A DNA stretch of 60,397 nt, from the IMG/VR virus record IMGVR_UViG_3300038560_000015, positions 1 through 60,397 of that record. One strand, given 5' to 3'. This document shows, one piece after another, positions 1 through 60,397 of the stretch. Each line of letters starts with the position of its first letter. Within the stretch, counting starts at the first letter, position 1. Position numbers and translations under genes: made by a program. The DNA is from a virus (taxonomy: Duplodnaviria; Caudoviricetes). The notes below the pieces were generated by a model. The model was given only the letters and a program-made list of their open reading frames with translations. It did no database searches and was not told the DNA's origin.

Positions 1-40
1 GTAGGCGGCGGCGTAGGCGGCGGCGTAGGCGGCGTAGGCG
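1..40. repeat. 40-nt terminal overlap identical to 60358-60397
   Basis: GTAGGCGGCGGCGTAGGCGGCGGCGTAGGCGGCGTAGGCG at both ends; lies in low-complexity DNA, so repeat length at the join is uncertain. Confidence 0.85.
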
Positions 41-210
41 GCGGCGTCGGCGGCGGCGGCGGCGGCGTCGGCGGCGGCGTCGGCGGCGGCGGCGGCGGCG
101 TCGGCGGCGGCGGCGTAGGCGGCGGCGTCGGCGTAGGCGTCGGCGGCGGCGTAGGCGTAGGCGTCGGCGGCGGCGGCGTAGGCGTCGGCGGCGGCGTAGG
201 CGTAGGCGTT
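1..210. repeat. Coding low-complexity tract of GCC/TAC/GAC codons (also 60256-60397)
   Basis: Irregular GGCGGCG/TAG/TCG units on the plus strand. Confidence 0.9.
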
Positions 211-720
211 CCGTTTTAGCTCAATGAAAAATTGTCGCGCTTCGCGCGGGGTTATTTGTTCGGGCGCTGCCTCGCAGCGCGCGGCGAGGTCGCTCCACTT
301 CGCTTTCCGACCCTCATCTTTGATGACGGCAGCGACCGCGCGGAAGGCCGTCGGGAAAGTCTTGCGGATGACAACGCCCAGGACGCGCTTGATGAACTCG
401 CTCTCGTCGAGAAATCCGGCAGAACCGAGCTGTGCAATGGCGAGACGACGAAGCCCTTTGGCGCGCGCCTGGTCGGATGACCAGGCGCTGTCGTTGAGCC
501 TGATTTTCAGCGAGCGCAGCGCGCGCGAAACGCAGTCCGGATTATCGCCGTGCGGCAATCCCATCGCGTAGCAGACCGCGGCTTCGACGCACATCTGACC
601 CGGCTTGGGATTGCCCATCCCGCTCGTCAAACCGGCGTCGACCACTTTAAGAACGCGCTTGGCGACCGCGCGGGTGATCTTGGTGACGGGTTTCTTGCTG
701 CGGTTCGGATGATTGATCAC
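1..720 (-). CDS. Hypothetical phage protein with Ala/Tyr/Asp repeat, 5' part (continues across the junction to 60133)
   Basis: GTG at 720 with GGAG RBS, overlapping the upstream stop; MINHPNRSKK...MCVEAAVCYAMGLPHGDNPDCV...LND...AYAYAAA; open to base 1; absent from the ORF track. Confidence 0.85.
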   Translation of the reverse strand, partial: MINHPNRSKKPVTKITRAVAKRVLKVVDAGLTSGMGNPKPGQMCVEAAVCYAMGLPHGDNPDCVSRALRSLKIRLNDSAWSSDQARAKGLRRLAIAQLGSAGFLDESEFIKRVLGVVIRKTFPTAFRAVAAVIKDEGRKAKWSDLAARCEAAPEQITPREARQFFIELKRNAYAYAAADAYAAAADAYAYAAADAYADAAAYAAAADAAAAAADAAADAAAAAADAAAYAAYAAAYAAAY

Positions 721-1004
721 GACGATTGCTCCGCCCCTGAAAACCGCCGAGGCGCGCGGTGAAAGAGTGCTGCGGCAAGACGAGTGCCGGCGATGCTCAA
801 GCTGACGAACGGGCCGCGCAGCGCAAAGTCGTCGCCCATGGCTTGGCGATACCAGACCTCGATCAGGCCGCGCCGAGACAGCGAAGGCGTGAATTCGCGC
901 TGCCAGTCGCGCTCAAGTGAGACGGGGCGAACCGCGGCGCCGCGAGCAAATAACGAGCGCAGGATGACGATCTGAGATCGGCCAAGGAGGGAGCGTTCGC
1001 TCAT
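717..1004 (-). CDS. Hypothetical protein
   Basis: 95-aa ORF whose stop overlaps the next start, in the cro operon. Confidence 0.6.
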   Translation of the reverse strand: MSERSLLGRSQIVILRSLFARGAAVRPVSLERDWQREFTPSLSRRGLIEVWYRQAMGDDFALRGPFVSLSIAGTRLAAALFHRAPRRFSGAEQSS

Positions 1005-1022
1005 GCGGCGCTCCGGAAAAGT

Positions 1023-1406
1023 TCAATCGAGCGGCCGCAGCATTTCCTCATCGGCGGCCAAGAGAACGCAGGCCGGCACGTCGAGCTCGCCGCGCAAGAT
1101 GCGCCGGCCGGTGCGCGGGTCGCACTTGGCGATGGTCGCGATAGCGACGTCGGGCTTATCCCAAAGGATTTTGGCAACCTCGCCGAATTTGCGCCGCACG
1201 ATCTTGGGAGTGCCGGTTGGAGCAGTGTGACGGACAGAAATGTCCTTATTTGCTGGCTCGGCGCCATCTGTCGGGACAGAACTGTCCGCGATCGGCGGCG
1301 AGCGCATCTCACGTTGGACATTTTCGTCCGCGAGCGGGCGGGAACGTCCGTCGATTTTTGCTGCAGGGAACTCGTTCGACGGTAGTGATTCGACAGGGGC
1401 TGACAT
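1023..1406 (-). CDS. Putative HTH-like regulator at the cII position
   Basis: DVAIATIAKCDPRTGRRILRGE is HTH-like; downstream of cro. Confidence 0.5.
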   Translation of the reverse strand: MSAPVESLPSNEFPAAKIDGRSRPLADENVQREMRSPPIADSSVPTDGAEPANKDISVRHTAPTGTPKIVRRKFGEVAKILWDKPDVAIATIAKCDPRTGRRILRGELDVPACVLLAADEEMLRPLD

Positions 1407-1624
1407 GACGAAACTCCACCAACACACAGAACTGCAGCGAAGCGCGCGCGAGCCTGGAGGGTACAGCGTCGAAAGGCTCGCGCGCGCCGGTTCGTCGCCT
1501 GACGAACGACCGAATTCTTTTGCCCCAGCGAACTCGCGTTAACCGCACCCGCAGATGCGTCACAACCCTGACACGCTCCCTGGTAGGATTTTTTCGCGCA
1601 TAAGACGCAAGAGGGAGCAAAACC

Positions 1625-1882
1625 ATGTCGGAATTCGAGAATTCGAGGTTGATCGAGCTTGGCCCGATTACCGATTTCTATGTCGACGGTCTCGGCAAGA
1701 TGGAGCTGCTCGGCGAGAACGTGCGTATGATCTATTTCCGCTGGCGCTTTTTCGACGGATGCTGGCAAAAGATCGCAGTGGAATTTGCGAGAGTTTGCCC
1801 GATCACGAGCTTGATGATGCCAATCGAGCGCTATCCCGCCGTGGCGATCGCAAGGCCGGAGCCGGCGAATTTGCACAGCTAG
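1625..1882 (+). CDS. Hypothetical protein
   Basis: GGGAG RBS; 85-aa ORF convergent with cro. Confidence 0.6.
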   Translation: MSEFENSRLIELGPITDFYVDGLGKMELLGENVRMIYFRWRFFDGCWQKIAVEFARVCPITSLMMPIERYPAVAIARPEPANLHS

Positions 1883-1884
1883 GC

Positions 1885-2145
1885 TCATTCGGCGGCCTCC
1901 GCTGGCGCGGCTTCAGTCTTTCCCATCAGCCGCGCCAGATCGGGCCGCAACACGGCCTGTGGAATTCCGGTTTTTTCAGAGACGAGCGGCAGTCTGTCGT
2001 TGTCGACGCGCCGCTTGCCGGATTCCCAGCGCGCCCAGGTTTCGCGTGCGACGCCGACCAGCGCCGCCGCGTCTTGCTGCGACAGGTGCGGCTCGTGGGC
2101 TTCGCGAAATGCCTTAAGGGCGGGAATCGCTTCCATGATTCGCAT
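1885..2145 (-). CDS. Cro-like XRE-family HTH regulator
   Basis: LSQQDAAALVGVARETWARWESGKR; divergent from repressor. Confidence 0.85.
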   Translation of the reverse strand: MRIMEAIPALKAFREAHEPHLSQQDAAALVGVARETWARWESGKRRVDNDRLPLVSEKTGIPQAVLRPDLARLMGKTEAAPAEAAE

Positions 2146-2146
2146 G

Positions 2147-2199
2147 TGTAACCTATTTGGTCACAGCACTCAATATGGGATGTGACCATGCCGGTCATC
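2147..2199. promoter_or_regulatory. Two operators between cro and cI, consensus TGTGACC-N5-GGTCACA
   Basis: TGTAACCtatttGGTCACA 2147-2165; TGTGACCatgccGGTCATC 2181-2199. Confidence 0.75.
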
Positions 2200-2222
2200 A
2201 GACTGTGGAAGGACGCACCCCT

Positions 2223-2552
2223 ATGCTTCTCGCCATGGGCATCCGTCCCCGAAAGCCCCCGCGCGGGCACCTGTTCCTCAAGGAACATCGCAACGCCAAG
2301 AAGATTTCGGCCACCAAAATGGCTGAGATGCTTGGCATCGAGCGGGAGAGCGTCTATCGCCTTGAGCGGCAGCCCTGGCGCGTTAATTCCGCCAAGCAGG
2401 CAGATTGGGCCCAGGCCTTGGGGATCGAGCCAGAAGAGCTCTGGCGCCCTCCTGGGGCCGTTTCCTTGGACGCCCTGGTCCGGACGGCACCGGATGACGT
2501 CAAAGCCATGGCGGCCGATATCGTACAGCGTATCGTTAAGGGTGAGCGATAA
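2223..2552 (+). CDS. CI-like XRE-family repressor without peptidase domain (start 2223 or 2235)
   Basis: LFLKEHRNAKKISATKMAEMLGIERESVYRLE HTH; divergent from cro. Confidence 0.8.
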   Translation: MLLAMGIRPRKPPRGHLFLKEHRNAKKISATKMAEMLGIERESVYRLERQPWRVNSAKQADWAQALGIEPEELWRPPGAVSLDALVRTAPDDVKAMAADIVQRIVKGER

Positions 2553-2582
2553 AATATAAGTATTATCAATACGTTATAGGGG

Positions 2583-2993
2583 ATGGCAATGCGCACCACA
2601 ATTAGCCTCATTTTGGCGGCGGCACTAGCAGGATGCGCGGCCTCCGGCGTCAAGGTCTCCGAGCAGCAGGCAGAATCCTTCAAGGTCGGATCGTCGACCT
2701 ATGCCGACGTCACGGCCGCGTTGGGCGCGCCGACCACGGCGAATGTGATGCCCGACGGCACCCGGATGGCGATCTACAGCTATACCGCCATAAGGTCGCA
2801 AGCGCAGAATTTTATTCCCTATATCGGGCCATTGGTAGCAGGATATGATACGCAAATGTCGGCTGTTACCTTCAATTTCGACCGAAACGGTGTCCTGACA
2901 GGCACATCATCGAGCCAAACCGGCGTTGGAACCGGGGCCAACCTTGCAGCCGGCACCAGCGCCGCGACCCAGCCCTATCAAGCCCCGCGCTAA
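2583..2993 (+). CDS. Lipoprotein, BamE/SmpA-like
   Basis: Lipobox LAGC; FKVGSSTYADVTAALGAP...FNFDRNGVL pattern. Confidence 0.75.
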   Translation: MAMRTTISLILAAALAGCAASGVKVSEQQAESFKVGSSTYADVTAALGAPTTANVMPDGTRMAIYSYTAIRSQAQNFIPYIGPLVAGYDTQMSAVTFNFDRNGVLTGTSSSQTGVGTGANLAAGTSAATQPYQAPR

Positions 2994-3038
2994 AGCGGTC
3001 CACCGCATATCCCCTTGAGTTGCAACGCAGCTTCGGCT

Positions 3039-3102
3039 TGTGACCAATTCAGTCACATTGACGTGACTGCCGTATTGACTTTGTGACCGCTTCGGTTACA
3101 TT
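3039..3102 (+). promoter_or_regulatory. Early promoter with two operators
   Basis: Operators TGTGACCaattcAGTCACA 3039-3057 and TGTGACCgcttcGGTTACA 3082-3100; TTGACT 3075-3080, 16-bp spacer, TACATT 3097-3102. Confidence 0.75.
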
Positions 3103-3126
3103 CTCCCCCATCGGGGAAAGACCTCC

Positions 3127-3438
3127 ATGGCCCACGCCAACGCCGTCGAAGAAACCGTCGCCATCCTCCGCGACCATCCCTTCCCGACGCGCGCGCCGCT
3201 GCCCGCGCCAATCCCGTTGCCGGAACTCAATACCCGCGCCGATTTCGATCTCGCCTACGCCTGCGCCCATTGTGACGCGCTAGAAATCGAGACGCTTGAG
3301 CGCGAACACGCCCGCGCCTGGCGCCGGCGCCGGCAGCACGACTGCGCCGCGATCTATAAGCGGATCAAACAACTCAAAGGCCAAGCCTATGCGGTGCGCA
3401 CCCGCGTATTCGCCGACGGCTGGTTTACGACGTGGTGA
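3127..3438 (+). CDS. Hypothetical protein
   Basis: First ORF after the promoter. Confidence 0.6.
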   Translation: MAHANAVEETVAILRDHPFPTRAPLPAPIPLPELNTRADFDLAYACAHCDALEIETLEREHARAWRRRRQHDCAAIYKRIKQLKGQAYAVRTRVFADGWFTTW

Positions 3439-3633
3439 CGATCATGACCCGGCTCGCGCGCCTCTGGCGCAACATCAAACGCATTTTCGTCGATCCGCAT
3501 TCGAACGAACGGGAATGGTGATTGCCATGGGCCACACTGCTGTCGCGCTCTCGCTGATCGTCGGCGTTGCTATCGCCCTCGTCGCGGTTTCGCCCTACAT
3601 CGCCGGCACCGTGCTGATCATCGGGTGGCCGTC

Positions 3634-3825
3634 ATGAGTGTGGGCCTTGCAGACCGGAGGTTGATCGAAGAGTTCGTTTTGGAGGAACTCGACGCCCTTG
3701 AAAATGCCGGCGACGAATTCGCCTGCCTTGACGACAACGATTGCGACAGCCCCAGCGGTCATCTGTTCAAGACGTCGTGCGGTGAGACGAAGTGCCGATA
3801 TTGCGGCTTGGTGGTATGGTCATGA
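3634..3825 (+). CDS. Small Cys-rich hypothetical protein
   Basis: ATGA coupling; CRYC motif. Confidence 0.5.
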   Translation: MSVGLADRRLIEEFVLEELDALENAGDEFACLDDNDCDSPSGHLFKTSCGETKCRYCGLVVWS

Positions 3826-4106
3826 GCGACGGCTCGGGCATTCCTCTCGATCGCGATGCCGTCGCCATGTTGGCCAAGGAGCTACTTGAAGACGTCCGCG
3901 ATCACTACCTTCGCCGTCCGACCTCCCGCGCCACAGCTCAAGAGGTCTTGAACGCGCTGGCCATCAATGTCGCCATGATCGTGGCCGCGGCCCGCGCGTG
4001 CGGCGATGAAGATGGCGCCCGCCAGTTTTTTGACGACGCGCTCGAAGCGCAGCTCGACGAGGCCAACCCAACGACGCTCGGCGAGCTTGAGCGAGTTGTG
4101 CGATGA
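3822..4106 (+). CDS. Hypothetical protein
   Basis: ATGA overlaps at both ends. Confidence 0.6.
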   Translation: MSDGSGIPLDRDAVAMLAKELLEDVRDHYLRRPTSRATAQEVLNALAINVAMIVAAARACGDEDGARQFFDDALEAQLDEANPTTLGELERVVR

Positions 4107-4564
4107 TTATATTTCCTCAGCGCATCGTGCCGATCGAGCGTCCCGGAACGCTGCTCAAGCGCGCCTTTGCGCTTCGCGACGCGATGAAGTCCGAAGGCCC
4201 GGAGCGCGGCGAAGCCTATCTCGACCATATCCGCGCCTGCCCGTGCCTGCACTGCGGCCAGGATCCGTGCGGCGAAGCTTCTCACCTAAGATCAGCGAGC
4301 GGTGCGCACGGCAAAGCCAGCGGCACCGGCAAGCGCCCTGACGATCGCTGGGCGTTGCCAGTTTGCCCCGAACACCATCGCCTAGCGCAGCGCGCGCAGC
4401 ATCAGATCGGCGAGCGGGCGTTCTGGTCTGACTTGGGCATCGATCCTTTTTTGACCTGCCAGCGCCTATGGGCGCAGCGAAACGACCTTGTTGCCATGCG
4501 TGCGGTTGTGTTTGCCGTGATCGGCGAACGTCATCAACGGAGCGCGCCATGGCTCACCACCTGA
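4103..4564 (+). CDS. DUF968/HNH-like zinc-binding nuclease-family protein
   Basis: YLDHIRACPCLHCG...EASH...PDDRWALPVCPEHH...QHQIGERAFW. Confidence 0.75.
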   Translation: MIIFPQRIVPIERPGTLLKRAFALRDAMKSEGPERGEAYLDHIRACPCLHCGQDPCGEASHLRSASGAHGKASGTGKRPDDRWALPVCPEHHRLAQRAQHQIGERAFWSDLGIDPFLTCQRLWAQRNDLVAMRAVVFAVIGERHQRSAPWLTT

Positions 4565-4756
4565 TCGAGTTTTTGATCTTCTGCTGCGGCGTCTCGGTCG
4601 GTTTCCCGATCGGCGGTTTCTTCGCCGGCTGCAAGGATCAATGCAATTGCGGCGCATCATCGTTCCAGGCGCCACAATGCGGCGAGCCCTCGGGGAAACG
4701 CGAAACGGCAGAGGGCTCGCCGCTTCCTTATCTGGTCAAATGAGGGGGAAGATTTC

Positions 4757-4963
4757 ATGAACGCCACACGGGAGCAGATACTGGCGGCGGTCAATGCCGC
4801 GCCGAGAGGCGCCACCACCGCGCAGCTCGCCCATCGGCTCGGCGCCGCGAAGTACAACGTCGGCAGCATATTATCGAAGCTCGCCGCCTACGGCCACATC
4901 CGCAAGCTCGATCCGCCGCCGGGCAATGTCGGCTTTATCTGGTCGCCGAAGGCGCCGGCATGA
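4757..4963 (+). CDS. Small winged-helix protein
   Basis: ATTAQLAHRLG...VGSILSKLAAYGHI; GAGGGG RBS. Confidence 0.6.
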   Translation: MNATREQILAAVNAAPRGATTAQLAHRLGAAKYNVGSILSKLAAYGHIRKLDPPPGNVGFIWSPKAPA

Positions 4964-5178
4964 GCGCGGCCCGGCACCATTGGCGCATGAGCGCGCGAGG
5001 CGACGCCGACGGCAAGTGCCTGTTCTTCGGCTGTCCGTGCGGGTTTTCGGTGCTGCAGGCATCCGGCGCCGAGGCGTTTCACGAGCCCTTCATCCGCGCC
5101 GTCAACGATCATCTGCGCCAGATCGCGCTTGAGAATACCGAACGACCCGGCGCGCACCTGAAACTCGCGAGAGGATGA
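4960..5178 (+). CDS. Hypothetical protein
   Basis: ATGA-coupled ORF. Confidence 0.5.
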   Translation: MSAARHHWRMSARGDADGKCLFFGCPCGFSVLQASGAEAFHEPFIRAVNDHLRQIALENTERPGAHLKLARG

Positions 5179-5447
5179 AATTGTCTGTTCTGTTGCGTTT
5201 GCGTCAGCAAATAATCCAGTCGGCAGGATGCCGGCGCAGCAATGAGATCAGCGTGGAGTTACAGTTCCATATCAGAGAGATTTGCCCGGTGTGCCATAAG
5301 CCAAGCGTGCGGCTGGCGACCATCGAGCCACACCCGACGCGGGATGACATCGCGCTGCATAACTTCAATTGCCTCGACTGCGGGCCCGTTAGGACGAGGG
5401 AACTCTCGTTGCGACCGAGGGCCGCGGTAATGGAGAGCGCCGCTTGA
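5175..5447 (+). CDS. Zinc-ribbon hypothetical protein (start may be GTG near 5253)
   Basis: CPVC...CLDCG. Confidence 0.55.
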   Translation: MKLSVLLRLRQQIIQSAGCRRSNEISVELQFHIREICPVCHKPSVRLATIEPHPTRDDIALHNFNCLDCGPVRTRELSLRPRAAVMESAA

Positions 5448-5647
5448 GCGAGCCTGCGCAAATTTACGCACCCGATCGCGACGTTCTTGATCGTCTCGGC
5501 GAAGCGCTGCGGCGCTATCGGCACGGGCTGATGCGGCCGTTGTGGGCGGACATGACCGAAGCCGATCGGGAAGGCTGGCGCAATCTCGCCGCGACCTTCG
5601 TCATGGACTTGAAGAACGTCGGCATTCGCATCGAGGTCGAGCGGTGA
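5444..5647 (+). CDS. Hypothetical protein
   Basis: Overlaps both neighbours by 4 nt. Confidence 0.55.
   Translation: MSEPAQIYAPDRDVLDRLGEALRRYRHGLMRPLWADMTEADREGWRNLAATFVMDLKNVGIRIEVER
5455..5470. repeat. Dispersed 16-bp palindrome, copy with one mismatch
   Basis: TGCGCAAATTTACGCA versus consensus TGCGCAAATTTGCGCA. Confidence 0.7.
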
Positions 5648-6048
5648 CCGTCGCCGTCTATACCATTGCCGAGGCGGCTGCGGTGCTCCGCAAAACCCCT
5701 CGATGGCTTGTCAACTGGCTGCGGGATAACCCGGTCGACGCGACCGGAACGCCGTTCTACACTCCGGCCGGCCGCACCAAGACATTCGACGATAGCGAGC
5801 TGTTCCGGATCCGTGTGGCGATGCGTGAGGCAGAGCAATGCCGCTTAAGATCATCACGTCCCGCAACAAGAAAACGAAAAACCTCTATATCCGCGGCTCG
5901 TACCTCGGAGTCCGAGTGGACCAAAGCTGCAAGACTGGCAAACGATCCGTCGCTGGCGGAATTCTCAAGCGGCTCGAAGCCAGCATCGAAAGAGGCGAGT
6001 ACCCACCGCGTGAAGCTGGAACTCGTAGCGACGAACCGACATTCTTGA
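5644..6048 (+). CDS. Excisionase-like HTH protein overlapping the int start
   Basis: YTIAEAAAVLRKTPRWL...KTFDDSEL; immediately upstream of int. Confidence 0.65.
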   Translation: MTVAVYTIAEAAAVLRKTPRWLVNWLRDNPVDATGTPFYTPAGRTKTFDDSELFRIRVAMREAEQCRLRSSRPATRKRKTSISAARTSESEWTKAARLANDPSLAEFSSGSKPASKEASTHRVKLELVATNRHS

Positions 6049-6881
6049 CCGCGGCAAACGCCTACATGGAAGCCGGAAGGCCGGCGCGCTACGTCGCGCC
6101 GCTGATCAAACATTTTGGCGAGACGCCAATCGCCGCGATCGATCAGGCCGCGATCGATGCCGCAGCCGTCGCCTTAGTGCCGAACGGCACGCCGATGAAC
6201 CGGACGCGGCTGGTCTACACGCCCGTCTCGGCGATCATGCACCACGCCGGCGACAAGCGGCCGATCAAGCGGCCGAAGGGTTTCCAGGGCCGCACGATCA
6301 CCGACTGGATCGTGCCGGAGGACGCGTTCGGCATCATAGCCGGCGCCGACACGTTCGATCCCGAATTCGGCACGCTCCTGTGCTTCCTACTCTACACTGG
6401 GCCGCGGATCAGCGCCGCGCTCAGCCAGCAGCGCGAGGATTTCAGGCTCGATGACGGCCGTGCGTGGGCGCGCAACCAAAAGGGCCAGCCGCACATGGAC
6501 ATCCGCTTACGCGCCGACCTCTGTGATCGCTTTAGAGCGCTGCTGGCGAGCCATGACCGCCATCGCGTGTTTCGGTGGCACTACGGCGCGCACCTCGCCC
6601 ACTTGCTCACGCGCGCCAAGCTGGCCTATCTGGGCATTGAGTGTCCCGTGCGCCGGCCGATCGGATGGCGGCAGCCGCCCAACCGTCTTAAGTGGGTGAC
6701 TTTCCACATCTGGCGCCATACTTGGGCGACTTGGATGCGGCATACAGGTGTTGACGTGAAGGGTCTCGTCGCCACCGGAAACTGGCGCTCGGAGAAAGCG
6801 GCATCACGCTACGCCCATGCCGTGGCGCGCCAGGAGTGGGATCACGTCGAGAAGCTGCCGGGGATGAAGGTGAAGGCATGA
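5838..6881 (+). CDS. int: Tyrosine integrase
   Basis: Catalytic set: GPRISAAL (R), KG, HIWRHTWATW (HxxR), GNW, RYAH (Y). Confidence 0.92.
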   Translation: MPLKIITSRNKKTKNLYIRGSYLGVRVDQSCKTGKRSVAGGILKRLEASIERGEYPPREAGTRSDEPTFLTAANAYMEAGRPARYVAPLIKHFGETPIAAIDQAAIDAAAVALVPNGTPMNRTRLVYTPVSAIMHHAGDKRPIKRPKGFQGRTITDWIVPEDAFGIIAGADTFDPEFGTLLCFLLYTGPRISAALSQQREDFRLDDGRAWARNQKGQPHMDIRLRADLCDRFRALLASHDRHRVFRWHYGAHLAHLLTRAKLAYLGIECPVRRPIGWRQPPNRLKWVTFHIWRHTWATWMRHTGVDVKGLVATGNWRSEKAASRYAHAVARQEWDHVEKLPGMKVKA

Positions 6882-7160
6882 GCGATCTGCTGAACGGGGA
6901 TTTTCTCGGGCCGGTCATCGACCGCCTTTGGCCGCGCACCTTTGGCCTCTCGCCTTGGCGAAAACGTATCGCTGTTGCGCTGCTTGATCCGATTGAGCTG
7001 CAGGCTTCTGCGGAGGCCTTGATTAGTTTTTGCCGCGCTATTGGACCATTGATGGGTCCGATGGGGAAACATAGGGGAATTGAATGATGCCGTCCGCCAG
7101 CTCAATTGCCGTGGCGCGCCAGGAGTGGGACAACGTCGAGAAGCTGCCGGGGATGAAGGT
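6818..7160 (+). repeat. 54-bp direct repeat of the int 3' end (6818-6871 and 7107-7160)
   Basis: 52 of 54 bases identical. Confidence 0.92.
6878..7087 (+). CDS. Hypothetical 69-aa cassette protein
   Basis: ATG overlaps the int stop; ends GKHRGIE. Confidence 0.55.
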   Translation: MSDLLNGDFLGPVIDRLWPRTFGLSPWRKRIAVALLDPIELQASAEALISFCRAIGPLMGPMGKHRGIE

Positions 7161-7264
7161 CGCGAAATGATTGAGACGTCAGAGATCGAAAACGCCGCCG
7201 CCGTTCTCGCCTTTTCCCGGTTCAAAATCCCGATCGACGAAGCGCGAAAGCTTGTATCTGAAAT

Positions 7265-8113
7265 CATGCTTATCCGGTTGACGCATACAGGTCGAAAATG
7301 ACACCACATCTAGTGTTCCCTTCATGGTCTACCTGTAGAGTTGAGCGCGAGTTCCAGCGTCTCGACCGGCCGGGCGCGCGCGGGCCGGTCAACGAAAAGG
7401 TCGGGGCGCGCCAGCGCGTCACTGATGCGTCGGCGCGCCAAATCGAACCACTTTTGGTCGATCTCAATTCCAGTGAACCGGCGGCCCGCCTGAACGGCGG
7501 CAACCCCGGTCGTGCCCGAACCACAGAACGGGTCGAGGATGGTTTCACCGGGTTCCGAAAACGCCGCGACCCACTGGCCTACCAAGCCGAGCGGCTTTTG
7601 CGTGGGGTGTTCGCCCTGTTCGATAGGGCAATGCCAAACGGCATGGTGACCGCCGTTATTCCATCGCTTTTTGCCCTCGCGATGCAAAATAGCGATGGCT
7701 TCCCAGCCTGTTCCGGGGCGATCCACAGTAAACTGCGGCGCGCCGTTCGGCTTAATCCACACGCCAAGGCGCACCAGGGGCACGCCAGCGGCCTCAAGGC
7801 TCGCGGCGTGCCGCCACTCGCACGTCATGACGACCCAGCGATTGGCGGCCTCTACAAAGGCACGGCAGAGCCCCGCCAAATCTTCGCTTGTGATGCTCGG
7901 AAAGTCGATTGTCGTCCGGTCGAGCGAGTTTGCGGAGCGCGCGCCAGCATGAGTCACGTCGCCATAAGGCGGGTCCGTCATGATGACATCCGCGCGCGGG
8001 AGCGTAGGCAGAATCTCGCGGCAATCCCCCATATATATAGTGATGCCTTCCGCCAAAGTTTCCGTGCGCGTCGTCAACATCTAGTACCTGTATGCGTCAA
8101 CCGGATAAGCATG
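7265..8113. mobile_element. Non-autonomous insertion cassette (probably IS1595-family-derived) carrying a DNA methyltransferase
   Basis: Perfect 28-bp TIRs CATGCTTATCCGGTTGACGCATACAGGT (7265-7292, 8086-8113); 8-bp TSD TCTGAAAT (7257-7264, 8114-8121); no transposase; family assignment is inference. Confidence 0.9.
7322..8080 (-). CDS. N6A/N4C DNA methyltransferase, beta class
   Basis: GDC, TDPPY, HPTQKP, ILDPFCGSGTT, GIEID. Confidence 0.93.
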   Translation of the reverse strand: MLTTRTETLAEGITIYMGDCREILPTLPRADVIMTDPPYGDVTHAGARSANSLDRTTIDFPSITSEDLAGLCRAFVEAANRWVVMTCEWRHAASLEAAGVPLVRLGVWIKPNGAPQFTVDRPGTGWEAIAILHREGKKRWNNGGHHAVWHCPIEQGEHPTQKPLGLVGQWVAAFSEPGETILDPFCGSGTTGVAAVQAGRRFTGIEIDQKWFDLARRRISDALARPDLFVDRPARARPVETLELALNSTGRP

Positions 8114-8204
8114 TCTGAAATGATCAACATCGTCGACACGATGCGCGGCTACGCTCGCCAGAATCGCGATATCAATGGCGTCCCGCTGTGATGAAGGTGA
8201 GGGC

Positions 8205-8414
8205 ATGAGCAACCAAGCTTTAGCTGCGAGCTTTGAGACCGGCAACCATGATCAGATAGCGCGGTGGAACCATCAGCTTTATATCGGCGAGCCAGCCATC
8301 ATCATCCTCGATGGAAAGCAGATGCGAATAACCGACCTCACTGAGACGCCGGATGGCCGATGGGAAGTGACGTGCGTCGAGTGGTTGCCGGGGAAATATA
8401 GGGGAATTGAATGA
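8205..8414 (+). CDS. Hypothetical 69-aa cassette protein
   Basis: Same leader and terminal sequence as 6878-7087; ends GKYRGIE. Confidence 0.55.
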   Translation: MSNQALAASFETGNHDQIARWNHQLYIGEPAIIILDGKQMRITDLTETPDGRWEVTCVEWLPGKYRGIE

Positions 8415-8592
8415 CGACGCCGGCTAACCCATTGAACAAAAACACGTCGGCGACTTCTATCCGAAGATTACGCCGCAGTTCGGCGAATGCTCGAAACCCG
8501 CGCGAATACGGCACTTCTGATGTCCGCTCACGACGCAAACTGACGGAACGAAGCGCGAAACTCCCCCAATCGCACGGGGAATATACGGGGAC
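8390..8592. other. Probable attP region
   Basis: Downstream of int, bracketed by tandem GGGGA arm-like repeats (8390-8406, 8576-8592); core not identified. Confidence 0.45.
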
Positions 8593-8635
8593 TTCGGACC
8601 CGTTACGTTCCGGCGTGCCTCGAACGGAGAACAAA

Positions 8636-8821
8636 ATGGGTTACTTCATTGTCAGTCGAAATCCGCACGACAATAAGCCGCTCGTCGCCACAGACGAGCA
8701 TGGAGAGATTGCCGAATTCGATACGGAGCAGGCGGCGACAAATGCCGCCAAAGAAATCATGATGTGCAAATGGGGCTTTGAGATCGTCGAAGTACCAGCG
8801 CAATGCTCTCGCACGCCTTAA
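8636..8821 (+). CDS. Hypothetical protein
   Basis: GGAG RBS before MGYFIVSRN. Confidence 0.6.
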   Translation: MGYFIVSRNPHDNKPLVATDEHGEIAEFDTEQAATNAAKEIMMCKWGFEIVEVPAQCSRTP

Positions 8822-8836
8822 CAACAGAAAGAGCTA

Positions 8837-8959
8837 ATGAAAATGAAACTGCGCTGCATCGTCTGCAAGCACACCGAGACGCGCGAAGCGCCGACCGAGC
8901 AGCCTATGTGCCCAAAATGCTACGGGATGATGATATGCGAAAAAGTCTCCTCTCGCTGA
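8837..8959 (+). CDS. 40-aa zinc-ribbon protein
   Basis: MKMKLRCIVC...MCPKCYG; below the ORF-track cut-off. Confidence 0.55.
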   Translation: MKMKLRCIVCKHTETREAPTEQPMCPKCYGMMICEKVSSR

Positions 8960-9183
8960 TCCGTCCGGCCTGCCCATATTGCGACGGCGCTGGCGGCTTC
9001 ATGGATGGCTACTACGAGCCGGAATGGTCGGGCTGTCGGTGTTGCGATCCGAACGAGGAACGAATGGATGAGCCAGTCACGCGGGTATGGCGCTGGCATT
9101 GGTGGGCGTTTCGGTTCGGGGAATGGCGGGAGAACCGCCGTCTCGATAAGTGGATTGACCAGCAACCGGAAGTGCGGCCTTAA
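8935..9183 (+). CDS. Cys/Trp-rich hypothetical protein
   Basis: CPYCDGAGG...CRCC. Confidence 0.55.
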   Translation: MRKSLLSLIRPACPYCDGAGGFMDGYYEPEWSGCRCCDPNEERMDEPVTRVWRWHWWAFRFGEWRENRRLDKWIDQQPEVRP

Positions 9184-9528
9184 CGCGGCGCACGCAACGA
9201 ACAACAGGAAAGAGTTATGACTGAACCAACGACCTGCGCGCATACGAACTTCAAATCTCTCGTCCGTGTCGGCCGACTTACTGAGGGCGGCGATGGCCCG
9301 GTGACCGGATACTCCGCTGACGTTCGGATTGAATGCACCGATTGCGGCTTGGCGTTTCGGTTCCGGGGCAAAGACTATGGCTCAAGTCCAGACCGGCCGA
9401 TGCTATCTGCGGACGGCTTGGAATTGCGTGCACCGATTGAGCCGGCGCACGTCGCGGAGATTCTCGGGATGCCGTTGGTTGCTGGAAATGCGTGATTGGT
9501 CTTAACGCGGCGCACGCAACGAACAACA
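9179..9528 (+). repeat. 28-bp perfect direct repeats flanking gene 9217-9495
   Basis: CTTAACGCGGCGCACGCAACGAACAACA at 9179-9206 and 9501-9528. Confidence 0.92.
9217..9495 (+). CDS. Hypothetical zinc-binding protein
   Basis: CAH...IECTDCGLAFRF. Confidence 0.7.
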   Translation: MTEPTTCAHTNFKSLVRVGRLTEGGDGPVTGYSADVRIECTDCGLAFRFRGKDYGSSPDRPMLSADGLELRAPIEPAHVAEILGMPLVAGNA

Positions 9529-9541
9529 ACAGGGCCGAGAC

Positions 9542-9847
9542 ATGACCAATAGCGAACGTGGAACGGGGCGCACCAAAGCGCAGATGCTTGATGCTCCGCA
9601 CAAAGCTATCTTTGTGTGGTGCAACGGCCAGCTCCACTATCCGCGCGTCCTCGCTAGACATCTCGGGCGGACCGATCTTGAAATAGTCAGTCCGGAGCAG
9701 ATCGAGCATTGGCAAAATTTTATGGGACGCGAGTTGACTGGCGTCGTCGTAGATCACGCGACGCATTTCCACGGTCGGCAGTTTGAAGGCATCCAGCACA
9801 TTCTGGATCGCGTTCGTGACCCGGCACTGACGCGGCGGGAGGGTTAA
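9542..9847 (+). CDS. Hypothetical protein with degenerate P-loop
   Basis: RGTGRT...VVVDHA. Confidence 0.65.
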   Translation: MTNSERGTGRTKAQMLDAPHKAIFVWCNGQLHYPRVLARHLGRTDLEIVSPEQIEHWQNFMGRELTGVVVDHATHFHGRQFEGIQHILDRVRDPALTRREG

Positions 9848-10225
9848 ATGACCAAAATGAGCAATGCCGAAAGAGAGGCCATCGCCGCTATAGCGGAATC
9901 GCTGATGGTCATTCCGTCGATCAGCCTCGATACCGCGAGGCGCGCTTTAGAGGTCCACGAACGCCACGCCTGCTCCAATGTCGGTGCCGCGGGGACTGAT
10001 AACGATATTCGTTTCCTTGCTCTCGCCATGGCTGGTGAAGCCGGCGAGGCGGCAAACGTCGTCAAGAAATCTTGGCGTGATGGAAAGCCAGTTGATCGAG
10101 CCAAGTTGGCCGAGGAAATAGCCGGAACGGCTTGTTACCTTATCGGTCTTGCGGCGGCGATCAAGCTCAACCTCGACGGCGAAATGCGCGAACAGATGGC
10201 GGCATTTGAAGCCCGCTATCGCTAA
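9848..10225 (+). CDS. MazG-like nucleotide pyrophosphohydrolase
   Basis: LAMAGEAGEAANVVKK...LAEEIAG. Confidence 0.7.
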   Translation: MTKMSNAEREAIAAIAESLMVIPSISLDTARRALEVHERHACSNVGAAGTDNDIRFLALAMAGEAGEAANVVKKSWRDGKPVDRAKLAEEIAGTACYLIGLAAAIKLNLDGEMREQMAAFEARYR

Positions 10226-10255
10226 TGGGGAGTCCGCAGACGCGGCGATAGGCTC

Positions 10256-10468
10256 ATGAAAACGATTGCGAAAGCGCACTTTGAAATGTCTGGCGCAGAC
10301 CTCAAGGCCGCCTATCGAGAATTGAAGGCGCGCGAGGTGGCTGAGATCGAGCGGCTGATCGACGCCGCCATGGCTGTTCTTCATCACGATAGGTCGGAGG
10401 GTACCGAAGTTGACATTTACGAACGCAATCAACTGCGCGAGCGGTTCGCCGAAATACTGCGTCGATGA
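10256..10468 (+). CDS. Hypothetical protein
   Basis: ORF in a co-oriented array. Confidence 0.5.
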   Translation: MKTIAKAHFEMSGADLKAAYRELKAREVAEIERLIDAAMAVLHHDRSEGTEVDIYERNQLRERFAEILRR

Positions 10469-10484
10469 CATTTATGGGGAGCAA

Positions 10485-10889
10485 ATGATGCCACAGCGAA
10501 TCCAGCGCCAGCGTGCGAAATGATGGCGAATGCCGCCGGGCGCAATCTACGTAGGGCGCGGCTCGCTATGGGGTAATCCCTTTGTAATTGGTAAACCGAG
10601 TGGGCTATTCTTCGAAGGTGAAGGTGGTGCGCGTAAGGCCGAAATCCTCATACCGGAATTGTCGCTCGATCAAGCTATCGAGTTTTACCGCGAATTGATC
10701 TCTGGAATTTTGCGTCCGGAAATGTATCCCGCCGGTCACGCTTGGCGCAATAAGTTTGATCGGCGTGTGTGTGCCAATCCAGAGGAAGTGGCGAGCGTAG
10801 TACTCGGCGGCCATGATCTAGCTTGTTGGTGCGCACTCGATCAACGCTGCCACGCTGACGTACTTCTAGAAATCGCGAACCGCCGTTGA
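10485..10889 (+). pseudogene. DUF4326-family gene with in-frame TGA at 10521-10523
   Basis: MMPQRIQRQRAK*WRMPPGAIYVGRGSLWGNPF...LACWC...CHADVLL; the family normally reads KGWRMP. Confidence 0.75.
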
Positions 10890-11071
10890 CGTGTCGTAGG
10901 GGTTAAATATGAATCTCGCGGAAGCCGTAGCCAACCGGCCGACACCACCCCGGACTATAACGGGATTAAGTTGCCCGCTCTGGTCACTGGAAACCGCCGT
11001 TATCGGGAAAAAAGAAACGGCGTTGTCAGGTAGCGCCTGGCCCGCGAGGCCACTTTTCAGTAGAGAGAGCT

Positions 11072-11299
11072 ATGCCCACAAAACGTAAAAGACAGATAGC
11101 GCCGCTTCCCTGGAAGGTTGATCGCGAATCTGCGGGCAAGCAATGGACTGATAGCTGTTCCATTCTTGATGCCGAGGGCGGCCACGTTTGTCATCTAACG
11201 AGGGGCTACCAGGGCGACGCTGAGGGAGACGGTTGCCCATCCTGGGACAATGCCGAAATGATCGTGGCCGCTGTCAACGCCCATAACGGATCGAGCTAA
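11072..11299 (+). CDS. Hypothetical protein
   Basis: PLPW...NAEMIVAAVN, a common phage small-protein pattern. Confidence 0.65.
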   Translation: MPTKRKRQIAPLPWKVDRESAGKQWTDSCSILDAEGGHVCHLTRGYQGDAEGDGCPSWDNAEMIVAAVNAHNGSS

Positions 11300-11346
11300 C
11301 ATCACAATAGTCGCACGCCGCCCGTTTCCGCCCTATATAAGAGGCC

Positions 11347-11604
11347 ATGGCGCCTAAGCGAGCGAACTGGCAGCAACCGCTGCCGCGGACCCTTGTCATT
11401 CCCGGAATCATGAAACTCAAGACGCTCGCCGACGTGTGCGAGCTGTTCCGGCTTATTCCCGACGATCGCCGCGCGCGTGATACTTGGCAGGCGGTCGCGC
11501 GGACCGCGGCAGAAGCCGCCCTCGGCGCCATCGGCACCGAACACGTCGAGGCGGCGCTATGGCTGATCTTCCAGCTCGAGGGCGGCGAATGCCGGCCGGA
11601 ATAG
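11347..11604 (+). CDS. Hypothetical protein
   Basis: GAGG RBS; LKTLADV motif. Confidence 0.65.
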   Translation: MAPKRANWQQPLPRTLVIPGIMKLKTLADVCELFRLIPDDRRARDTWQAVARTAAEAALGAIGTEHVEAALWLIFQLEGGECRPE

Positions 11605-11825
11605 GCGCCGAAGAAACCGATGATCCGGTCTATGCCAATGTGCGCAATTTCTACAAGGTCGAGCAATGGACCGATGACGATCAGCATATTAAACGGCTGC
11701 TATGGGCCGGCAACAACATCCAAAAAGCGCGATCGATTTTCGATGCCGAGATAAAGCGCGAGCCGCGCGGCCGCTATACGATCCGGCAGCGGGCGCGCGT
11801 GTTGGCGCGGCATCCGGACAAATAA
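11589..11825 (+). CDS. Hypothetical protein
   Basis: ETDDPVYANVRNFYKVEQW...YTIRQRARVL. Confidence 0.65.
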   Translation: MPAGIGAEETDDPVYANVRNFYKVEQWTDDDQHIKRLLWAGNNIQKARSIFDAEIKREPRGRYTIRQRARVLARHPDK

Positions 11826-11857
11826 AAAGCCCCTGCAAGCTTGCGCCGGCCGGGGCA
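11821..11857 (-). terminator. Putative intrinsic terminator of the late operon
   Basis: GCCCC...GGGGC stem followed by TTTTTATT between convergent genes. Confidence 0.45.
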
Positions 11858-11945
11858 AGTCTGGGGAGGAAACACCAACAGGATGTTGGCAGTCACCGTC
11901 CGGCGAAGATGGTGTCAACTCCGGACAGCTTCTCGTTGGCGGTGA

Positions 11946-12431
11946 TCAGCCGCCGAATTTCATGCCGAGGAAATGTCCGACCATCCAGGTCATGCCGGCC
12001 TCGAGCAGGCGACCGACAATCCACAGCGTGAGGAGACCTAGCCCGGCGAGCGCCACCAATCGGTTGCGCGACATTTGCGCCGACACGTCAGAAGCCGCCG
12101 CCCGGGCATCGCGTATTTCGAGCTTCTTGGCTTCGGCCGCCTGAATCCGCGAGACCGCGGCGGCATGATCGCGAAGTTCTGACGTCAGGCCGTCGAGCGC
12201 GCGTTCTATGCCTTCATAGCGTTTGGACGCTGTGTCTTTTAATTCCGAGATCGCCTTTTGGGTGCTCTGGCGAAACTCGCCCATCGATAGTTGGTTGGCT
12301 TCATGGTGATGGCGCTGAGTTACGCGATCTTCGTCGGCACGCTTGAAGAGCGTAACGAGCGACGACTGAATCCGCCCGATGTCCTGACTTACTTGGCGTT
12401 CAAATCGTCGCGCCTCGTCATCGCTCGTCAT
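11946..12431 (-). CDS. Coiled-coil protein with C-terminal transmembrane helix (lysis-module accessory)
   Basis: MTSDDEARR...LVALAGLGLLTLWIVG. Confidence 0.65.
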   Translation of the reverse strand: MTSDDEARRFERQVSQDIGRIQSSLVTLFKRADEDRVTQRHHHEANQLSMGEFRQSTQKAISELKDTASKRYEGIERALDGLTSELRDHAAAVSRIQAAEAKKLEIRDARAAASDVSAQMSRNRLVALAGLGLLTLWIVGRLLEAGMTWMVGHFLGMKFGG

Positions 12432-12433
12432 AT

Positions 12434-12925
12434 TCAGCCCTGAATTGCCATTCGACCTGATAGCCAGAACAACACATCGCGCGGCGACGTGGCGTGCGGC
12501 GCCGCAGCGAGCGGAAAGACAAACTCGCCGCCGGCCTTGAGTGCCAACGTCACGAAGGCCGAACAGATCAGGTGCCGCGTTTCGTGCAGCGCCAATGGCA
12601 ACAGATAATCGACTATTGCTTCCCAATCGTAGGGCTCGCCGATCTTGGAGCGGGCAAACTTTTCGGCCGCCGCTTCGTCGGGCAACGCCACGTCGACGAA
12701 CAACTCGTGCAGCATCGTCGCCTTGTCGTAACCAGCCGGCCGGATCTGGACGCCAGGCGCAGCGCCGCCTTCGCGGTCGTCGAGCGCACCGAGATAGCCG
12801 AGGGAGCCATCCGGGTTTTGCACGACGATCTCGACATGCGAGGGAACGAACGGAGCGACCTCGCCTTCGCGATCGCAAATCAGACCGGAGGCGAGGTCGG
12901 AGTGCCTGACGAAGCGTATGCGCAC
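12434..12925 (-). CDS. Permuted papain-like amidase (YaeF/YiiX type)
   Basis: SHVE...IGEPYDW...ICSAFV, with His before Cys. Confidence 0.75.
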   Translation of the reverse strand: MRIRFVRHSDLASGLICDREGEVAPFVPSHVEIVVQNPDGSLGYLGALDDREGGAAPGVQIRPAGYDKATMLHELFVDVALPDEAAAEKFARSKIGEPYDWEAIVDYLLPLALHETRHLICSAFVTLALKAGGEFVFPLAAAPHATSPRDVLFWLSGRMAIQG

Positions 12926-12933
12926 GGCGAGGT

Positions 12934-13470
12934 TTAGCCTTCGTTCGGCGTCGCCGCCGAGACGGCCTGCGTCGCGGTCGGCGATGCCGCGGTGAGCTGG
13001 GCAATGGCCGCCGACGCCTGGGCCGCGAGGCCCGAAAGCGTCTGCACGGAATTGATCGCCGTCACCGCGGTCGAAACCACTTGCGGATCGCCGGCGGTCG
13101 AGCCGGACGACAGCGACTGCGACAAAGCCGCCGTATCGTTTGCCGCCGTAGTCAGGTCGCTGACGACCTTCGCGACGTCGGCGTTGTTCGGTGCGATGAC
13201 CGCCGCCGCAGTGCCCACCGCGCTGATCGTCGAGTTGATGATGGTCAAATGCGCAGCGACGTAAGCGGCGGCAGCCTCGATATCGGAAACCAGGATCGCG
13301 GCGCCGCTCGCCACCTTGGACAAGAACGTCGCGACGTTGGCTTCGGCTTGCTTGAAGAAGCTGACGGCATTCTGCCAATCGGCCGAGAGCGTGGCTTCGA
13401 TCTGGGTGAAGATTGTGCTGGTGCTGGTTGTCGCCGCCGGGGCAGTCGTGGTCGTGTCGGTTGAGGTCAT
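12934..13470 (-). CDS. Ala/Thr-rich hypothetical protein
   Basis: 178-aa ORF with phage-like codon use. Confidence 0.7.
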   Translation of the reverse strand: MTSTDTTTTAPAATTSTSTIFTQIEATLSADWQNAVSFFKQAEANVATFLSKVASGAAILVSDIEAAAAYVAAHLTIINSTISAVGTAAAVIAPNNADVAKVVSDLTTAANDTAALSQSLSSGSTAGDPQVVSTAVTAINSVQTLSGLAAQASAAIAQLTAASPTATQAVSAATPNEG

Positions 13471-13476
13471 AACGCT

Positions 13477-13812
13477 TTAGTCTCCTGGTTTGAGGTCTGG
13501 GTTGGAAATTTCCGTCACGCTGCCATCAGCGGCATAGCCGGGAATCGTCAGAGGCGCGCCTTCGTTGAAATGCTTAAATAACGCGTCCGCTGCGCCCTTT
13601 TTGTCCGCGCCCTTCTCCACAGCGGTGAGAAAGGTCTTGATCGCCGGATGCAGCGCCTTGATGGCGGCGACAATCTGCGGCTCGGCGGTCAGCGCTTGCG
13701 CGGCGATCGTCACCCATTGCGCCACGGTCACTGAGCTTAATGCCGCGGCGACGGTATCGCCGGCGACGGCGTCCTGAATGAGCGGAAGCAAAGCGACCAG
13801 AAGTGCGCCCAT
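13477..13812 (-). CDS. Hypothetical protein with hydrophobic N-terminus
   Basis: MGALLVALLPLI. Confidence 0.6.
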   Translation of the reverse strand: MGALLVALLPLIQDAVAGDTVAAALSSVTVAQWVTIAAQALTAEPQIVAAIKALHPAIKTFLTAVEKGADKKGAADALFKHFNEGAPLTIPGYAADGSVTEISNPDLKPGD

Positions 13813-14056
13813 GATCAGAACACCTTGTTCAAGAGGAAAGCGATCCAGCCGACGACGTCGACGAAGGTCAGCAGCAAAAAACCGGCGGCCCAATAGCTGT
13901 GATTGGCTTGCTCACAGCGCGACGACGATCGTGTAGCCAGTGAGGAAATTCATGCGAAGCTGTCGGTCGGTCCGACGTTTGACGGCGGCTGTTTCGGGAC
14001 GCGGCGCTTTTTGACGACGCGCTTGCGGGCGGCCTTGCGCTTGGCTTTACGTTTCT

Positions 14057-14392
14057 TCATGGGGCTGCCCCACAATTGGCGTCGTGCCAGCCGTCGGCCT
14101 TTAACAGAGGCGCGCTACATAGGATGGCGGTTTGCCGTCGCGTCGCATTTTGCATGGCCGCCAGGTCTCTTCGGCGGAAGGCATCAAGCCATTCGTCCGC
14201 GATCTTGTTGAACTCGCCAAAGGCGTCCATTTGCTCGTCAAAAGCTTTCCGATCGAAGTCGCCTGCCGTCGGCGCTGGAGGCGCTACAGACCGCATATTC
14301 GAGATAACTAACGGCATCGCGACAAGCACAACAAATTCTGCGCCCAGGGCGATCACGCCCGTCAAGAGAAGCAGCTTGCGCAGCATCGTCAT
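14057..14392 (-). CDS. Membrane-anchored hypothetical protein
   Basis: N-terminal TM segment; ATGA coupling. Confidence 0.55.
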   Translation of the reverse strand: MTMLRKLLLLTGVIALGAEFVVLVAMPLVISNMRSVAPPAPTAGDFDRKAFDEQMDAFGEFNKIADEWLDAFRRRDLAAMQNATRRQTAILCSAPLLKADGWHDANCGAAP

Positions 14393-14895
14393 CGCGGCAC
14401 CGCCGCGATCACCCTCGCCCGTACCCGCGGATCGGCGGCATAGCCGATATGGCCGTAGCTCGAGGGAATGTGCACGTTCTTCGCCCCGCGCATTTCGAAG
14501 CCTTGGCCCCAGAAGCAGATGCAGTCGACGCCCGGGCCGCAGCTCGCGCCCGTGAACAGCGGATCGATGCCGATCACCTTGACGCTATAGCCGCGGCGCT
14601 TGAGATCGGTGCCGACGTCGCCAGCAGCCTTGGCGCCCATCGAGTGGCCGATCAGCACAATGCGGTCATGCGGATGGCCGAGCGCGTCGCGCTCGAAGGC
14701 CGCGGCATCGCTCCAATCGCCGACACCGATGGTGCGGCCGCGGCCGTGAAGCCGGGCGCCGATCTGATCCATGGCGTCGGACAGCAGCAAGCCGCCGAGC
14801 CCGCGCATCAGATAGATGCGCGTTGCCGCATGCGCGGACGCGGTCATGCCGGCGGCAATGAGCATCGCCGCCGCGCTGGCGCGAAGCGTTTTCAT
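14389..14895 (-). CDS. Secreted alpha/beta-hydrolase-fold protein
   Basis: Signal peptide ending AHA; GHSMG nucleophile elbow; IDP; GH. Confidence 0.75.
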   Translation of the reverse strand: MKTLRASAAAMLIAAGMTASAHAATRIYLMRGLGGLLLSDAMDQIGARLHGRGRTIGVGDWSDAAAFERDALGHPHDRIVLIGHSMGAKAAGDVGTDLKRRGYSVKVIGIDPLFTGASCGPGVDCICFWGQGFEMRGAKNVHIPSSYGHIGYAADPRVRARVIAAVPR

Positions 14896-15002
14896 TTCTG
14901 CCAGGCACAATGTTCGTGCGCCGTTGCCTGGCACGCCAGATCGACGATGGCGCAGCCAGACAGCGACAGGCACAGGATCGCGAGCGCGAAGATGCGTTTC
15001 AT
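14892..15002 (-). CDS. 36-aa lipoprotein
   Basis: MKRIFALAILCLSLSGC lipobox; stop overlaps the next ATG. Confidence 0.6.
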   Translation of the reverse strand: MKRIFALAILCLSLSGCAIVDLACQATAHEHCAWQK

Positions 15003-15088
15003 GGCGAGTTGTCCTGTGGAAAGGTGCCGGGGCTTTTCGTGAGCCGCCCGGCGCGGCTCAAATCGGCGCTGTGGTGCGCCGTGTGTTC

Positions 15089-15455
15089 TTAGCGCGCCGT
15101 CGGGTTGGGCACGTCCTTGATCGGGACGACCTTATCGCTCGGCACCGCATTCGCCGTTGCCGCCGTGGTCACAACGACCTGCTTGACCTCGGCGTTCTTG
15201 GCCACGGCCAGAAGCTTGCGACAGCGGGCTCGACGACCATGCGGCATAGAGACCGGCGGCGACGCTAACGATGGTGGCAATGCCGCCGGCGATCGAGGTG
15301 ACGCCGTTGGCGATGTTGCTGACGGCCGTGGTCAGCGAGCTCGCGTCCTGACCGTTGACGACGTGCACGGCCGCGGCCATCGTGATGGCGCCCATGGCGT
15401 AACTGACGACATGGCGGCCAAAGGCGGACGCCTGCCCAAGCGTTGGCATCTTCAT
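15089..15455 (-). pseudogene. Holin-like membrane protein with a one-base frameshift near 15217
   Basis: Hydrophobic helices (GRHVVSYAMGA...GLYAAWS) continue as LLAVAKNAEVKQVVV in the next frame. Confidence 0.6.
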
Positions 15456-15699
15456 TTCCAGTCTCCCTCTGTGATGAATCAGATCAGCCACGCGAGCGCG
15501 AGCGCTATGGCGGCGATGGCCACGGTCATTGCGAGCCCGATCAGCATGTTGTGTCTCTGCCGCGCGTCCCATTCGGCGGCGGCGTCATCGCAGGCGCATG
15601 GCGTATCCGCGCCCATGCGCAGAAAGTCCGGATGGTCGAGATACCACCAGCACGGACTGCGCCACGCGGGCGATTTGCAGTAGCGGCAGGCGCGGCCGG

Positions 15700-16083
15700 T
15701 CATTCAGCGTCCAGGACCGCAGCAAATAAATCGTCGGCCGCGACCATGACGATGATTTCATAGATAAGATCGTCGACCTTGAGCTTCCGCGCGGCCGCGG
15801 CGGCTTCAAGCGTGGCCCTGGTTTTCGGCGGAAAGGTCGGCTTTGATTTCGGTAGGGCTCCGTCCATCAGTCTTTGATATCGCTTACGGAGATCGTCCAG
15901 TTCGTTGCACAGGACTTTGATGCGGCTCGCGTCGGCGCTGGTCTCGCCATTGATGCCTAGCTCGACAATATCGGCAACGATCTCGACCGGCTCGCGCTTG
16001 CGTTCGCTCGCGAGTTTGAGCAGCCGTTCGGCGAGCGGGCCGCGAAAGGTCGTGATCGTCTCGATTTCCAAAGTCTCAGCCAT
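15700..16083 (-). CDS. Hypothetical protein with two ribbon-helix-helix-like segments
   Basis: LAERLLKLASERKREPVEIVADIV and ATLEAAAAARKLKVDDLIYEII. Confidence 0.5.
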   Translation of the reverse strand: MAETLEIETITTFRGPLAERLLKLASERKREPVEIVADIVELGINGETSADASRIKVLCNELDDLRKRYQRLMDGALPKSKPTFPPKTRATLEAAAAARKLKVDDLIYEIIVMVAADDLFAAVLDAE

Positions 16084-16853
16084 CATAAAAACCAATGCGC
16101 GACCTTGGCCCAGAAGCCTTCGCTGATGCCGGGGTCGACGTGGCCGCCGAGATCAGCTTCGGGAGGCTGAACCGCTTGTGCGATGATCTCGCCGCGCCAC
16201 ACCTTGGCGAGCTGATCGCGCGTGCCGTTGAACAGCGACAGGTCGGCGCTGGCCTGCAGGCCGTCGAGCGTGTGCGGCTGGTTGCCGACGCCGTCGCCGG
16301 TGAACTGCCAGAGGAACGGTGCCGGCCATGGCAGCGGCTTGCCGTTGGCGTCGACCATCTTGCATTCCGGACCATATTCCGGAATCCACGGCGCGTGATC
16401 GGCGAGGAAGTCCCGCTGCGCATCCGTCGCGCCGACGATGAGCGACTTGATCCAGTCGCCGCTATAGAGCGTGGTGGCGCGCCCGAAGGCCTGGTCGACG
16501 CGATCGAGGAATTCGATCGCGCCGGAAAGCGTCATCTGCGCGCCTTCGGGATTGCGTTCGAAGTCGAGCGCGCGCAGCAAATTCGGAATATCCGGCGACG
16601 TCGCCTTGATGAAGCGCGCGGCCTGGATCGCGGCGGTCTCGCCGGTATTGAAGGCATAGGCGCCGGGCAGCAATCCCGCAGCGATGATCTGCGGCAGCCG
16701 CGTTCCGTAGGCGACGTCGACCGCGCCGTTCGATCGCGTGGCGCGATGAATGACGCCGGCGCATTTGATGCCGTTGTAGCTCGCCGCCGCCAGCTTCTTG
16801 AAATCGACGGTATTGAGCGAGCCCAGATCGGCGACATAACAAAGATCGGTCAT
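16083..16853 (-). CDS. Endolysin, glycoside hydrolase family 25
   Basis: GVIHRAT, GAYAF, ALDFE (DxE), LYSG, LWQFTG, DLS. Confidence 0.88.
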   Translation of the reverse strand: MTDLCYVADLGSLNTVDFKKLAAASYNGIKCAGVIHRATRSNGAVDVAYGTRLPQIIAAGLLPGAYAFNTGETAAIQAARFIKATSPDIPNLLRALDFERNPEGAQMTLSGAIEFLDRVDQAFGRATTLYSGDWIKSLIVGATDAQRDFLADHAPWIPEYGPECKMVDANGKPLPWPAPFLWQFTGDGVGNQPHTLDGLQASADLSLFNGTRDQLAKVWRGEIIAQAVQPPEADLGGHVDPGISEGFWAKVAHWFL

Positions 16854-17040
16854 GAATAACTCCCGAAGGGAAACGGGAAATCGTTGTCGGGCAGGAACAC
16901 GCTCGGCAGACGGCCGGCGTGACGCTCGATCGGTACCGTCGGCAGAATGATAATGACGGCGTCGGACGGATCGCGCGGCGACACGGCGTCGGCATCGCGG
17001 CTCTTGCGTTCATAATCGGAGAAGCGGACGACGTTTTCGC

Positions 17041-17241
17041 TCATGCGCGATTCGCCCTCCACAATTTCTCGCGCTGTTCCTTGGTCGACGTCACGATCAG
17101 ATGATGATCGGCTTCATTGAGCACGGCCGTCATGCCGTAATCGCGGAGGATGCGCATCAATGCCGTGAGCAGTTCGGTTCGGCCGCCGCCGGCATCGCCG
17201 CGCGCCTTGAGCTTGAAGGTTTTGATGTCCTTCGCGGTCAT
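17041..17241 (-). CDS. Hypothetical protein
   Basis: Coupled small ORF. Confidence 0.45.
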   Translation of the reverse strand: MTAKDIKTFKLKARGDAGGGRTELLTALMRILRDYGMTAVLNEADHHLIVTSTKEQREKLWRANRA

Positions 17242-17265
17242 AGGCGCGCGGCGCGGCAGTCGCGA

Positions 17266-17499
17266 TTAGCTGTTCGGCGCTTCGACGATGTCGAAGTAAT
17301 AGTATTTGCCGATGACGAGCTGGTCGGCCGCCTTCGGATTGTCAATCTGGAATTCCGCCATGCCGCTCGGCGTAGCTTTCTGGAACGAGCGATCTTCCTC
17401 GCAAAGCTTGCTGTCATAGATGCAGCTAAACAATGCCTTCGCGCCGCCCCAGCTTTGGGCGAACACGTTCTCAAGTCTCATCTTGCAACGAATGGCCAT
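17266..17499 (-). CDS. Conserved hypothetical phage protein
   Basis: GGGAG RBS; F.KATPSG..E..IDNP.A...GK.YY.D motif. Confidence 0.7.
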   Translation of the reverse strand: MAIRCKMRLENVFAQSWGGAKALFSCIYDSKLCEEDRSFQKATPSGMAEFQIDNPKAADQLVIGKYYYFDIVEAPNS

Positions 17500-17697
17500 G
17501 ACACGGCTCCCTTTGTTTGAGTGACAAACACGCCAACTACGCGGACGCTTACTGATGCTTTTTGGCGATGGCTTCGAGCGAATCTGCGATCCGATGGAGA
17601 TCGCCAAGAACGGTGCCCGCGATCTCCGCAGCGATCTCGATCACCGCGTTTTCATCCTCGGCCTTGATGGCCGCAAACAGCTTCTTGATCTGTTCGT

Positions 17698-17901
17698 TCA
17701 TGCGTCGCCCCGCTTCAATCGCTCGATCACTTCGCCGAGCGTCATGTTTTCATCGAGCGGCCCGTAACAGTCGTCGCAAGGCTTGGCCTTGGCGCGATGC
17801 TTGTTTCGAGCGCAACCTTTGCCAGCGCCGCGGCACGCCCACAGCCGGAATTCGCCCGACGCATCCTTGGCGAGAATTGTTTCGAGCTTCGGCTCGCTCA
17901 T
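17698..17901 (-). CDS. Cys-rich hypothetical protein
   Basis: ATGA coupling; PCDDC. Confidence 0.5.
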   Translation of the reverse strand: MSEPKLETILAKDASGEFRLWACRGAGKGCARNKHRAKAKPCDDCYGPLDENMTLGEVIERLKRGDA

Positions 17902-18019
17902 GTGTGCAACACGATCTCGCGCGGTCGTTGATCTTCCAAGCGCCGTTCACGTTCGATAGCAGGTCTCACGGCTTCCCGGGCGCGGGCCAGAATGTTTTCG
18001 ACCTCAGCCTGCGTGAGCT

Positions 18020-18427
18020 TCATGCGCCCGCTCCCGGCAGAAAGCACCTGATTTGCGTCACACCCTGATAGTCCTGATACGGCCACACCACGGCGGGACC
18101 GAACTTGTTCGGCTCCGTCACCACCGCATCCGGCGGCACATTGATCCATTGCTTGTTGAGCCGGACCCGATAGGTGGCGTTGCCCTTGTCGTCTTTCGGC
18201 CCGTTGGTGTCCCAATCGACATCCTCGATCGAGACGCCGTCCGCGAACGAACAACAGAGCCCCTTCCCTGACGCGAGCTGATCGAACCAAGCGTGCAGTT
18301 TGGGATCTTGCGCGGCGAAGTGACCATCGTCATGCGCGATAGCGGCGCGGGCGAAGAACGCCAGGAAGCCCAGCACCACGATGATGCCAGCCGTGAAGGC
18401 GAGCGTGAGAGCGCGGCGGGTCGTCAC
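18020..18427 (-). CDS. Secreted Cys-containing hypothetical protein
   Basis: Signal peptide ending AIA; WFDQL...CCSFADG...CFLPG. Confidence 0.7.
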   Translation of the reverse strand: MTTRRALTLAFTAGIIVVLGFLAFFARAAIAHDDGHFAAQDPKLHAWFDQLASGKGLCCSFADGVSIEDVDWDTNGPKDDKGNATYRVRLNKQWINVPPDAVVTEPNKFGPAVVWPYQDYQGVTQIRCFLPGAGA

Positions 18428-18428
18428 G

Positions 18429-19097
18429 TCACGGCTCGCGGAAGGCGATGGCGCCGGCCAGCGACCGCGGTCGCTCCCGAACCGCATGGCCGTCGTTGCC
18501 CGACAGCACGATCCACCGGCCGCGATCTTGTCCGACAATCCGGCCGACATGGTGCGGCCAGACGACAAGGGCGCCGACATGCGGCGACGTTGGACGTCCA
18601 TAATGCGCCCAATTGCGCGCGAGGTTATAGGAGCGGTCCGACACGCCGAGCAGATGGCGCATGTAGCAGCCGCACCACGGAATGCCGCGACAATCGCTTG
18701 GCCGGTAGCCGATGACGCGCGAGACGCCTTCGACGACATGCGAGGTCATGCCGACCGCGACGTTCTCAGCGGTATCGATCGCGCCCTGCGCGGCGCCAAA
18801 GGCCATTGAAAACGGCCCCGGCTCGAACGGTGTGAAGGCGGCATCGAGCGCGATGCGAGGCTGCGCAAATTTGCGCAGCCGATACGCGGCATAGCGATGA
18901 CCGCTCCGGCGGTGGGCAACGTAATGCCTCTCATGAACCGGCTGCTCATTCCGCCGCACCGATCGCAGCATGTGGATCAGGCCATGGCCGATCCCTTGCA
19001 CCATCGGATTGCCCGGATGGCGGACATGAGCTTGCGCCGGACCGGCGAAGATCGCCGCGAAAACGCAAAAGATCAGCGTCGAGACGAACGCTCGCAT
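18429..19097 (-). CDS. Secreted CHAP-like cysteine peptidase
   Basis: Signal peptide ending AQA; WCG...NLARNWAHYG...HHVG...SGND. Confidence 0.75.
   Translation of the reverse strand: MRAFVSTLIFCVFAAIFAGPAQAHVRHPGNPMVQGIGHGLIHMLRSVRRNEQPVHERHYVAHRRSGHRYAAYRLRKFAQPRIALDAAFTPFEPGPFSMAFGAAQGAIDTAENVAVGMTSHVVEGVSRVIGYRPSDCRGIPWCGCYMRHLLGVSDRSYNLARNWAHYGRPTSPHVGALVVWPHHVGRIVGQDRGRWIVLSGNDGHAVRERPRSLAGAIAFREP
18859..18880. repeat. Dispersed palindrome, 22-bp perfect copy
   Basis: GGCTGCGCAAATTTGCGCAGCC. Confidence 0.9.
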
Positions 19098-19205
19098 GAA
19101 TTATCCCCTCGATTGTGGACGGTTGTGGACAGGCCGTGCCGCTATTGGCGCGGAGTCTTTATCGCGCTAAGGTCGCACTCTTTCAAAAAAAGGAATGTAA
19201 TCGCC

Positions 19206-19403
19206 ATGACTGACGTCATCGAAGACCTGATCGAGCTAGCCAGAAAGCATTCCGGTGCCCAAAGTCTCGTTGAAGGGCTAAATCGCGCGATCGTGGAGAT
19301 TAGAGGGTCACGCGCAATGCTCGGAGACGTTCGCCGCAGCCTCGGCGTCGACGCCAAGGACCCAAAGCCGCCCGGCTTTCGCGGCGATTATTCGGACGCC
19401 TAG
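19206..19403 (+). CDS. Small counter-oriented hypothetical protein (moron-like)
   Basis: AAGGA RBS and AT-rich leader. Confidence 0.55.
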   Translation: MTDVIEDLIELARKHSGAQSLVEGLNRAIVEIRGSRAMLGDVRRSLGVDAKDPKPPGFRGDYSDA

Positions 19404-21040
19404 CCTACCGACCTCAACTTGCCGTCATCGTTCGCCGGCGTTTCGAGCCAGCTCGTGATTTCTTCAAGCAGGAAAGCAGCCGTCGGCGTGCAGGTGAACG
19501 TGCCGTTGGAGCATGTGACCGAATAAGTCGTCGATGATGTAGTCGCAGGATTATCCAGAATCCCAAATCCAAAGGGAAGATCGAGCGTGCCAGAAACTGG
19601 GTAGTTACCGCTGGAGTCCTGCGTCGCAATCGATGTTGATCCGCGCTTTAAGGTAGAGAGATTTGTATAGACCCCAGCGGATGAGCTATTGGTCCCCGCG
19701 TTATAGCCGGTGGCGATGACATGAACGAGATCAGTCGCATCGAACGGCGTGATCGAGGCGCCCATGCCGCTGTTGCCCGCCGGCTCGCCGGGCTTGTGAA
19801 CGCCAGGGCCGAATAATCGCACGGCCGTAATGCCGGTCCAGCCGGTCCCCGACGTCCACGTCGCCTCGATATAACCGAGACGGCGGACCGCCTTGGCACT
19901 CACGGCCGAGATATTGCAGTAGAGGTTCTGCGCGTTTGCGCCGCCGCCGGTGCCAGACTGGCTCGTCTGGTTGAGCGTCTCGTTAAGATCGAGGATATTG
20001 TTGCCGCTCACAGTATTGTAGACGCAGACCCCGAGCGTGCCTCCGTTATTGATCTCCCACACCCACAGCTTGCACAGCACGCCGGTGGCGCAGCCAAAGG
20101 AATCCGACGTCGCGCCGGTCGTGAAGCTCTGCGCCGCCTGCAGCGATACGATGACCGGATCGCCGTAGTAAAGATTGGCGGGGTCGGGGAACGAGAACAG
20201 GATCGGATTGGTCGAGGAGGCGTTGTTGCAGGTGTTGCTGCCGGAATTGGTGGTGCAGACCGCAACCGTCAATTCATCGGACGCGATCGAGGCGTTGAGT
20301 TGCAGATTGGTCGGCACCGTGAAGGCGAGCGCGGAATTGCCGAGCGCCGACGCGCCGATATTGAGGCCGACGGTGGAGAGGGCCGAGCCGTTGCCTTTGA
20401 GATAGCTGACGGGATACCAATTCGCCCCGGCATAAGCGAAGATGCCGATATCGGTTGCCGCGGTTGTATAATCAGCAAACGTCGGCGGATAAATATTGCC
20501 GCTGTTGGTCAGCGGCGTCGCCGAGTTGAACAGCACGATCTTGATCGACCCGACAGCACAATTCGTGCCGAACGAATTAATCGTTGTCGTTCCAGTAATC
20601 TGGACGAACGAGACGACGGTCGAGCCGGTGGTAGAGGGGCAAAGATTTGTCGTTGAGGCCGCCGTCAGGGAACCGACCTCGCCGCCGCCGAGGATCGGCA
20701 CCCAGATATGATTAACAATATCAAGATAGGCGACAGGCAGCCAATCCGTGCCGTCATAGATGTTGTAGGTATTCGGCGTGGTCGACGTATTGATCCAGCA
20801 ATTGCCGAGAGATGGCACGCCCGACAACTGATTGGTCGGCGCACTCGCACCGGAATTGCAGGTGTTGAGGCTGTCGAGCGCGGAATTATAATTGTTGGTG
20901 AGCGAAAGGCCGCTGACCGAGCCCGTGGTTGGCGACAGCAACGCATTCTGCGATGCCCGCGCCATATCGAGCGCCGGGCTGAATACAGTGAAGGCATAGA
21001 CGACAATAGCCGTCAGGCACGCCGTGAAGCGTCGCAGCAT
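19400..21040 (-). CDS. Tail-fibre-like protein with N-terminal signal peptide
   Basis: Ser/Thr/Gly-rich; N-domain NSG.SAP...W.NT...YDGTDW shared with 22770-23759. Confidence 0.7.
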   Translation of the reverse strand: MLRRFTACLTAIVVYAFTVFSPALDMARASQNALLSPTTGSVSGLSLTNNYNSALDSLNTCNSGASAPTNQLSGVPSLGNCWINTSTTPNTYNIYDGTDWLPVAYLDIVNHIWVPILGGGEVGSLTAASTTNLCPSTTGSTVVSFVQITGTTTINSFGTNCAVGSIKIVLFNSATPLTNSGNIYPPTFADYTTAATDIGIFAYAGANWYPVSYLKGNGSALSTVGLNIGASALGNSALAFTVPTNLQLNASIASDELTVAVCTTNSGSNTCNNASSTNPILFSFPDPANLYYGDPVIVSLQAAQSFTTGATSDSFGCATGVLCKLWVWEINNGGTLGVCVYNTVSGNNILDLNETLNQTSQSGTGGGANAQNLYCNISAVSAKAVRRLGYIEATWTSGTGWTGITAVRLFGPGVHKPGEPAGNSGMGASITPFDATDLVHVIATGYNAGTNSSSAGVYTNLSTLKRGSTSIATQDSSGNYPVSGTLDLPFGFGILDNPATTSSTTYSVTCSNGTFTCTPTAAFLLEEITSWLETPANDDGKLRSVG

Positions 21041-21080
21041 GGCAACCCCGTCGAGTGTCAGGAGGAAAGAGGGAGGAGTC

Positions 21081-21566
21081 TTACGAACGGCGATATTTGC
21101 CGATGAAGATCGTCACGTAGCCCTTGGCGCTCGGACCTTTTTTGATCGGCGGATCGAGCACGCCATTCGTCGCACTGCGAAGAGCGCCGATCGCCGTTTG
21201 CGCGGCGACCAAGTCGTCGCCGTTGACCTGCACATAGGCGCCGTAACCGAGGGGCCCGAGCGCGCGATCGAGCACGCTGTCGACGCCGGCTTGTTCGCAG
21301 GCATCGTCGATGTCGGCGGCGAGGTCGGAACAACCGGCATCGTTGCAAACGATGTCGAACTTGATGCCCTTCGGCAGCGTCTTGAGCACGGCGGCGAGTG
21401 CCACCTTTTGCGGATCGGTCAGATCGGGCCACGCATGCTTCGACGCATAGACGGTGGCCGCAACCTGCTCGATCTTCGGTGCCTTGAGCGTGACCGCACC
21501 GCCGGCAATCGCCGTTGCAATCGCTGCGGATAGCGCGTGATGCTTGACCATAGGATGTAACGGCAT
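21081..21566 (-). CDS. Hypothetical protein with hydrophobic N-terminus
   Basis: 161-aa ORF in the tail region. Confidence 0.6.
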   Translation of the reverse strand: MPLHPMVKHHALSAAIATAIAGGAVTLKAPKIEQVAATVYASKHAWPDLTDPQKVALAAVLKTLPKGIKFDIVCNDAGCSDLAADIDDACEQAGVDSVLDRALGPLGYGAYVQVNGDDLVAAQTAIGALRSATNGVLDPPIKKGPSAKGYVTIFIGKYRRS

Positions 21567-21569
21567 GAG

Positions 21570-21836
21570 CTAGACCTTCGGCTTGAGGGCTTCGATATCT
21601 TTAACGACGCTGTCGAGCGCGCCGGGCAGGTGCGCGGCAAACTTCGCGGCTTTCGGATCGCGGGTGCGTAATTTCAGGCCGCCGAGCACGTCGCCGACTT
21701 CGGTTCTCAGATCCGCGATCACCGCACCGACCAACGACGGATTTTGCATAAGCATATGCCGCGCCACGACCTCGGCAAAAATGCCGCGCACCAAGAGATC
21801 GGCCATGCTTGATTTTTCGCTGACGTCGCGCGGCAT
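21570..21836 (-). CDS. Hypothetical protein
   Basis: GAGG RBS. Confidence 0.5.
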   Translation of the reverse strand: MPRDVSEKSSMADLLVRGIFAEVVARHMLMQNPSLVGAVIADLRTEVGDVLGGLKLRTRDPKAAKFAAHLPGALDSVVKDIEALKPKV

Positions 21837-21858
21837 GCTTTGACCTCGAAAAAGTGTG

Positions 21859-22770
21859 TTAGCCGGTGTAACTGCCGGACGCGGTGAATTCCATGATCGT
21901 GTTCGACCCGCTGGTCGTCACTGTCGGCGATCCAGTCGTTGTGCCGCTATAATGCGCGGTCGGGACTGAAATAAAGACGACACCTTTGCCGCCGGCGCCG
22001 CTGCTGCCGGTATAACTGCCGCCGCCGCCCGCGCCGGTATTTGCTGTGCCGGCAGTCGCATTCCCGCTTGCCCCGGCGCCGCCGCCGCCAGTACCGCCGC
22101 TGCCCGGGGTAGTCGCGCTGGAGCCTCCGCCGCCGCCGGCATAAGTTACTGCACTGCCGGTGATGCTGGAGGAGAAACCATTCCCGCCGGTGCCCCCGAC
22201 GCCAGAGGCTGCATTCCCGCCAACGGCCCCCGCACCGCCGCCACCGCCGGCGCCGTTAGAGGCAGCACTGCCACCGGCATTGGCATCGCCGCCGGTGCAA
22301 GAGGAAGAACCGCCGGAGCCGGTGTTACCGCTGTTCTGGCCGCCACCGCCGCCGGAACCCCCACTGCCGCCATTCGTGCCGCTGGAAGCGTTCAGCCCGG
22401 GACCGCCAAAGCCACCTCCGGGCGCCGTGACCGTCGTGATACCCGAACCGGAGATGCTGGAGGAGCTGCCGGGATTCCCGGCAATTCCGGTTCCCGACAC
22501 ACTCGTTCCGCCAGGGCCGACGGTGACCGTGTACGTCGTACCTAGAACGGCAGTGAACGTGCTTGGGATAACGCAGCCCGCACCGCCGCCGCCCGCGCCG
22601 CCCTGTGTGCCGCTGCTGCCAGTGCCGCCGCTGGCGCCGCCGCCGATGACAAGATCGGTCGCGGTATAGCTGGTCGGCGACGTCGTCGGGTAGCGCCCGC
22701 TCGACGGAAACGCCCCGATCAGAAATCCGGCAAGAGCGACAATAAGCGCCGGAGCAAAAAGCCGGCGCAT
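21859..22770 (-). CDS. Glycine-rich-domain tail protein with signal peptide
   Basis: LVIGGGASGG...YTVTVGPGG...YAGGGGG...NTGAGGGG...GGKGVVFI. Confidence 0.8.
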   Translation of the reverse strand: MRRLFAPALIVALAGFLIGAFPSSGRYPTTSPTSYTATDLVIGGGASGGTGSSGTQGGAGGGGAGCVIPSTFTAVLGTTYTVTVGPGGTSVSGTGIAGNPGSSSSISGSGITTVTAPGGGFGGPGLNASSGTNGGSGGSGGGGGQNSGNTGSGGSSSCTGGDANAGGSAASNGAGGGGGAGAVGGNAASGVGGTGGNGFSSSITGSAVTYAGGGGGSSATTPGSGGTGGGGAGASGNATAGTANTGAGGGGSYTGSSGAGGKGVVFISVPTAHYSGTTTGSPTVTTSGSNTIMEFTASGSYTG

Positions 22771-23759
22771 CAGTTGATGCTCCACTGCGAGCCGGTGTAG
22801 GTGACCGAGACGCTCTGGTAGTTCGTGCTCATGACGTAGGTCGATGCGCCGTCGATGTTCCCTGAGTTCGGCGTGATCGTGATGCTATGGGTTGCCGCGG
22901 TCCCACCGCAGTCCTTGATCAGATAAGTGTCGCCGGTTGCCGGGCTTGCCGGCAGATTTTCAGTAGCCGCACCGCCGGAATTATCCGCGCAGACGAAGTA
23001 GTCCGTCGTCGCGCTGATGCTGTCGGTCGTACCCGTCGCGGTCCGCGACGCCACCTTGATGTGACCGGTGGCGTTGAGCGGCGTGAACGATCCCGCCGCC
23101 GGCGTGGTGCCGCCGATCGCGGGAGGCGATGCCGAATTCTGCGTCGCGAAGGTGCCAAGGCCGAGATTGGTCCGCGCGGTCGAAGCCGATGCCAGATCGG
23201 AAAGGTTGCTCGCCTCGGCGAGCGCGCCGATATTGTTCGCGGCCGTCGCCCCGGCAGAGGTGGCCCCGGTGCCGCCATTGCCAACGCCGAGCGTACTGGT
23301 GACGCCGCCGTTGCCGCTCGAGGAAAGACTGATCGCCGGAATATCGGCGCCGACCAGCGCCCGAAACGTCGGCGCCGCGGCGCTCCCCGACGACGGTCCG
23401 GCGAAGATCGTATTCGCGCTCGCCGTCGTGCCCCAAACCGGCGTCCATAAGAACGACGAGGTATTGAGCGTGCCGAACTCGACCCAGTGCGTGCCGTCAG
23501 GCGTATAGCTGAACACCCACGGATTCGATGTGGTGTTGATCCAGCACTCGCCGGCGAACGCGGCACCGCCGGTGCCGTTGGCCGGCGCGGCATTGCCCGC
23601 ATTGCACGATCCGATCGACAAGAACGCCGAGTTCAAGAATGACGCCAGCGTCGTCATCGGCAGCGGCGCACTCGGCGTCACCAGGCTCGACTGCGATGCC
23701 GCGCACGGCAGCACGGCCGCGAGCAACACCCATGTCGATATCAGCAGCCGCTTGAGCAT
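22770..23759 (-). CDS. Tail-fibre-like protein with signal peptide
   Basis: NLSDLASASTARTNLGLG fibre motif; C-terminal LPASPATGDTYLIKD...IDG domain. Confidence 0.75.
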   Translation of the reverse strand: MLKRLLISTWVLLAAVLPCAASQSSLVTPSAPLPMTTLASFLNSAFLSIGSCNAGNAAPANGTGGAAFAGECWINTTSNPWVFSYTPDGTHWVEFGTLNTSSFLWTPVWGTTASANTIFAGPSSGSAAAPTFRALVGADIPAISLSSSGNGGVTSTLGVGNGGTGATSAGATAANNIGALAEASNLSDLASASTARTNLGLGTFATQNSASPPAIGGTTPAAGSFTPLNATGHIKVASRTATGTTDSISATTDYFVCADNSGGAATENLPASPATGDTYLIKDCGGTAATHSITITPNSGNIDGASTYVMSTNYQSVSVTYTGSQWSIN

Positions 23760-26700
23760 CAGAAGCCCTCTGCGAACAGCGTGAGTTGCCGCGATACCAT
23801 CGCGCCGGAATTCCATACCGCAAACGTCACCGCCGAATTCGACAGCGCACTGATGATCAGATCGTCGCCGGCCTGGGCATTGGTGATGCCCCACGACATC
23901 GCCGGGAAGCCGCCGGGCGCCGAGCCGCCGTTGAACGGCGACGATGTTCCGGTCAGCGGCGCCGTCGAGGTGACGCCGGCCTGCCCGAAGGTGACCGTGG
24001 TCGCGGCCGATGCCGATGTGGTCAGCGGATACTGATCGATGCGCGGCGGGATCGTCGCGGTGATGGCGAATTCGAGGTTATAGCCCTCGGTATTCGGGTC
24101 CATCGTTTCGAGGAAGAACGCGAAGTTGAGGAACTGCGCCTGATAGGTGCCCGGTGCGAACTTCTGATAGGCACCCCAATTCGCCGCGGTGACATCGTAG
24201 AGGTCGGTGTACTGATAGAGGTCGCCGAGCGTGTAGAGATCGCCTTCCCCGGTTGCCGTCTCGATCAGCGGATATCCCGTCACGAAGGCCGCCGATGCCG
24301 AGCCCAAGATATCCGGCGTCTCGAGGATGTTGGCGATCGTCAGGATATCCTGCCCGACCGGCACACCGGTCGGCTGGTATTTGATCGAGATCGAGACGTT
24401 GGCGACATAGCCGACGTCGATGGTTGCACCCGACGGGAAATAGGTGCCGCCCGTCGTGCTTTCGCCACCATAGTTGAGGACATCGGCGACCGAGAAAACG
24501 ATCTCATCGCCGCTCGATACTCCCGGGCTCGCGACATTGCCCGAGAGCGTGACAGTGGCACCCGTGAGCGTCGCCGTGCTCGATTCGACTAGCGTTCCGC
24601 TGGGAATCGCGGACGGATTCGTCGTGTCGTTGACAGCCAATCCTGCGGCGACGCCGGGGAGGAAACTGATGATAAAGTTGGAATAGTTAGCCGAACCGGA
24701 ACCGCCGGTCGGTGCGAAGGTCTGCGCGGTCGAGGCGGCCTTATAACCAGTAAATATACCACGCGCCGTTCCGTAGTTGACGGGACCGGTAGACCACCCG
24801 GCGGGCTCGACAAGATTATCCGCGCCGCTCGTCAGCACGCTCATGTTTGCCATGAGCAGGCCAACCGTCAGCTCGTTGGTCGCGGCGGGGCTTCCGCCCG
24901 TGACGGTGGGCGAAGCACCGTTCGCCGAATTGATCGCCGTTACTGCGGCGTCGATTACAGTTCCGGAAGAAACCCCGGTGACATAGAACGCGACCAGCGT
25001 CATGTCGCCATTCACCTGCGGCGGCAGAGCGCTTTCATAGGTGATGGTCGATCCGGCCGGAAGGTCTTCCGACGCCGTCGCGGTCCAGACAGTGCACAGC
25101 GGATTTGATGATCCGCCTATCTGAGCGTGAGCGATCCCGGTATAGCCGTTGGTGCCGTCGCTGACGGTGCCGTAAGTTGTCCAGAACTGGCCGTTCGTGT
25201 TCGCATCGATCGTGCCGACGCAGATCGTCGCGCCTTTAGGAACAGTGGCGGTCGTTGTCAGGCTGACGCTGGTCGTCGTTCCACCTGCATTCGGCGCGGC
25301 CGCGCTGCCGAGGCTGGTGAATGCGGGAACCGGAAACGACGCAAAGCTCAGAACATTGCCGCCGGCGCTCGTTCCGGCATTGGTCGCCAGCTCTTCGAGG
25401 AACGGCGACGCCGCCAGAATATCGCCCGCGCCTCCCGTACGCAGCGCATTGAGCGTGGTATCGACGCCGATCGAGCCGGCGAACGTCCCCGGCCATTTCT
25501 CGGCCGCGAGATCGATCGTGAAGATCACATTCTGCGTGATCACCGCGCCGGCGATGGTGACGCTCTGCGGTTCCTCCGAATAGACCGACAGTCCCGATGT
25601 GGGTTGTGCGAAGGCCGATACCCAATAGGTGCCGTTACCCGGCACGGTAAACGGTGAAACGGCATCCGATGACAGTGTCGCGCCGGCCGCCCATGACGCG
25701 CCGACCCTTACCTCATAGGACGGACTACGGAAGTCGCTGACGTCGTCCCAGATGAGCTGCTCGAAGCCCGTGTTGACATTGAACACGGTGCGCAGGTTGG
25801 TGACGTTCGGCAAAGGCGATGCTAGCGCCGCGCCGGTGATGGTGTACGGATAGGCGGCACATTCCGATAGTTCCTGGACTCCGCCTTGATACTGATTGAA
25901 GCCCTGGAACTTGATATAGATCGTCGAACCGATCTGGTTCTGGTTGTAGGCGTATTTGAAGATGTTGCTGGCGAGCCATGCGAATGGCGTACCTACCGGA
26001 TGATCGACGATCTCGCTTTCGGTGCCGAACGCGCCCCGCACCAGATAGGTCAGATCGTAATTGTAGGGCGACGTCAGCGTCGCATCTTCATAGGACGCAA
26101 TCTCGCCGCCGACGTAGCACGCCATCGCCAGTGACAGCGCATCGTTGAGCGTACCGGATATTAGTGTGCCTTCGCTCTCCGACAGATTGACCGCGAGCGT
26201 ATTGGTCTGATCGATGGTCTGCCCGGTCGGATTGACCGAAACTGCCGGGAAATCCGCCGTGGTGACGCCCATCGTCGCCGCGCCGAGGATCTGGCCGGCC
26301 TTGGTGTAATTCTCGCCGTCAGTCGATATCCAGACGTTGCAGCCGCCCCAAGTGGCAGTATCTGCGCCGGACACCGCCGCCCACACTTCCAAGCCGCCGC
26401 CGAGCTCGTCAGTCGGCTCGAAGATGATCGGCGGATTGGCGTTGCCCGGCGAGCCGTTGAAGTTCGGCACAAACCCGGAATTGGCCTGGATGTTGTAGAG
26501 CGGCGCCGTCGCGGTGCCTAAGAATTCCTCCGCGGTGAACATAAGCGAGAAGTCTTCGTTCTCCTGAATCTCGGTAATCCGCACCGCCTGGTTGACGATG
26601 CCTTGGCCCGGATCGGAGACCTCGACGATGTCCATCACGTCGAGCAGGATGAATTGCTTGCCTGACGTCCACTGGAACGTGCGCGCGATCTGCTCGCGCG

Positions 26701-28093
26701 CTAGCCGCAGCGTCGCGCTCTGCTGCGCCGCGGCGGCGAGACAGAAGAAATCGTATTGCTTGGCGGTGTCGGCGCGCCAGCGGCCGAAGGCCTGCAGCGC
26801 GGCCTCGTTCTTCGCCTCGATGGTGACCGGATTATAGGAGTTGTTGCGGTCAAGATAAGTCAGCTTGACCACGTTGAGCATCTGATCGCGGGGCTTGCGC
26901 ACCACGATCAAAGGCGAATTGTTGATGGCGACGCCCTGCCCAATCGTTCCCTGGTTGGGCAGGAAATTGTCGAGCGTCAGCGCATAGACCGGCGTGACGT
27001 TCGGCGTGTAGGAGGCGACCTCGGCATAGGTATAGGTGATCGAAACCTGATTGCCAGCATCAGCAGAATTGAACAGATAATATCCCGGCGCCGGGCTGAT
27101 ACCGGGACCGCCGCCGATATTGTACTGCCCTGGCCCCGGCAGCGCCGACCCGTAGACCTGGGTCAGGGGGTTGCCGCTCGTCGTGTAGACGACCTGCGTG
27201 TTGGCGACGAACTGTGCCGCAAACTCGACTTCTATCTGATCGTAGGAGCCGCTGCCGACGCCGACCAGATATTCTTCGGTCGACGGCGTGATCGTTCCCG
27301 CCGTGATTTGCTGATCGCCATAGGGAATGACCGACAGCAGCCCGGCCGACCACCGCGCGTTCGAGTTCGTCGCCTCGATCAGATCCTTAGCGAATGATGA
27401 TGCCGTGACTGCGGACGCCAGAACCGGCGACACCACCATGCCTGTCGCGAGGCAATACTGCTGGTACGCCGTCAGGCTTCCCATCCGATACGACGGAAAG
27501 CCGAGCCCGCGCAGCGGGTCGGTGAAGAACTTGGTCCAGCATACCGACGGATCGCCGTCAGGCTGGCCGGCGAGGACTCCGGAATTGGTCGAGAGGAATT
27601 CCAGGTTGATCTGCGGCAGGCCGGCCGACGAGCCGAGCGGATAATTGAAGAAATCGGCGTGCGCCAGTCCGCGGTAGTAATTGACGACGCCGATCGCTGA
27701 GCCATCCGGCCAGACGTCCTGCGCATAGGTGCCCAGGAACACATCCTGCGGGATTGGCTGTTCGCTTTGCAGATACTGCGTGCCGTTGACCCATGTCGCG
27801 ACCAGCTCGGATAGATCGGGGCCTTCACACGCCGCGAGCATGAACGAGGCATAATACTGATAGCCGTTGCCGGCCGAGCCGCCGGAGAACAAACCTTTGC
27901 CGCCCGACGATGAACTGGCATTGACGGCATAGAACGAGCCATACCAGATCAGGTTACCGGGTAGCCTCTGCTGTCCCCCCAACAGCCATGGGATCGGCAC
28001 GCCTTGCAGCGACGTGGTGACGCGCAGCGCCGCAGCCGGCTGCTGTGTCTGTTTGCCACGGCCGCCGAATAGCCCGGTTAAGTATGAGCCCAT
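23759..28093 (-). CDS. Central tail tip / host-specificity protein (J-like)
   Basis: 1444 aa after NlpC/P60; G.PIP...GNLIWYG; YLDRNNSYN; LTYLVRGAFGT. Confidence 0.85.
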   Translation of the reverse strand: MGSYLTGLFGGRGKQTQQPAAALRVTTSLQGVPIPWLLGGQQRLPGNLIWYGSFYAVNASSSSGGKGLFSGGSAGNGYQYYASFMLAACEGPDLSELVATWVNGTQYLQSEQPIPQDVFLGTYAQDVWPDGSAIGVVNYYRGLAHADFFNYPLGSSAGLPQINLEFLSTNSGVLAGQPDGDPSVCWTKFFTDPLRGLGFPSYRMGSLTAYQQYCLATGMVVSPVLASAVTASSFAKDLIEATNSNARWSAGLLSVIPYGDQQITAGTITPSTEEYLVGVGSGSYDQIEVEFAAQFVANTQVVYTTSGNPLTQVYGSALPGPGQYNIGGGPGISPAPGYYLFNSADAGNQVSITYTYAEVASYTPNVTPVYALTLDNFLPNQGTIGQGVAINNSPLIVVRKPRDQMLNVVKLTYLDRNNSYNPVTIEAKNEAALQAFGRWRADTAKQYDFFCLAAAAQQSATLRLAREQIARTFQWTSGKQFILLDVMDIVEVSDPGQGIVNQAVRITEIQENEDFSLMFTAEEFLGTATAPLYNIQANSGFVPNFNGSPGNANPPIIFEPTDELGGGLEVWAAVSGADTATWGGCNVWISTDGENYTKAGQILGAATMGVTTADFPAVSVNPTGQTIDQTNTLAVNLSESEGTLISGTLNDALSLAMACYVGGEIASYEDATLTSPYNYDLTYLVRGAFGTESEIVDHPVGTPFAWLASNIFKYAYNQNQIGSTIYIKFQGFNQYQGGVQELSECAAYPYTITGAALASPLPNVTNLRTVFNVNTGFEQLIWDDVSDFRSPSYEVRVGASWAAGATLSSDAVSPFTVPGNGTYWVSAFAQPTSGLSVYSEEPQSVTIAGAVITQNVIFTIDLAAEKWPGTFAGSIGVDTTLNALRTGGAGDILAASPFLEELATNAGTSAGGNVLSFASFPVPAFTSLGSAAAPNAGGTTTSVSLTTTATVPKGATICVGTIDANTNGQFWTTYGTVSDGTNGYTGIAHAQIGGSSNPLCTVWTATASEDLPAGSTITYESALPPQVNGDMTLVAFYVTGVSSGTVIDAAVTAINSANGASPTVTGGSPAATNELTVGLLMANMSVLTSGADNLVEPAGWSTGPVNYGTARGIFTGYKAASTAQTFAPTGGSGSANYSNFIISFLPGVAAGLAVNDTTNPSAIPSGTLVESSTATLTGATVTLSGNVASPGVSSGDEIVFSVADVLNYGGESTTGGTYFPSGATIDVGYVANVSISIKYQPTGVPVGQDILTIANILETPDILGSASAAFVTGYPLIETATGEGDLYTLGDLYQYTDLYDVTAANWGAYQKFAPGTYQAQFLNFAFFLETMDPNTEGYNLEFAITATIPPRIDQYPLTTSASAATTVTFGQAGVTSTAPLTGTSSPFNGGSAPGGFPAMSWGITNAQAGDDLIISALSNSAVTFAVWNSGAMVSRQLTLFAEGF

Positions 28094-28550
28094 TCGTGCG
28101 GCCTACCATCCATCGCGTGAAAAACCTCGGGGCCCGGATCGATTTGACCAGCGTGCCTTGGCGGCCATGCGTGCAAATAACGCAGCGCTTCGGTCCCGGC
28201 GCGTGGATCACAGCGTGCGGCCAGCCCGGCGAAACGATGATGGCGCCGTGACCGTAAGCCAGTCCCATCTTGTAGAGCACGACGTCGCCTGGCTTCGCCT
28301 CGCTCTCAGGAATCTCCCGCGTATATTCGAGGACGTTCTCGAGGAACACTTCCTTGGCGCTGTGCATCCAGAACTGCGGCGACACGAATGTGCGGCGGAT
28401 TTTGCCGAAGCCGGCTTCCTCGAACACGAGAGCCAGCAGCCGTCCGCAGTCGACACCGACGCCCTTGATCTCGGCGTGAACGTGATACGGCGTCCCAATC
28501 CAGCTCCGCGCGATTGCCTCGATCCGCGCCCGTTGCTCGGCCTCATTCAC
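27954..28550 (-). CDS. NlpC/P60 tail-associated peptidase (native stop probably near 28103)
   Basis: ARSWIGTPY...GVGVDCGRL...HGAI...IHA. Confidence 0.88.
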   Translation of the reverse strand: MNEAEQRARIEAIARSWIGTPYHVHAEIKGVGVDCGRLLALVFEEAGFGKIRRTFVSPQFWMHSAKEVFLENVLEYTREIPESEAKPGDVVLYKMGLAYGHGAIIVSPGWPHAVIHAPGPKRCVICTHGRQGTLVKSIRAPRFFTRWMVGRTNGLILNRAIRRPWQTDTAAGCGAARHHVAARRADPMAVGGTAEATR

Positions 28551-28551
28551 G

Positions 28552-29547
28552 TCAATTGCCCGATGCCATCGTTTCGGGAACTGGAATTAGCGGCTCGCCG
28601 CCAAACTGTGGGAAGTTGTTGAACGCCGTGCAGGTCGCTTCCGTCTTGTCACACCCGGGATAAGCAACAAACGTATCGCCCGGCGCCACCGAGAACGGCA
28701 TCGGCACGATCAGCGACAGCGTCGAGACGCCGTCCCACTGTTTGATGAAGCCCCAGAAGTTTTCGTTGAGCCCCGAGGTGAACTGCAGCTTGCCGAGCGA
28801 GAAGGTCCCCGACGAATTCGCCGGCGGCGTGATGCCGGGGATGACGATCGACGACTGCGTGGAGCCGGCCCCTGCCGTACAGCTTACCGCAAACGTCGCC
28901 GGATTCATGTTGCCGTTGGCGTTGCAGCCGACATCGAAGAGCTGATGGCGGCACATGCCCTGGAAGTAATGCCGCGGCATCGAGAACGAGGTCAGACTGC
29001 GATAGTCGTTGATCGTGACGACCGCGACCGCATCAGTCGTATCGACCTCGGCGACAAGTCCCGCGAAGATAGTGATCGTTCCGACCGGCACCGCACCGCC
29101 GGCCGGCATCGGCCAGGTCGGCACACTCGAGAAGTATGCCCGGTCAACCTGCACGTCGGCGGCGTCCCATGCTCCGGCCTGCAGCGCCTGCAGGAACGGC
29201 ACGCTGCCGATCATGTCTGGGAAGGTCGCTCCGGTCACGAGGTCGAATGGCCGCGGCATCATCACCACGGTCCATTGATCGGCGTCCAAGCCGACCTTCC
29301 AGTGCGCCTGCGTCTTCGACGATCTTTGATCGACGCGGACGCCGACCGGTGAGTAAACCCCCGAAGGCTGCGGCAAGCCGCCCGCATTAGTGCCGGAGCC
29401 GCAATTGATCGGGAAGTCCGCCGTCGTGTAGCGATAAACGTTGCCGGCGAAATCAGTGACCGTATAGAGATCCCAGTCGCACATCGCCGCGGTGCCGGCG
29501 ATCACCGTATTTATAAGACTGACCAATGCCGGGACCGCCGGCTTCAT
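28552..29547 (-). CDS. Baseplate hub protein (DUF2163/BR0599-like)
   Basis: CRHQLFDVGC; GDTF.AYPGCDKT.ATC..FNN...FGGEP.IP. Confidence 0.85.
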   Translation of the reverse strand: MKPAVPALVSLINTVIAGTAAMCDWDLYTVTDFAGNVYRYTTADFPINCGSGTNAGGLPQPSGVYSPVGVRVDQRSSKTQAHWKVGLDADQWTVVMMPRPFDLVTGATFPDMIGSVPFLQALQAGAWDAADVQVDRAYFSSVPTWPMPAGGAVPVGTITIFAGLVAEVDTTDAVAVVTINDYRSLTSFSMPRHYFQGMCRHQLFDVGCNANGNMNPATFAVSCTAGAGSTQSSIVIPGITPPANSSGTFSLGKLQFTSGLNENFWGFIKQWDGVSTLSLIVPMPFSVAPGDTFVAYPGCDKTEATCTAFNNFPQFGGEPLIPVPETMASGN

Positions 29548-30152
29548 GGCAGCTTTTCCGTCGAAAACTTGAGCGACTTCAGGTTGAAGAAGCCCGACAG
29601 ATTGTTTTCGAACTGCGTAACTTCGTCATCGAACCGGCACGGCCAATAATACGACCCGCTCCAGGTCAGCGCAGCGCCGTTCGCCGGCGCGCTGTTGAAG
29701 GTGACGTTGCCATAATTGTCGAGTGTATAGGCCGCGGTCGGCGTGCCGGCGACGGAGATCGTCGGCGTGCCGTTGAGCAAAAACACCGGTTCGGTAAAGC
29801 CACCGAAGGTCCGCACCAGCTGGAACGGCCCTGTCGTCGTTCCGTTGCCGGCACCGAAGTTCTGATTGGTGACCGTGTTGTCGTTGGGATCGGTGTAGCC
29901 CCACAACAATGCCGGTCCATAGACCGAATTGATGAAGCCGCGCAGCGTCTGCAGCTCGGCCAGGGCCGACGCCGTGCGCAGCACGTTGAAGGAAATCTCG
30001 TAGCCGTAGCTCGGATAACTGACGAGCGGATAGCGCACGCGCTTGAGCGACAGCGCATCATGTTTGACCGTCGGCCAGTTCGGCGAAGGCCCTTTGATCG
30101 GGAATGCGAGCCCGATCAGGCTCGGCAGCACCGCCCCGCTATATGTCCCCAT
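29544..30152 (-). CDS. Distal tail protein (DUF2460)
   Basis: FGAGNGTT..FQLVRTFGGF.EP; TF.SAPANGA.LTW; CRFDD. Confidence 0.85.
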   Translation of the reverse strand: MGTYSGAVLPSLIGLAFPIKGPSPNWPTVKHDALSLKRVRYPLVSYPSYGYEISFNVLRTASALAELQTLRGFINSVYGPALLWGYTDPNDNTVTNQNFGAGNGTTTGPFQLVRTFGGFTEPVFLLNGTPTISVAGTPTAAYTLDNYGNVTFNSAPANGAALTWSGSYYWPCRFDDEVTQFENNLSGFFNLKSLKFSTEKLP

Positions 30153-30158
30153 GTCCGG

Positions 30159-32126
30159 CTAGGCTGCGCTCGGATTGAGCGCCTGAAACCCGCTCAACGC
30201 GCGGGTGAACTGCGGCATCATCTGATTGATCCAGGCCTGCGTGCCGATGACGGGGCCGTTGAAATGGAATTGGATCGGATTGCCGCCGCCACCGCTTCCG
30301 CCCCCGCTATACGGAGTATTGACACTCGCCGGCACCACCGTCTCACCCTGGTGCACGATCGCCAACCCGCTCGACTGCACAAAGCCACCGACGTCGAGCG
30401 CCGACATGCCTAGCGCGGTTGCTTCCACCGTCGCGGCAATTCCCGCAGCCGCGGCTGGTGCCGCCGGGCCGAGCGTGAGCGCCATATTGGCGACTTCGCC
30501 GGCATAGACCACGCCAACATTGGCCTGGATCGATTTTGCGGCGTTGGCGAGCAAGGACGCCGGAGCGCCGACCGCCATCGCGAGCTGTGCCGCAATCCAT
30601 TCGACGACGATCTTCTCGATGCCTTCGATGAAGGCAATAACCAGATCGCCCATAATCTTCTTCATCGCCTGGCCCCAAGTCTCGGTGCCGGCGAGCAGCG
30701 CGCGAAGCTGCGAGTTAAAGCCGCTCTCGATCGGCTGCAGTACGGATTCCCAAGCCTTGGTATCGTCCTTGAGCTGTGCCTGCGTCGCCTGCTCGTGCTC
30801 TTTCAGATAAGCCTGATAGGCCGCCTGCTCGTTTTTGAGCACCGCGTTATATTGTGCCGAACCTTGCGCATAGAGCGTCTTTTCCCGCTCGAACAGCGCC
30901 TGCTCGATCGCCCAACGCTCGTCGAGCGCGGCGAGAAGCGCCGCAGTTTCCTGGTCGACTGTGATCTTGTGCGCGGCGACGTCGCCGGAATATTGCTGCT
31001 TCAACAGCGCGTAGGAATCCTGCGCCGTCTTGATCATCGACTGATATTGTTCGGCGACAGCCTTTTCGGCGCCGGCATTCGGCGCGGCGGACGATGGCGC
31101 AGCCGGCCTATTATCATTCGAACCGGACTGTGCCGCCAAGAGGTCTCCGTAGGCGACCTTGGCGTGCGCCACCATGGCGTCGAGTTCGGCGACATAGTTC
31201 TGGTCGGCATCCTCGATATGCGCCATGCCGGCCGCATAATCGTTGGCGAGCGTCGCCGGCGAGGCGACGAAGAAGTCCTTCATCAGGGTCGCGGCCAGCG
31301 ACACGTCGCGCCCCAGCCGCTCCCACGCTTCCGACGCTACCTTTGCGACGAAAGTGCCAAGCGTACCGGCGGATGCCAGCGCCGTCATATCGCTCGCCGC
31401 CGTGGTCAACCAATCGGCCGCGCTATCCAGGCTGGTCGAGAAATAGCCGACCAATGTCCCGCCAAGCGCCGTTAGGGATGCCCGCAGCGTAACGCCTTTT
31501 AGCTCGACGCCGTCCAGCGCCTTGACCATCTGTGTCGTCATGACGGTGCCGGCACTCACGGCAGCCTCAGTCAAAGCCTTGACGCCTTCGCTGCCTTTAT
31601 CGAGAACCGGCAGTAACGTCTGAGCGCCGTTCCTCACCAACTCGTTCGCCAGCGCCGCCTTCTGGCCGCCGTCGGCATACTTGGCGAACGCATCGGCGAG
31701 CTTGAGTATCTGCTGATCGATCGGCAGCGCGGCCAGTTCCTTGGCCGACAATCCCATCGCCTGAAGGGCGCGCGCCGTCGGGCCGAGTCCGCTCTGCGCA
31801 AGCTGCAGGTTCTGCTGCAGCCGCGCCAGCGTCTGCACGAGGGTATCGGAATCGACGCCGGAGGCCTTGGCCAGGTAGCCGTATTTCTGCACATCGACCG
31901 CGGAGAGCCCTAGCACCGTCGACGCCGTATCGACCTTTTCGCCGAGCTCGGCCATCGCACTGACGAAGCTCTCAATGCCGCTGATGCTAAAGCCTATGCC
32001 GAACGCCTCGGCGAGGCTTCGCGCCGCCTGGCCGATGCCGTCGATCGACGACTTGACCTGCTCAACGCCGGCGACCAGCGGGGCGATGTTGGCGCCGAAT
32101 GTGACCTGGACGTCGCTGCCAGCCAT
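30159..32126 (-). CDS. Tape measure protein
   Basis: 655-aa Ala-rich helical protein after the chaperones; AIVHQGETVVPA near the C-terminus. Confidence 0.88.
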   Translation of the reverse strand: MAGSDVQVTFGANIAPLVAGVEQVKSSIDGIGQAARSLAEAFGIGFSISGIESFVSAMAELGEKVDTASTVLGLSAVDVQKYGYLAKASGVDSDTLVQTLARLQQNLQLAQSGLGPTARALQAMGLSAKELAALPIDQQILKLADAFAKYADGGQKAALANELVRNGAQTLLPVLDKGSEGVKALTEAAVSAGTVMTTQMVKALDGVELKGVTLRASLTALGGTLVGYFSTSLDSAADWLTTAASDMTALASAGTLGTFVAKVASEAWERLGRDVSLAATLMKDFFVASPATLANDYAAGMAHIEDADQNYVAELDAMVAHAKVAYGDLLAAQSGSNDNRPAAPSSAAPNAGAEKAVAEQYQSMIKTAQDSYALLKQQYSGDVAAHKITVDQETAALLAALDERWAIEQALFEREKTLYAQGSAQYNAVLKNEQAAYQAYLKEHEQATQAQLKDDTKAWESVLQPIESGFNSQLRALLAGTETWGQAMKKIMGDLVIAFIEGIEKIVVEWIAAQLAMAVGAPASLLANAAKSIQANVGVVYAGEVANMALTLGPAAPAAAAGIAATVEATALGMSALDVGGFVQSSGLAIVHQGETVVPASVNTPYSGGGSGGGGNPIQFHFNGPVIGTQAWINQMMPQFTRALSGFQALNPSAA

Positions 32127-32132
32127 TTGCCG

Positions 32133-32393
32133 TCACCTGATCACGCCGGCAGGAAACATCGCCAGCAATTCGGTAAAGTTCTTGGTGGCCTTGGGCTTCG
32201 GCTTGAAGCCAAGATAGGCGCCGACCATCCGCCGCAGCGGCGGCACCTCGGCCAACGCTTCGAATAGATCGTCGAGGAAGTCGACGTCGAGATCGAGGAC
32301 CCGCTCCCGGTCCCAGCCCAGATCGATTACGAGGTCGGCGACGAGGCGGCGCCAGTCGGATTCGTCGAAAGGCTCGTCGCTTGTGGTTCCCCC
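32133..32393 (-). CDS. Tail assembly chaperone extension reached by -1 frameshift
   Basis: Slippery G GGG GAA at 32387-32393; -1 frame open (DWRRLVADL...VPPLRRMVGAYLG) to TGA at 32133. Confidence 0.7.
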   Translation of the reverse strand, partial: GGTTSDEPFDESDWRRLVADLVIDLGWDRERVLDLDVDFLDDLFEALAEVPPLRRMVGAYLGFKPKPKATKNFTELLAMFPAGVIR

Positions 32394-32755
32394 GCGGGGA
32401 TTCTCCGGCTGCGTCCCTGCGCCGCGATAATCGGAATGGCCGCCATCAGCTCGAGAAGATCGGTAGGGATATCGAGCACGTCCTCGCGCGTGATCTTCGG
32501 ATAGAGCGGCTTGAGCCCGAAATAGATCACGTCGACGAACGCCAGCGAGACATCCTCCGGAAACTCGACGGTCGCCCCGGCCTGGATCGCATCGATGCCC
32601 GGCAGTTTCTTGATGGCCTCGCCGATCTTCGGCAGCACCGCGGTGATGCCGATGCGGCTGCGCAACGGCAGCCGCGCCACGAAGTAAGGCTCCCCGTCGA
32701 GCGTGATGGTCGGCAGCCCCTCCGTCTCTGCGCCCTCTTTCAATTCAAGCGACAT
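32327..32755 (-). CDS. Tail assembly chaperone
   Basis: Between major tail protein and tape measure. Confidence 0.75.
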   Translation of the reverse strand: MSLELKEGAETEGLPTITLDGEPYFVARLPLRSRIGITAVLPKIGEAIKKLPGIDAIQAGATVEFPEDVSLAFVDVIYFGLKPLYPKITREDVLDIPTDLLELMAAIPIIAAQGRSRRIPAGEPQATSLSTNPTGAASSPTS

Positions 32756-32758
32756 GAA

Positions 32759-33538
32759 CTACTCCGTGGTCGAGAGATATCCGATGTTGTTCGACGAGTC
32801 CGCGATCGCCTGCCAGTCAAGCTCCGAGATATTGAACTTGCCCATCGCGAACGGCAGCGACAGCTTCGGCGAGAAGCAGGCGTTGAGTTTCACATTGAGG
32901 ATCTTCGCCACGCCGAAATAGGTGAAACTTTCCTGGAAATTCAGTTCGAACATCGGCAGCGGTCCCATCAGCGCATTGGCGAGCGCAGTCTGGTTGCCCG
33001 ATCCCGACGTCGTGTAGCGGTAGTACACCGTATAGGCGACGTTCTCATCGCCAGAGGCAAAGCCATAGGCGCCGGTCGCGGCAACACCAGGAACGTAGGA
33101 CACGCCGGCCACCGGGCCGGAGGCAACCGGCGTCAACTGCACGCCGGCGGCGGTGAATACGCCCAAGTCCTCGACGAAGGTCGAGCCGTTCGTCACCGTA
33201 AAGCCGATGCCGCTGGCCGGACCGCCCGACGAAGTGACCGTATCGGTCTCGCCTGTCGCAGTGATCAGATTGAGCGCCGTCGTCTGCGTCGCGTTCGGGC
33301 CGAGGAACAGATTGTTGAGCTGCGTCGCCTGCAAGCGGGCGAACTTGGCCTTGCCGCTGATCTTGAACTCGCCGGCGCCGACCGCGACCGCCATGTTGTA
33401 CTGACCGAGCAGCGTCTCGATCTTGCGGTCGAATTCGATCGAGTTGTCCTGCAGCGTGCCCATCAAGGCCGGCTGCGTGTTGGCGACGTCGGTGCGCTTG
33501 AGGATGAGCGTACCCGTCGAGAACGAATATTGCGTCAT
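32759..33538 (-). CDS. Major tail (tube) protein
   Basis: Position; GTLQDNSIEF...KISGKAKFA. Confidence 0.8.
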   Translation of the reverse strand: MTQYSFSTGTLILKRTDVANTQPALMGTLQDNSIEFDRKIETLLGQYNMAVAVGAGEFKISGKAKFARLQATQLNNLFLGPNATQTTALNLITATGETDTVTSSGGPASGIGFTVTNGSTFVEDLGVFTAAGVQLTPVASGPVAGVSYVPGVAATGAYGFASGDENVAYTVYYRYTTSGSGNQTALANALMGPLPMFELNFQESFTYFGVAKILNVKLNACFSPKLSLPFAMGKFNISELDWQAIADSSNNIGYLSTTE

Positions 33539-33582
33539 GGCCGAGGCTCCTTTGGCGTTTTACGGGTACGAGTTGAGGATGA

Positions 33583-34035
33583 TCAGTACCAAGGGGCGAG
33601 AATCTGGAACTTGACCGTCGCCACGCCCTTGCCGTCGATATCGCCGGCATCGACGAAGACGTCGCCGAGCGCGTAGCAGTGCGAAACCAACCCGCCGAGC
33701 GTCTGCTTGCCCCATACCAGCGCGTCGCTGCCGGTCGGCGTCACCGCCGCATCGATGGCGTCGAGCAGCGTGTTCATCGCGGTTTCCGGCACGTCTTCCG
33801 GATCCTGCCCGGCCGAGGTGTAGACGAACACATGATAGGTCAGCGCGATGATCGGCAGGCCCTCGTCCTGCCGGCTGCGTTCCTCGCCGGTCTTCAGCAT
33901 GGTCAGAAACGGCATCTGCGTTTCGTTGACGCTATCCCAATGGATGAAGCGCCGGCTCGATGCCTTGAATCCGGAGGCCTGTGCGATCAGCGCGAAGAAC
34001 GCATCGGCAATCTGTTCGCGTGTGGTTGCGCTCAT
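33583..34035 (-). CDS. Tail terminator / completion protein
   Basis: TREQI...QTLGGLVSHC; precedes the tail tube gene. Confidence 0.7.
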   Translation of the reverse strand: MSATTREQIADAFFALIAQASGFKASSRRFIHWDSVNETQMPFLTMLKTGEERSRQDEGLPIIALTYHVFVYTSAGQDPEDVPETAMNTLLDAIDAAVTPTGSDALVWGKQTLGGLVSHCYALGDVFVDAGDIDGKGVATVKFQILAPWY

Positions 34036-34514
34036 CGCTTCGCCACCGCACCATCGACCGCATCTTCAAGGGCGCCGGCGATCTGGGCTTCCATCGGATC
34101 GAACGCGCCGTGAATGATGTTGCGCGCGGCGTAAGTGCCACCAGGGTGATGAACGCCAGCGAAAAACGACGTCTTGCCGCCGATCGTGAACATCAGCGCC
34201 TGCGCCTTGTTGGGCAGGATGTCATGGGCGCCGGTCTTGCCGCCCCATTCAAACAATGCCGCCGTCGGATCGGATGAATAGACGCGCCCGGCGATGGTGT
34301 TCTTGCGCCGCTTGAGCCCGAAGCGGATGCGGCTGACGAACTTTCCGGTCTTGACCTGTAAGAGTGTCTCGGCGCGCGAACGCGCCAAGTCGACCAGCGT
34401 GCCGCCGAGATCGATGACCGTATCGAGCAGCGCCGCCCGCACGTCCTCGGGCATCTGCTCGAGCTTGAGGTTGACGCGCGAGGCATCGACCTGGACGACG
34501 GCATCGTCACTCAT
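34032..34514 (-). CDS. Neck/tail completion protein (HK97 gp10-like)
   Basis: FEWGGKT.AH.I.P.KAQAL.F...VHHPG. Confidence 0.7.
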   Translation of the reverse strand: MSDDAVVQVDASRVNLKLEQMPEDVRAALLDTVIDLGGTLVDLARSRAETLLQVKTGKFVSRIRFGLKRRKNTIAGRVYSSDPTAALFEWGGKTGAHDILPNKAQALMFTIGGKTSFFAGVHHPGGTYAARNIIHGAFDPMEAQIAGALEDAVDGAVAKR

Positions 34515-35383
34515 GCCGTAGCAACGGCCTTATAGGGATCGAGCGAGGCCTTGATGAAATCCGGCACACCCTTGAGCGAATAGGCCGAGGTCATCTGCCC
34601 GGTGACGGTCTGCGACGATTGCCCGACGCGGCTGCGGTAGCGGTAGCGCTCCGCAACCCACTCGATGCAGGCATTGTTGATCGACGCTGGAATAAAGCCG
34701 TAGGAGATCAGCACCGCCGCGCCGGCATCAGCCGCCGCGAAGGTATAGGCAATACTATAGGCCGGCGGCGAGGTATCCGGCGTGTTGGTGATGACGACCT
34801 GATACTGCCCTTGCGTGGGCGCAGAGGTGACAGGCGTGAGCGCCGTGCCGTTGGCGTAGGTCACGCCCTGGTCGCTGCCCCACGGACCATAAGGCGCTGC
34901 CGGCGTGCAGGTATAAGGCCCCGGATTAGCCGGAACGGTCGCTGGCTCGCCGACAACCTGGTACCCCGCCGCGTAGGACACCAGCACGTTCTGCCGGCCG
35001 GGATGAAAATGATGACCGCGCAGATCGAGCGCCTGCGGCCAGCCCGGAGGCGTGCCGTCCCATGGGTCGAGCAGATAACCGGCCTGCCATGAAACGCCGA
35101 CGCCTGGCGTCGGCGCAGCAGTGATCGCAGTCTGTCCGATGACCAGCGAGGAGATCGCGGTCACCGGGTAGTTGCGCAGATAGAGCCGCTCCTTGCCGTT
35201 GCCGTCATAGCGCTCGTTGACCACACGCGGCAGCAGCGTCGAGCGGCACAAATAGGCGTAAATCGCGCCGGAGACGTCCGTGATCAGCCGCGCCAACAGC
35301 GCATCATCGGACGAACCAAGCCCGCTCGATCCGGCGAGCCACGTCTTGACATCCGACAGAATGGCAAGGTCCGACGCGGCCAT
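34511..35383 (-). CDS. Head-tail adaptor with inserted domain
   Basis: DLA.LSDVK.WL...DDALLARLI; SYAAGY; ACIEWVAERYR; LDPYK. Confidence 0.8.
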   Translation of the reverse strand: MAASDLAILSDVKTWLAGSSGLGSSDDALLARLITDVSGAIYAYLCRSTLLPRVVNERYDGNGKERLYLRNYPVTAISSLVIGQTAITAAPTPGVGVSWQAGYLLDPWDGTPPGWPQALDLRGHHFHPGRQNVLVSYAAGYQVVGEPATVPANPGPYTCTPAAPYGPWGSDQGVTYANGTALTPVTSAPTQGQYQVVITNTPDTSPPAYSIAYTFAAADAGAAVLISYGFIPASINNACIEWVAERYRYRSRVGQSSQTVTGQMTSAYSLKGVPDFIKASLDPYKAVATA

Positions 35384-35386
35384 CGC

Positions 35387-35773
35387 TTAGGCAGTCTTGC
35401 CGTCTTTGCCGTCGCCCTTGGCCAGCTCGGCGCGCACCGCGTCTTCGGCCGCTTTGATCTTGGCCGACACGCCGGCGACGTGTTCCTTCACGGAATCGAC
35501 CAGGACGTCGGCGATGCGCGCATCGGCATAGTCAGCCGGCACGGCGACGCCCAGATGCTTGAGCGCGCCAAGCACGCCGTCGCGCAGCGCGGCGCTGTTG
35601 ACGCCGGTCGGTGCCGCCACCTTCGGCGGCGCATCGACGTCGATATAGCCGAAGGCTTCGACCAGGTGCCTGCCGTCGGCCGTATCGACGTCATAGACGC
35701 CCTTGCTGTTCGGCTTGATCTCAATGCCGCGAATGACGGGATTGCCGCGGCCTTCCGGAGCTTTCAATCGCAT
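35387..35773 (-). CDS. Hypothetical head-module protein
   Basis: Follows the capsid gene; MRLKAPEG domain. Confidence 0.7.
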   Translation of the reverse strand: MRLKAPEGRGNPVIRGIEIKPNSKGVYDVDTADGRHLVEAFGYIDVDAPPKVAAPTGVNSAALRDGVLGALKHLGVAVPADYADARIADVLVDSVKEHVAGVSAKIKAAEDAVRAELAKGDGKDGKTA

Positions 35774-35805
35774 AGGTCACCCATTGTTTGGAACGGATTT
35801 GACGA

Positions 35806-35833
35806 CGAGGCTGCGCAAATTTGCGCAGCCTCG
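35806..35833. repeat. Dispersed palindrome, 28-bp perfect intergenic copy
   Basis: CGAGGCTGCGCAAATTTGCGCAGCCTCG just 3' of the capsid gene. Confidence 0.9.
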
Positions 35834-35858
35834 CTGAAGACATTCCAGCAGCAGTCTG

Positions 35859-37430
35859 TTAGCCGTTGCCGATGTTGTTGATCACCGCCATGGACGGCGG
35901 GAAATAATGCTGCAGAACTTCGTCGGCATAGACGCCGGATTCCCATTTGCGGGACTTTAACGGCCACTGGATCTGGTAGTAGTCCTGCCGCGTCCGGATC
36001 TGCATGACGTTGCCGACGCCCGACATCGGATAGGGCAGCCGCTTCGACGTCATCAGGATGGTGCCCGCGGGCATGTTCGGGTGGATGCGGATGCTGAGCA
36101 CCTGCCCTCCCGCCAGCGAGAACTTGTTCTTGTAGGTCGACACCATGATGCCGCCGCCGATGTCGTCCTTGTTGGTGGCAAAGACGAAGCGCTGTGCGGC
36201 CGTGGTGCCTCCGGCAAGGATCTTCTTGCCGATATTCTCGGCTTCCTGCGAGTTGCACCAGATGGTGTCGGGAGAGAGCCGGTAGTTGTCCCAGCGGTTC
36301 TTGAGCGCCGCATCGATCTCGACCACGCCGCCGGCATTGTCCGCGGTGAGCGGCGTACCGGTGCCGGCCGTACCGGTCGCCTGCGAGGCGACATAGGCAT
36401 TCGACCCGGATTTCATCGCTTGTGTCAGCAACCCGTCGAACGCCAGCGCATTCGTCGAGTTGTCGTTGGCGCCGAGCGATGCGGCCGTCTGCGCACCGGT
36501 CGCGTTCGCCGAGGCCACCAGCGAGTTGATGGTGGTGATGGCGCCGAGCACTTCGGAGCCGGCAACCCCCCAGAACCAGGCGTAGCCCATGGCGCCGGAG
36601 ACTGCCGTGACGGTCGCGGCCAGCGTGCCGTTGCCGCCCATGGCGATGGTGGCGTTGGCGCTCTGCTTGCCGGCGCCACCGCCGAACGTATCGGACGAGC
36701 CGTCGGCATTGACGCGGGTGATCTGGCCCTGAATACCGCCGGAGACGGTGCCGTTGAGCAGGCCGTCGAGCGACAGTGGAACGCAGATCACCGACACCGT
36801 GCCCGTCAGTGTACCGCCGGACGAGCTCGACAGCGACGGCTGCGAGGGTTGCCCCAACGCCACCGAGGTGTCGCCGCCGAGGATCATCGCCTCTTCGCCG
36901 AGCATGCAGGCTTCCAGCCCGACCTTGGCCGCGATGGCGCGGATGTCGTCGAAGCCCATGCCGGCATATTGCGCTTCGAAGTCGACATTGGTCTCGATGC
37001 CGATCCCCTTATACGCTGCCGAGTAGTCGGCATAGGTGATGGCCTGCACGCCGCCGCGATTGCCGACCGAGACGCCGACACGCTGACCGGAGGTGTTGAT
37101 CCCGGTCGCGGCGCGCCAGTTCGCCTGGATGCCGCCCTTGCCGGACATGCGCGGGATTTCGTTGCGGAGCGGCGTGAGCACCGGATAGAGAAACTTCGCC
37201 CCGGTCTCGAGATCGTAGTAATTGAGGCCGTCCGTGGCAGAGCCCGGTTGCGTGAACGTCGACTTGATGAACGACAGCGGGTCGCCGGGCAGCGGCGAAT
37301 TGAAGGCCTTCTCGACCGAGGCGATGAACGCATCGATCGCGACGTCCTCCTTCAGCGAAGGCACCCAGGTGCCCGCCGATTTCATCAGCAGGTCTTTCAC
37401 GCTGGGCGTGAGTTTGATCATTTGCGACAT
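35859..37430 (-). CDS. Major capsid protein
   Basis: 523 aa after the protease; YDLE..AK.LYPVLTPLRN.IPR; IHPNMPAGTI; YADEVLQHYFP. Confidence 0.85.
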   Translation of the reverse strand: MSQMIKLTPSVKDLLMKSAGTWVPSLKEDVAIDAFIASVEKAFNSPLPGDPLSFIKSTFTQPGSATDGLNYYDLETGAKFLYPVLTPLRNEIPRMSGKGGIQANWRAATGINTSGQRVGVSVGNRGGVQAITYADYSAAYKGIGIETNVDFEAQYAGMGFDDIRAIAAKVGLEACMLGEEAMILGGDTSVALGQPSQPSLSSSSGGTLTGTVSVICVPLSLDGLLNGTVSGGIQGQITRVNADGSSDTFGGGAGKQSANATIAMGGNGTLAATVTAVSGAMGYAWFWGVAGSEVLGAITTINSLVASANATGAQTAASLGANDNSTNALAFDGLLTQAMKSGSNAYVASQATGTAGTGTPLTADNAGGVVEIDAALKNRWDNYRLSPDTIWCNSQEAENIGKKILAGGTTAAQRFVFATNKDDIGGGIMVSTYKNKFSLAGGQVLSIRIHPNMPAGTILMTSKRLPYPMSGVGNVMQIRTRQDYYQIQWPLKSRKWESGVYADEVLQHYFPPSMAVINNIGNG

Positions 37431-37479
37431 GGGATGTGTCCCGTGTTGAGGTGGTGCATGCGCACGCTTGGTGCGCGGT

Positions 37480-37540
37480 TCGCGGCGCCGTCCCCGGCGG
37501 CCGTAGGCGATACGCGGCAGACCGTCCCCGGCCCGCGATG
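37480..37540 (-). promoter_or_regulatory. Twin GGGA-loop hairpins in the capsid gene leader
   Basis: GCCG-GGGA-CGG at 37522-37532 and 37488-37498 with extendable stems. Confidence 0.5.
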
Positions 37541-37552
37541 ACTGAATTTCTG

Positions 37553-39568
37553 TTAGCTGCGCTGCGCGACGCGCAACGCCGTCGAGGCGAGCCGGCTCAG
37601 GCCGTCCGTCTCCGACGAGGCCGCGCCGAGCTGATCGGCCACGGCGCCGAAGTCGTGTGACTTCTCGACCGTGCGCAAGGTCACCGACGTGGTGCCCATC
37701 GGCAGCGGCTGTGCGGCAATCTGCTTAACGACCTCGTGAATGGCCGAAAGCTCGGCAGCAAACGCCTTGCGATCGGCATCGCGTTCGGCGGTCAAGGCCT
37801 TGACCAGCTTCTCGGCATCCTCGTCGCCTTCATCGTCGGCGGCATCGCAACAATCCGGATCGAGCTCGACCAAAAGATCGTGCGCTTGCGCGATGCGGTC
37901 CTTGTCGGCCTTCGAATGCTTCGCGCCAGCCTTGATCAGCGCCGCCCCGACGACAGCCTTGACCAGGCCGGCGGTTTTGACGGATGCCGCCACTTCGTTC
38001 GCCGCCTCGGCGTCTTCCTCTTCCTTCATCGAGTTGAGGACGATGTCGAGCATTTCGGCTGCGATATCGCCGAGCTCGACCAGCGCTGCGCCAAAGCGAT
38101 CGCACAGGTCTTTCGGCAGATCGACGGAATTGCCGAAACTCCACGCCGGCAGCTCGGCATTGTCTTCCATGCGCGAGACGCCGTCGAGCAACAGCAACAG
38201 ATCGCTGATCGACCACAGATCGGCACCCTTCGAAAGCCCGCCGTCCCCGGCGACTTTCTTGGACTCCTTATCCTTGGTCGAACCGGCCCAGTCGGCCGGC
38301 AGCAGATCGGTCAGCTTCAATGCCTTGGCGCGCTTGGTGATGTGCCGCTTCGCCGCGGCCTTGTTCTTAGAACGGCCGTAGGCCTTGACCGCATTTTCCA
38401 GATCGTCCTTGTCTTTGATCGGAAACGATCCGTCCTTCATGGCCTCACCTTTGTCTGCCATGTCCTTACGCTCGTCGTCGCTATAGTCTTTCTTCGCAAC
38501 CGTGCCGTCCCCGGCGGTCGCGGGATCGACCTTTGCAACGACAGTCTCGCCCGGTTTTGCAGCCGCAGCGTCCCCGCCGTTCTGCTTTTCGAGCATGGTC
38601 TTGATGCCGGCCAGCGCTTCGAGCACGGGGCCGGCTTGTTTCCTCGCCGCCGTCTCGGCGTCGAGATCGACCAGCGCCTGGCGCAGATCGGCTTTTTTCT
38701 TGAAAGTCTTGCCGGGCAGCCGTTCGTTGACCCAGACCTGCTCGCCGACTTCGTTGTCGTTCGGCGTCTCGACCTTGGCGACCGGCGCGGCAACAGGCGC
38801 AACCGCGGTCACCGTGAGCGCCTTGGTCGCCGCCTCGATCTGCTCGGCCCACTTGCTTTCGTCGCCGGCGGCCTTCGCCAGTTCCTGCGCCTTGACGACG
38901 ATCTCGGCCGCGGTCGGCGCCGGCTTTTCCGGTTCGACCGCCTTGAACTTGCGCATCTCGACCGAGCCGTCGGCCTTGATGATCTCGAAGGTTGCCTCCT
39001 TGAGGCACGGAGAATCCACCAGCGAGACCTCGAAAGGCTCGGCGGTATATTTGGTCACCTCGCCATCCTTCCAGCGCTTGACGTATTTGCCGCCCTGCGA
39101 GAAGCCGGTATAAACGCCCTCTTCGACTTTCTTCCACTCGGCGTCGTCGACCACCTTGCCGCAGATTTCGATCTTCTTCGCCTCGTCGTTGAAGTTGATC
39201 GTGGTCAGCTTGCCGGCGGCGACATTGCCGTGCATGGCGCGCAGATTGCCGACGCTCTTGCCGTCGGTGTTCTTGGCAAACTCGCCGGACCATTTTTCGT
39301 AAAGCGGCTTGGTCGTGGCGTAATCGCACACCTCGCCGGCAACGTCCGGCAGCTCGGCTGTCGCCACGCCATAGACCAGGCGCTTGGCCGCATCGACCTT
39401 GGTGATCGGGATAAACAACTTGAGCGCGTCGTTGGTGGCCGTGGCAGTCATCGTTGTCTCCGTTTCACCGGATGGGGATTTGCGCCGTTTACGCCGGCGC
39501 CTGGAACCTTCAAGGTCGTAGGATTGCAAGCCGTCAGTCGCACTCGTGGGCGCAGAGAACGTCGACAT
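37553..39568 (-). CDS. Prohead protease/scaffold (XkdF-like); internal start at 39451 likely
   Basis: ITKVD..KRLVYG; LRAMH; YTGFSQGG; EVSLVDSP; GGAG RBS before 39451. Confidence 0.85.
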   Translation of the reverse strand: MSTFSAPTSATDGLQSYDLEGSRRRRKRRKSPSGETETTMTATATNDALKLFIPITKVDAAKRLVYGVATAELPDVAGEVCDYATTKPLYEKWSGEFAKNTDGKSVGNLRAMHGNVAAGKLTTINFNDEAKKIEICGKVVDDAEWKKVEEGVYTGFSQGGKYVKRWKDGEVTKYTAEPFEVSLVDSPCLKEATFEIIKADGSVEMRKFKAVEPEKPAPTAAEIVVKAQELAKAAGDESKWAEQIEAATKALTVTAVAPVAAPVAKVETPNDNEVGEQVWVNERLPGKTFKKKADLRQALVDLDAETAARKQAGPVLEALAGIKTMLEKQNGGDAAAAKPGETVVAKVDPATAGDGTVAKKDYSDDERKDMADKGEAMKDGSFPIKDKDDLENAVKAYGRSKNKAAAKRHITKRAKALKLTDLLPADWAGSTKDKESKKVAGDGGLSKGADLWSISDLLLLLDGVSRMEDNAELPAWSFGNSVDLPKDLCDRFGAALVELGDIAAEMLDIVLNSMKEEEDAEAANEVAASVKTAGLVKAVVGAALIKAGAKHSKADKDRIAQAHDLLVELDPDCCDAADDEGDEDAEKLVKALTAERDADRKAFAAELSAIHEVVKQIAAQPLPMGTTSVTLRTVEKSHDFGAVADQLGAASSETDGLSRLASTALRVAQRS

Positions 39569-41079
39569 CAGTCGACGACCTCTTCCTCGGCCGGCGTCGG
39601 CTCCTTGCCCTCGGTCTCGGTCGGCGCGGCGATTTCGTCGGACGCCGCCGGCAGCGCCGGCTTCGCACCGTTAGCGCCGAACGGCGACGCCCCGATATTG
39701 GCTTCGACCGGAACGTAGCCCTGCGCCGTATAGGCCATCGGCTTGTCGGCGGCCGGATCGTTGTAACGCTCCATGCCGATATTGTCGCGAAACTCATTGA
39801 GCGTGATGGCGCCGGCCTTGACGCGGCCTTCGAGCACGGTTTCCTGCTTGACCGGATCGGTGTCGTCCTCTTCGATCCACACCAGTTCGATGTCGGAGGA
39901 ATCCAGTTCGTTGGCGACGATGTCGTCGATCAGATCCTTGATCCACTCCTTGGTCGGCTCAAGACCCTCTTCTTCAGAGGTTGTCGAATGTTCCTTCGCC
40001 GTCGCACGGTTCATCATGCTGACGGCCCATTGCGGATTGACCGAAAAGGCGTAGCAAATGACCCGCGCCAGCCACTCGTCGAACACGCTTTTCTGATCCG
40101 GCTCCTTGGTCTGATGCACCTTCATGGCGACGTCGCCGGGCACGAACTTCGCCCGCCGCCGCTTGCCGAGATCACCTGAGAATTCCGTGTCCCAATATTC
40201 CTGGAATTGCTTGATCTGCTGCACCGTCCAGGTCGTCGGCACGCCGATCAAGGCGTCGGGGATCGAGCCTTCGGTGTAGTAATCGAGCTGCCACAACTGC
40301 CGGCGCAGCGCGATCTGCACGGTGATCAGCACCTGCTGCACCGGCGAATAACCATAGGCACGATGCGAGCGGATGTTACGCGGCCGATAGATGATATCGC
40401 GGGTCGAATAGTTGACGGCAGGAAGGCCTTTGAGGATTTGCTGATAGGCCGGCGGATAGACCATGCCTTCCGGACCGCGATACGGCAGCGGCGTGCGGCC
40501 CCAATCGTCGATCACGCGCTTGATGGTGCCGCCGTCGATCTGATGCAGCGCCAGCAACTGGCCGCCGCGGCTGCGCTGGCAATAAAGCGTCGCCGCGTCG
40601 ATGACGAACATGTCTTCGAGCAGCGAGCGTATCCAACCTTTCCAGCTCGTAAAGCCGTCCGGCCGGCGCAAGAAGCTGATGACCTTGTCGATCCGGCCCT
40701 GCATGTCCGCCGGGCGCTTGCTCATGCGGCGGAGCACCGGATCGCGCGGCTTGACGGTCCAGCGCAGGCGCTCGACCTGGTCCTTGCGTGTCTCGATGAC
40801 GAGCCGCAGCAGATCGCAGGCATCGGCGAACCAGCGCAGCTCGGAAAACCCGATCGGCTCGAAGGCCCGCGGCCGGGTCTGCAGGTTGTAGCCGGGTGCG
40901 TAATCGAAACGCCGGCCGGCGACCTCCGGTGGCGCCGTCGGCGCCATAGGATCGAGCGGCCCGAACCAGTCGGCACCAGTGCCGCGGGTGATGCCGGCCG
41001 AGGCGCCGTACTGCACATTGACCGTATAGGGATCGAGCGCCCAGGTCGGTCGCCCGGCGCCGCGCTGCGGATCGGCCAT
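39568..41079 (-). CDS. Portal protein
   Basis: IDGGTIKRVIDDWGRTP; YGYSPV; EEEGLEP; TLNEFR. Confidence 0.9.
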   Translation of the reverse strand: MADPQRGAGRPTWALDPYTVNVQYGASAGITRGTGADWFGPLDPMAPTAPPEVAGRRFDYAPGYNLQTRPRAFEPIGFSELRWFADACDLLRLVIETRKDQVERLRWTVKPRDPVLRRMSKRPADMQGRIDKVISFLRRPDGFTSWKGWIRSLLEDMFVIDAATLYCQRSRGGQLLALHQIDGGTIKRVIDDWGRTPLPYRGPEGMVYPPAYQQILKGLPAVNYSTRDIIYRPRNIRSHRAYGYSPVQQVLITVQIALRRQLWQLDYYTEGSIPDALIGVPTTWTVQQIKQFQEYWDTEFSGDLGKRRRAKFVPGDVAMKVHQTKEPDQKSVFDEWLARVICYAFSVNPQWAVSMMNRATAKEHSTTSEEEGLEPTKEWIKDLIDDIVANELDSSDIELVWIEEDDTDPVKQETVLEGRVKAGAITLNEFRDNIGMERYNDPAADKPMAYTAQGYVPVEANIGASPFGANGAKPALPAASDEIAAPTETEGKEPTPAEEEVVD

Positions 41080-41081
41080 GC

Positions 41082-42494
41082 TCAGCCTCGAATGACTACA
41101 GCGCTATCGGCCATCGCCGCGATGCGTTGCTTGATGGCCGCGAGCGGCGCGCGCCAGTTTTCGGGCGCAACCTGATCGAAAAGCTCGACCGACGGATACC
41201 AGGGTGCCGCACCCTTGCACCAGCGCCAGCACGGATTGATCGGATTGAGCATGAAACAAGGCTTGCCGAGTGCGCCGGCCACATGGACCGCCGCGGTATC
41301 GACCGCGACGACAAGATCGAGCTTTTGCACCACTGCTGCCGTGTCGGCGAAGTCACTGATGCCGGCCGTCGCGTCACCGACGAGATATTCGGCACCGCTG
41401 TCAATCCGCTCTTGTGCATAGGGTCCGATCTGCAGCGACCACAACCGGACGCCGGGAATGGTGCCGAGATCGAGCAGGTCGCCGACCGGGACCGACCGCT
41501 GTCGGCTCCGCTCGTGACCGGGCGAAGCCGCCCATACCAGACCGACGGCGAGCTTCGCGCCGCCATCACGGAAGGACCGATCGCAGTGCACTTGCGCCGT
41601 CAGGTATGGCGCCGAAGGTATTGTTTCATAACTTGGCTTGCACAGCGCCACGGCGGAGATCAGCGGGCAGTGAAAGTGTGCATCACGCGCGGCGCATACG
41701 ATGTCGCCCGGGCTGTCGATATCGATGATCAGATCGATCTTGCAGTGGCCGCGCAGCAATCGATGGAGCGCCTTCGGCGCAGCCAACACTATGCGAGCCG
41801 GTCCCGTCGCCTGTTCTCCGGCAAAGCGCCTGATGATCTCGGGGATGAAGCGAACGAACTGCAGCGTGTCGCCGAAGCCCTGCTCATGGTGCAGCAGCAG
41901 CGTCTTGCCGCCGAACTCTTCGCCGTTCCATTTCGGCAGACCGCAGTCCCAGATCGGGTTCTTGATCAGCATCCCCGCCCAGCGCACCTCGAGCAGATCA
42001 AGACCGAGCGCCAGATCACCGGACTTGAGCACGGCATGGGCCAAGTCTGACAGGCAGTTGACGGCATCCGGCTTGATCGCCAGCGCCCGCCTGAATGATG
42101 CTATCGCGTGGCTTGATCGCCCAGTCGCATAGTACAGCAAACCGAGATTGTGATGCGGCCCGTAATGGTCCGGCAGCAGATCCCGCGCCCGCGTCAGTGC
42201 CGCTTCCGCCTCGGCAAAGCGCTGAGCCCGCCACAGCGTATTGCCGAGGTTGTCCCAGACGTGACCGTTGTCCGGCTCGCTCGCCAGCGCGCGGCGAGAC
42301 AGCGCGATCGCGGCATCGTAACGGCCGGCACCGCAGACCATCACGGCGAGGTTATGATAGGCCTGCGTATAGTCGACGTCGCTGTCGAGCGCGGCCTGCA
42401 GCAACGCAAAGGCGTTGCCGCTGTCGCCGGCCGACATGCGTTCGGCGCCGAGCCGCAGAAGATCTGCGGCTCGGCTATTCAGTGTGCCGTGCAC
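41082..42494 (-). CDS. TPR-containing glycosyltransferase (GT-B fold, GT9-like C-terminus)
   Basis: Several TPRs (DNLGNTL, HNLGLLY); EQGFGDTLQFVRF; DLVVAVDTAAVHVAGALGKP. Confidence 0.88.
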   Translation of the reverse strand: MHGTLNSRAADLLRLGAERMSAGDSGNAFALLQAALDSDVDYTQAYHNLAVMVCGAGRYDAAIALSRRALASEPDNGHVWDNLGNTLWRAQRFAEAEAALTRARDLLPDHYGPHHNLGLLYYATGRSSHAIASFRRALAIKPDAVNCLSDLAHAVLKSGDLALGLDLLEVRWAGMLIKNPIWDCGLPKWNGEEFGGKTLLLHHEQGFGDTLQFVRFIPEIIRRFAGEQATGPARIVLAAPKALHRLLRGHCKIDLIIDIDSPGDIVCAARDAHFHCPLISAVALCKPSYETIPSAPYLTAQVHCDRSFRDGGAKLAVGLVWAASPGHERSRQRSVPVGDLLDLGTIPGVRLWSLQIGPYAQERIDSGAEYLVGDATAGISDFADTAAVVQKLDLVVAVDTAAVHVAGALGKPCFMLNPINPCWRWCKGAAPWYPSVELFDQVAPENWRAPLAAIKQRIAAMADSAVVIRG

Positions 42495-42497
42495 TGC

Positions 42498-43220
42498 TTA
42501 GCCCGGGAAGGTGTAGGTATACCCGAAGCTGAGCTGATGCGTGCCGTCTGGTGCCTGTGTCGGCGCGATCAAAGCGCCCGCTGCGGTCACCGTGCCGATC
42601 GTCTCGTCGGCCGGCACCATCAGACCGAGCGTGCCGGCGGTCGGCGTCAGCTTGGTCTCCTTGATCACCGCAAAGTCGACGAATCCCGGATCGACCGGAA
42701 CCGCGATGGTGCCGTTGGTGCCGACTTGCACGCCGGGCGACGAACCGCCGGAGACGCCGGAAACGACGGCACTGGTCAGATGCACCACGCCCTTCGATGT
42801 CTGAAGCGTCGCCGTTCCCGACGAAGCGATGCCGCCGAAGTTGAGCGTGTCGGTCTGGGTCGTTGAATCGTTCGCCGTATAGGTCAGCGCGAGCTGGCCC
42901 GCGACCAGCGACGCTGCGCCGGCATTGACCACCGCCTGCAACTGCCGCGGCACATCGGGCTGTGCCGCGATCGACAGCGTGCCGTTCGAAAATCCGGTCG
43001 ACGCGACCGTGACCGCAGCCGCAGCGATCGCCGGCGCACCCGGCGTGCTGTAGACCCGCTGCGCCGTGACGGCCCACTGGAAGCCGTCATTCATCAGCGC
43101 GTCGACGTCGAGAAAGCTGACGCCAGAAATCGTGCCATCGGAGCCGATGGTATAGTTGGTGCCGCTGCGGCCCATGACGACGCCGCCTACGCCAGCCGGT
43201 GCGATCAGTTTGATGCTCAT
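42498..43220 (-). CDS. Putative virion structural protein
   Basis: AGGAG RBS; QPDVPRQL; Gly/Thr/Val-rich. Confidence 0.7.
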   Translation of the reverse strand: MSIKLIAPAGVGGVVMGRSGTNYTIGSDGTISGVSFLDVDALMNDGFQWAVTAQRVYSTPGAPAIAAAAVTVASTGFSNGTLSIAAQPDVPRQLQAVVNAGAASLVAGQLALTYTANDSTTQTDTLNFGGIASSGTATLQTSKGVVHLTSAVVSGVSGGSSPGVQVGTNGTIAVPVDPGFVDFAVIKETKLTPTAGTLGLMVPADETIGTVTAAGALIAPTQAPDGTHQLSFGYTYTFPG

Positions 43221-43235
43221 AGCCGTGGTTCTCCT

Positions 43236-45146
43236 TTAGGTCGTGGCGAGCGCCACGGATGAAACGCGTTCAAACCCGATGTCGATAAGCGAAGCACTGT
43301 CCTGTTCGTCGACTTCAATGGTGCCATCGGCGCCGACGATGTACTGGCGCCCGGACATGCTGGACACATTGGAAATACCCGCCGGGGCGCGCAGGCAGAT
43401 TTCCTTTTTCGATCCCGCCGCGACGGTCGCGACAGCCGGCGACTTGGCGGCTTCCGACGCCGCACGGTAGAATTCCAAGATACCGCGGGCGCCTTTCGGC
43501 TCCGGATTGCGGATCATCACGTCGGCGGCGTCCCACAGCGCGAACACCGGATCGACCTTGGCATCGCCGGCGCTCTGCTTGGTCGCCGCTATCCCGGAGC
43601 GGCCGGCTTCGATCTTCACGTTGCCGACGCACCAATTCATCAGCGCGCTGGGCGAATGCAGGAGGGAGCCGTTCTCGAGCTTGCGTTCCGTCGTCTTGAT
43701 AGCACGCATCAAGCGCCAGCCCTGACCGATGCCGACGATCTGCTCGCTTGCCTCGTTGACGCCGATCTTGTCGAGCTCGTCGACGAGCTCCCCGTAGGGG
43801 CCCTCGTTGTCGATCGCGACGGCGGCGAGCAAGCCCGCGTCGTTCACCTTGGCGATCAGATCGACGACGGCGAGGATGTCCTGGTCGGCGCTGTCGATGA
43901 AAGTGAGGTCGCCGAGCTTTTCGAAGTCCTCGAGCAGCGAGGCGATGGCCTTGCGCCGTTCCAGCACCTTGCGATGGCACCAGGCGTGTGACCACAACAG
44001 CCAGCGCTTGGTTTCCCTTTCACGCCCGAGAGCCGCAAAGCCGAACAGATCGTCGAGCCCACCGCCATCGAGACCGATCACGATCGCCTCGCAGCGCGCG
44101 ATCAGGTCATCAAGCCTCAGAACCTTTTCGTCTTCGGACGTTGACCAGAACTCGGCGCCGGCCCACGATTCCGACTTGAGCCCGATGCCGATCTCGATGT
44201 TGAGATGCTGCGAGGCCCAGATCCGCTTCGCCTGCTCGTTCTTGGACTTCTCGGTTTCCCAGTCCGGGATCAGGCTCGTTAGGTGCATCGACCGGCCGAG
44301 GTTCGGCATCACCATCGGCCAGTTGACAGGATTGCTCCACTTGTCCTGGTCCTTGGCGATGTCGGCCGGGAACTCGTAGATGATCGGCAGCATGGACCGC
44401 ACCTCGCGATCCTTGAACCGGCCATCGCGGATCCCGCGCGCCATCGCGAGCTCGTCCTTCATCACGCCGGCGGGAATGTCGTCGCTCGCCGTCGTGGTGA
44501 TGAGAAGCAATCCCTCCTGCGTCTTTTCAAGGCCGCCGCGGATTTGCCGCAGCACCTTGGCCGCGTAGGGCAATCGGCCCAGCAAGTGCAGCTCGTCGAC
44601 CAGCGCCAGAAATAGGATCGAGCCGGTCAGGATATTGACGTCGAAGGTCTTGACCCGAAGCTCGGAGCCGGTGACCAGGTCCTCGATCGTTTTGACGTGG
44701 TCGCGGGTGCGAAACCGCCGCTTCAGGTCGACCGAGGCCTCGATCATGCCGGTCGCCTTGTCATAGGCGTTATCGGCGATGGCTTGTGTCGGCCCGACGA
44801 ACAGCGCCTCGGCGCGCGGCCGTCGGTTCATCAGCATGCCGACCAGTAGCAGGCCGGCAGAGTAGGTCGTTTTCGACTGCCCCTTCGGCAGCATCGCGAA
44901 GATGTCGCGGATGTAGCGGACCCGGGCGACCGGGTCCCACGATCCGAAGGCGACGCGGACGATGTCGCGAAACCACTGCCCGGCGGCGTCGCGCATCCTT
45001 GGCAGGCCGGGCTGATCGGGAAGCTGCAGCTCGTCGAAGAACTGCAGCCCGATGTCCGCCTCGCTCTCGATCAGCGGCAGCTTCGGTATGAGCGACCGGC
45101 CGGCCCGGATGCGGGCCTCCCAATCGACGCAGGAGGTGTCCCACAT
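43236..45146 (-). CDS. terL: Terminase large subunit with C-terminal extension
   Basis: PKGQSKTT Walker A; LVDELH Walker B; ITT; GLDGGGLDDL; KVDP. Confidence 0.92.
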   Translation of the reverse strand: MWDTSCVDWEARIRAGRSLIPKLPLIESEADIGLQFFDELQLPDQPGLPRMRDAAGQWFRDIVRVAFGSWDPVARVRYIRDIFAMLPKGQSKTTYSAGLLLVGMLMNRRPRAEALFVGPTQAIADNAYDKATGMIEASVDLKRRFRTRDHVKTIEDLVTGSELRVKTFDVNILTGSILFLALVDELHLLGRLPYAAKVLRQIRGGLEKTQEGLLLITTTASDDIPAGVMKDELAMARGIRDGRFKDREVRSMLPIIYEFPADIAKDQDKWSNPVNWPMVMPNLGRSMHLTSLIPDWETEKSKNEQAKRIWASQHLNIEIGIGLKSESWAGAEFWSTSEDEKVLRLDDLIARCEAIVIGLDGGGLDDLFGFAALGRERETKRWLLWSHAWCHRKVLERRKAIASLLEDFEKLGDLTFIDSADQDILAVVDLIAKVNDAGLLAAVAIDNEGPYGELVDELDKIGVNEASEQIVGIGQGWRLMRAIKTTERKLENGSLLHSPSALMNWCVGNVKIEAGRSGIAATKQSAGDAKVDPVFALWDAADVMIRNPEPKGARGILEFYRAASEAAKSPAVATVAAGSKKEICLRAPAGISNVSSMSGRQYIVGADGTIEVDEQDSASLIDIGFERVSSVALATT

Positions 45147-45147
45147 C

Positions 45148-45675
45148 TCAGTTGACGGGCTGGCCCTGCCGCTGCGCCATCAGTTCGCCAAGCGGCGTCC
45201 CGGTATCAGGCCGCTGCGCATCCTCGAGCGCCTGCTCTTTCTTGCCCTTCGATGGCGGCTTCGGCTGATGCGCCGGCTGCGGCCGCTCGGTCTGGCCGTA
45301 CATCATCAGGTCGTTACGGCGGACGAGATCGCGGAATTCCTTCATCGCCGGCACGCTGCCGTCTTCGACCAGGCGCCATAGCCGCATCGCCAGCGCCGCA
45401 TCCATCCGATCGCGCTGCTCGTCGCGGCGCTTGAGCTCGGCCTTGTAGAATTTACGAAGCGTCGGCTTGGTGATGTAGAGCGCCCGAGCGATGCGCTCGT
45501 TACCCCATCCCAGTGCCAAGAGCAGGATGACCTTATTGCGGTTTTCCGAAGTCGCGATGTGCTGCGGCCGGCCGCGCAGTCCAAAGCCGTCAGGCACCGG
45601 GTCGCCGAACAGGTCGACCCGCTGCGGCGTGCTGCTCTCGGACTTGGCCTCTGGAACTTGCTCGTCGGGCGCCAT
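45148..45675 (-). CDS. Terminase small subunit-like HTH protein
   Basis: DLFGDP..GRPQH; NERIARAL.ITKPTLRKFY; GKKEQ; adjacent to terL. Confidence 0.75.
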   Translation of the reverse strand: MAPDEQVPEAKSESSTPQRVDLFGDPVPDGFGLRGRPQHIATSENRNKVILLLALGWGNERIARALYITKPTLRKFYKAELKRRDEQRDRMDAALAMRLWRLVEDGSVPAMKEFRDLVRRNDLMMYGQTERPQPAHQPKPPSKGKKEQALEDAQRPDTGTPLGELMAQRQGQPVN

Positions 45676-45779
45676 GTTGACCACCGGAAAACAAATGCTG
45701 GCATTGGCCCCGCCCAACCGGGAAATCCTCCATAGTTTCAACGGCACAAAGGCTGCACCGGTTCGAAAAAATATCACTC

Positions 45780-45862
45780 GGAAGAAAAAAAATCCGCCGA
45801 TGTTGGGTCGCGCGGTTACAGCGGCAGAGCCGCCCGAAAATTTAACCCCCTACCCCCCCAGA
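45780..45862. other. Candidate cos region
   Basis: Between HNH and terS as in HK97-type phages; G-runs then T-run on the minus strand; nick site not defined. Confidence 0.35.
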
Positions 45863-46186
45863 CCTATTTTTTCGAGCAGCGATGCCTTTGAGCGTGTTGT
45901 GTTGCACGCAGAGACAAGCGCCGTTGGCTGGGTCGAAGAGTGCGCCGCCGTCCTGGCGTTCGACGATATGGTCGGCGATCATCCGATGCTCGGGCGCCGC
46001 GCGTTCGCAACGCACGCCATCCTCAATCCACTGGCAGCGCCAGTCGGCCCGGCTGCATACGATCTCACGGAAGCGCCGGTGCTGCTGCGTCAGCAGTTCC
46101 TCATCGGCCGTCTTTGGGGATGGCTTGACGATACGGCCATCAAAGCGACCGACAAGCGGCTTGAGCGTCGGCAGCTTTGTCGCCAT
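45842..46186 (-). CDS. HNH endonuclease (terminase-associated)
   Basis: RC...ADHIVERQDGG..FDPAN..CLCVQHN. Confidence 0.88.
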   Translation of the reverse strand: MATKLPTLKPLVGRFDGRIVKPSPKTADEELLTQQHRRFREIVCSRADWRCQWIEDGVRCERAAPEHRMIADHIVERQDGGALFDPANGACLCVQHNTLKGIAARKNRSGGVGG

Positions 46187-46395
46187 CACACACGCCGCGG
46201 CGAACGGTTCCAAGGCCTGCCGTGTGCCGGCGGCAGACGCCTTAAGCGTGTGATCAGGTCGTGGCGATAGCGCCGGCAGACGTTCCCGCCTTGTTGGCCG
46301 CGCCAGCGTTCCATCCGATGCTTGTTCGGATTTAGCTGAAAACGGTGAAAGCGCCGGCCATCTGAGCGGAGAGCATAGAGCATACACCCTATGAC

Positions 46396-46425
46396 AACAA
46401 AAAAGCCGAGGCGTTTGCCCCGGCT
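46396..46425 (-). terminator. Intrinsic terminator upstream of the late genes
   Basis: AGCCGGGGC-AAAC-GCCTCGGCT followed by TTTTTGTT. Confidence 0.7.
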
Positions 46426-46510
46426 CCATGGCTTCGCTTTGGCCACGGACCTCGCTTGGCCCGATCATCCGCCAGTCGCCGTTCCCACGTCCAATCGCTT
46501 GGCAGGTACG

Positions 46511-47161
46511 TTAAGCGAGGCCCAACGCTCGTCGCAGTGCCTGATTCCTTCCGTCGTCGTCAAGCGTCTCGATCCCAGTCCAGTAGGACTTGGTGTAGAC
46601 GGCGACGATCTCATTCTCGGTAAAGCGTTCTTCGCGCAAGCGTTCTTCCTGAGTTTTGTTGCTATTGCGCCAGCGCTTTTTCTTCTTGGGATAACCGATC
46701 AGTTCGAGGGTGATGCTAAGTGGGCGATGCTTGTTTTCGACGGCCTTGATTCGGGCAATGTCGGCATCGCTGATGATCGCGGGGTTGTCTTCGATCAGCA
46801 CAAAGCGCAAAACGCCGGGACAGGCGAGCACGCGGCCATAATGCCGGTTGATGCCCCACAAGAATACGAAAATATATCCTCGAAACATCGGATGCAGCGA
46901 TTTGACACGACGACCGCGGCGCATTTCGTCGGTTTCGACCTCCGGGACGTAAATGCCGAAGCGGCGAGCGCTCAGATGGGCCGCGGCGATCTTCTGATGG
47001 CCCGGTGTTGTCTCGATTACATACCACGCCGGAGTGACGCCAGCGACGATCTCCGCATCGAGCTTGTTGCGTCCCTCATAATCGACGATCTGTCCATTCG
47101 AAGTTGCCGCCCGGACCATCGCCATATTCCCGCCCGTCGTGGTCTCGCTCGCCATCAGCAT
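46511..47161 (-). CDS. NusG/RfaH-family antiterminator (NGN domain)
   Basis: WYVIETTPGHQK; YVPE; PMFRGYIFV; PGVLRFV; at the Q-gene position. Confidence 0.85.
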   Translation of the reverse strand: MLMASETTTGGNMAMVRAATSNGQIVDYEGRNKLDAEIVAGVTPAWYVIETTPGHQKIAAAHLSARRFGIYVPEVETDEMRRGRRVKSLHPMFRGYIFVFLWGINRHYGRVLACPGVLRFVLIEDNPAIISDADIARIKAVENKHRPLSITLELIGYPKKKKRWRNSNKTQEERLREERFTENEIVAVYTKSYWTGIETLDDDGRNQALRRALGLA

Positions 47162-47174
47162 GTTCCCCTCGCTT

Positions 47175-48344
47175 TCACTTGAAATCCGCAAGTTCTTCAT
47201 CGCTGCAGCCGATATCGGGTGCAGTTATCGAAATCGTTCCGTCTTTGCGCGGCGGCCATGGCCACGGCGCGCGGGAGCCTTCGGTCAACCGACGCCAGAT
47301 TTCGATTTCCAGATGTTCCGCGAGCAAGCTATTCCAGGCGCCAGCCTGTTGCCGCGTCAGCGCAACCCACTCGCGATCAGGCTTTGCCGATGCCAGCGCC
47401 AGCAATTGCGGCGTGATCGGCTTTCGATACCAGATGCCGCCGTCAACGGCGTGTTTCGAGCCGAAAATCAGGTTTTCCTTGCCGGCGATCTTGTGCAGCG
47501 TGGCGACGGCGGTCCATTCACGGCTGCCACGCGGAAGCGGCGTCGGAACAGGGTCGCACAACCCGTCGAAAATGCGATCACGAAGGAACTTGTGGGCGTC
47601 CTTGGGACGGCGGGCAAGCTTCTCGCATTCCGGGCCATAGCGACCGGCAGCAACGACGGCCTTTTCCTGATCGATCTCGGAAAGCGCCTTGAACCACGGC
47701 CAAGCGGCTTTCCAGTCGTTCACCTTGATCGGATATTTGCGTTTGAAGCGTTCGAAGCGCTCGTAGGCCGATTGCTCTTTCTCGCCCACCTGCAGCGGCT
47801 CGGCTTGGGAAGGGCTTTGGGTAGGGTTTAGGTTCCTAACAGGTTCCTCTATAGGCTGCCGCTGTAGAGCGGTAGCGTCGACCGCTGGTGGCGGCAGCGT
47901 AGAGCCGGAAACGCTGCCGCCAGTTGCGGTAGCGTCAGGGCCGGAATCATCCGTTGGCGCGCGGCTTTCTTCACTATCAACGCTGCCGCCAGTTGCGGTA
48001 GCGTTTTCAGCCTCGCCGAGGATGTCGCAGCCACTTGGGAGGTGTGGCAAAATCTCGTCAACCGGCGCGCCGAACAGCGGCGACGGCTTCAAAATCAGGA
48101 AGTCATGCGTGCGCCGGCCGAACCGCTTGAGCTTCACCCGCCGCACGAGGCCGGCTTCGACCAGGTCGCTGAGATAGCGCTGCACGCTGTCAGACGATTG
48201 CTCGCTTTCGTCGGCGATCAGATCCTGCTTCGGATAGGCGAACCACAGCGGCCCGGCATAGTTGGCGATCGACCACAAGACGCACTTCGCCCGCGGCGAG
48301 CCCGTCTTTTGCTCGATCGCCCAAGTCATGGCCTGGAAGCTCAT
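47175..48344 (-). CDS. Replication initiator with N-terminal HTH
   Basis: MSFQAMTWA..Q.TGS..AK.VL..IANYA; FERFKRKYP; internal iterons. Confidence 0.8.
   Translation of the reverse strand: MSFQAMTWAIEQKTGSPRAKCVLWSIANYAGPLWFAYPKQDLIADESEQSSDSVQRYLSDLVEAGLVRRVKLKRFGRRTHDFLILKPSPLFGAPVDEILPHLPSGCDILGEAENATATGGSVDSEESRAPTDDSGPDATATGGSVSGSTLPPPAVDATALQRQPIEEPVRNLNPTQSPSQAEPLQVGEKEQSAYERFERFKRKYPIKVNDWKAAWPWFKALSEIDQEKAVVAAGRYGPECEKLARRPKDAHKFLRDRIFDGLCDPVPTPLPRGSREWTAVATLHKIAGKENLIFGSKHAVDGGIWYRKPITPQLLALASAKPDREWVALTRQQAGAWNSLLAEHLEIEIWRRLTEGSRAPWPWPPRKDGTISITAPDIGCSDEELADFK
47855..48004. repeat. Iteron-like repeats, probable origin
   Basis: AACGCTGCCGCCAGTTGCGGTAGCGT at 47910-47935 and 47979-48004; degenerate copies at 47855-47878 and inverted at 47881-47900. 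Confidence 0.75.
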
Positions 48345-48812
48345 TTACCGGCCTGTGGATAAGCGGGAATAGCGGGGATTGACGGCAGGGGAATCGTCAT
48401 CGCAGCGCGACGGCGAGACGGGCGCACCGTAGGATGGTTTCGTGGGCGAAGTGGTGTCCGCGCCGTTTTTACGGTCGAGCGCGCTATAGCCCGGCGGCGG
48501 GTCGCCGAAGAATTCCTGCGTCGGCGTCCGACGATTTATCGCCTCGATGCGGCGCTCGCGTTCGGCGATGACGTAATCTGGCGCTTTTCCTTCGGCGTGC
48601 TCGGCGACATGCATCCGCGCCCTTGAGAAAGCGCCGCCGTTATTCACGAACCGATTTTCGACGCTCGTCTTTTGACGGCCAAGTTTTTTGGCGATGGCGC
48701 TAAAGGCACGGCTTTTCCAGCCGAAGCCGCCGCGCGCCTGCGCTTCGGTAAATATCTCCGTCGCGATTTTCGCTTCGCTATCGGACCAGGCATTGCGGCG
48801 GTCAAACCTCAC
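48345..48812 (-). CDS. Hypothetical protein
   Basis: FFGDPPPGYSALD motif. Confidence 0.65.
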   Translation of the reverse strand: MRFDRRNAWSDSEAKIATEIFTEAQARGGFGWKSRAFSAIAKKLGRQKTSVENRFVNNGGAFSRARMHVAEHAEGKAPDYVIAERERRIEAINRRTPTQEFFGDPPPGYSALDRKNGADTTSPTKPSYGAPVSPSRCDDDSPAVNPRYSRLSTGR

Positions 48813-49008
48813 AGCATCGCCTCCCCGGCCAAAACAACCGCAACCGGCACATGCTCGATGAGCTCAATGAATGCGCGCGGCACGCATCGTTGCCGTTCCG
48901 GCAGGCTTTGGCAGGCCTCATCGGCGAGCGCGAAGGCGCCGCAGAATTGGCAGCGCGACACGATGATGCCAAAGTCGAGATCGCGGAGCAGCGGGAGTGC
49001 GGTTTGTC

Positions 49009-50859
49009 TCATGCGCGGCTCCGCAGCATCGCCAGCACGCTCGCCATGTGTTCGCTCGCCGCTTGCTTGGCGTCGCGCCGGTCATCGTCGGTTTCGCTCT
49101 TGTCCTGCATCAAGCCTGTGAATTGGCTGGCCTTGAGATTGAGCGTCGACATGACGAACGGATCGGTGCCGAGATCGGTGACGAGGTAGTAAGCTAAAAC
49201 GCTGTCGCGCTGGCCCATGCGGTGGGCGCGATCTTCCGCCTGCCGATGAATGGCCGGCGACCAATCAAGCTCGGCAAAAACGACGACGCGGGCTCGCGCC
49301 TGCAGGCCGTCAAGGCCGGTCGCGACCCGCAGCGAGATCAAACAAAGGTTCGTCTCGTTTTCGACAAAGCGCCGCTGGGAGTCGTCCTTGACGTTTTTGT
49401 CTTCGCGACCGGTGATGCACGATGGCTTGAATTCGTCGAGCGCTTCGAGGATGCCGTCGACAATGGCGTGATGGTGCACGAAGCACAGCGTCGGTTCGCC
49501 GGCTTCCATGAGACCGCGCAGAAACCCAATAACGGCGGGCAGTTTTGCCATCGCCGTCGCACGCCGCGTTTCGCGGATCGCTTCGGCTTCCATCCGCGCG
49601 CGGTCGAACGGATCGTCGATTTCGGCGGCTTCGCGCGCGAGCTTTGCGGCATTGGAAACCAGATCGGCGAAAATACCGGCATCGCCGGCAATCGGTTCGA
49701 TCACGCGACGTTTCGCCGGCAGTTCCAGTTGCACGTCGGCCTTGCGCCTTCGCAGCATCAGGCGCCGATCGGCAAGATACTCGCCCAGCACTTCCGGATT
49801 ATCGACGACAAGCTTGCGGTCGACATAGACGCACCACGCGCGCTCGAAATCGGCGCGCGTCGACAGCGCGCCGCGGCAGAGCGCGTTCATCACGGTGTGC
49901 ATTTCCGGGCCGTGGTTATAGATCGGCGTGCCGCTCAATCCGGCGACGTTTTCCGCGGCGCGCGACAGATCAGTGCACGCTTCATGCTTGCGCGTGCCGG
50001 GGTGCCGAAGTTCCTGACATTCGTCGAAGATGACAGTCTTGACGCCGCGCTCGATCAGAAACGAGGACCATGCGTGCAGCACCAAATAATGCACGATGTA
50101 GATATCCGCTGTTGGCGTGGCATCGAGACGCTTTGCGCCGTTGAGCGATATCCAGCGCAGCGCGTCGGGATTGGCCGGCAGCGCGTCGCCGGCATCGCGC
50201 ACGCGCATGAATTCCGGCAGCTTCTTTTCCCAATGGCGCTGGACATGCGACTGCACCACGATCGCCGCCGGATAGGCGTTGATCCGATCGAGGAAGCCGA
50301 AGGCCTGGACGGTCTTGCCCAGGCCCATATCGTCGGCGAGCAACCCCTTCCGCACCGCGCAGAGCCATGCGACGCCTTCGGTTTGGAACGGCAGGAGATT
50401 GCCGAGAAAGTGCCGTCCCGCAGCGGTTTCTGCCGGTACTGACGCGGCGATATGGCGCTCGGCGACGAGCTGGCGATAGAAGCGATCGAACATTGCTTGC
50501 GCCGCGTCAGTCATCTTGAGCGGGAAGCGATGCAGCAATAGCAATAGCTCGTCGAAATTGCCGAGCGTCGCGGCGAACGAGTGCCGGTTGATCGAGGCGT
50601 CGCTGTCGTAACCAAACAGCTTGCGCGCCATCAGCACGGCATGCGCCGATCCCGATATCTTCCATTGCGGCCAGCGCGGCGATTTCGGATCGTCCGGCTC
50701 GGAATAATCGAGCGTGCCGACCGTGCTTTCGAGCGGCGGGCGCGTCAGAACCGTCGGCAACTTGACCGCCGGCTCGTCGTCCTTCCAGGCAAGCTTGTCC
50801 GCAAGCTTAAGCATCCAGTCAGGATCGTCGGCTGCGCAAATTTGCGCACGCTCGTTCAT
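49009..50859 (-). CDS. SNF2-family helicase/ATPase
   Basis: LLADDMGLGKT; DECQ; LSGTP; QAEDRAHRMGQ. Confidence 0.92.
   Translation of the reverse strand: MNERAQICAADDPDWMLKLADKLAWKDDEPAVKLPTVLTRPPLESTVGTLDYSEPDDPKSPRWPQWKISGSAHAVLMARKLFGYDSDASINRHSFAATLGNFDELLLLLHRFPLKMTDAAQAMFDRFYRQLVAERHIAASVPAETAAGRHFLGNLLPFQTEGVAWLCAVRKGLLADDMGLGKTVQAFGFLDRINAYPAAIVVQSHVQRHWEKKLPEFMRVRDAGDALPANPDALRWISLNGAKRLDATPTADIYIVHYLVLHAWSSFLIERGVKTVIFDECQELRHPGTRKHEACTDLSRAAENVAGLSGTPIYNHGPEMHTVMNALCRGALSTRADFERAWCVYVDRKLVVDNPEVLGEYLADRRLMLRRRKADVQLELPAKRRVIEPIAGDAGIFADLVSNAAKLAREAAEIDDPFDRARMEAEAIRETRRATAMAKLPAVIGFLRGLMEAGEPTLCFVHHHAIVDGILEALDEFKPSCITGREDKNVKDDSQRRFVENETNLCLISLRVATGLDGLQARARVVVFAELDWSPAIHRQAEDRAHRMGQRDSVLAYYLVTDLGTDPFVMSTLNLKASQFTGLMQDKSETDDDRRDAKQAASEHMASVLAMLRSRA
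50830..50849. repeat. Dispersed palindrome copy at the helicase 5' end
   Basis: GGCTGCGCAAATTTGCGCAC. Confidence 0.9.
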
Positions 50860-50860
50860 T

Positions 50861-51139
50861 TCACAGCATCCCCAGCGCGTGCAGATAGGTTTTTAAGATC
50901 GCCTCATGCTCCTTTCGCTCGGCGACGTCCTGCTTGCGGAGCCGCACGACGACGCGAAGCGTTTTCACGTCGAAGCCGTTACCCTTGGCTTCGGCATAGA
51001 TGTCGCGGATATCGTCAACGATGGCTTTTTTCTCTTCCTCCATGCGCTCGATGCGCTCGACGAAGGCCTTGAGCTGATCCCTAGCAGACTTTGTTGCGCC
51101 GCTGTTATGGCCTTCGCCGGGGTTTGTTTGCTCGCTCAC
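50861..51139 (-). CDS. GapR-like DUF2312 DNA-binding protein
   Basis: [16 protein letters not shown]...[12 protein letters not shown]...YLHALGM. Confidence 0.92.
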
Positions 51140-51152
51140 GTTTCAGCTTCCT

Positions 51153-52181
51153 CTAATTCGAGGGGGGGGGTGCGTTGGCTTCGTCGAACTTGGCGAGGTC
51201 GAAGAGTGCCGGCTCCATCGGCGTTTCTTCCGGCACATAGCGGGCTTTAAGATTGAGAACTGCCTGGCGGAAGTACGATGGCTTTAATTCAGCGCCGACC
51301 GCGCGGCGTCCCATCTGCACGGCGGTGACCAATTCGGAGCCGATGCCGGCGAATGGCGAAAACACCACGTCATGCTCGTTGCTCCAAAGGTCGACGCAGC
51401 GGCGGATGACGGTCAGTTGCAGGGGTGAGATATGGCGCTCGTCTTTTTCATCGCGAACACCATCGCGCGACAGGACGTCACTCGGCGCAATGTCGCTCCA
51501 CACCGGCTCGGCGTAGCGCTGCCAGACGGCGATGCTGTAGCGCTCGTCCCCCGGCCACAGCGTCTGCCGTCCGTGCATTCGCGATTCCTGCACGATCGGC
51601 CCGTGCGGCGTCGTTTCCGTGCCGAAGTAGCAGTCCATGATGCCGCTGATTGGCTCAGGATTTTCGCCGGGCTTGCGCATTGTGACGATGTAATCGGCCA
51701 CAGCCATGCGGGAGAGTGCTGAATCCTTGGCAAGCTGTTTATGCAGAAGCCCAATGTGTTTGGTGCGCTGCATCGCCTGCACCGGGTCTTTTCGGATGCA
51801 AACTTCCGAGTGGTAGATAAAACCGGCGCCAACATGTGCCCGGATGATCTCGCCGCGGAAATCGCGCAAGCCGATATAGCCATCGCGCGTCTTGCTTGTA
51901 GGCAGTTGCATGCAGTGGATCGATATGAGCCGGCCGGGCTTTGTGATCCGAAAGCATTCCTCGATCAGAAACTCATAATGCGCCCAAAACTCAGCGAACG
52001 ATGTGCAATTCGAGATGTCGCGAAGATCGTCAGAGAAGGTAAACAAGCCCGGGAATGGCGGGCTATAGATCGTATAGTGCACGGACGCATCGGGAAGTCC
52101 GCGCGCAACCTCTACGCAATCGCCGTTCCAGATCGCCCAGTCGTCGCCGATAACCTGATCGGCCACTGTCACGTCAGCCAT
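51153..52181 (-). CDS. Amino (probably N4C) DNA methyltransferase
   Basis: GDC; SPPF; HISPLQL; SPFAGIGSE; ELKPSY. Confidence 0.9.
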   Translation of the reverse strand: MADVTVADQVIGDDWAIWNGDCVEVARGLPDASVHYTIYSPPFPGLFTFSDDLRDISNCTSFAEFWAHYEFLIEECFRITKPGRLISIHCMQLPTSKTRDGYIGLRDFRGEIIRAHVGAGFIYHSEVCIRKDPVQAMQRTKHIGLLHKQLAKDSALSRMAVADYIVTMRKPGENPEPISGIMDCYFGTETTPHGPIVQESRMHGRQTLWPGDERYSIAVWQRYAEPVWSDIAPSDVLSRDGVRDEKDERHISPLQLTVIRRCVDLWSNEHDVVFSPFAGIGSELVTAVQMGRRAVGAELKPSYFRQAVLNLKARYVPEETPMEPALFDLAKFDEANAPPPSN

Positions 52182-54619
52182 TGCGGCACCTGCATAGGCT
52201 TGTCGTGGATTGAGATCGTGCGCTGCGGTCGCAAATTGACGGCCGTCAAATCGCGCATGTGCTCGGCCATCGATGCCGCCATGTAGTCGGCAGCCTCTTC
52301 CTTGGCTTCGAGATTAGCGACGACCGCGCCTTCCACGTCGGCGGCGACGAGATGAACATTGACCGCCCTGGTTTGACCGAAGCGCCAGCAGCGGCGGATC
52401 GCTTGATAAAGCTGCTCAAAGCTGTCGTTAAGCCCGACGAACACCATGTCGGCACAGCGCTGAAAGTTCATGCCCCAGCCGGCAATGCTCGGCTTGCTGA
52501 TCAGTATTTGATGTTCACCTCTCGCAAAGCCTAGAAGGCGCGCGGCCTTCACATCCGGATCGTCGCTGCCGCGAACCTCGATCGCGCCTGGGATCGCCTG
52601 CGTGAGCGCGGAGGATTCATCGTTGAGATTGCACCAGACGAGCCATTGTCGGTCACGCGCGCTGTTGACTATCGCCGCAGCGGCGGCCACGCGCTCAGTC
52701 AAGGTATTGCGTCGGGCGGCAAGTCGCTCTTGAAGGGTCCGTGCCAGTTGAGGTTCAAGCAACCCCTCGCTGCCCTTGGTCTTGATCGTGACCGGGAATT
52801 TGTTAAGCGCGGGCAGATCATAACCCGCCTCTTCGTAACCGAGATCGCGCGGATGGCGGATCAGGACCGACCATGACGCCAGCCAGCGCCAAAAATCATC
52901 CTCGGCATGCCCCTTAAGGCGCCAGTCGCTGCCCTGCCGAAGGCCATGGTTCTCGATATTTGTGGCGCGGCTCGATCCGTCATGGACGAACCAAGTAGCG
53001 AGCATTTCCTTGTGCTGCAAAATGCCGAGAAATTCGGCATGGTTGCCGAGTTCGACGTAATCGTTAGGTGCCGGCGTTGCCGTGCAGCACAGCCGATATT
53101 GTGTCTCTGCGAATGTCTCGATCAGAGATTGGCGCGTCTTGCCGTCAAACGCTTTGAGGATGCTCGATTCATCAAGCACGATGCCTGCAAATTTAGAGGC
53201 ATCGAATTTTTCCAGCCGCTCGTAGTTCGTCACAACGATGCTGCTGGCAGCCTCGGCTTGGCTTCGCGCGTAGGCGACAGACGCTATTGAAAATCTCTCC
53301 GCCTCCGCGACCGTCTGTTGGGCAACGGCAAGCGGCGTCAGGATCAGAACAGGTCCAGCAAACCGGCTCACAATCTGATCGGCCCACGATAGCTGCTGTA
53401 TCGTCTTTCCGAGACCGGTGCCGGCGAATATTGCCGCCCTGCCGCGCTTAAGCGCCCAGCGCACGATATCGCGCTGGAACGGCTTTAGCGCGGGATTGAG
53501 AGCGTCGCCCGTTATATCGAAGCCGTTCGCAATCGGCAGGCGAATCTTGCTTTCGAGAAAGTGCCGGTACTCGCCATTGCGTTTGTGGCCTATAGCGGGC
53601 GCGTCATCCTCATCCTTCCAAGCCAATTTCTCGGCCAGCTTGAGCATCCAATCCGGATCATCGGGAAGCGAGCCGGCAAGCGCTGGATTCGCGACAGCGC
53701 CTGCCGTCTCTGGCGCTACGGATTGGGCTGGCGGGCTCGCCTCCGTAGCGATCGGTTCGTCCCCGCGAGCTTCTGCCCGCTCCTCACGCGGCGCAGCTTC
53801 CGCTTGTGTTTGCAGCGCAGGCTCTTGGTGGACATGGTCGTCTCCTTTATCGAACTTCTGCCAATGCGCCTCGATCGCGGCGTCCATTTCGTGATGCTGC
53901 GATGGCCGATAGGCAAACGATGCGCCGCAGTCGCAGGCGCCGATGCTCATCGGCTTGTCGGGATCGGAATAATCGATGGTGTGGTGAACGACGTGGCCGG
54001 CTGGATAGACCTTGCGGGCTTTGTTTTGGGCGACGAGTTCGGCGACGACCGGATCGGTTATATGCGCCGGCGGCCCGGCGCTTTCTTTTTCAGCGTCGCT
54101 CGCTTCGCTTTGCGCGCTGTGTGCGGGCCGAGGATGTCGCGCTCTTTCAAGATGTTCTTCATCCTGAGAACGTTCCTGCTGGCACGAATCGGCTTGTGTT
54201 TCGGCTTGCGGCTCATCGGCACTCTCCGACTTTATCCTAGCGACGGACGGCTTGAGCGACAACGCCCATTCGATCATCCGGCCCGCGGCGCCGGCGTCCC
54301 AATGGATGCCCTGGTCGGCAGACTGTCGCGCAAAGCGCCGGAAATCCTTGATCTTGCGCGCGATCGAGCAGCGCAGCGCCGCTTCTCTTGTCGGGAATTG
54401 CGGATTGTCGATCGAGAAGCCGTTATGGCGCACAAGCCATTGGCCGTTATCGAGAGGCAGTACGCCGATGATCGCGACCGCCGAGCGATGCTGCGGATTG
54501 TCGGGCTCGAATATCTCGCCCTGATCGTCGCGGAAGAAACGGCCCATGCCGGCTTGCGGCGGCTCGCCGGTGGCCGTCTGCAGAAGCGGAGCGATCAGGT
54601 TGGGGTCGTGGGCGTTCAT
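52169..54619 (-). CDS. SNF2-like helicase with long N-terminal extension
   Basis: GTGLGKT; DESS; TATPAPND; QAIRRCWRFGQ. Confidence 0.9.
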   Translation of the reverse strand: MNAHDPNLIAPLLQTATGEPPQAGMGRFFRDDQGEIFEPDNPQHRSAVAIIGVLPLDNGQWLVRHNGFSIDNPQFPTREAALRCSIARKIKDFRRFARQSADQGIHWDAGAAGRMIEWALSLKPSVARIKSESADEPQAETQADSCQQERSQDEEHLERARHPRPAHSAQSEASDAEKESAGPPAHITDPVVAELVAQNKARKVYPAGHVVHHTIDYSDPDKPMSIGACDCGASFAYRPSQHHEMDAAIEAHWQKFDKGDDHVHQEPALQTQAEAAPREERAEARGDEPIATEASPPAQSVAPETAGAVANPALAGSLPDDPDWMLKLAEKLAWKDEDDAPAIGHKRNGEYRHFLESKIRLPIANGFDITGDALNPALKPFQRDIVRWALKRGRAAIFAGTGLGKTIQQLSWADQIVSRFAGPVLILTPLAVAQQTVAEAERFSIASVAYARSQAEAASSIVVTNYERLEKFDASKFAGIVLDESSILKAFDGKTRQSLIETFAETQYRLCCTATPAPNDYVELGNHAEFLGILQHKEMLATWFVHDGSSRATNIENHGLRQGSDWRLKGHAEDDFWRWLASWSVLIRHPRDLGYEEAGYDLPALNKFPVTIKTKGSEGLLEPQLARTLQERLAARRNTLTERVAAAAAIVNSARDRQWLVWCNLNDESSALTQAIPGAIEVRGSDDPDVKAARLLGFARGEHQILISKPSIAGWGMNFQRCADMVFVGLNDSFEQLYQAIRRCWRFGQTRAVNVHLVAADVEGAVVANLEAKEEAADYMAASMAEHMRDLTAVNLRPQRTISIHDKPMQVPQWLT

Positions 54620-56673
54620 TCCGCAGCCTCGCGCGCGAATTCCGGAACGCCGTTATCGTTGACTTCAAGCGGAGCGAAGTTCGCCTCGACCAGCGCCCGC
54701 GACATGGGCGGGCAGACGCTGTTGCCGCATTTCGAGACCTGATCGGTTTTGCTGATCGGCCGCTCGATCAGCTTGCCGACGTGACCGGCACTGATCTCGA
54801 TATGCTGGCCGCGATTGATGATATAGCTGTCGGGAAATCCTTGCGCGCGGAACAGTTCGCGCGGCGTCAGCATCCGCATGCCGATGTCGGCGATGACGTA
54901 AGTCTCGCCTTTGATCTCGACCGTCACGGCCGCGTAGCGGTCCTTGCAATCGATCGTGTGCAGAGGATCATCAGCCGCCTGGTGCTGCCCGCCGGAGCCG
55001 TGCGCTTTCGTCAGGAACGCGCTGACGGCCGCCTGGTGACCGCCTTGCGCACTGACGGTCGCCGCCGGACTTTCGACAGGACGCGGCATGAGCTGATCGT
55101 CGGCCGTGCCGCGCATGTTCATAAGGCCGGCCGAGACGACGGCCTGATGCGATCCGCTCTGCAGAATCGTTGACGCCGGCTCGCGCGCATCGCGGCCGGG
55201 ATTTTGCACGCCGCCGCGGCTGACGTTGTGCTGGGCGAGGAACGCCGCGACCAGACCGAAGCGGTTATATTGCGACGTCGCCGTATGCAGCGGCTCGGCG
55301 GCGCCGGATGCCGGCTTGTCGCCGAAATTATTCTTGGTGACGTGTGCGGCGATGACGGCGTGCCGAGGATCGCCGGTCACCGTGCGGATCGGCTCTTCGG
55401 CGCTCGCCGAGCGGTCCTTGCCTCCGGCGCCATCGCCAAAGAATGCAGAGAGGTGTGCGGTCACCACATTCAAATGCGCGCCGCCGGCAGTGACGACGTG
55501 TGTCGGCTGGTCCGCGCCGTTGAACGGCTTTTGCGCGTTGCGGTTCGTGTTCAGGTGTGCTGCGACCAGGCCATGCTTGACGCCGCCGGCGACGACAGTG
55601 CCGAGGGGCTTGTCGAGACCGGGGACGCGAGGATCCTGTCCGTCCCGCTCGCCGTAGCCAGTTTGAATGAGCGTCGGCGCGATAATGGCGTTGGCGTCTT
55701 TGCGCGATGCCGTGACGGTGTGCAGCGGCTCCTCCGCTGATCGTACCGCGCCTCCTTGCTGCGCGTAGGTCACGACTGGCGAGACGATAGCTTTTTCGCC
55801 GCGATGCGCGCCGGTTACCGTCATGAACGGCTCGGTTACCGCCTCACCTCGTTCGCCGCCCTGATGCGTCAACGAGACGATGAACGGCTCTTTGGCGTCG
55901 ATCACATAGCGCTTCACGCCCTTGGCGATGCGCGCCATCGTGGCCGGCGCCAGCGGGCGCTTGATGCCGAAGGGTTTGGCTTCCTCTTTCGTCAGGAAGA
56001 TCGAATAGCACGGGAGCGACCAATCGATGACCTCGGCGGCCGTGCGCCAGGGCAGAAGCTTGCCGGATTTCACGGCATCGGCTTTCGGATCGCCGTGCGT
56101 CGGCACCGGCCAGATGATCGGCAGGCCGTCGCGGCGGGCGATCAGGAACAGCCGCTTGCGGATGGTCGGCGCGCCGTAGTCGCAGGCGCGCAGCTCGCGC
56201 CATTCGACCTTGTAGCCGAGCTTATTAAGCTCGCCGATGAAGCGGTTGAATTCCTCGCCCTTGCGCAGCTTGCACGGACGGTTGTCGTCGCCGAGCGGCC
56301 CCCAGGTTTTGAACTCTTCGACGTTTTCCATCATGATGACGCGGGGCGCGACCTGGCGCGCCCACTTCACGATCACCCAGGCGAGGTCGCGGATTTTCTT
56401 CTCGACCGGCTTGCCGCCCTTGGCCTTACTGAAATGTTTGCAATCCGGACTGGCCCACAATAGCCCGACCGGGCGGCCCTGGCAGACGGCGGACGGATCG
56501 ACCTTCCAGATATCGTGCGGGATGTGCATCGTCGCCGGATGATTGATCCGGTGCATCGCCATGGCGGTCGCGTCGTGGTTGATCGCGATGTCGGGAGAAA
56601 TCCCGAGCGCCATTTCGATGCCGGTCGAAGCACCCCCGCCGCCGGCAAAGCTATCGACGATCAATTCCCGCAC
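54616..56673 (-). CDS. C5-cytosine DNA methyltransferase with repeated variable region
   Basis: FAGGGG; SPDC; ENV; R.RLF; RMLTPRELFRAQGF; GNSV. Confidence 0.93.
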   Translation of the reverse strand: MRELIVDSFAGGGGASTGIEMALGISPDIAINHDATAMAMHRINHPATMHIPHDIWKVDPSAVCQGRPVGLLWASPDCKHFSKAKGGKPVEKKIRDLAWVIVKWARQVAPRVIMMENVEEFKTWGPLGDDNRPCKLRKGEEFNRFIGELNKLGYKVEWRELRACDYGAPTIRKRLFLIARRDGLPIIWPVPTHGDPKADAVKSGKLLPWRTAAEVIDWSLPCYSIFLTKEEAKPFGIKRPLAPATMARIAKGVKRYVIDAKEPFIVSLTHQGGERGEAVTEPFMTVTGAHRGEKAIVSPVVTYAQQGGAVRSAEEPLHTVTASRKDANAIIAPTLIQTGYGERDGQDPRVPGLDKPLGTVVAGGVKHGLVAAHLNTNRNAQKPFNGADQPTHVVTAGGAHLNVVTAHLSAFFGDGAGGKDRSASAEEPIRTVTGDPRHAVIAAHVTKNNFGDKPASGAAEPLHTATSQYNRFGLVAAFLAQHNVSRGGVQNPGRDAREPASTILQSGSHQAVVSAGLMNMRGTADDQLMPRPVESPAATVSAQGGHQAAVSAFLTKAHGSGGQHQAADDPLHTIDCKDRYAAVTVEIKGETYVIADIGMRMLTPRELFRAQGFPDSYIINRGQHIEISAGHVGKLIERPISKTDQVSKCGNSVCPPMSRALVEANFAPLEVNDNGVPEFAREAAE

Positions 56674-56892
56674 CGAATTTCCCCTCAGACGAACGGTGAC
56701 CGAGTCCGGTCTCTCAGTTCGCGTTGCCCTCTCGTGACGGCTTACTTGCAGCCGCGCCTCTTGCCGCGCCCGACGGCGCCGATGGCAGTCTTGGCGTAAG
56801 CGCGAGCAACCTCATGCGGAGGGCGATGGTCGGCGAAGTTCTTCCATTTATCGCTGATCGCCCGCGTCACGAACCGCACCAACGTCCCCGGA

Positions 56893-57069
56893 TTACTCTT
56901 TCGCTTTGCCATGATTGCCTCCCTTGCGTGGTGAAACCCCGTAGTGAAACCGCGCGTGAATCTCGTTGACGAATTGGCCCTTGGTGACTTCGACCATCAG
57001 CATGCCGTCATCGCGCTTGTAGAAAGCGCCGGGGACGAAATCGGATGCCGGTTTTTGTTTGGTCGCCAT
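56893..57069 (-). CDS. Hypothetical protein
   Basis: Starts MATKQKPA. Confidence 0.5.
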   Translation of the reverse strand: MATKQKPASDFVPGAFYKRDDGMLMVEVTKGQFVNEIHARFHYGVSPRKGGNHGKAKE

Positions 57070-57320
57070 TTGGATCATTCCCGATTAATAGCTAGATGGG
57101 TCCCGGAGAAACCGCTCAAATTCCTTCCGTGTGACCTGCTTCACTCCGTCGGGTGTTGGCACATAGAAAGGCGTCGGCGATATTTTCTCCGCAAGCAAAA
57201 TCAGAAGGAAAAGGAGCAAGAGCCCTGCCAATGCTATCAACTCGCTCATGCTGCGACCTTCAATGCCGGCAGCAGCTTCGCCGCACGCGTGGAGCCATGT
57301 GCCGGTTTTTGTTTGGTCGC
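57046..57320. repeat. 21-bp direct repeat
   Basis: TGCCGGTTTTTGTTTGGTCGC at 57046-57066 and 57300-57320. Confidence 0.8.
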
Positions 57321-57322
57321 GG

Positions 57323-57955
57323 TCATGTGCCGAACTTTTCGAACTTGGAAACGGTCTCGCGCACCGGCGAAGCCTGGACGCCTGACGTGGTGACCGGAGA
57401 TTTCGGGCGCGGACCGCCGGAGGGCTGATACCCGCCTTGCACAAGGCGCTTTGGCTTCGGCTTGCGATTGCGGTCGAACTTCTCACCTTCGGCGATGATC
57501 AGAGCAGCGCCACGAACGAGGTCACGGCGCAGCCCTTGAGGCTTCCACCATCCATTCGACCAGGGCCACCTGAGCGGCACCCGCGGCATGATCGGGTCGG
57601 CGGCATGATCGGCATAGCAGGCGCCAGCAATCGCAAGCTCGCCGAGCGCATGCTGATCGTCATGCTCGATCGACCAGCCCTCAGCCTCGACCTGCCGGAA
57701 CCGCTCGGCGATGACGGCCTGCATGAACGGCGACAGCGGCCGGCGGATGTGCAGCGCCTCGAAGACGCGGCGCAGCGTGAACTGGCGCGCAATCGAAACG
57801 GCCGTCATGGCGACCGCGAACAGGAAATTCGCCCGCCACGGAATTGCGACGCCAAGCGCCGGAAGGATGAAGGCCTGGCACAAGATCGAGAGGCCGAAGC
57901 CGACGACGATGTTGACGAGGGATTCAAATAGTGAAGCGGCGCGGGATTGTTTCAT
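57323..57955 (-). CDS. Two-domain hypothetical protein (membrane N-domain fused to a conserved phage domain)
   Basis: QSR..SLFESLVN...R.F.LRRVFE; AER.RQ...EGW..EHDDQH..GELA.A...RRDLVR..ALIIAE. Confidence 0.75.
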   Translation of the reverse strand: MKQSRAASLFESLVNIVVGFGLSILCQAFILPALGVAIPWRANFLFAVAMTAVSIARQFTLRRVFEALHIRRPLSPFMQAVIAERFRQVEAEGWSIEHDDQHALGELAIAGACYADHAADPIMPRVPLRWPWSNGWWKPQGLRRDLVRGAALIIAEGEKFDRNRKPKPKRLVQGGYQPSGGPRPKSPVTTSGVQASPVRETVSKFEKFGT

Positions 57956-57959
57956 GGCG

Positions 57960-58319
57960 TCACCATTGCTTGCCGTTGGCGCGCAATCGCGCTTCGGCTT
58001 TGTGGTCCGCCCGCTGTTTGTTGTAAGCCCGTTTCTCAGCGACGGCCGCGTCCAGGTCGTAACCGAAGGCGCCGCAGTAATCGAAAATTCTGATTAGAAC
58101 GTCGGCGAATTCCACTTCCGCCATCCGCCGATGCGGCAGATGGTCGTCCATTAAATTCTTGCGCTCGCCTTCCATGGCCTCCGACAGTTCGGAGTGCATG
58201 AGGCAGATCATCTCGCCCTTGTTGCGATTGAGACGCTCGCCGGTCGCGGGATTGCGCCACCAATGCTCGTTCTCAGTATGACATTCGCGCGCGAGATCGT
58301 TGAGCGGAGTATTGCTCAT
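57960..58319 (-). CDS. MazG-like nucleotide pyrophosphohydrolase
   Basis: LMHSELSEAMEGERK; EVEFADVLIRIFD; EKRAYN..RADH. Confidence 0.8.
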   Translation of the reverse strand: MSNTPLNDLARECHTENEHWWRNPATGERLNRNKGEMICLMHSELSEAMEGERKNLMDDHLPHRRMAEVEFADVLIRIFDYCGAFGYDLDAAVAEKRAYNKQRADHKAEARLRANGKQW

Positions 58320-59596
58320 TCTGCCGCTTCCGCAGGTAAGAGGGATTGCTGTTGCGGGACGTTGGCTTCGTTGCCCCAGCCGAACCACGTTTCCGGAAGC
58401 GCACCGTTGATGCGCGGGAACAGCTCGACCTTCGGCAGATCGGGGTAGTAAGCGGTGATCAGATCGCGGAAATATTTCGGCTTGGCCGAATGCTTGCCGC
58501 GCGCCTCGCGATAGAGCGACGGCCGCAACAGCGACGGCTCCGGCGCCGGCATCTTGCCGCGCGTCGCGATCAGCAAACACTCATGCGCGCTGCGGTTCCA
58601 GAAGCCCATGCCGAGCGCGGCCTTGTCCCAGGCGAACTCGGAGACGTATTCAAAACCCCAGCCCTCGATCAGCCGCATGGTTTTGCGGAGCCACGGCACG
58701 GTCGACCAGATGAAGAGAACCGCGTCAGACGTCGCCAGCGCGCCGATCGGCAGCTTGGCGATCTCTTCCTCGGTCATGGTCGGATAGTGGTTTTCGGTCG
58801 AGCGGTCGCTGTCGCCGGCGGCGAATTTTGTCGGCGGATCCATGTAAAGGACCGGGAATTTACGCTCGGTCGGCAGTTCGCTGTTGCCGACGGAGATCGC
58901 CGCAAGCTTGCCGATGCGTTCGCCGCGGCGCTTTTCGTTTTGCTCCTTGCGGATTTTCTTGGCCGCTTCGAGGATCTCTTTTTCCGAGAGCTTGGCGACT
59001 TCGCGCTGTTGCTCTTGCGGCAGGCTGGCGAGATCGGCTGCCGTCGAGACTGCAACGCGCCCTTCGTCGACGGCTTGCTGCAGCTCTGGCGCGCCCTTTT
59101 CCTGCACCGCTGCCGCGCTTTGCAGGCTGCGCCGACTGACATTGAGCAGCTCGGCCGCCTCGCCTTGCGCCACGATCGGCACCGGCTCGGAGGCCTCGAC
59201 GCCGGGCAGCGTGGGTGCGCAAATTTGCGCAGCCTCGCGGGTGTGCTGGTTGGAGCCGACCTTGAACTTGGCGAGCCGCGCCGCCACCATGGCGCGCTGG
59301 CTTTCGTCCATGTGCCGGCGCTTGAGATTCTTCGAGACGACGTAATTGAGCGCAGCGCGATCGTCGCCGACGAAAAGCTCGGTGCGCACCGGAAGTGTTT
59401 TAAGCGCGCACGCCCGATAGCGGTTGCGGCCATCCAGGATCATTCCGCGATGCAGCTTGACCGTCTCTGCCTGGCCGTTGGCGGCAATGTCGTCGGCGAG
59501 CTCGGCAAGCTCGGACGCCGGCAACGGCGGGAATAAGTTCGCCATCGGATGGTCTTTAAGCGGCGCATGGCCGGGCATGAGGGTCGAGCCGGTCAT
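58316..59596 (-). CDS. ParB-like domain, HTH and MT-A70 methyltransferase fusion
   Basis: HP.ANLFP; ILDGRNRYRAC; N..RRH..ESQRA; QGEAAELLNVSRRS; DPPT; WGFEY; HS.KP; VELF. Confidence 0.88.
   Translation of the reverse strand: MTGSTLMPGHAPLKDHPMANLFPPLPASELAELADDIAANGQAETVKLHRGMILDGRNRYRACALKTLPVRTELFVGDDRAALNYVVSKNLKRRHMDESQRAMVAARLAKFKVGSNQHTREAAQICAPTLPGVEASEPVPIVAQGEAAELLNVSRRSLQSAAAVQEKGAPELQQAVDEGRVAVSTAADLASLPQEQQREVAKLSEKEILEAAKKIRKEQNEKRRGERIGKLAAISVGNSELPTERKFPVLYMDPPTKFAAGDSDRSTENHYPTMTEEEIAKLPIGALATSDAVLFIWSTVPWLRKTMRLIEGWGFEYVSEFAWDKAALGMGFWNRSAHECLLIATRGKMPAPEPSLLRPSLYREARGKHSAKPKYFRDLITAYYPDLPKVELFPRINGALPETWFGWGNEANVPQQQSLLPAEAAE
59215..59237. repeat. Dispersed palindrome copy inside the ParB-fusion gene
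   Basis: GTGCGCAAATTTGCGCAGCCTCG. Confidence 0.9.
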
Positions 59597-59898
59597 GCCG
59601 CCCTCTTCTTCCGCGACAGCGACAAGCCGCGCACCAGGCTGACGAACGACAGCGCCAGGCGGTTATAGGCATCGCGCTGCCGCCCATCGCGGGTGAAGGC
59701 CCAGCGCGCCGTGTAGCCGCATAGGTGATGAACCGTCTCGGCGAGATCATTGGCGCGGTTCTGTGCCCCCCAACGTGCCAGGTCGGCCATGACGTCGGCA
59801 TTCCTTGAGATCACCTCGGCACGGCTCAGGCGCTTGGCGGCATAGCCTTCCGCATTGGCGACGGCGCGAGCGGCGATCAGGGTGAGATCGGGGCTCAC
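59593..59898 (-). CDS. Hypothetical protein
   Basis: GTGA/ATGA coupling. Confidence 0.55.
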   Translation of the reverse strand: MSPDLTLIAARAVANAEGYAAKRLSRAEVISRNADVMADLARWGAQNRANDLAETVHHLCGYTARWAFTRDGRQRDAYNRLALSFVSLVRGLSLSRKKRAA

Positions 59899-60005
59899 GG
59901 GGCGATCCCCGTATGCCGGCGCGTTTCGAAATAGATGCAGCCGCACACGACCAGGATCAGCGCAAGGCCGATGCCGATGATGGCGGCGATAAAGCAAGCT
60001 TCCAC
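59895..60005 (-). CDS. 36-aa single-TM protein
   Basis: GAGG RBS; FIAAIIGIGLALILVVCG. Confidence 0.5.
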   Translation of the reverse strand: MEACFIAAIIGIGLALILVVCGCIYFETRRHTGIAP

Positions 60006-60132
60006 AGTGAATCCTCACCCGTCGTTCGGAGTTGGACCGGACGCAAGACGCAACCAACGCTGACTGACAGGAAACAACTAAGACTGGATCATTCGCGATT
60101 GGTGCGAGCGGTTAGGCCCTCACCTTCATTCA

Positions 60133-60397
<265 letters not shown>

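Follow-up and report, generated by a model that had tools for sequence, protein, structure and literature searches.

The 60,397-bp phage genome analysed here (the window, which is the entire virus record and, at 100% by CheckV, a complete temperate phage) repeats one 16-base palindrome at widely separated places. One copy lies within a gene whose product joins a ParB-like domain and a helix-turn-helix (HTH) to an MT-A70 methyltransferase-like domain. The arrangement raises the question of whether the palindrome is a DNA site read by the fusion protein, as parS is read by ParB, and what the protein might then do on phage DNA.

Dispersed palindromes in the phage genome

The palindrome TGCGCAAATTTGCGCA occurs exactly at four places, and TGCGCAAATTTaCGCA, with one mismatch to it, is a fifth copy, all as first noticed from the sequence. 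The copies, which have no strand of their own, are located as follows:

5455..5470, one-mismatch copy, 8 nt past the stop of 5175..5447 (plus strand)
18862..18877, exact copy within the ORF 18429..19097 (minus strand), read LRKFAQ
35806..35833, intergenic, exact copy (from 35812) extended to 28 bp, between 35859..37430 (minus strand; phrog_13692) and 35387..35773 (minus strand)
50833..50848, exact copy in codons 4–9 of the SNF2 helicase ORF 49009..50859 (minus strand), over its translation start
59216..59231, exact in-gene copy, coding for AAQICA, residues 122–127 of the ParB-like protein

Shuffled sequence holds a mean of 0.03 copies against the five seen, and none of 100 dinucleotide shuffles reached five. 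When up to three mismatches are allowed, the total across the window stays at five (0.75 expected), with no degenerate extra copies. Successive copies are 13.4, 17.0, 15.0 and 8.4 kb apart, with 6.6 kb across the ends, in agreement with the spacing of 7–17 kb around the circle given in the sequence-only reading. That reading had also described a frequent extension of the symmetry to GGC on the left and GCC on the right; each flank is present in three of the five copies, and the symmetry is longest at the intergenic copy, where all 28 bp are perfectly palindromic.

Four of the five sites are within ORFs. The remaining one is flanked by co-directional genes at distances of 39 and 32 nt, and a scan there with the sigma-70 consensus gave no promoter-like match. 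The other copies are read in different frames, as had been observed at the outset: AQICA at 59216 and 50833, AQIYA at 5455 and LRKFAQ at 18862. The copy at 5455 lies ~370 nt upstream of a tyrosine integrase gene (5838..6881, plus strand), and a copy occupies the corresponding position in sister phages. A prophage in the bacterial genome G056 carries a copy in the same SNF2 helicase context as that at 50833.

Possible origins independent of the ParB-like protein

Bacterial genomes from many phyla contain at least 120 occurrences of the exact 16-mer, as might be the case for a host repeat or host-factor site. The number is, however, about that expected by chance in 596 Gb (roughly 140, an estimate), and the matches amount to one copy per 8-kb locus, with a ParB-like gene nearby in 6 of 120 loci. 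Across whole genomes, the matches cluster in prophages. In G056 (6.3 Mb), which carries the closest prophage, five of the six fall within 45 kb around the ParB-like gene, a distribution at odds with the abundant host repeat that had been named as a threat to the proposal; G058 has two matches 32 kb apart, and G059 two pairs, each 27.4 kb apart. Sister phages, moreover, bear a different variant, which argues against a host-factor site. A host origin of the motif is thus extremely unlikely. Restriction-site avoidance was also considered and rejected, the half-site TGCGCA not being depleted (37 seen, 28.5 expected from a Markov estimate). A search for near-identical known phages with positions 30000–50000 of the window as the query gave a sole weak match, to Brevundimonas phage vB_BpoS-Strzyga (78% over 438 nt).

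The palindromes might instead form RNA or single-stranded DNA hairpins, serving as a terminator, processing site or origin independently of the ParB-like protein. The intergenic copy does have a fold much more stable than those of shuffled sequences (−28.4 kcal/mol, z −4.6), and the flanks often extend the symmetry with letters that differ between phages. The other four copies, however, show no such advantage over shuffled sequences (z −0.2 to −1.7), and no T-run or intrinsic terminator is found around 35812. Hairpins would also leave unexplained the sharing of one sequence per genome, its tracking of HTH residues and its fixed AATT centre, described below, and are a highly improbable explanation.

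Architecture of the ParB-like fusion protein

Within the window, the fusion gene is the sole ParB-like gene. Its parts are as follows:

58316..59596, minus strand, whole fusion gene (P0001, 426 aa): ParB-like N-domain, HTH and MT-A70, from Pfam, PHROG, profile and AF2 model
59255..59596, minus strand, ParB-type N-terminal (NTPase-fold) domain, residues 1–114, with DGRNRYRA (GxxRxxA) and NLKRRH
59168..59254, minus strand, disordered linker with the in-gene palindrome, residues 115–143, pLDDT <50 at 115–127
59096..59167, minus strand, HTH, residues 144–167, recognition helix S155-RRSLQSA, aligning to the Spo0J HTH
58367..58855, minus strand, MT-A70 methyltransferase-like domain, residues 248–410, motif IV DPPT, from Pfam and Foldseek

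The protein matches the ParB-like phrog_4715 (6.4e-18), and its AF2 model has a pLDDT of 89.4. Searched against solved structures, the family profile matches Noc (7ng0, 3.3e-6), Spo0J (1vz0, 3.5e-6) and ParB (7bnr, 1.3e-5); the Pfam ParB_N model falls below its cut-off on the fusion protein. The N-terminal region aligns with the N-domains of ParB and Noc. Residues D55, G56, R59, N90, R93 and R94 are invariant across 75 homologues; R57 and A62 are conserved in ≥90% of them. In Box III, aligned to Noc, the glutamate preceding the conserved Asn is absent, which may make hydrolysis different from that of ParB. The in-gene palindrome lies just before the HTH, as reported from the sequence, in the part of the linker modelled at pLDDT <50, and linker length varies in the family alignment. 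The two HTH helices of the model span residues 144–150 and 155–167.

The C-terminal assignment of a methyltransferase-like domain is upheld by Pfam (MT-A70, PF05063; 4.2e-15, 56.5 bits against a cut-off of 23.9) and by fold. In a Foldseek search with the whole model, the best match was 9u92_A (6.8e-13), and the best 50 matches listed were all MTA1 or METTL3; assignment of the ParB part accordingly relies on the sequence profile. Motif IV departs from the canonical form: it reads DPPT-K-F, here and in the homologues L109 and L110, and the aromatic residue of DPPW is absent, which leaves catalysis by this domain uncertain. Among 75 members, 26 have DPPW and 8 have DPEW. A likening of the domain to M.MunI (CAATTG) was dropped, one prokaryotic MT-A70 enzyme being reported as GATC-specific (PMC7556043).

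A homodimer was predicted with a score of 0.75 (best of three controls, 0.00) through residues 300–361 of the MT-A70 domain, with at least 62% of contacts in common between runs and a partner pLDDT of at least 74. Among proteins of solved structure, 20 of 30 one-chain pairs and 1 of 23 single chains attained the mark used; as MT-A70 dimers have already been solved, the pass may reflect likeness only.

An in-gene palindrome in most homologues

The family has at least 533 relatives in IMG/VR; 80 homologous loci were chosen solely by the peptide patterns DGR[HN]R..AC and RRHL..Q. An AATT-centred 16-mer with at least seven of eight pairs is present at the matching place, in the linker before the HTH, in 68 of the 80, the recurrence that a link between gene and site had predicted. 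These palindromes lie 302–413 nt into the match and comprise 39 different sequences; the arms vary, and the centre is AATT in all 68. By reading frame, 37 fall in frame 0, 30 in frame 2 and 1 in frame 1. Palindrome density in the same loci is 3.0 per kb at the linker position vs 0.032 per kb elsewhere. The other 12 homologues have no good palindrome, among them a sister-phage gene (L110), yet the genome of this phage (G052) keeps four copies.

The exact 16-mer of the window lies within a homologue of the fusion gene at 22 loci of 104 matching IMG/VR stretches, in the linker before the HTH in 20 of them, and is read xAQICA in 19 and CANLR in 3. The C-terminal domain varies across 75 homologues: MT-A70 in 42, Dam-type in 6, N6_N4 in 1 and no Pfam match at 1e-4 in 25.

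Covariation of the palindrome with the recognition helix

Across 72 aligned rows, sites with the centre CAATTG accompany Arg at the residue aligned to S161 of the window protein in 20 of 20 cases, and sites with AAATTT in none of 52. A tree from which the linker and helix columns were left out forces at least six switches between the two centres (14 on the best tree), and the S161-aligned residue shifts the same way in six of six independent pairs (p 0.031). At half-site position 3, all 20 rows with G have Arg or Lys (15 and 4 of 20, respectively) at the Q160-aligned residue, save one, and the other 52 rows have neither there; of 8 independent pairs, 6.8 change the same way and none the opposite way (p about 0.016). 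At half-site position 4, G occurs with Arg in 59 of 62 rows and C with Asp in 5 of 6. The palindrome thus covaries with the HTH recognition helix, as had been proposed, with one exception outside the 72 rows: L306 in G056, the closest relative, combines AAATTT-type sites with Arg at the covarying residue.

The covarying residues align to the recognition helix of Spo0J. In Caulobacter ParB, R173 of that helix is reported to bond a guanine of parS (PMC7383237), and the residue numbering of the window helix presumably matches it.

Because just ~30 codons separate the in-gene palindrome from the helix, linkage in a recombining block could account for some of the covariation there. Remote copies, however, changed in concert, which argues against this reading. 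Sister phages (G051–G055), whose ParB-like proteins are 59–62% identical to that of the window, carry 2–5 copies of their own variant, TGCGCCAATTGGCGCA, which is absent from the window; G053 has four exact copies, and G055 has three exact copies and two with one mismatch. Some of these copies are at places matching sites of the window. Extra copies of a phage's own variant occur at 8.0 per Mb, vs 0.11 per Mb for the variants of other phages. Together, the 68 in-gene palindromes, the helix covariation and the concerted remote change strongly support HTH reading of the palindrome, the core of the sequence-only reading, and comparison of these genomes makes it very probable that the fusion protein reads its own palindromes. 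A dimer, probably formed through the MT-A70 domains, would set one recognition helix on each half-site, and the own-gene site is built into the linker, a segment under little constraint at the protein level.

The same palindrome could, in principle, be the methylation target itself, with the HTH as a target-recognition module and MT-A70 methylating the central ApT of AATT; the outcome would then be a rare, site-specific epigenetic mark, not a loading site. The constant AATT centre and the frequency of MT-A70 as the C-terminal domain fit this idea, as do the nearest solved folds, which include the Tetrahymena MTA1 DNA methyltransferase complex; the GATC-specific prokaryotic enzyme also has ApT at the centre of its target (PMC7556043). 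Against it, the same module and palindrome occur with Dam-type or N6_N4 domains or with no detectable methyltransferase, and motif IV of the window protein is DPPT. Dimer helices in the major grooves of both half-sites would also leave the centre hard to reach. A methylation target is therefore an improbable role for the palindrome, and a loading site is preferred.

Lineage-specific dispersal of the sites

The prediction that the palindrome would recur genome-wide in homologous phages holds for the sister phages and fails for most homologues, which have the in-gene copy alone. Among 12 records with the window-type site in the gene, 6 have further copies; GGCAAATTTGCC is single-copy in 12 of 14 records, and TGCAAATTTGCA in 10 of 13, with 2 records lacking any. 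The many-site design is thus not general, and genome-wide dispersal, judged from these records, is specific to some lineages. The in-gene copy is the general feature of the family, to which the lineage of this phage has added four more around its genome. P2-like relatives have a second copy at a baseplate gene junction.

The rule of a single in-gene copy fits autoregulation, and the protein could act at specific sites as a regulator or roadblock, in the manner of KorB at its operators or VirB at its site, with neither sliding nor methylation targeted in cis; the remaining copies would tune neighbouring genes. One copy covers the translation start of the SNF2 ORF, another is upstream of the integrase gene, and no enzyme domain is recognisable in 25 of 75 homologues, about a third. 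Most of the sites, however, are embedded in coding sequence or flanked by co-directional genes, apparently away from promoters, and the baseplate-junction copy of the P2-like relatives also speaks against regulation. The N-domain, furthermore, keeps GxxRxxA and NLxRR, which a plain repressor would not need. A purely regulatory role is, on balance, unlikely.

Absence of a partition system

No ParA gene had been noticed, and PF13614 and PF01656 gave no matches in the whole 60.4-kb record, with controls detected in 14 of 14 genomes. The phage has a tyrosine integrase gene, its relatives are classed as integrated proviruses, and MT-A70 stands in place of the C-terminal dimerisation domain of ParB. 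Centromeres like the SopB IR sites of N15, in a plasmid-like prophage partitioned through a host ParA, would also be 16-bp palindromes predicted to be read by a ParB-family HTH, and N15 itself has four separate centromere sites, IR1–4 (PMC7205306). The lack of a ParA-type ATPase in the phage and the presence of an integrase nonetheless indicate that this is not a partition system, the lost dimerisation domain also counts against one, and a centromere function is very unlikely.

Proposed action in cis

The palindromes are, from sequence comparison, probably the cognate parS-like sites of a phage ParB-like protein that operates without ParA, nucleating it to act in cis. Seeded on phage DNA at these sites, the protein might close and slide under nucleotide control, as ParB does, and its C-terminal enzyme or scaffold domain would then act on that DNA molecule. 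The fuller sequence of nucleation, spreading and cis methylation is a plausible but distinctly less probable proposal.

More speculatively, the family may be a self-contained, fast-evolving address system, in which each protein has its loading site within its own gene and nucleotide-gated clamps carry a methyltransferase or a catalytically weakened MT-A70 scaffold along site-bearing DNA; the scaffold would recruit neighbouring methyltransferases. If so, only phage DNA would be marked in cis, and self would be told from non-self by the place of loading, not by a short target motif. The helix–base pairs (Arg/Lys with G, Asp with C) would then be a readable code for designing orthogonal ParB-type DNA tags.

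Comparison with known systems

ParB–parS, the CTP-gated clamp system of chromosomal and plasmid ParABS, is among the closest known relatives of this arrangement. A ParB-type N-domain (GxxRxxA, NLxRR) followed by an HTH and a 16-bp palindromic site are common to both, and in Bacillus subtilis a parS lies inside the parB/spo0J gene. Specificity would reside in the recognition helix, as it does for ParB vs Noc (PMC7383237). The phage fusion differs in lacking ParA, in having MT-A70 for the C-terminal dimerisation domain and in belonging to an integrating phage. Its site also lies in the protein's own disordered linker and takes 39 different forms at 68 loci, in contrast to the conservation of parS among bacteria.

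KorB, VirB and Noc are likewise ParB-family proteins with several dispersed palindromes per replicon and a job beyond or besides partition; KorB has 12 dispersed operators on RK2, and VirB acts at its site. To our knowledge, no site within its own coding sequence has been reported for any of the three. Unlike the fusion, they have no enzyme domain; KorB sites are at promoters, and the NBS sites of Noc are many and chromosomal. KorB is a CTPase clamp (cited in PMC13229309). N15 is also a temperate phage with a ParB-family protein (SopB) that reads four separate palindromes (PMC7205306), but its prophage is a linear plasmid with SopA and active partition, in contrast with the integrase, MT-A70 fusion and missing ParA-type gene described here.

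Phages often encode ParB-fold fusions to DNA-modifying enzymes. Those to methyltransferases surveyed in PMC12704722 share the architecture class, prophage enrichment and absence of ParA; phage fusions to N6_N4 and Methyltransf_23 are listed there, MT-A70 fusions are mentioned for archaea, and some ParB-fold fusions to SAM-dependent methyltransferases are reported to bind ATP. The main text gives no DNA site ('palindrom' occurs 0 times), and the 50 proteins tested there may include family members. In the main texts of the papers searched, no cognate site for any such fusion to a DNA-modifying enzyme was found; the present analysis gives a predicted site per family member and a predicted pairing of helix residues with bases. 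The family thereby offers a natural set of orthogonal protein–site pairs, similar to those that already serve to label DNA.

Iyer, Zhang and Aravind (PMC4738411) predicted that ParB-linked adenine methyltransferases modify phage DNA and noted ParB-type HTH fusions to Dam-clade enzymes, with no cognate site proposed in the text available. That work ties the enzymes to packaging, beside terminase, whereas the fusion gene described here lies 13 kb from the terminase gene.

Dispersed palindromes in the phage genome

A 16-bp palindrome had been proposed, from sequence alone, as a non-canonical parS-like site of the ParB-HTH-MT-A70 fusion. Comparison with relatives, through linker position, covariation with the recognition helix and copies in sister phages, makes the predicted link between site and fusion protein well supported. 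The system would be a variation on the ParB–parS theme, and it leads to clear bench tests.

Across the whole 60,397-bp IMG/VR virus record, which is rated 100% complete, TGCGCAAATTTGCGCA occurs exactly at four positions and with one mismatch at a fifth, confirming the dispersed copies that had been claimed. Shuffled sequence gives an expectation of 0.03 for such matches against the five found, and no further copies were found in the window at up to three mismatches.

Copies of the palindrome in the window
59216, inside the ParB-like gene, coded as AAQICA (residues 122–127)
50833, codons 4–9 of the SNF2 ORF 49009..50859
35812, intergenic, between the phrog_13692 gene and the neighbouring gene
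18862, within ORF 18429..19097, coded as LRKFAQ
5455, one mismatch, directly past ORF 5175..5447 and upstream of the integrase

The symmetry runs on into the flanks, the longest case being a perfect 28-bp palindrome (35806–35833); a hairpin role for such sequences is considered unlikely. Avoidance of the half-site TGCGCA was ruled out, as it was observed 37 times against 28.5 expected.

Gene context

The gene map, based on third-position G+C and family searches, has a plus-strand block at 1–12 kb, outside which the window is coded on the minus strand.

Mapped features of the window
1–12 kb, plus strand, block that includes the tyrosine integrase (5838..6881)
43236..45146, minus strand, large terminase
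49009..50859, minus strand, SNF2 helicase
51153..52181, minus strand, N6_N4 methyltransferase
52169..54619, minus strand, SNF2 helicase
54616..56673, minus strand, C5 methyltransferase, 685 aa
58316..59596, minus strand, ParB-like/MT-A70 gene
Minus strand, replication initiator, antiterminator and HNH endonuclease
Minus strand, portal and protease
Minus strand, phrog_13692 protein, 523 aa
Minus strand, head-tail adaptor, tape measure and tail genes

No ParA-type ATPase was found in the window, and partition is regarded as an unlikely role for the palindromes. Nor was a second ParB-like gene found in the window, which has a single gene of that kind. Directly downstream of it, one minus-strand block (49009–56673) encodes two SNF2-type helicases together with C5 and N6_N4 methyltransferases, giving the phage three methyltransferase-like genes. 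GGC-rich repeats with periods of 9–12 nt (family D1, 18 copies) lie at both record ends (1–259 and 60197–60397), each of which also has an open minus-strand ORF (1..720, 60133..60396). The ends thus look like a cut through a single repeat-rich gene, in a genome that is circular or permuted. After the integrase, the plus-strand block holds three direct-repeat pairs, 6818–6871/7107–7160 (96%), 7063–7104/8390–8431 (81%) and 9176–9206/9498–9528 (97%), which may represent gene starts or regulatory sequences present more than once.

The palindrome in independently chosen homologues

Relatives were sought with two peptide patterns outside the linker, derived by aligning 13 N-terminal modules (alignment A2). 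At least 533 were found, and the best 80 of these were analysed. An AATT-centred 16-mer with at least seven of eight complementary pairs lay 302–413 nt into the match in 68 of these 80 motif-independent loci (31 perfect); a good palindrome was absent from the expected gene position in the other 12. Density was 3.0 per kb in the 280-nt stretches versus 0.032 per kb across the remainder of the same loci. The 68 palindromes comprise 39 distinct sequences, lying in frame 0 in 37 loci, frame 2 in 30 and frame 1 in one, and are centred on AAATTT in 48 and CAATTG in 20. That this centre is itself a methylation target is improbable.

Symmetry of the DNA is conserved even as the palindrome codes for differing peptides (xANLx, AQICA and APIGA among them), and the coding stretch is disordered (pLDDT below 50 for residues 115–127 in an AF2 model of overall pLDDT 89.4); the constraint therefore acts on the DNA. 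The ParB-like gene of sister record G052 (L110) has no in-gene palindrome, and four copies are retained elsewhere in that genome.

Covariation of the recognition helix with half-site bases

The family profile matches solved Noc, Spo0J and ParB across the N-domain and HTH (E 3e-6). Covariation was assessed in 72 rows sorted by site type, namely 71 loci with at least six of eight pairs and the window. The residue aligned to window S161 is Arg in 20 of 20 CAATTG rows and in 0 of 52 AAATTT rows. Where half-site position 3 is G (20 rows), the residue aligned to Q160 is Arg in 15 and Lys in four, and neither occurs there in the other 52 rows; of the 62 rows with G at position 4, 59 have Arg, and Asp is found in five of the six rows with C. 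Pairing of G with Arg or Lys, and of C with Asp, is usual in direct readout. Mutual information between helix and bases peaks in order along the recognition helix.

On a tree made with the linker and helix columns left out, the centre changes at least six times with good support, and 14 times on the best tree. The S161-aligned residue changes with the centre in six of six independent pairs (p 0.031), and eight independent pairs for position 3 and the Q160-aligned residue give 6.8 concordant and 0 opposite (p about 0.016). In Spo0J, the positions aligned to the covarying residues sit in the helix entering the parS major groove. Residue R173 of the Caulobacter ParB recognition helix bonds a guanine, according to passages of PMC7383237, and the family helix would match it by residue number.

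The anticipated covariation of palindrome and helix thus holds in the 72 rows but is broken by the closest relative, the ParB-like gene of the G056 prophage (L306; N-terminal half 68% identical), which has AAATTT-type sites yet Arg at the S161-aligned position. By analogy with paths described for ParB and Noc, Arg may be permissive there. The helix and the in-gene site are about 30 codons apart, and linkage of the two could mimic covariation; this worry is answered by remote copies, which change together with the protein.

Dispersed copies in sister phages and prophages

Sister records G051–G055 (59–62% identity) carry TGCGCCAATTGGCGCA in-gene and elsewhere, with four exact copies in G053, three exact and two one-mismatch copies in G055, three exact and one one-mismatch copy in G052, three copies in 31 kb in G054 and two in 23 kb in G051; this variant was not found in the window. 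Some sister copies occupy places that match those of the window, in the ParB-like gene and, close to the integrase, beside the counterpart of 4103..4564 (compare 5455). Another lies within the homologue of helicase 52169..54619, where the window has no copy. Additional copies of a locus's own variant reach 8.0 per Mb (eight copies, six loci), versus 0.11 per Mb for the variants of other phages (68 loci).

A 45-kb region around the ParB-like gene contains five of the six matches in the 6.3-Mb genome G056. The two matches in G058 are 32 kb apart, and those in G059 form two pairs with a spacing of 27.4 kb in each. The genome collection yielded at least 120 matches, all single, with a ParB-like gene nearby in six of 120 and a count close to chance. 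Given this prophage clustering and chance-level background, the motif is phage-borne and phage-specific, and a host-site role, as an abundant host repeat would imply, is unlikely. The G056 prophage itself (G056:C4, about 247–293 kb, in an alphaproteobacterial genome) has five palindrome copies, of which one is at the start of the SNF2 gene and another in-gene.

Recurrence of the palindrome genome-wide was borne out in the sisters and the G056 prophage, but copies are mostly single in the GGCAAATTTGCC group (one in 12 of 14 records, two in two of 14) and the TGCAAATTTGCA group (one in 10 of 13 records, three in one, none in two). The in-gene copy is a family trait, and multiple copies are a trait of the window lineage and a few others. 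A plain regulator or autoregulator is a minor possibility. Past predicted binding, we infer a mechanism in which the palindromes most likely nucleate the ParB-like protein on phage DNA, where it would act in cis.

The exact 16-mer in other viruses

An IMG/VR scan placed the exact 16-mer in 104 stretches, mostly G+C-rich contigs with differing flanks. Clustering of the ORFs near it gave ParB-like homologues as the single dominant neighbour family (28 loci). It lies within the homologue's gene in 22 loci, 20 of them with the copy in the linker, 15–40 residues ahead of the HTH, and is read as xAQICA in 19 and CANLR in three. When 50 long records were scanned over their full length for the 16-mer and the family, 16 encoded the family, which was present in eight of 10 records with at least two copies versus eight of 40 single-copy records. 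Extra copies occur in six of the 12 records whose ParB-like gene contains one; this is not a selection effect, because the in-gene copy alone sufficed for inclusion.

The same 16-mer (PAQICAS) occupies the interdomain linker of a different ParB-N6_N4 methyltransferase type without HTH (L060:4536-5963 and L080:1820-3244), which may reflect chance or a shared junction. P2-like contigs (L039, L040, L059, L063, L070, L094 and L105) have it at a baseplate gene junction (V/W-like), and in G007 and G059 the baseplate-junction copy lies 27.4 kb from one inside a ParB-HTH gene whose product has a C-terminal domain without Pfam match. In L008, L036, L064, L085, L101 and other loci it falls inside a small gene whose product (...ATIAQICASTGWQ...HTVRG...) looks like a winged-helix protein; these loci have no ParB-like gene within 1.5 kb, and in G017 one lies 17 kb off.

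Domains and possible role of the ParB-like protein

Available portions of PMC12704722, PMC13229309, PMC4738411 and PMC7556043 describe such architectures and predict DNA modification; supplements aside, these portions give no cognate site for ParB-methyltransferase fusions. Among 75 full-length members, the C-terminal domain is MT-A70 in 42, Dam-type in six and N6_N4 in one, with no Pfam match in about a third; the ParB-HTH module and its site therefore form a portable address for different effectors. The N-domain conserves DGRxRxxA and NLxRRH, motifs that fit a nucleotide switch, and ATP or CTP binding is reported for various ParB-fold fusions in sections of a survey (PMC12704722).

A homodimer model scored 0.75 versus 0.00 for the best control, a mark attained by 20 of 30 proteins solved as same-chain pairs and one of 23 solved as single chains. 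Run-to-run contact agreement was at least 62%, partner pLDDT was at least 74, and the interface comprises MT-A70 residues 300–361. Because MT-A70 dimers have already been solved, the pass may reflect mere likeness to them; as modelled, the homodimer offers a possible stand-in for the absent ParB dimerisation domain.

MT-A70 motif IV (58367–58855, residue 253) is DPPT-K-F in the window, in locus L109 and in L110, and DPPW in 26 and DPEW in eight of 75 homologues. By analogy with the non-catalytic partners in eukaryotic MT-A70 dimers, the window domain may be inactive or altered; more speculatively, it could be a weak enzyme or serve as a scaffold alongside the C5 and N6_N4 methyltransferases encoded nearby.

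Follow-up and report, generated by a model that had tools for sequence, protein, structure and literature searches.

Immediately downstream of the tyrosine integrase gene of a temperate soil phage, two units of exactly 225 bp share both of their ends and carry a 69-residue ORF each (6878-7087 and 8205-8414), which raises the question of how small genes come to be placed, and apparently stacked, between an integrase gene and its attachment site. The DNA analysed, hereafter the window, is a stretch of 60,397 bp, and the region concerned is that end of a temperate tailed phage genome where int and attP lie, its features being collected in Table 1. A first-pass annotation had proposed a slot between int and an attP arm in which small genes would be swapped or stacked by recombination at short conserved ends. 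The explanation that we consider probable keeps the slot and replaces the mechanism: the slot would lie between the integrase tail and its arm-type sites, a joint between two parents would have stacked two such slots, and an IS1595-type cassette would later have inserted into the stack.

Repeats and Units Downstream of the Integrase Gene

Three pairs of repeats delimit the region, namely a 54-nt sequence from the integrase 3' end (6818-6871 versus 7107-7160, 52/54 identical), the 5' end of the two units (6863-6883 versus 8190-8210, 20/21), and their 3' end (7063-7087 versus 8390-8414, 24/25), the last one extending to 42 nt at 81% identity (34/42). When up to three mismatches are allowed, each end motif has exactly two matches in the 60,397-bp window versus none in 100 shuffles; the three pairs are real and not expected by chance, and the repeats and units first described are confirmed at these coordinates. 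The middles of the two ORFs, c1 and c2, are also as unlike as had been noted, their likeness in BLASTP being confined to the last seven residues (GKHRGIE and GKYRGIE, respectively). Within the second unit, positions 8375-8394 form a further 17/20 copy (D4) of the integrase end, the last 20 nt preceding the arm repeats. The exact 3' motif had no match in the collection of viral contigs searched (viral_contigs).

The record comes from a metagenome and the whole stretch occurs in one sample only, its probable source, so that an assembler might have joined in tandem two strain variants, one with c1 and the other with c3-c2. This origin is very unlikely. The duplicated copies are non-identical (52/54, 24/25, and 34/42), and therefore the collapse of identical assembly repeats cannot explain the order; furthermore, the sequence in which the joint (7100-7110) falls is absent from both putative parent copies, and thus no shared k-mer path explains it. 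A second assembler (Logan) yields a 10,073-bp contig that spans 6600-8700 in the same order with 0 differences and a depth of 12.7, from the same (probable source) sample and hence not an independent one. The tandem order, which the first-pass annotation had meant to confirm by mapping reads, is in this way backed by contigs rather than by reads.

Table 1. Features of the int-attP region, with positions in the window, and small ORFs found in the same slot of related loci.
Feature	Positions	Strand	Remarks
Tyrosine integrase gene	5838..6881	+	347 aa; Pfam Phage_integrase 5.9e-11; PHROG 1 integrase 3.4e-18
Integrase 3' end, copy 1 of the 54-nt repeat	6818..6871	+	Repeat D1
5' junction motif, copy 1	6863..6883	+	Shine-Dalgarno-like AAGGTGA, integrase TGA overlapping c1 ATG, then AGC
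c1, 69-aa ORF	6878..7087	+	Start coupled to integrase stop; ends ...PMGKHRGIE*, peptide encoded by the arm repeats
Orphan attP P-arm copy (putative)	7063..7108	+	Pair GGGGAAACATAGGGGA (7063-7078) and ~25 nt of spacer as after the working pair; no core; D3
28-aa fusion ORF	7084..7170	+	7 codons like the sequence after the second unit, then last 20 integrase codons (...NVEKLPGMKVAK*)
Integrase 3' end, copy 2 (52/54)	7107..7160	+	Repeat D1
c3, 5' part	7167..7264	+	Present ORF enters the cassette end, stop at 7301
Target-site duplication TCTGAAAT, left copy	7257..7264	.	8 bp
Transposase-less IS1595-type cassette	7265..8113	.	849 bp; perfect 28-bp TIRs 7265-7292 / 8086-8113 (I1)
Cassette cargo: N6/N4 DNA methyltransferase	7322..8080	-	252 aa; Pfam N6_N4_Mtase 3.1e-21; PHROG 67 3.2e-50
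Target-site duplication TCTGAAAT, right copy	8114..8121	.	8 bp
c3, 3' part	8122..8191	+	In frame with the 5' part after cassette removal
5' junction motif, copy 2 (20/21)	8190..8210	+	c3 stop, Shine-Dalgarno box, c2 start
c2, 69-aa ORF	8205..8414	+	Ends ...VEWLPGKYRGIE*; 17/20 integrase-end copy at 8375-8394
Working attP P-arm (putative)	8390..8405	+	Pair of arm-type repeats, GGGGA, 11-bp period
Probable attP core CTTCTATCCGAAG	8454..8466	+	L097 and L173 switch to the DUF72 host gene directly after
Conserved P'-arm box ACGGAACGAAGCGCGAAA	8543..8560	+	Alignment of window, L099, L235, L175, L183
P'-arm pair of arm-type repeats (putative)	8576..8591	+	186 bp after the P pair
Slot cargo by locus			Window; L097, 90 aa + 61 aa; L099, 73 aa; L100, 66 aa
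Slot cargo by locus			L166, 76 aa; L116, 116 aa; L185, three ORFs

The Shared Ends and the attP Site

Heterobivalent tyrosine integrases have a lambda-type attP, in which the core is flanked by P and P' arms bearing arm-type sites for Int. From the 3' end of the second unit onward a comparable layout is seen, the P pair being followed by the core, then by a conserved box, and finally by the P' pair. This order aligns in the window and loci L099, L235, L175, and L183, the P repeat pair sitting ~65 bp ahead of the core in this integrase family. A further pair of this repeat type occurs 175-209 bp downstream in 15 loci (185-187 bp in 10, and 186 bp in the window), versus 4 loci that exhibit a pair of another type at the P' position. 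The core sequence is present in the window and in L099, and in the prophage relatives L097 and L173 a DUF72 gene (Pfam 4.6e-8) follows immediately 3' of the core. The placement of an attP arm to the right of the second unit was correct from the first.

The window integrase, whose Pfam match comprises the catalytic domain only (residues 179-328), has relatives at 82% and 67% identity and a C-terminus that reads ...VEKLPGMKVKA*. A tblastn comparison of its last 71 residues covered 161 loci plus the window itself, 162 sequences in all; 4 gave no hit, 6 ran off the contig, and 15 were duplicates, leaving 137 distinct sequences, 130 of which aligned to the final LP residues. Among these 130, a repeat pair appears inside the integrase tail or within 10 nt of it in 80, no pair was detected in 28, and the first pair is found further downstream in 22, some of which may be P' pairs or noise, as the detector is a loose regular expression (NGGA at 11 bp). 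The closest cargo-less relatives end in ...LPSMGKRRGLA* (L235) and ...LPSMGKIRGVTR* (L172 and L173), matching the C-termini of c1 and c2. On these comparisons, the shared 3' end of the units is the first of the predicted arm-type repeat pairs of attP, which Int would bind to judge by their position, conservation, and co-variation. The integrase tail GGGGATGAAGGTGAAGG was also considered as a decayed arm pair 186 bp away from the next pair, and rejected; the spacing is of 200-202 bp and the sequences are unlike.

Regarding the shared 5' end, locus L097 has the same junction with a different gene after it, and a 19-mer of this junction recurs in three unrelated lineages of phages, likewise where one gene meets the next. 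The copy at 8190 (20/21), with no adjoining integrase, can be explained only as a relic or by convergence. Since one end consists of integrase tail and arm repeats and the other is a junction of stop codon, Shine-Dalgarno box, and start codon, both would be conserved for their function and merely offer homology, and they are not the cassette recombination sites for which they had been taken.

This result bears on the view that the units belong to a dedicated, integron-like system, in which they would be inserted and excised by site-specific recombination at their conserved ends through the phage integrase or another recombinase. Two equal-length units with shared ends beside an integrase gene, and a 3' end that contains likely Int-binding repeats, are what such a system would offer, but it is the most improbable of the explanations here weighed. 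In integron arrays, attC sites (imperfect inverted repeats) are situated at the 3' ends of the cassettes and attI beside an IntI-type integrase. The present locus is like them in its small promoter-less ORFs, stacked beside an integrase gene and with end sequences in common, and unlike them in that neither an attC hairpin nor an attI is present and in that the integrase is an ordinary phage Int accompanied by an attP. The ends are repeated in direct orientation, lack any hairpin or attC-like inverted repeat (at 7040-7110 and 8370-8430 only weak 14-15-nt pairs at chance level were found, I20 and I25), and correspond to integrase tail plus arm sites, the supposed 3' end being the integrase's own tail in 80 of the 130 relatives. 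In addition, (i) no core-like TTCTAYCC occurs at the cassette boundaries, the only one after the integrase being at attP, (ii) the stacking joint is outside the shared ends, at a microhomology, (iii) relatives differ freely in how many cargo ORFs they carry and in how long these are, and (iv) neither joints nor circular forms were found among the contigs.

A Slot of Variable Content between int and attP

Different small ORFs of varied length occupy the int-attP slot in at least seven integrase lineages (Table 1). In these loci, ORFs begin at -1 to +13 relative to the integrase stop codon, and the last of them continues across the repeat pair. Distances from integrase stop to repeat pair in relatives are of 185, 188, 195, 210, 262, 421, and 484 bp. 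Both the slot itself and the expectation that integrase homologues would show variable genes between the boundary motifs are borne out, contents and lengths differing when tabulated; on the contrary, the idea that equal length might reflect a constraint does not survive these distances. Because slot ORFs vary in length across at least seven integrase lineages, the equal length of 225 bp looks like chance, and is unexplained beyond that. By eye, the 90-aa cargo ORF of L097 looks DUF551-like.

According to the mechanism that we propose, the first arm pair would normally be within the last integrase codons, and in a minority of lineages foreign small ORFs would come in between. With cargo, the integrase would end early (...LPGM-KVKA*), the first cargo ORF would start on its stop (ATGA), and the last one, by reading through the repeat pair, would inherit the old integrase tail (...GK(H/Y)RGIE*). 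Both flanks, held constant by function, would be the only homology that relatives share around the variable cargo, which could therefore be exchanged between them by ordinary recombination. The locus is, in short, a case of mosaicism at constrained flanks and not of a dedicated cassette system, so that the original proposal of swapping and stacking retains its variable slot and loses the ends as recombination sites.

Neither c1 nor c2 has a homologue in viral_contigs, and against a collection of 5.8 billion proteins each matched itself alone, while c3 as present (44 aa) gave 0 hits against 1.84 billion representatives. In the protein atlas, c2 showed no relatives (best score of 0.88, unnamed clusters) and c1 no usable match (its stored model having a pLDDT of 0.51), and none of the small ORFs matched Pfam or PHROGs. 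As no homologues were found, c1, c2, and c3 may not be working genes, and any expression and function of them would be presumptive; the sole coding support comes from a Shine-Dalgarno box, an overlapping start, and GC content by codon position (0.61/0.49/0.57 for c1 and 0.54/0.43/0.63 for c2). The starts of the small ORFs overlap the stop codons upstream. Between 5400 and 9000, a scan for sigma-70-type consensus found 0 promoter-like sites, and terminator-like sites are at chance level (3 versus 3.6 expected).

The fact that c1, c2, and c3 lack a homologue anywhere searched would also agree with a history within one genome, in which unequal crossover between P/P' pairs or tail copies repeatedly duplicated the integrase-tail/attP segment, the apparent cassettes being decayed duplicates or ORFs born in place instead of imports. 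The P and P' pairs are indeed same-orientation repeats 186 bp apart, three integrase-tail pieces and two P-arm copies stand in direct order, and the single-ORF cargo spans of 185, 188, 195, and 210 bp are near the 186-bp P-P' spacing. Even so, we regard such a history as unlikely. Sequences c1 and c2 differ throughout, and one duplication cannot yield both; a repeat search, which misses identities below ~65%, matched their bodies neither to the attP core region nor to the 3' part of the integrase gene; and their GC content of 0.53-0.56, versus 0.63 for the integrase, matches that of the early genes to the right. Moreover, cargo in relatives includes the 90-aa ORF that by eye looks DUF551-like, and has spans of up to 484 bp.

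A Probable Joint between Two Stacked Slots

The second copy of the integrase end had been read as encoding an alternative integrase C-terminus; it is actually the 3' part of the 28-aa ORF at 7084-7170, which we read as a recombination scar. A three-way comparison places the stacking joint at ~7100-7110, where the two source sequences show the microhomology CCCATTG / CCCATG, and not inside the shared ends, where the crossover had been supposed. We infer, from sequence comparison, that a second slot was stacked onto the first through a microhomology joint, of which the copied integrase end is the mark. On this account, the stack would have come from one illegitimate joint between two related genomes: the first (int-c1-P arm) would have been joined seven codons past its arm repeats, and the second (int'-c3-c2-P arm-core) would have contributed its last 20 integrase codons at the joint, the orphan arm pair and the 28-aa fusion ORF remaining as scars. 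A parent-like phage, either int-c1-attP or int-c3-c2-attP with c3 intact, was not found. The methyltransferase cassette would have jumped into c3 after the stacking, duplicating 8 bp.

An IS1595-Type Cassette Carrying a Methyltransferase

The third small gene of the first-pass annotation exists as an ORF, but its interval (7167-7301) is only the 5' part of a 55-aa ORF, c3, which is split by a cassette that had been missed. Removal of the cassette together with one copy of the 8-bp duplication restores the reading frame, giving a c3 of 168 nt and 55 aa with 0 internal stops.

The terminal 20-mer of the cassette has 22 exact-match stretches in viral contigs, and inverted pairs with 8-bp duplications (at most one mismatch) number 20 in 18 loci, corresponding to 15 distinct elements of 235-1,968 bp. 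The cassette ends share their first 15-16 nt, CATGCTTATCCGGTT(G), exactly with those of the 1,968-bp element of L005, whose ORF (2547-3596) matches DDE_Tnp_IS1595 (PF12762, 6.9e-34) and a zinc ribbon (PF12760, 3.1e-11). Similarly, the 117-kb phage G005 displays 26 such ends and one transposase, located between two of them; no IS1595 transposase was found in the 60,397-bp window. The stretch 7264/5-8113 is present at >99% identity in contigs of three other metagenome studies with different flanks, the duplications there being GAACCATT in X2 and AATCGTAA in X3, and L024 presents the same cassette end with yet another flank. Considering (i) the shared TIRs, (ii) the 8-bp duplication, (iii) the transposase being encoded only in longer kin, and (iv) the same element occurring at different sites, all four features by which membership was judged, the cassette is, as far as its sequence tells, an IS1595-family element in the form of a transposase-less derivative, and would have to be moved by a transposase made elsewhere.

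Siguier, Gagnevin and Chandler reportedly described in 2009 an IS1595 family that includes elements bearing passenger genes ('transporter IS') as well as derivatives that lack the transposase (mobile insertion cassettes and MITEs). The present elements are like those in their TIRs, 8-bp duplication, passenger replacing the transposase, and many insertion sites, as well as in that longer elements with the same ends encode DDE_Tnp_IS1595. They are unlike them in that the present end family was found in phage contigs; 401 genomes sampled from the order that holds the hosts of related prophages contained 3 single ends versus 1 hit of a control pattern. At the level of titles and abstracts, the literature on IS1595, passenger genes, methyltransferases, and phages holds no description of the present arrangement that we could find.

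The cargo methyltransferase has 2,181 relatives at E ≤ 1e-30, and its PDB matches include CcrM (1.6e-17) and DpnA (3.5e-16). In four ORF-bearing copies of the element the cargo appears to be a DNA methyltransferase, the kind differing between copies, as assigned by Pfam for the window and from motifs by eye for L022, L023, and L032. A plausible role of the cargo methylase is to shield phage DNA against restriction.

Comparison with Other Phage Attachment Regions

As in lambda-type attP, int here adjoins attP, a short core is common with the prophage/host junction, and short motifs are repeated on both arms at fixed spacing, their type co-varying with the integrase lineage. Unlike it, the first arm pair is here normally inside the integrase coding sequence, integrase tail and putative bound site thereby being one and the same piece of DNA. 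Overlap of an integrase coding sequence with attP is shared with myxophage Mx8, whose attP is said to be inside the intP gene, with the core within the gene, so that integration alters the integrase; here, on the contrary, the overlap with the tail involves arm repeats only, the core being ~65 bp downstream.

Accessory genes beside attP are comparable in that small genes of little-known function, variable in content among relatives, lie between int and attP, and differ in that the ORFs described here have start codons coupled to the integrase stop, the reading frame of the last one extending across the arm repeats. A moron is an inserted gene that is autonomous in having a promoter and a terminator of its own. 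The slot ORFs do not fit this classical definition, because they have no promoter-like site and terminator-like sites are at chance level. No description of the present arrangement was found in the literature on int-attP and arm-type sites.

Implications

For an integrase family of Hyphomicrobiales-type phages that is both large and uncharacterised, the comparisons provide a concrete attP model, consisting of a P pair, a core in a DUF72 gene, a conserved box, and a P' pair at 186 bp. They also replace a mystery cassette by a testable anatomy of integrase tail, predicted binding sites, and translational coupling junction, and illustrate how flanks that are fixed by function can create a hot spot of gene exchange. 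The inserted cassette, for its part, is a well-documented and recently mobile case of IS1595-type carriage of DNA methyltransferases between phages, and bears on how phages gain protection against restriction.

A further reading, tentative and rather doubtful, is that the overlap of tail and arm site may constitute a built-in landing pad and expression slot, a recombinase-free counterpart of the integron and possibly a gene cradle. It is at this very place that small genes without known relatives occur in several independent lineages of the integrase family, each array finishing with the peptide that the arm repeats encode. If this were so, the start-coupled small genes would be made only when the integrase is made, and relatives could swap and stack small genes with no dedicated recombinase, because integrase function holds both flanks constant.

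Gene organization downstream of the integrase

The window is an entire linear IMG/VR virus record of 60,397 bp (CheckV completeness of 100%). Genes for a terminase, a portal, a protease-like protein, a tape measure and a tail protein mark it as a tailed phage, and an integrase gene indicates that the phage is temperate; tRNA genes were looked for in the window and none was found. Upstream of int, an excisionase-like HTH ORF (weak HTH_17 match, 0.0071) has an open frame that overlaps the integrase gene by 210 nt, in a different frame. Three further DNA methyltransferase genes were assigned by PHROGs, one also matching a ParB-like PHROG family, so that the phage has four when the one in the cassette described below is included.

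The repeats reported by the first-pass annotation were recovered in full: positions 6818-6871 and 7107-7160 are 52/54 identical, and the two 225-bp units share a 5' motif (6863-6883 vs 8190-8210, 20/21) and a 3' motif (7063-7087 vs 8390-8414, 24/25, or 81% over 42 nt when extended). With ≤3 mismatches allowed, either end motif has two and only two matches in the window, against 0 in 100 shuffles. As also noted there, each unit holds a 69-aa ORF; the similarity of these two ORFs, c1 and c2, is confined to the last 7 residues. GC by codon position is coding-like in c1 (0.61/0.49/0.57), in c2 (0.54/0.43/0.63) and in both halves of the third small ORF, c3, while 8411-8636 (0.51/0.61/0.59) is not coding-like and is read as non-coding attP DNA. 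No homologues of c1, c2 or c3 were found in any collection searched; they are regarded as ORFs of putative coding status rather than as proven working genes.

Features of the window, and junction matches in unrelated phages
Feature	Location	Strand	Remark
HTH ORF	5644-6048		excisionase-like
Integrase	5838-6881	+
c1	6878-7087	+	69-aa ORF
Fusion ORF	7084-7170	+	28 aa
c3 as it stands	7167-7301	+
Cassette inverted repeats	7265-7292; 8086-8113		28 bp, perfect
Cassette direct repeats	7257-7264; 8114-8121		TCTGAAAT
N6/N4 DNA methyltransferase	7322-8080	-
c2	8205-8414	+	69-aa ORF
Further DNA methyltransferases	51153-52181; 54616-56673; 58316-59596	-	by PHROGs
Junction ATGAAGGTGAAGGCATGAG	L123:2235-2253; L124:3001-3019; L125:3001-3019		L126 has the same sequence as L124

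Origin of the shared ends

Integrase relatives were collected as 2 and then 26 loci in viral contigs, 55 in species-representative genomes (mostly Hyphomicrobiales, e.g. Xanthobacteraceae, Bradyrhizobium and Rhodopseudomonas) and the best 80 of 324 in metagenome contigs. When the last 71 residues of the window integrase were compared by tblastn with all 162 sequences, 4 gave no match, 6 ran off the contig end and 15 were duplicates, leaving 137 distinct sequences, 130 of which aligned to the final LP residues. In 80 of these 130, two NGGA motifs with an 11-bp period are located within the integrase tail or ≤10 nt from it; in 22 the pair sits further downstream, and in 28 it was undetected. As detection relied on a loosely defined regular expression, these counts are approximate. 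The nearest relatives free of cargo (small ORFs between the integrase body and the repeat pair) end in ...LPSMGKRRGLA* (L235) or ...LPSMGKIRGVTR* (L172, L173); in the window the integrase ends in ...LPGMKVKA*, c1 in ...PMGKHRGIE* and c2 in ...VEWLPGKYRGIE*. By this comparison, the 3' end of the units is therefore the old integrase tail. Another 20 nt of the integrase end are kept by c2 (8375-8394, 17/20 matching).

The 5' shared end consists of a Shine-Dalgarno-like AAGGTGA followed by ATGA, in which the integrase stop and a start codon overlap, and the same junction stands before a different gene in L097, a locus with an 82% identical integrase. The 19-nt junction ATGAAGGTGAAGGCATGAG has 5 matching stretches in viral contigs, one being the L097 contig and two belonging to one phage, so that three unrelated lineages carry it. 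These unrelated phages have lower GC, and in each an ORF ending ...MKVKA* is followed by an ORF starting at the ATG. Since about 1 match is expected by chance (our own rough estimate), the excess is small; but the 19-mer lies where real genes meet, which suggests that it is favoured for coupling, although it may also be a small exchanged module. The copy at 8190 may date from a time when c2 stood directly behind an integrase, or be partly convergent. The special recombination ends that had been proposed are not borne out: what the units share are sequences with a function in the integrase and in attP.

For a locus to count, its slot ORFs had to begin between -1 and +13 relative to the integrase stop and the last ORF had to cross the repeat pair; four weaker cases (L090, L237, L108, L183) were left out of the count. 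The predicted slot of variable genes is borne out by the relatives, whose cargo differs; content is therefore variable and length is not fixed. The equal 225-bp length is real, but it does not reflect a fixed size, since the repeat pair lies between 185 bp (window) and 484 bp (L185) from the integrase stop. The four distances close to 186-210 bp could be meaningful or accidental.

Slot contents in the window and in loci with related integrases
Locus	Slot ORFs	Repeat pair: distance from integrase stop (bp)
Window, first unit	c1 (69 aa)	185
L097	90 aa (putatively DUF551-like, by eye) + 61 aa	421
L099	73 aa	188
L100	66 aa	195
L166	76 aa	210
L116	116 aa	262
L185	three ORFs	484

Anatomy of the predicted attP

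Downstream of the repeat pair (P), 15 loci have another pair of matching type (P') at a distance of 175-209 bp, 10 of them at 185-187 bp; in the window the two start at 8390 and 8576, 186 bp apart. At the P' position, 4 loci have a pair of another type and 61 have none, as expected of integrated copies or diverged sites. Motif type is kept on both sides, GGGGA-type and TGGA-type lineages each having their own. In a ten-locus alignment, the window, L099, L235, L175 and L183 share the order P pair, probable core CTTCTATCCGAAG, conserved box ACGGAACGAAGCGCGAAA and P' pair, while L097 and L173 depart from this pattern right after the core into the same host gene, whose first 33 codons match positions 1-31 of Pfam DUF72 (4.6e-8). 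By this comparison, the window attP would comprise 8390-8591, with its core at 8454-8466, and integrase binding to the arm pairs is predicted.

Besides the window, the 185-187 bp spacing is found in L085, L102, L175, L183, L216, L220, L229, L233 and L235. It is near-invariant across integrases only 50-80% identical, which points to a rigid attP geometry. In L166, about 35 nt after the P pair (starting at 4755), a 12/15 match to the cassette end (TATGCTTATCCGGAT) falls within attP; this contig also has two full cassette-family elements, and the match may be a solo cassette end or chance.

A transposable cassette splits c3

The methyltransferase gene is enclosed by perfect inverted repeats with a direct repeat on either side, and once the 849 bp and one of the direct repeats are removed, a stop-free 55-aa ORF is regained. 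What had been taken as a stand-alone third gene, c3, is therefore a transposon casualty. The inverted end (window 7265-7292; L022, L032) carries an inward start codon (C-ATG-CTT...) and an outward stop (...ACC GGA TAA); cargo ORFs of L022 and L032 share the end-encoded ...ASTG*, and an ORF that the cassette interrupts terminates soon after cassette entry.

In viral contigs, 22 stretches match the first 20 nt of the cassette end exactly, with an abrupt loss of conservation at the outer C(A/G)TGC. By script, 20 inverted pairs with 8-bp duplications (≤1 mismatch) were retrieved, representing 15 distinct elements of 235 to 1,968 bp. The 1,968-bp element lies in L005, a prophage with an integrase 67% identical to that of the window, and encodes a 349-aa protein matching DDE_Tnp_IS1595 (6.9e-34) and the IS1595 zinc ribbon (3.1e-11). 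A complete 117,459-bp phage genome (G005, contig of L037) contains 26 family ends (12 forward, 14 reverse) against 0 for a control pattern. Its ends come mostly from ~235-bp elements without ORF, and one 2.2-kb copy (ends at 8172 and 10421) has the sole transposase. No IS1595-type transposase was found in the window.

The cassette (7264/5-8113) also occurs in metagenome contigs of three other studies, with 6, 3 and 2 differences and flanks diverging exactly at its ends. Among these contigs, target duplications are GAACCATT in X2 and AATCGTAA in X3; X5 shows the right flank alone, together with a second family member of roughly 437 bp (duplication GAATGAAC), and L024 joins the same end to yet another flank. 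A near-identical cassette in differing flanks therefore indicates recent movement. Among 401 sampled genomes of the order holding hosts of related prophages, only 3 had one end each vs 1 control-pattern match; the searched host chromosomes thus yielded no member of the family.

Regarding cargo, the window gene encodes a beta-class N6/N4 methyltransferase with CcrM and DpnA as closest solved relatives and 2,181 relatives at E≤1e-30. Cargo in L022, L023 (DPPY) and L032 (NPPY) resembles DNA methyltransferases of other kinds (motifs by eye), and further copies have small hypothetical ORFs or no ORF. On every testable feature the cassette fits the IS1595 family, as a transposase-less derivative with a passenger gene. 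Such forms were reportedly described by Siguier, Gagnevin and Chandler in 2009.

The proposed stacking joint

Positions 7084-7108 copy 8411-8435, which follow the working P pair, at about 15/21 positions, and from 7107 onward the sequence is the integrase 3' end; at the switch the two source sequences read CCCATTG vs CCCATG. The supposed alternative integrase C-terminus is instead a fusion ORF, which retains ATGA coupling to c3. A single illegitimate joint at this microhomology, linking two related genomes, accounts best for the stack, the left parent having presumably contributed int-c1-P arm and the right one the last 20 integrase codons, then c3, c2 and attP. Such a joint could arise if a tandem double lysogen underwent an internal deletion or, alternatively, if a crossover of co-replicating phages was then resolved elsewhere; no parent-like genome was found. 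An assembly artefact through a k-mer path over identical repeats was also considered, and a Logan contig of 10,073 bp covers 6600-8700 with 0 differences, although it comes from the probable source sample of the window and is so not independent support. The duplicated copies differ and the joint sequence is unique, so a k-mer path cannot explain the order.

Comparison with known systems

Elsewhere too, small genes have been found to lie between int and attP, e.g. hyp25 of Kapi1 (PMC8787464). Unlike an integron, the region has an integrase with its own attP, and neither attC-like inverted repeats nor a core-like sequence occurs at the cassette boundaries. The slot ORFs are not classical morons either, because no promoter or terminator stands out in a scan around them. 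No literature description of integrase-frame arm repeats with wedged cargo was found, and the arrangement may tentatively be taken as unpublished so far. Its particular feature seems to be that the arm repeats belong to the integrase reading frame and that cargo separates the body of the integrase from its former tail, so that one end would be coupled to integrase translation and the other fixed by a predicted binding site.

Follow-up and report, generated by a model that had tools for sequence, protein, structure and literature searches.

How does a DNA methyltransferase gene come to lie between transposon ends in the genome of a phage? Could such a gene have been delivered by an element that is unable to move by its own means? 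Phage genomes are generally regarded as poor in transposable elements. The DNA that raises these questions, here called the window, corresponds to an entire IMG/VR virus record of 60,397 bases, for which CheckV gives a completeness of 100%. It is a tailed temperate phage from soil, with genes for a large terminase (43239-45146), a portal (39571-41079), a tape measure (30162-32126), an endolysin (16086-16853) and a tyrosine integrase (5838-6881); tail proteins, a replication protein and helicases are encoded as well. The element in question sits about 380 bases downstream of the integrase gene. We conclude that it is very probably a non-autonomous derivative of the IS1595 family, that is, a mobile insertion cassette, which was presumably moved into the phage in trans with a methyltransferase as its passenger.

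The element measures 849 bp (7265-8113). Its two 28-nt arms, the left terminal inverted repeat on the plus strand (7265-7292) and the right one on the minus strand (8086-8113), are 100% complementary and enclose an interior of 793 nt. An 8-bp target-site duplication, TCTGAAAT, abuts the left repeat at 7257-7264 and recurs identically beyond the right repeat at 8114-8121. An earlier reading of this locus, made from the letters alone and referred to here as the sequence-only reading, had described an 849-bp element with perfect 28-bp repeats and an exact 8-bp duplication, its interior nearly filled by a methyltransferase gene. Each of these features was recovered: the arms agree at 28/28 positions, TCTGAAAT is present on both sides, and the sole long sense ORF of the element (7322-8080, minus strand, 252 aa) occupies 759 of the 793 interior bases. 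A 5-nt spacer (8081-8085) separates the ATG of this gene from the right repeat at its inner end, and 29 nt separate its stop codon from the left repeat. Larger end modules extend beyond the repeats themselves. The left module (7265-7338) consists of repeat and subterminal sequence and is common to cassettes with unrelated cargo, and the right module (8070-8113) comprises the repeat, the 5-nt spacer ACTAG, and the ATG and first codons of the cargo; it also provides an AGG 6 nt before that ATG. A 297-aa ORF on the plus strand (7298-8191) runs antisense through the whole methyltransferase gene and the right repeat, and enters the 3' part of an interrupted 55-aa ORF in frame. This ORF, and similar ones that overlie transposase genes, are probably artefacts of GC-rich coding DNA.

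What did the insertion interrupt? In silico excision of the element with one copy of the duplication (857 bp) joins 7167-7264 to 8122-8191, both on the plus strand, and yields the open 55-aa frame that the sequence-only reading had reported. The ATG of the 5' part overlaps the stop codon of a remnant of the integrase 3' end in an ATGA junction. The 55-aa ORF has no relative among the fetched loci (best E 0.087), so it is uncertain whether a real gene was broken. The last 54 nt of the integrase gene (6818-6871) recur 289 nt downstream at 7107-7160 with 96% identity. Two small ORFs, at about 6878-7087 and 8205-8414, have a 21-nt repeat (6863-6883 and 8190-8210, 95%) and a 42-nt repeat (7063-7104 and 8390-8431, 81%) at their starts and ends. 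These repeats of the integrase region look like recombination scars or boundary sequences of module exchange.

What kind of enzyme does the element carry? The cargo matches PF01555 (N6_N4_Mtase) with an E value of 3.1e-21 and 76.8 bits (cut-off 26.7) and the DNA methyltransferase family phrog_67 with an E value of 3.2e-50, and its residues 15-220 match the small adenine methyltransferase structures 5hek and 5hfj. The DPPY motif at residues 36-39 aligns with the DPPY of CcrM, and FCGSGTTG aligns with FFGVGTTG (6pbd); the catalytic DPPY thus stands before the SAM-binding FxGxG motif. A catalytic motif ahead of the SAM-binding motif defines the beta class of DNA methyltransferases, and DPPY points to adenine-N6 as the methylated position. 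Judged by these motifs, the cargo is probably a beta-class adenine-N6 DNA methyltransferase. Over 7000 relatives of it are found in the protein collection. Because the element leaves no space for another gene, and because three flanking ORFs show no Pfam match at E <= 0.01, we regard the cargo as an orphan enzyme rather than as one half of a type II restriction-modification pair. The phage has three other methyltransferases in its replication module, namely a resident N6_N4 methyltransferase (51156-52181), a C5 methyltransferase (54619-56673) and a protein with ParB-like and MT-A70 parts (58319-59596), and the cassette therefore adds a fourth. Identity between the cargo and the phage's own N6_N4 enzyme is 28% over 95 residues. 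A scan for sigma-70-like promoters in 6800-8600 returned 0 sites against 0.8 expected, and the cargo gene is oriented against its neighbours; its expression is for these reasons unproven. Six sites vary among the near-identical copies of the element described below, 3 of them synonymous and 3 not, with no sign of selection in either direction.

Does the phage encode a protein that could move the element? The 60,397-bp record contains no candidate for PF12762, the DDE domain of the IS1595 family, and 0 of the 58 ORFs scanned matched a PHROG family named transposase at E <= 1e-5, in agreement with the earlier statement that no transposase is found in this genome. With a methyltransferase as its sole sense gene and PF12762 absent from the record, the element is classed as an IS1595 derivative and not as an insertion sequence. 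Since the phage has no IS1595 transposase, we infer that the movement took place in trans.

The ends of the element are found far more widely. Exact matches to the outer 18 bases of the repeat were found in 114 stretches of viral contigs and in 111 of bacterial genome contigs, the latter spread over many phyla and groups, including Nitrospirota, Alphaproteobacteria, Desulfobacteraceae, Planctomycetota, Acidobacteriota, Verrucomicrobiota and Bacteroidota. Elements were called by pairing forward and reverse 18-mer matches with up to 3 mismatches. Among the 59 pairs in viral loci, a number that includes 3 reverse-complement duplicates (L003/L009 twice, L017/L074), 45 are bounded by an exact 8-bp duplication, for which the chance per pair is 1 in 65,536; in bacterial contigs, 25 of 40 pairs are. 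The 8-bp rule on which the sequence-only reading had relied therefore holds well outside the window. Across the 45 viral elements bounded by exact duplications, the outer 15 columns are 93-100% conserved when both ends are taken together, and this nearly invariant core reads CATGCTTATCCGGTT in the left repeat of the window element. Seventy-four distinct exact duplications, read on both strands, yield a loose palindromic preference, R-W-W-Y-R-W-W-Y; they are 61% A+T, compared to a median G+C of 60% for the loci. The duplication of the window, TCTGAAAT, is AT-rich and fits this preference loosely.

The contents of these pairs differ between viral and bacterial DNA. A transposase preceded by 1-3 upstream passenger ORFs is found in 16 of the 59 viral pairs (1653-1983 bp) and in 2 of the 40 bacterial ones (L141, L189). 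Elements of about 1 kb with a transposase only account for 0/59 viral pairs and 11/40 bacterial pairs (979-1318 bp). Forty-three viral pairs (235-1136 bp) and 26 bacterial pairs lack a transposase, and 20 of these 26 are short (100-316 bp); a short transposase remnant alone was seen in one bacterial pair (L139, 915 bp) and in no viral pair. Where a viral element bears a transposase (16 cases), its passenger ORFs are tightly packed upstream of that gene, and in 23 of the 29 viral transposase-less cassettes with exact duplications the longest ORF begins 23-62 nt from a tip. Most cargo in the end family is without function by annotation. Recognisable methyltransferases occur in 3 of the 43 viral transposase-less cassettes, L016 (N6_N4), L071 (Dam) and L027 (phrog_56), and L011 carries a C5-like methyltransferase beside a transposase. 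A 675-bp sister cassette is present in cultured Ferrovibrio xuzhouensis KCTC 42182 (L181:2001-2675, duplication TAACAGAT) and in several viral contigs. One viral contig (L003/L012) shows three end pairs within about 3 kb (837-1576, 2001-2675 and L012:3217-3722), with an exact duplication only at the middle pair; this cluster may be an insertion hotspot or a stack of cassettes.

Are these ends truly those of IS1595 elements? In each of the 16 same-ended viral elements that bear a transposase, the enzyme is of the IS1595 type, and 15 of the 16 have both PF12762 and PF12760: 13 of the 14 long elements with antisense ORFs, plus L006 and L035. The L006 transposase matches NF033547 with an E value of 2e-54. 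The nearest named insertion sequence that we found is ISAcr1 of Acidiphilium plasmids, whose transposase is 63.9% identical in amino acids to that of L005. In the ISAcr1 copy of pACRY03, 13 of the 15 positions of the 15-nt core match at both ends, and the subterminal sequence is similar and contains CTAG. A relative from Tardibacter matches at 12 of the 15 core positions, shares the next 10 bases (GACGCATACA) and has an exact 8-bp duplication. The transposases behind the same ends, together with the ISAcr1 core, uphold the earlier assignment of the ends to the IS1595 type. Candidates for the autonomous partner, which the sequence-only reading had left to be found, are the same-ended transposase-bearing relatives; examples are L036 and L047, the ends of which differ from the 28-mer of the window at about 2-3 positions.

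A tree of 28 transposases (FastTree) contains a clade of 12, made up of 10 viral rows and 2 passenger-bearing bacterial rows, in which 12/12 are passenger-bearing and lie in elements of 1699-1904 bp. Other passenger-bearing viral elements mix with transposase-only forms in this tree. An ORF of 467-619 aa in the 14 long elements was considered as a new cargo family and rejected; it is antisense to the IS1595 transposase gene in GC-rich DNA. The transposase of L004:2868-3788 has the IS1595 zinc ribbon, with HNH_3 and HTH_23 domains in place of the DDE domain, and may represent a nested HNH endonuclease gene or a domain replacement.

Has the window element moved in recent times? Near-identical copies were found in X2 (6 differences in 850, duplication GAACCATT), in X3 (3 differences in 646 plus an identical 115-base piece, duplication AATCGTAA taken from two contigs), in X5 (2 differences in 656, with only the right flank seen) and in the further metagenome contig L246 (3 differences in 849, duplication CAAGCTAT). 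X2, X3 and X5 are three other metagenomes from three other studies; in all three the similarity breaks off precisely at 7264/7265 and 8113/8114, with different sequence in the flanks. A single element, at least 99% identical throughout, is thus seen at five insertion sites including that of the window, with an exact 8-bp duplication at three of the four other sites. These near-identical copies, each with a flank of its own, show recent transposition. The sequence-only reading had taken the restored frame to suggest a recent insertion, and the copies now give the same answer; it had also singled out further repeat-bounded copies as a point on which it could fail, and the same element turned up at four other sites. 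These four copies lie on contigs of 604-1005 bases, too short to classify as phage or cell. The wetland metagenome X5 also holds a 434-bp element with the same ends and a different interior (duplication GAATGAAC).

An allele of the site without the element, which had been proposed as well, was sought and not found in integrase relatives, in relatives of the downstream protein, in isolated phage records or in X1 contigs. The integrase has relatives in the viral contigs L117 (82% identity) and L118 (67%). Likeness between L117 and the window stops right after the integrase gene, and so it does in L118, whose contig ends at about that point. No relative of the 136-aa downstream protein was found in viral contigs, nor was a close relative of the phage among 50,697 isolated phage records. 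No X1 contig joins across the element, and contigs drop rare variants.

Could these observations be accounted for without recent transposition? The element might have come in long ago, either with a phage ancestor or through phage recombination, and might be an immobile relic today. The lack of a transposase in the phage agrees with this, as does the failure to find an empty site in the viral-contig relatives and X1 contigs. Against it stand the repeats, identical at 28/28 positions, the duplication, identical at 8/8, and the copies of at least 99% identity at four other sites, with different flanks and three exact 8-bp duplications; we consider such an origin improbable. Still less credible, in our judgement, is a spread by homologous or site-specific recombination at the end modules, in the manner of integron cassettes or homing elements, in place of DDE transposition. 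The end modules of about 44 and 74 nt that are common to cassettes with unrelated cargo would suit this idea, as would the methyltransferase of L258, which is 90.7% identical to a resident gene of L125 across the ORF alone. Each insertion, however, has its own 8-bp duplication, and the 74 distinct duplications share a loose consensus only, which is the signature of a staggered cut; moreover, same-ended elements encode a DDE transposase, and the window element encodes neither a recombinase nor a homing endonuclease.

Metagenome assemblies can misjoin repeats, which would make the element a chimera, or an inverted repeat might by chance surround an ordinary phage gene. The likely source sample, run X1, was nevertheless assembled independently as well, and one contig of that assembly covers 6200-9200 with 0 differences and even depth, so the junctions are not the artefact of one assembler. 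Searched with up to 3 mismatches, the 28-mer finds just the two arms in the window, whereas 100 dinucleotide-preserving shuffles give a mean of 0.00 matches, and dozens of other elements are bounded by the same ends. We therefore regard a chimera or a chance repeat as next to impossible, and retain the trans-mobilised IS1595 derivative as the explanation.

Where did the cargo originate? Among viral contigs, the nearest relatives of the methyltransferase show 55-72% identity, and 0 of their 14 loci show an end pair around the gene, so that the gene family of the cargo is mostly not cassette-borne. Cassette-borne relatives occur in the metagenome contigs L246 (99%), L249 (68%), L248 (66%) and L258 (40%); L249 has identical 28-bp repeats and the duplication GCTTGTTT. 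In a methyltransferase tree of 18 rows, picked as full-length matches, the window cargo groups with L246, L249 and L248 (support 83/80), and L258 pairs with the L125 gene, which lacks such ends (support 100/99). On this phylogenetic evidence, the cargo family has been captured by such ends at least twice, and the window, L246, L249 and L248 represent an older cassette lineage. The identity of 90.7% between L258 and L125 is confined to the ORF and excludes the end modules, from which it follows that a resident phage gene was captured; taken together with the shared end modules, the match also requires that some form of recombination exchanges cargo. A single origin of all 5 repeat-bounded methyltransferases was tried as a constraint and rejected, at a cost of 227 log-likelihood units (p-AU 6e-7).

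The end modules are shared with cassettes of other content. Positions 1-74 of the element show 86% identity with the 675-bp cassettes of L003, L009, L025, L058 and L181; a BLASTP comparison at E 1e-5 gave no match between their 214-aa cargo and the methyltransferase. Positions 806-849, including the ATG and first codons, are 93-95% identical to other-cargo cassettes (L003, L064). In the flanks of L248, L249, L141, L189 and L181, 2 of 19 ORFs have weak PHROG matches, of unknown function.

How, then, might the trans-mobilised derivative have reached its present site? An IS1595-type DDE transposase made elsewhere would excise or copy the element; its source could be an autonomous relative in the host chromosome, another prophage or a co-infecting phage. 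The temperate lifestyle would favour such an encounter, as the phage would pass its prophage phase in a chromosome that may hold the parent insertion sequence. Insertion would have occurred into the AT-rich 8-bp target TCTGAAAT inside the 55-aa ORF, downstream of the integrase gene, and repair of the staggered cut would have produced the 8-bp duplication. The inner end of the right repeat would then supply a Shine-Dalgarno-like AGG to the passenger that starts 5 nt further inside. If expressed, the passenger would give the phage a fourth methylation specificity, and the most likely benefit would be that phage DNA is shielded from host restriction.

A broader interpretation can be offered only tentatively, and we attach more doubt than conviction to it. 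The end family could be a delivery system adapted to phages, in which IS1595 masters that always bear passengers give rise to transposase-less offspring carrying single genes: integron-like in its output, run by a DDE transposase, and with methyltransferases as recurrent anti-restriction cargo, the recurring kinds being N6_N4, Dam, phrog_56 and C5-like. Cargo would be placed directly behind a repeat that gives it a ribosome-binding site and sometimes its first codons, and would be swapped at the 44-74 nt modules through capture of resident genes. Such a system would fit the transposase clade in which 12/12 elements bear passengers, and the distribution of transposase-only forms, 0/59 in viral pairs versus 11/40 in bacterial pairs.

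The sequence-only reading had pictured the element as a vehicle that spreads orphan methyltransferases among phages. The vehicle itself stands, given the copy in the window and the relatives in viral contigs; its restriction to methyltransferases does not, as they are found in 3/43 cassettes. What emerges is a concrete and recently active route of accessory gene gain, by way of a one-gene, translation-ready cassette whose transposase is not phage-encoded. In the case of the window, the gene gained is a fourth DNA methyltransferase, which probably helps to evade host restriction. In soil, peat and wetland samples, uncultured phages carry dozens of different single genes between these same ends. 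Most of the cassette genes are without a known function, so the cassettes point to a reservoir of genes that probably benefit phages and deserve testing. Since a sister cassette (L181) is present in a cultured bacterium, Ferrovibrio xuzhouensis KCTC 42182, a bench study of the system would be possible.

How does the window element compare with known systems? Our search of the openly searchable literature found no paper on IS1595-derived cassettes in phages. MIC231 derives from IS231, of the IS4 family, and resides in Bacillus chromosomes and plasmids. According to passages of PMC3129680, some members of the IS1595 family are 'transporter IS' forms, which bear passenger genes (Siguier, Gagnevin and Chandler 2009, cited there), and the ISfinder authors' term for transposase-less, passenger-carrying derivatives of insertion sequences is mobile insertion cassette. 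Like IS1595 insertion sequences, the window element has ends that resemble those of ISAcr1, an 8-bp duplication and same-ended relatives with a zinc-ribbon and DDE transposase, and its autonomous relatives bear 1-3 passenger ORFs upstream of the transposase. Unlike them, it lacks a transposase. It resembles mobile insertion cassettes in its insertion sequence ends, the missing transposase, the one unrelated passenger, the target duplication and the presumed mobilisation in trans. MIC231 of Bacillus cereus is such a cassette, as passages of PMC3129680 and PMC6199540 describe it (Chen et al. 1999 and De Palmenaer et al. 2004, cited therein). In contrast to MIC231, the cassette of the window is derived from IS1595 and located in a phage genome, and the single genes that its family carries in uncultured phages are of many different kinds. 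With MITEs it has in common that it is non-autonomous, with ends of the insertion sequence type and a target duplication, and the same ends bound members of non-coding size (100-316 bp) in bacterial contigs. Its 849 bp are nearly filled by an intact 759-bp ORF, however, and it is therefore not a MITE. The passenger, finally, is an ordinary member of the orphan phage N6_N4_Mtase enzymes (PF01555; phrog_67), 72% identical to a gene of L119 that has no such ends. Its position sets it apart: it lies between transposon ends, while the three other methyltransferases of the phage belong to the replication module.

Follow-up and report, generated by a model that had tools for sequence, protein, structure and literature searches.

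We suggest, with a probability of roughly 0.58, that two side tail fibres of a temperate siphophage, pA and pC, are exported by Sec, cleaved by signal peptidase, disulfide-bonded and joined to the tail only at or after lysis. The window (the whole stretch of 60,397 nucleotides that was analysed) is a complete record of this phage, with Bradyrhizobium-type soil bacteria as hosts. The genes concerned lie on the minus strand in the order J, pA, pB, an 88-aa ORF, a 161-aa ORF and pC, and the features are as follows.

23759 to 28093, minus strand: J, a J-like or megatron-like central tail-tip protein of 1444 aa (Pfam and PHROG matches)
23762 to 24526, minus strand: C-terminal domain of J, residues 1190-1444, a candidate fibre-docking domain (alignment and complex prediction)
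24299 to 24376, minus strand: predicted contact stretch of J, residues 1240-1265 (complex prediction)
22770 to 23759, minus strand: pA, putative fibre protein of 329 aa (phrog_972, E 5.7e-08)
23697 to 23759, minus strand: pA leader, residues 1-21
23439 to 23696, minus strand: pA N-domain, residues 22-107
21859 to 22770, minus strand: pB, 303 aa (Gly_rich_2, PF21722, E 7.6e-16; phrog_2295, E 1.3e-30)
22711 to 22770, minus strand: hydrophobic N-terminus of pB, residues 1-20, followed by the Gly_rich_2 domain
21570 to 21836, minus strand: 88-aa ORF without leader or family match
21081 to 21566, minus strand: 161-aa ORF, a possible exported accessory protein with a relative in locus L008
19400 to 21040, minus strand: pC, putative fibre protein of 546 aa (paralogous N-domain, profile match)
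20954 to 21040, minus strand: pC leader, residues 1-29
20696 to 20953, minus strand: pC N-domain, residues 30-115
18429 to 19097, minus strand: 222-aa protein whose N-terminus is signal-peptide-like and whose C-terminal part is weakly CHAP-like (leader rule, Pfam, PHROG)

J is matched by Phage-tail_3 (E 1.9e-16) and Rcc01698_C (E 1.2e-16) in Pfam and by a tail protein family in PHROG (E 3.7e-60), and genes for a C40 peptidase, tail assembly proteins and a tape measure protein lie upstream of it. Its long C-terminal half could itself bind a receptor, in which case side fibres need not be essential. Behind its N-domain pA has a shaft and then a C-terminal portion similar to T4-type proximal fibre subunits, and the mature part has four cysteines (residues 52, 72, 257 and 284). 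The mature part of pC has 12, arranged in neighbouring twos, and that of pB two; pB scores 59.2 bits against Gly_rich_2, above the curated cut-off of 24.3. The Collar domain (PF07484) was absent from pA, pB and pC in the Pfam scan. Relatives of the two small ORFs occupy comparable places: that of the 88-aa ORF stands between J and the fibre gene of locus L006, and that of the 161-aa ORF (E 4.3e-42) between J and the first fibre gene in L008, where it starts with a clear signal-peptide-like leader; the leader of the window copy is weaker. The 222-aa protein matches CHAP at E 0.038, below the curated cut-off, and phrog_1259 at E 8e-4; it is given as context only, since its membership in the fibre system is not shown.

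A preliminary description of this DNA had noted hydrophobic leaders on three genes after the tail protein, and the three N-termini were recovered on the minus strand as quoted, at 23759 for pA (MLKRLL...), 22770 for pB (MRRLF...) and 21040 for pC (MLRRFT...). All three genes do follow J, but they are not consecutive, because the 88-aa and 161-aa ORFs stand between pB and pC. The two starts said to overlap the upstream stop are those of pA and pB, both as TGATG. It also holds that no Met sits at the Ser-Gln behind the leaders of pA and pC; the preceding residue is Ala, so there is no start codon at this point. The domains behind these two leaders are paralogous, as proposed (31% identity over 119 residues of the N-termini, E 5e-14), and each of the three starts is preceded at a distance of 5-9 nt by a Shine-Dalgarno-like motif (GAGGG, GGAG and GGGG). 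Signal peptides were judged by a crude in-house rule set and not by a trained predictor. This rule is satisfied by both pA and pC and altogether by five of the six genes from pA through the CHAP-like gene, whereas among 16 head, tail and packaging proteins encoded upstream two pass, and these weakly. Further downstream, a GH25 lysozyme and a 194-aa ORF fail the rule while a 111-aa membrane-type ORF passes. The leaders in the block from pA onward are thus more than chance.

The N-terminal domain of about 87 residues common to pA and pC defines a family that matches no Pfam model. A profile built from 14 domains finds pC at E 8.9e-44, pA at E 4.0e-35 and 2511 representatives at E <= 1e-3; one relative, P0018, contains a pectate-lyase-like domain. 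A survey of homologues for leader conservation had been proposed earlier, and among 227 classified members a leader is borne by 209, composed of 19-44 residues with n, h and c regions and an A-x-A site, followed by an almost invariant Ser-Gln. Position statistics were taken from a set of 119 proteins, 112 of which have a pre-sequence of this length. Of these 112, 106 have Ala and five Gly at position -1, 90 have Ser at +1 and 111 have Gln at +2; at -3 every one has A, S, L, V, G, I, C or T. A median of two Lys or Arg precede the hydrophobic core, the n-region is net positive in 88 and the longest uncharged, non-polar run has a median of 17. Over 6216 pairs, mean identity is only 0.18-0.23 in the leader but 0.585 in the first 18 mature residues. 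The leaders of the family meet the sequence criteria for Sec and signal peptidase I, and export of pA and pC is strongly inferred. Tat signal peptides have a twin arginine in the n-region; pB and pC begin with MRRLF and MLRRF, yet most relatives have no Arg-Arg, although the relatives are uninformative for pB. A lipoprotein signal (signal peptidase II) of the Cor or Llp type was rejected, as none of the 112 has Cys at +1, where 90 have Ser, and the Cys of the pA leader is at -3.

The case of pB is less clear. Its leader has no A-x-A site, no relative sharing its architecture turned up, and none of the 120 relatives listed has a signal-like leader (two were flagged by hydrophobicity, neither resembling a signal). 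Against 20 viral loci there was no match before residue 77 of pB, and hence its leader is not covered by this comparison.

The other 18 of the 227 members are leaderless. Their domain begins at residue 2-4, mostly as Met-Ser-Gln, and in those that start in this way removal of Met would give an N-terminus equal to the product of cleavage at A-x-A|SQ. The fibres of the cultured Rhizobium phages RHph_TM16 and RHph_I4 begin with Met-Thr-Gln and have no in-frame upstream start. On the domain tree we count at least 13 gains or losses of the leader, seven of them on supported branches, and if leader forms are indeed exported, such repeated changes on one anchor domain would mean that cytoplasmic and periplasmic routes are interchangeable for the same docking site.

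Leader and cysteines go together in this family. Of the 209 leader forms, 145 have a certain pair of cysteines within the domain, against none of the 18 leaderless ones (Fisher p 2.9e-9), and the difference remains when only representatives at 50% identity are counted (91/127 vs 0/17; p 6e-9). The domain of leader forms has either no or two cysteines, never one. The pair is not required, because 64 of the 209 lack it in its usual position, 29 of these having two cysteines elsewhere in the domain. The mature parts have an even number of cysteines in 177 of 206 leader forms (p 4e-27) vs 8 of 18 leaderless forms, and cysteine density is 1.51 vs 0.61 per 100 aa. The phylogenetically corrected test is weak (median sign-test p 0.06), with seven independent pairs on supported branches, of which 4.5 go the same way, 0 the opposite way and 2.5 show no difference; the tree for this test was built on the 87-residue domain only. 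Cleavage and disulfide bonds of the pA and pC fibres are accordingly inferences from these patterns, without experimental evidence.

Several observations indicate what the domain does. In 17 of 17 cases from 10 loci including the window, leader-bearing domain genes belong to the gene block that follows directly downstream of a J-like gene, and an ORF scan confirms this position after J for all 10 loci that offer a complete domain and sufficient flank (locus L010 has a domain fragment only). According to the record annotations, the same is found in RHph_TM16 (QIG66677.1), RHph_I4 (QIG76098.1) and vB_RglS_P106B, whose tail collar fibre genes stand in this position, overlap the J or tail protein gene at its end, and share the N-domain with pC (tblastn of pC, E 9e-5 and 2e-6; profile match). 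An annotated tail fibre assembly gene follows the fibre gene in RHph_TM16 and RHph_I4. The fibres of these cultured phages carry a Collar domain like many relatives of pC (16 of 92; an 866-aa protein of ppBdUSDA122-1 and the RHph_TM16 protein have it too), but unlike pA and pC they have no leader, start with Met-Thr-Gln at the domain and lack cysteines at the pair positions. The AF2 model of the N-domain has a pLDDT of about 95 and gives eight BFVD matches at E <= 1e-3, all N-termini of phage tail-collar or tail-fibre models, with the P106B protein as the best fold match. In cultured phages the N-domain is the anchor of those fibres whose genes come directly after J, and pA and pC are best read as side tail fibres belonging to a siphophage tail tip of the lambda/GTA-like kind, although their presence in the virion is not shown.

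The leader form is also found in ppBdUSDA122-1, where two tandem genes directly after the tail protein, WAX24264.1 (hypothetical) and WAX24263.1 (tail fiber), encode the leader, the same N-domain and the Cys pair while differing from pA and pC in their C-terminal modules. The J of this phage is only distantly related, alignable to the window J at 755-875 and 1219-1444. Siphophage-like particles of ppBdUSDA122-1 are released by Bradyrhizobium USDA 122 according to TEM, and the accessible part of that paper mentions neither leaders nor virion proteomics (PMC10127595). No virion proteomics for these fibres was found in the literature searched.

Among the distant J proteins of domain-carrying loci, only about 755-912 and 1190-1444 can be aligned to the window J. 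When J 1190-1444 was modelled with three copies of pC 30-125, the complex scored 0.71 (runs 0.56, 0.71 and 0.72), whereas the best of three controls scored 0.00. In calibration, 58 of 80 solved complexes and two of 110 mismatched pairs came up to this mark, but our job, with its own alignments and three copies, falls outside this calibration. The contacts are predicted between fibre residues 37-49 of all three copies and J residues 1240-1265. In this prediction with the tail-tip protein, which had been proposed earlier as a check, the score exceeds the best control, but the three runs disagree on contacts (agreement at least 0%; partner pLDDT >= 88). Attachment of the fibres to the C-terminal domain of J is only modelled. 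The predicted geometry is the same as that of roseophage vB_DshS-R4C, where a fibre trimer is held by its N-terminal extension in a fibre-binding domain at the C-terminus of the megatron, three megatrons and nine fibre chains being present; no fibre leaders are mentioned in the part of this source available (PMC10276861). The Rcc01698_C domain of the window J is a further likeness to the R4C and RcGTA megatron baseplates, but the fold of the fibre N-domain has no significant match among R4C baseplate chains (best Z 3.1, rmsd 3.8, 67 residues aligned).

An unlikely alternative that nevertheless survives best is that the exported proteins never join the particle and work unattached, in the periplasm or after release, by binding receptors or degrading glycans. 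They could, for instance, mask or destroy receptors and so keep progeny from being lost on debris, or loosen the matrix for release. The leader and cysteine evidence fits this equally well, P0018 has its pectate-lyase-like domain, J has a long distal half of its own, and exported phage proteins encoded next to fibre genes have precedents in lambda Lom, T5 Llp and Cor. However, the N-domain that leaderless phages use after J is strongly constrained in leader forms (58% identity after the site) and, in the complex prediction, clamps the conserved C-terminal J domain. Moreover, the genes are translationally coupled to J with no intergenic promoter or terminator standing out, and ppBdUSDA122-1 has no other annotated fibre gene in the stretch inspected. 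The secreted adhesins or receptor blockers considered in the preliminary description are not excluded.

It seems rather improbable that the leader stays uncleaved, either as a signal-anchor that keeps the fibre at the inner membrane, facing the periplasm, until lysis or as a hydrophobic helix bundle at the fibre base in the virion. Neither pB nor the 161-aa protein of the window has a clean A-x-A, the pC leader is a confident helix at residues 2-19 of the AF2 model, and signal-anchor-release domains are established in phage endolysins, as stated in the portion of PMC6116005 that was accessible. Nevertheless, relatives of pA and pC have Ala or Gly at -1 in 111 of 112 and a permissive -3 in all 112, the unconserved leader sequence speaks against a specific structural contact, most leaderless relatives start with Met-Ser-Gln at the predicted site, and the predicted J contact (37-49) lies just past it. 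That the leader has nothing to do with export, being a wrong start call or a cytoplasmic assembly element of proteins that fold in the cytoplasm, is hardly credible: tailed-phage parts are normally cytoplasmic and pA has a GTG five codons after SQ, but Gln at +2, upstream of this GTG, is kept in 111 of 112, the n-h-c pattern is retained by 209 of 227 members although their leaders are only about 20% identical, the even cysteines of 177 of 206 leader forms and the leader-only pair are unexpected for cytoplasmic proteins, and Shine-Dalgarno-like motifs and TGATG coupling (pA, pB) mark the leader starts.

Late attachment of exported fibres, as first inferred in the preliminary description, fits all comparative tests run, while its export and cleavage remain inferred and its attachment modelled. 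pA and pC would be translated from the late operon as Sec preproteins, pA and pB being coupled to the upstream gene, and would be exported unfolded via SecYEG. Signal peptidase I would cut after A-x-A, leaving a mature chain that begins with Ser-Gln, and in the periplasm the fibres would fold, probably trimerise and gain disulfide bonds. The tail with its J-like tip protein would meanwhile be built in the cytoplasm. Fibres and tail would meet only once holin and endolysin break the envelope, and three mature fibre N-termini may then clamp a conserved stretch of the C-terminal domain of J; this timing at or after lysis is speculative. This path is probably also followed by pB, which has a glycine-rich distal-type module and a hydrophobic leader of its own, and by the 161-aa protein. 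For no family member is export, cleavage, disulfides or virion location backed by experiment.

Tailed-phage particles are, in the textbook view, assembled entirely in the cytoplasm, and no paper describing exported, leader-bearing tail fibres was found in the literature searched. Bdellovibrio chimeric fibre proteins and PBSX XepA are reportedly fibre-like or fibre-adjacent and work outside the cytoplasm, but neither these nor Lom or Llp is known to be an exported fibre of a tailed virion. Lys44 of fOg44, with its cleaved signal peptide, and the SAR endolysins are late proteins that use host Sec and stay outside the cytoplasm until lysis (PMC6116005, seen in part); unlike pA and pC they are lysis enzymes and not particle parts.

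We consider the odds about even that there is a temperate siphophage lineage in which heads and tails are cytoplasmic, fibres are matured periplasmically by Sec, signal peptidase and the disulfide machinery, and the collapse of the inner membrane triggered by holin is also the last assembly step. If true, lysis timing and the host functions of export, signal peptidase and Dsb would be determinants of infectivity and host range, and the periplasmic switch would open the way to disulfide-stabilised fibres. A signal peptide would no longer be a ground for calling a phage gene a non-structural moron, and such fibres would have to be expressed in the periplasm when produced recombinantly. The N-domain family is a good test bed, as one anchor domain occurs in leader-bearing and leaderless forms, the former in a phage released by a soybean symbiont that is culturable and harmless and the latter in cultured Rhizobium phages.

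The IMG/VR record comprises 60,397 bases with a completeness rating of 100%. Its head and tail set is encoded on the minus strand (large terminase, portal, protease-like and capsid-region proteins, tape measure and tail assembly proteins), as is a C40 peptidase, and the phage is taken to be temperate because a tyrosine integrase is also encoded. The genes discussed below are arranged as follows.

Minus strand: J-like tail-tip protein (J), 1444 aa, with Pfam Phage-tail_3 and Rcc01698_C
22770-23759, minus strand: pA, 329 aa, first gene downstream of J
21859-22770, minus strand: pB, 303 aa, second gene downstream of J
Between pB and pC, minus strand: an 88-aa ORF and a 161-aa ORF
19400-21040, minus strand: pC, 546 aa
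18429-19097, minus strand: CHAP-like protein, 222 aa, after pC
16083-16853: GH25 lysozyme, further downstream of the 222-aa CHAP-like gene
5838-6881, plus strand: tyrosine integrase (Pfam Phage_integrase, E 5.9e-11)

The preliminary description had pA, pB and pC each begin with a hydrophobic leader, and this observation is real. The three quoted N-termini occur exactly in the sequence, the starts of pA and pB overlap the upstream stop (each as TGATG), and a Shine-Dalgarno-like motif lies 5-9 nt 5' of each leader start. All three genes follow the tail-tip gene as had been said; they are not consecutive, since two small genes part pB from pC. The proposed paralogy of pA and pC also holds, with about 90 mature residues in common (31% identity over 119 residues, E 5e-14). 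We refer to this shared region, which starts with Ser-Gln after the leader, as the N-domain.

Word-index searching collected 23 pA relatives and 92 pC relatives, the window's own protein being counted in both sets, and a profile of 14 mature N-domains matched 2511 representative proteins at E <= 1e-3 (735 at E <= 1e-10), of which the best 150 were carried forward. Among the 119 proteins first collected, 112 possess a pre-sequence of 19-44 residues (median 24) and three are leaderless; the remaining four were excluded (two lack part of the N-terminus, one has a foreign one and one has a 9-residue stub). Position -1 of the 112 leaders is occupied by Ala in 106, Gly in 5 and Pro in 1, and position -3 by A in 77, S in 12, L in 10, V in 6, G in 3, I in 2, and C and T in 1 each, while the mature part has Ser at +1 in 90 and Gln at +2 in 111. 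Lys or Arg residues ahead of the hydrophobic core number two in the median (none in 3/112), and the net charge is positive in 88/112. Cys was never found at +1 (0/112), so the leader forms are not lipoproteins. Pairwise identity among leaders is about 18-23%, as against 58.5% for the first 18 mature residues (6216 pairs). A variable leader before a conserved mature end has the look of a signal peptide as far as sequence can tell, whereas a helix serving structural docking would be expected to be conserved. Residues 1-125 of pC were modelled with AlphaFold2 (alignment of 102 rows, mean pLDDT 89). In this model the leader forms a separate helix (residues 2-19), confidence falls to about 62 over residues 20-30, which is the predicted cleavage zone, and residues 31-110 form a confident domain (pLDDT about 95).

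In the enlarged collection, 227 of 238 proteins could be classified, 209 with a leader and 18 without, and a leader ending in A-x-A before SQ is a trait of the family. The eleven dropped proteins comprise seven whose N-termini are truncated, chimeric or ambiguous, three partial-match repeat proteins and P0027, whose match starts at profile position 49. Two relatives left out of the counts, P0023 and P0118, show an odd N-terminus resembling a cold-shock-protein motif fused in the middle of the N-domain, and may be assembly chimeras or recombinants.

The N-domain begins at residue 2-4 in 18/18 leaderless forms. Most of these start with Met-Ser-Gln, two with Met-Ala-Gln and one with Met-Ala-Ser-Gln, and the leaderless proteins of cultured Rhizobium phages begin Met-Thr-Gln; no upstream in-frame start was seen for the leaderless genes in two of the related loci (L002 and L003). 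Initiator Met is excised before Ser. Because most leaderless forms begin Met-Ser-Gln, without Met they would have the same N-terminus as a leader form cleaved between A-x-A and SQ. No other single argument weighs as much with us in favour of cleavage there, which remains inferred.

The conserved cysteines ascribed to the N-domain proved to be a feature of part of the family. A Cys pair is present in 145/209 leader forms, a count that takes in P0001, a relative in which the second Cys lies one or two positions away from the usual place; both residues are missing in 64/209, and never just one. The 64 pair-less leader forms have either two Cys elsewhere in the N-domain (29) or none there (35). 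No leaderless form has the pair (0/18; Fisher p 2.9e-9 against leader forms), and the difference persists when only 50%-identity representatives are considered (91/127 leader versus 0/17 leaderless, p 6e-9). The number of mature Cys is even in 177/206 Cys-containing leader forms (binomial p 4e-27) versus 8/18 leaderless forms, and leader forms contain 1.51 Cys per 100 residues versus 0.61. The mature parts of the window's own proteins contain 4 Cys (pA), 2 (pB) and 12 (pC), the last arranged in neighbouring twos. Paired, even-numbered Cys confined to leader forms are as expected for oxidation outside the cytoplasm, the disulfides themselves being inferred. These counts are weakened by relatedness among the proteins. 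A FastTree phylogeny of the N-domain with the Cys columns removed has at least 13 leader-state changes and provides 7 independent contrasts on supported branches; the Cys pair changes in the same direction in 4.5, in the opposite direction in 0 and not at all in 2.5 of these (means of 200 pairings), with a median p of 0.06 in the sign test.

The tblastn matches to the N-domain among cultured phages are of two sorts. Two tandem genes of Bradyrhizobium phage ppBdUSDA122-1 carry it immediately after the tail protein, and one of them is annotated as tail fiber and has a Collar domain. In Rhizobium phages RHph_TM16, RHph_I4 and vB_RglS_P106B it opens a 'tail collar domain-containing protein', encoded by a gene that overlaps J at its end. 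An ORF scan covered the window, a phage record, four IMG/VR contigs and four genomes from the same family as a Xanthobacteraceae MAG, with one additional locus (L010) holding only an N-domain fragment. All 17 leader-bearing N-domain genes lie in a block directly 3' of a J-like ORF, separated from it, if at all, by no more than a few small genes, and most loci have two such genes in tandem. N-domain matches were found in 6/251 sampled genomes of the MAG's family, as two adjacent genes in three of them. A search with alignment A2 gave a single fragment, in the Xanthobacteraceae MAG, and the pC domain alone as query found no relative in the genome contigs. The C-termini are mosaic across the family, with a phage Tail Collar domain in 16/92 pC relatives and a pectate-lyase-like domain in one pA relative, while the N-domain is constant; a constant N-domain with mosaic C-termini is the usual build of tail fibres. 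The pC model has 8 matches at E <= 1e-3 in BFVD to N-termini of phage tail-collar or tail-fibre models, the P106B protein on top. Foldseek found nothing for the N-domain in PDB at E <= 1e-3, and VIA-align wide against solved structures gave no convincing match (best Z 3.1). Gene position, Collar domains, mosaic C-termini and the BFVD matches together identify the N-domain proteins as fibres anchored next to J.

The homologous 'megatron' of roseophage R4C and of RcGTA has at its end a fibre-binding domain, which grips the N-terminal extension of a fibre trimer (PMC10276861). For this reason we modelled a complex of the C-terminal part of J (residues 1190-1444, from its 9-row alignment A4) with three copies of pC residues 30-125. 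In line with the suggested attachment to the tail, the predicted complex scored 0.71 (runs 0.56, 0.71 and 0.72), the best of three controls scoring 0.00; contact agreement between the runs was at least 0% and partner pLDDT at least 88. In the calibration of the tool, 0.71 is reached by 58/80 solved complexes and 2/110 mismatched pairs, from which our case differs in using our own alignments and three copies. The predicted contacts join residues 37-49 of all three pC copies with J residues 1240-1265, which hold several invariant columns of A4. The model supports docking of the fibres on J and does not show it. The score could partly mirror memory of solved megatron-fibre complexes, to which the N-domain itself has no significant likeness. 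The window's J can still be aligned with its distant counterparts in ppBdUSDA122-1 and three genomes over residues ~755-912 and ~1196-1444. Residues ~900-1195 (window ~24509-25393) form an insert missing from close relatives in L006 and L008. Two docking sites are conceivable, because two stretches of J are kept in all N-domain loci and most loci have two fibre subtypes.

pB carries a Gly_rich_2 domain, which in other phages makes up the distal portion of larger fibres that lack a leader. In pB it is the only domain, preceded by a hydrophobic N-terminus that lacks a clean A-x-A. This build is absent from 120 listed relatives and 20 viral loci, where only the glycine-rich part is in common and no leader occurs, and cultured phages yielded no match to pB. 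The IMG/VR contigs L035 and L036 encode a protein of 548 aa whose C-terminal end is the glycine-rich domain seen in pB (match 3496-3843 and 5001-5348, respectively). By eye and unscored, the first 55 residues of that protein resemble a leaderless, Cys-free N-domain; if they truly are one, the glycine-rich domain would be a normal distal fibre module elsewhere. BLASTP revealed no link between pB and the glycine-rich end of the relative P0015, for which Pfam was empty. A relative of the 161-aa ORF (21081-21566, minus strand) lies in L008 (7367-7897), where J and the first fibre gene flank it; its signal-peptide-like leader is clear, and the window copy has a weaker one. This family of small Cys-containing proteins is kept between J and the fibre genes. 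Speculatively, its members could be exported and help the fibres in the periplasm as accessory or assembly factors.

Further leader-like N-termini were observed nearby. The 222-aa protein, between the fibres and the GH25 lysozyme, has a signal-peptide-like leader and a weakly CHAP/NlpC-like C-terminal part, with a promoter-like site (19129-19100) just 5' of its gene, and may be a second, Sec-exported wall hydrolase; a possible exported ORF of ~130 aa overlaps the end of this gene. More leader-bearing or membrane-type small proteins, reported downstream of the lysozyme, are encoded at 14057-14973 and 18020-18421 (both minus strand). Among them are an ORF of 111 aa, hydrophobic over a long N-terminal stretch, and one of 194 aa that weakly resembles a lipase or alpha/beta-hydrolase and whose signal-like stretch follows an upstream extension. 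Elsewhere, between the terminase and portal genes (41082-42494, minus strand), a protein of 470 aa combines TPR repeats with a marginal match to glycosyltransferase family 9.

Comparative evidence for export of pA and pC with maturation in the periplasm is strong, and we hold this inferred step to be quite likely. As an alternative to tail attachment, the exported products could be free secreted proteins instead of virion fibres; exported proteins such as Lom, Llp and Cor do adjoin fibre genes. However, the anchor N-domain is strongly constrained in leader forms, and translation of the genes is coupled to that of J, without any conspicuous promoter or terminator in the intergenic stretches. 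A moron with its own promoter and terminator is rejected, as our scan around pA-pC showed no such intergenic site. Attachment of pA and pC to the tail at or after lysis is the best-supported fate, albeit one that is only modelled, and for the full sequence of Sec export, periplasmic maturation and tail attachment we estimate a probability of roughly 0.58.

Filamentous-phage coat proteins are among the exported phage proteins. The late phage proteins known to use Sec are lysis proteins, namely signal-peptide and SAR endolysins (PMC6116005). We found no account of Sec-exported fibres of tailed phages in open-access papers and bioRxiv, supplements excluded, and the Bradyrhizobium phage papers searched, likewise without supplements, contain no mention of leaders or of virion proteomics. 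Fibres made with a Sec-type leader would be a variant on known kinds of tail fibre, and two-compartment assembly, if confirmed, would be new for tailed phages.
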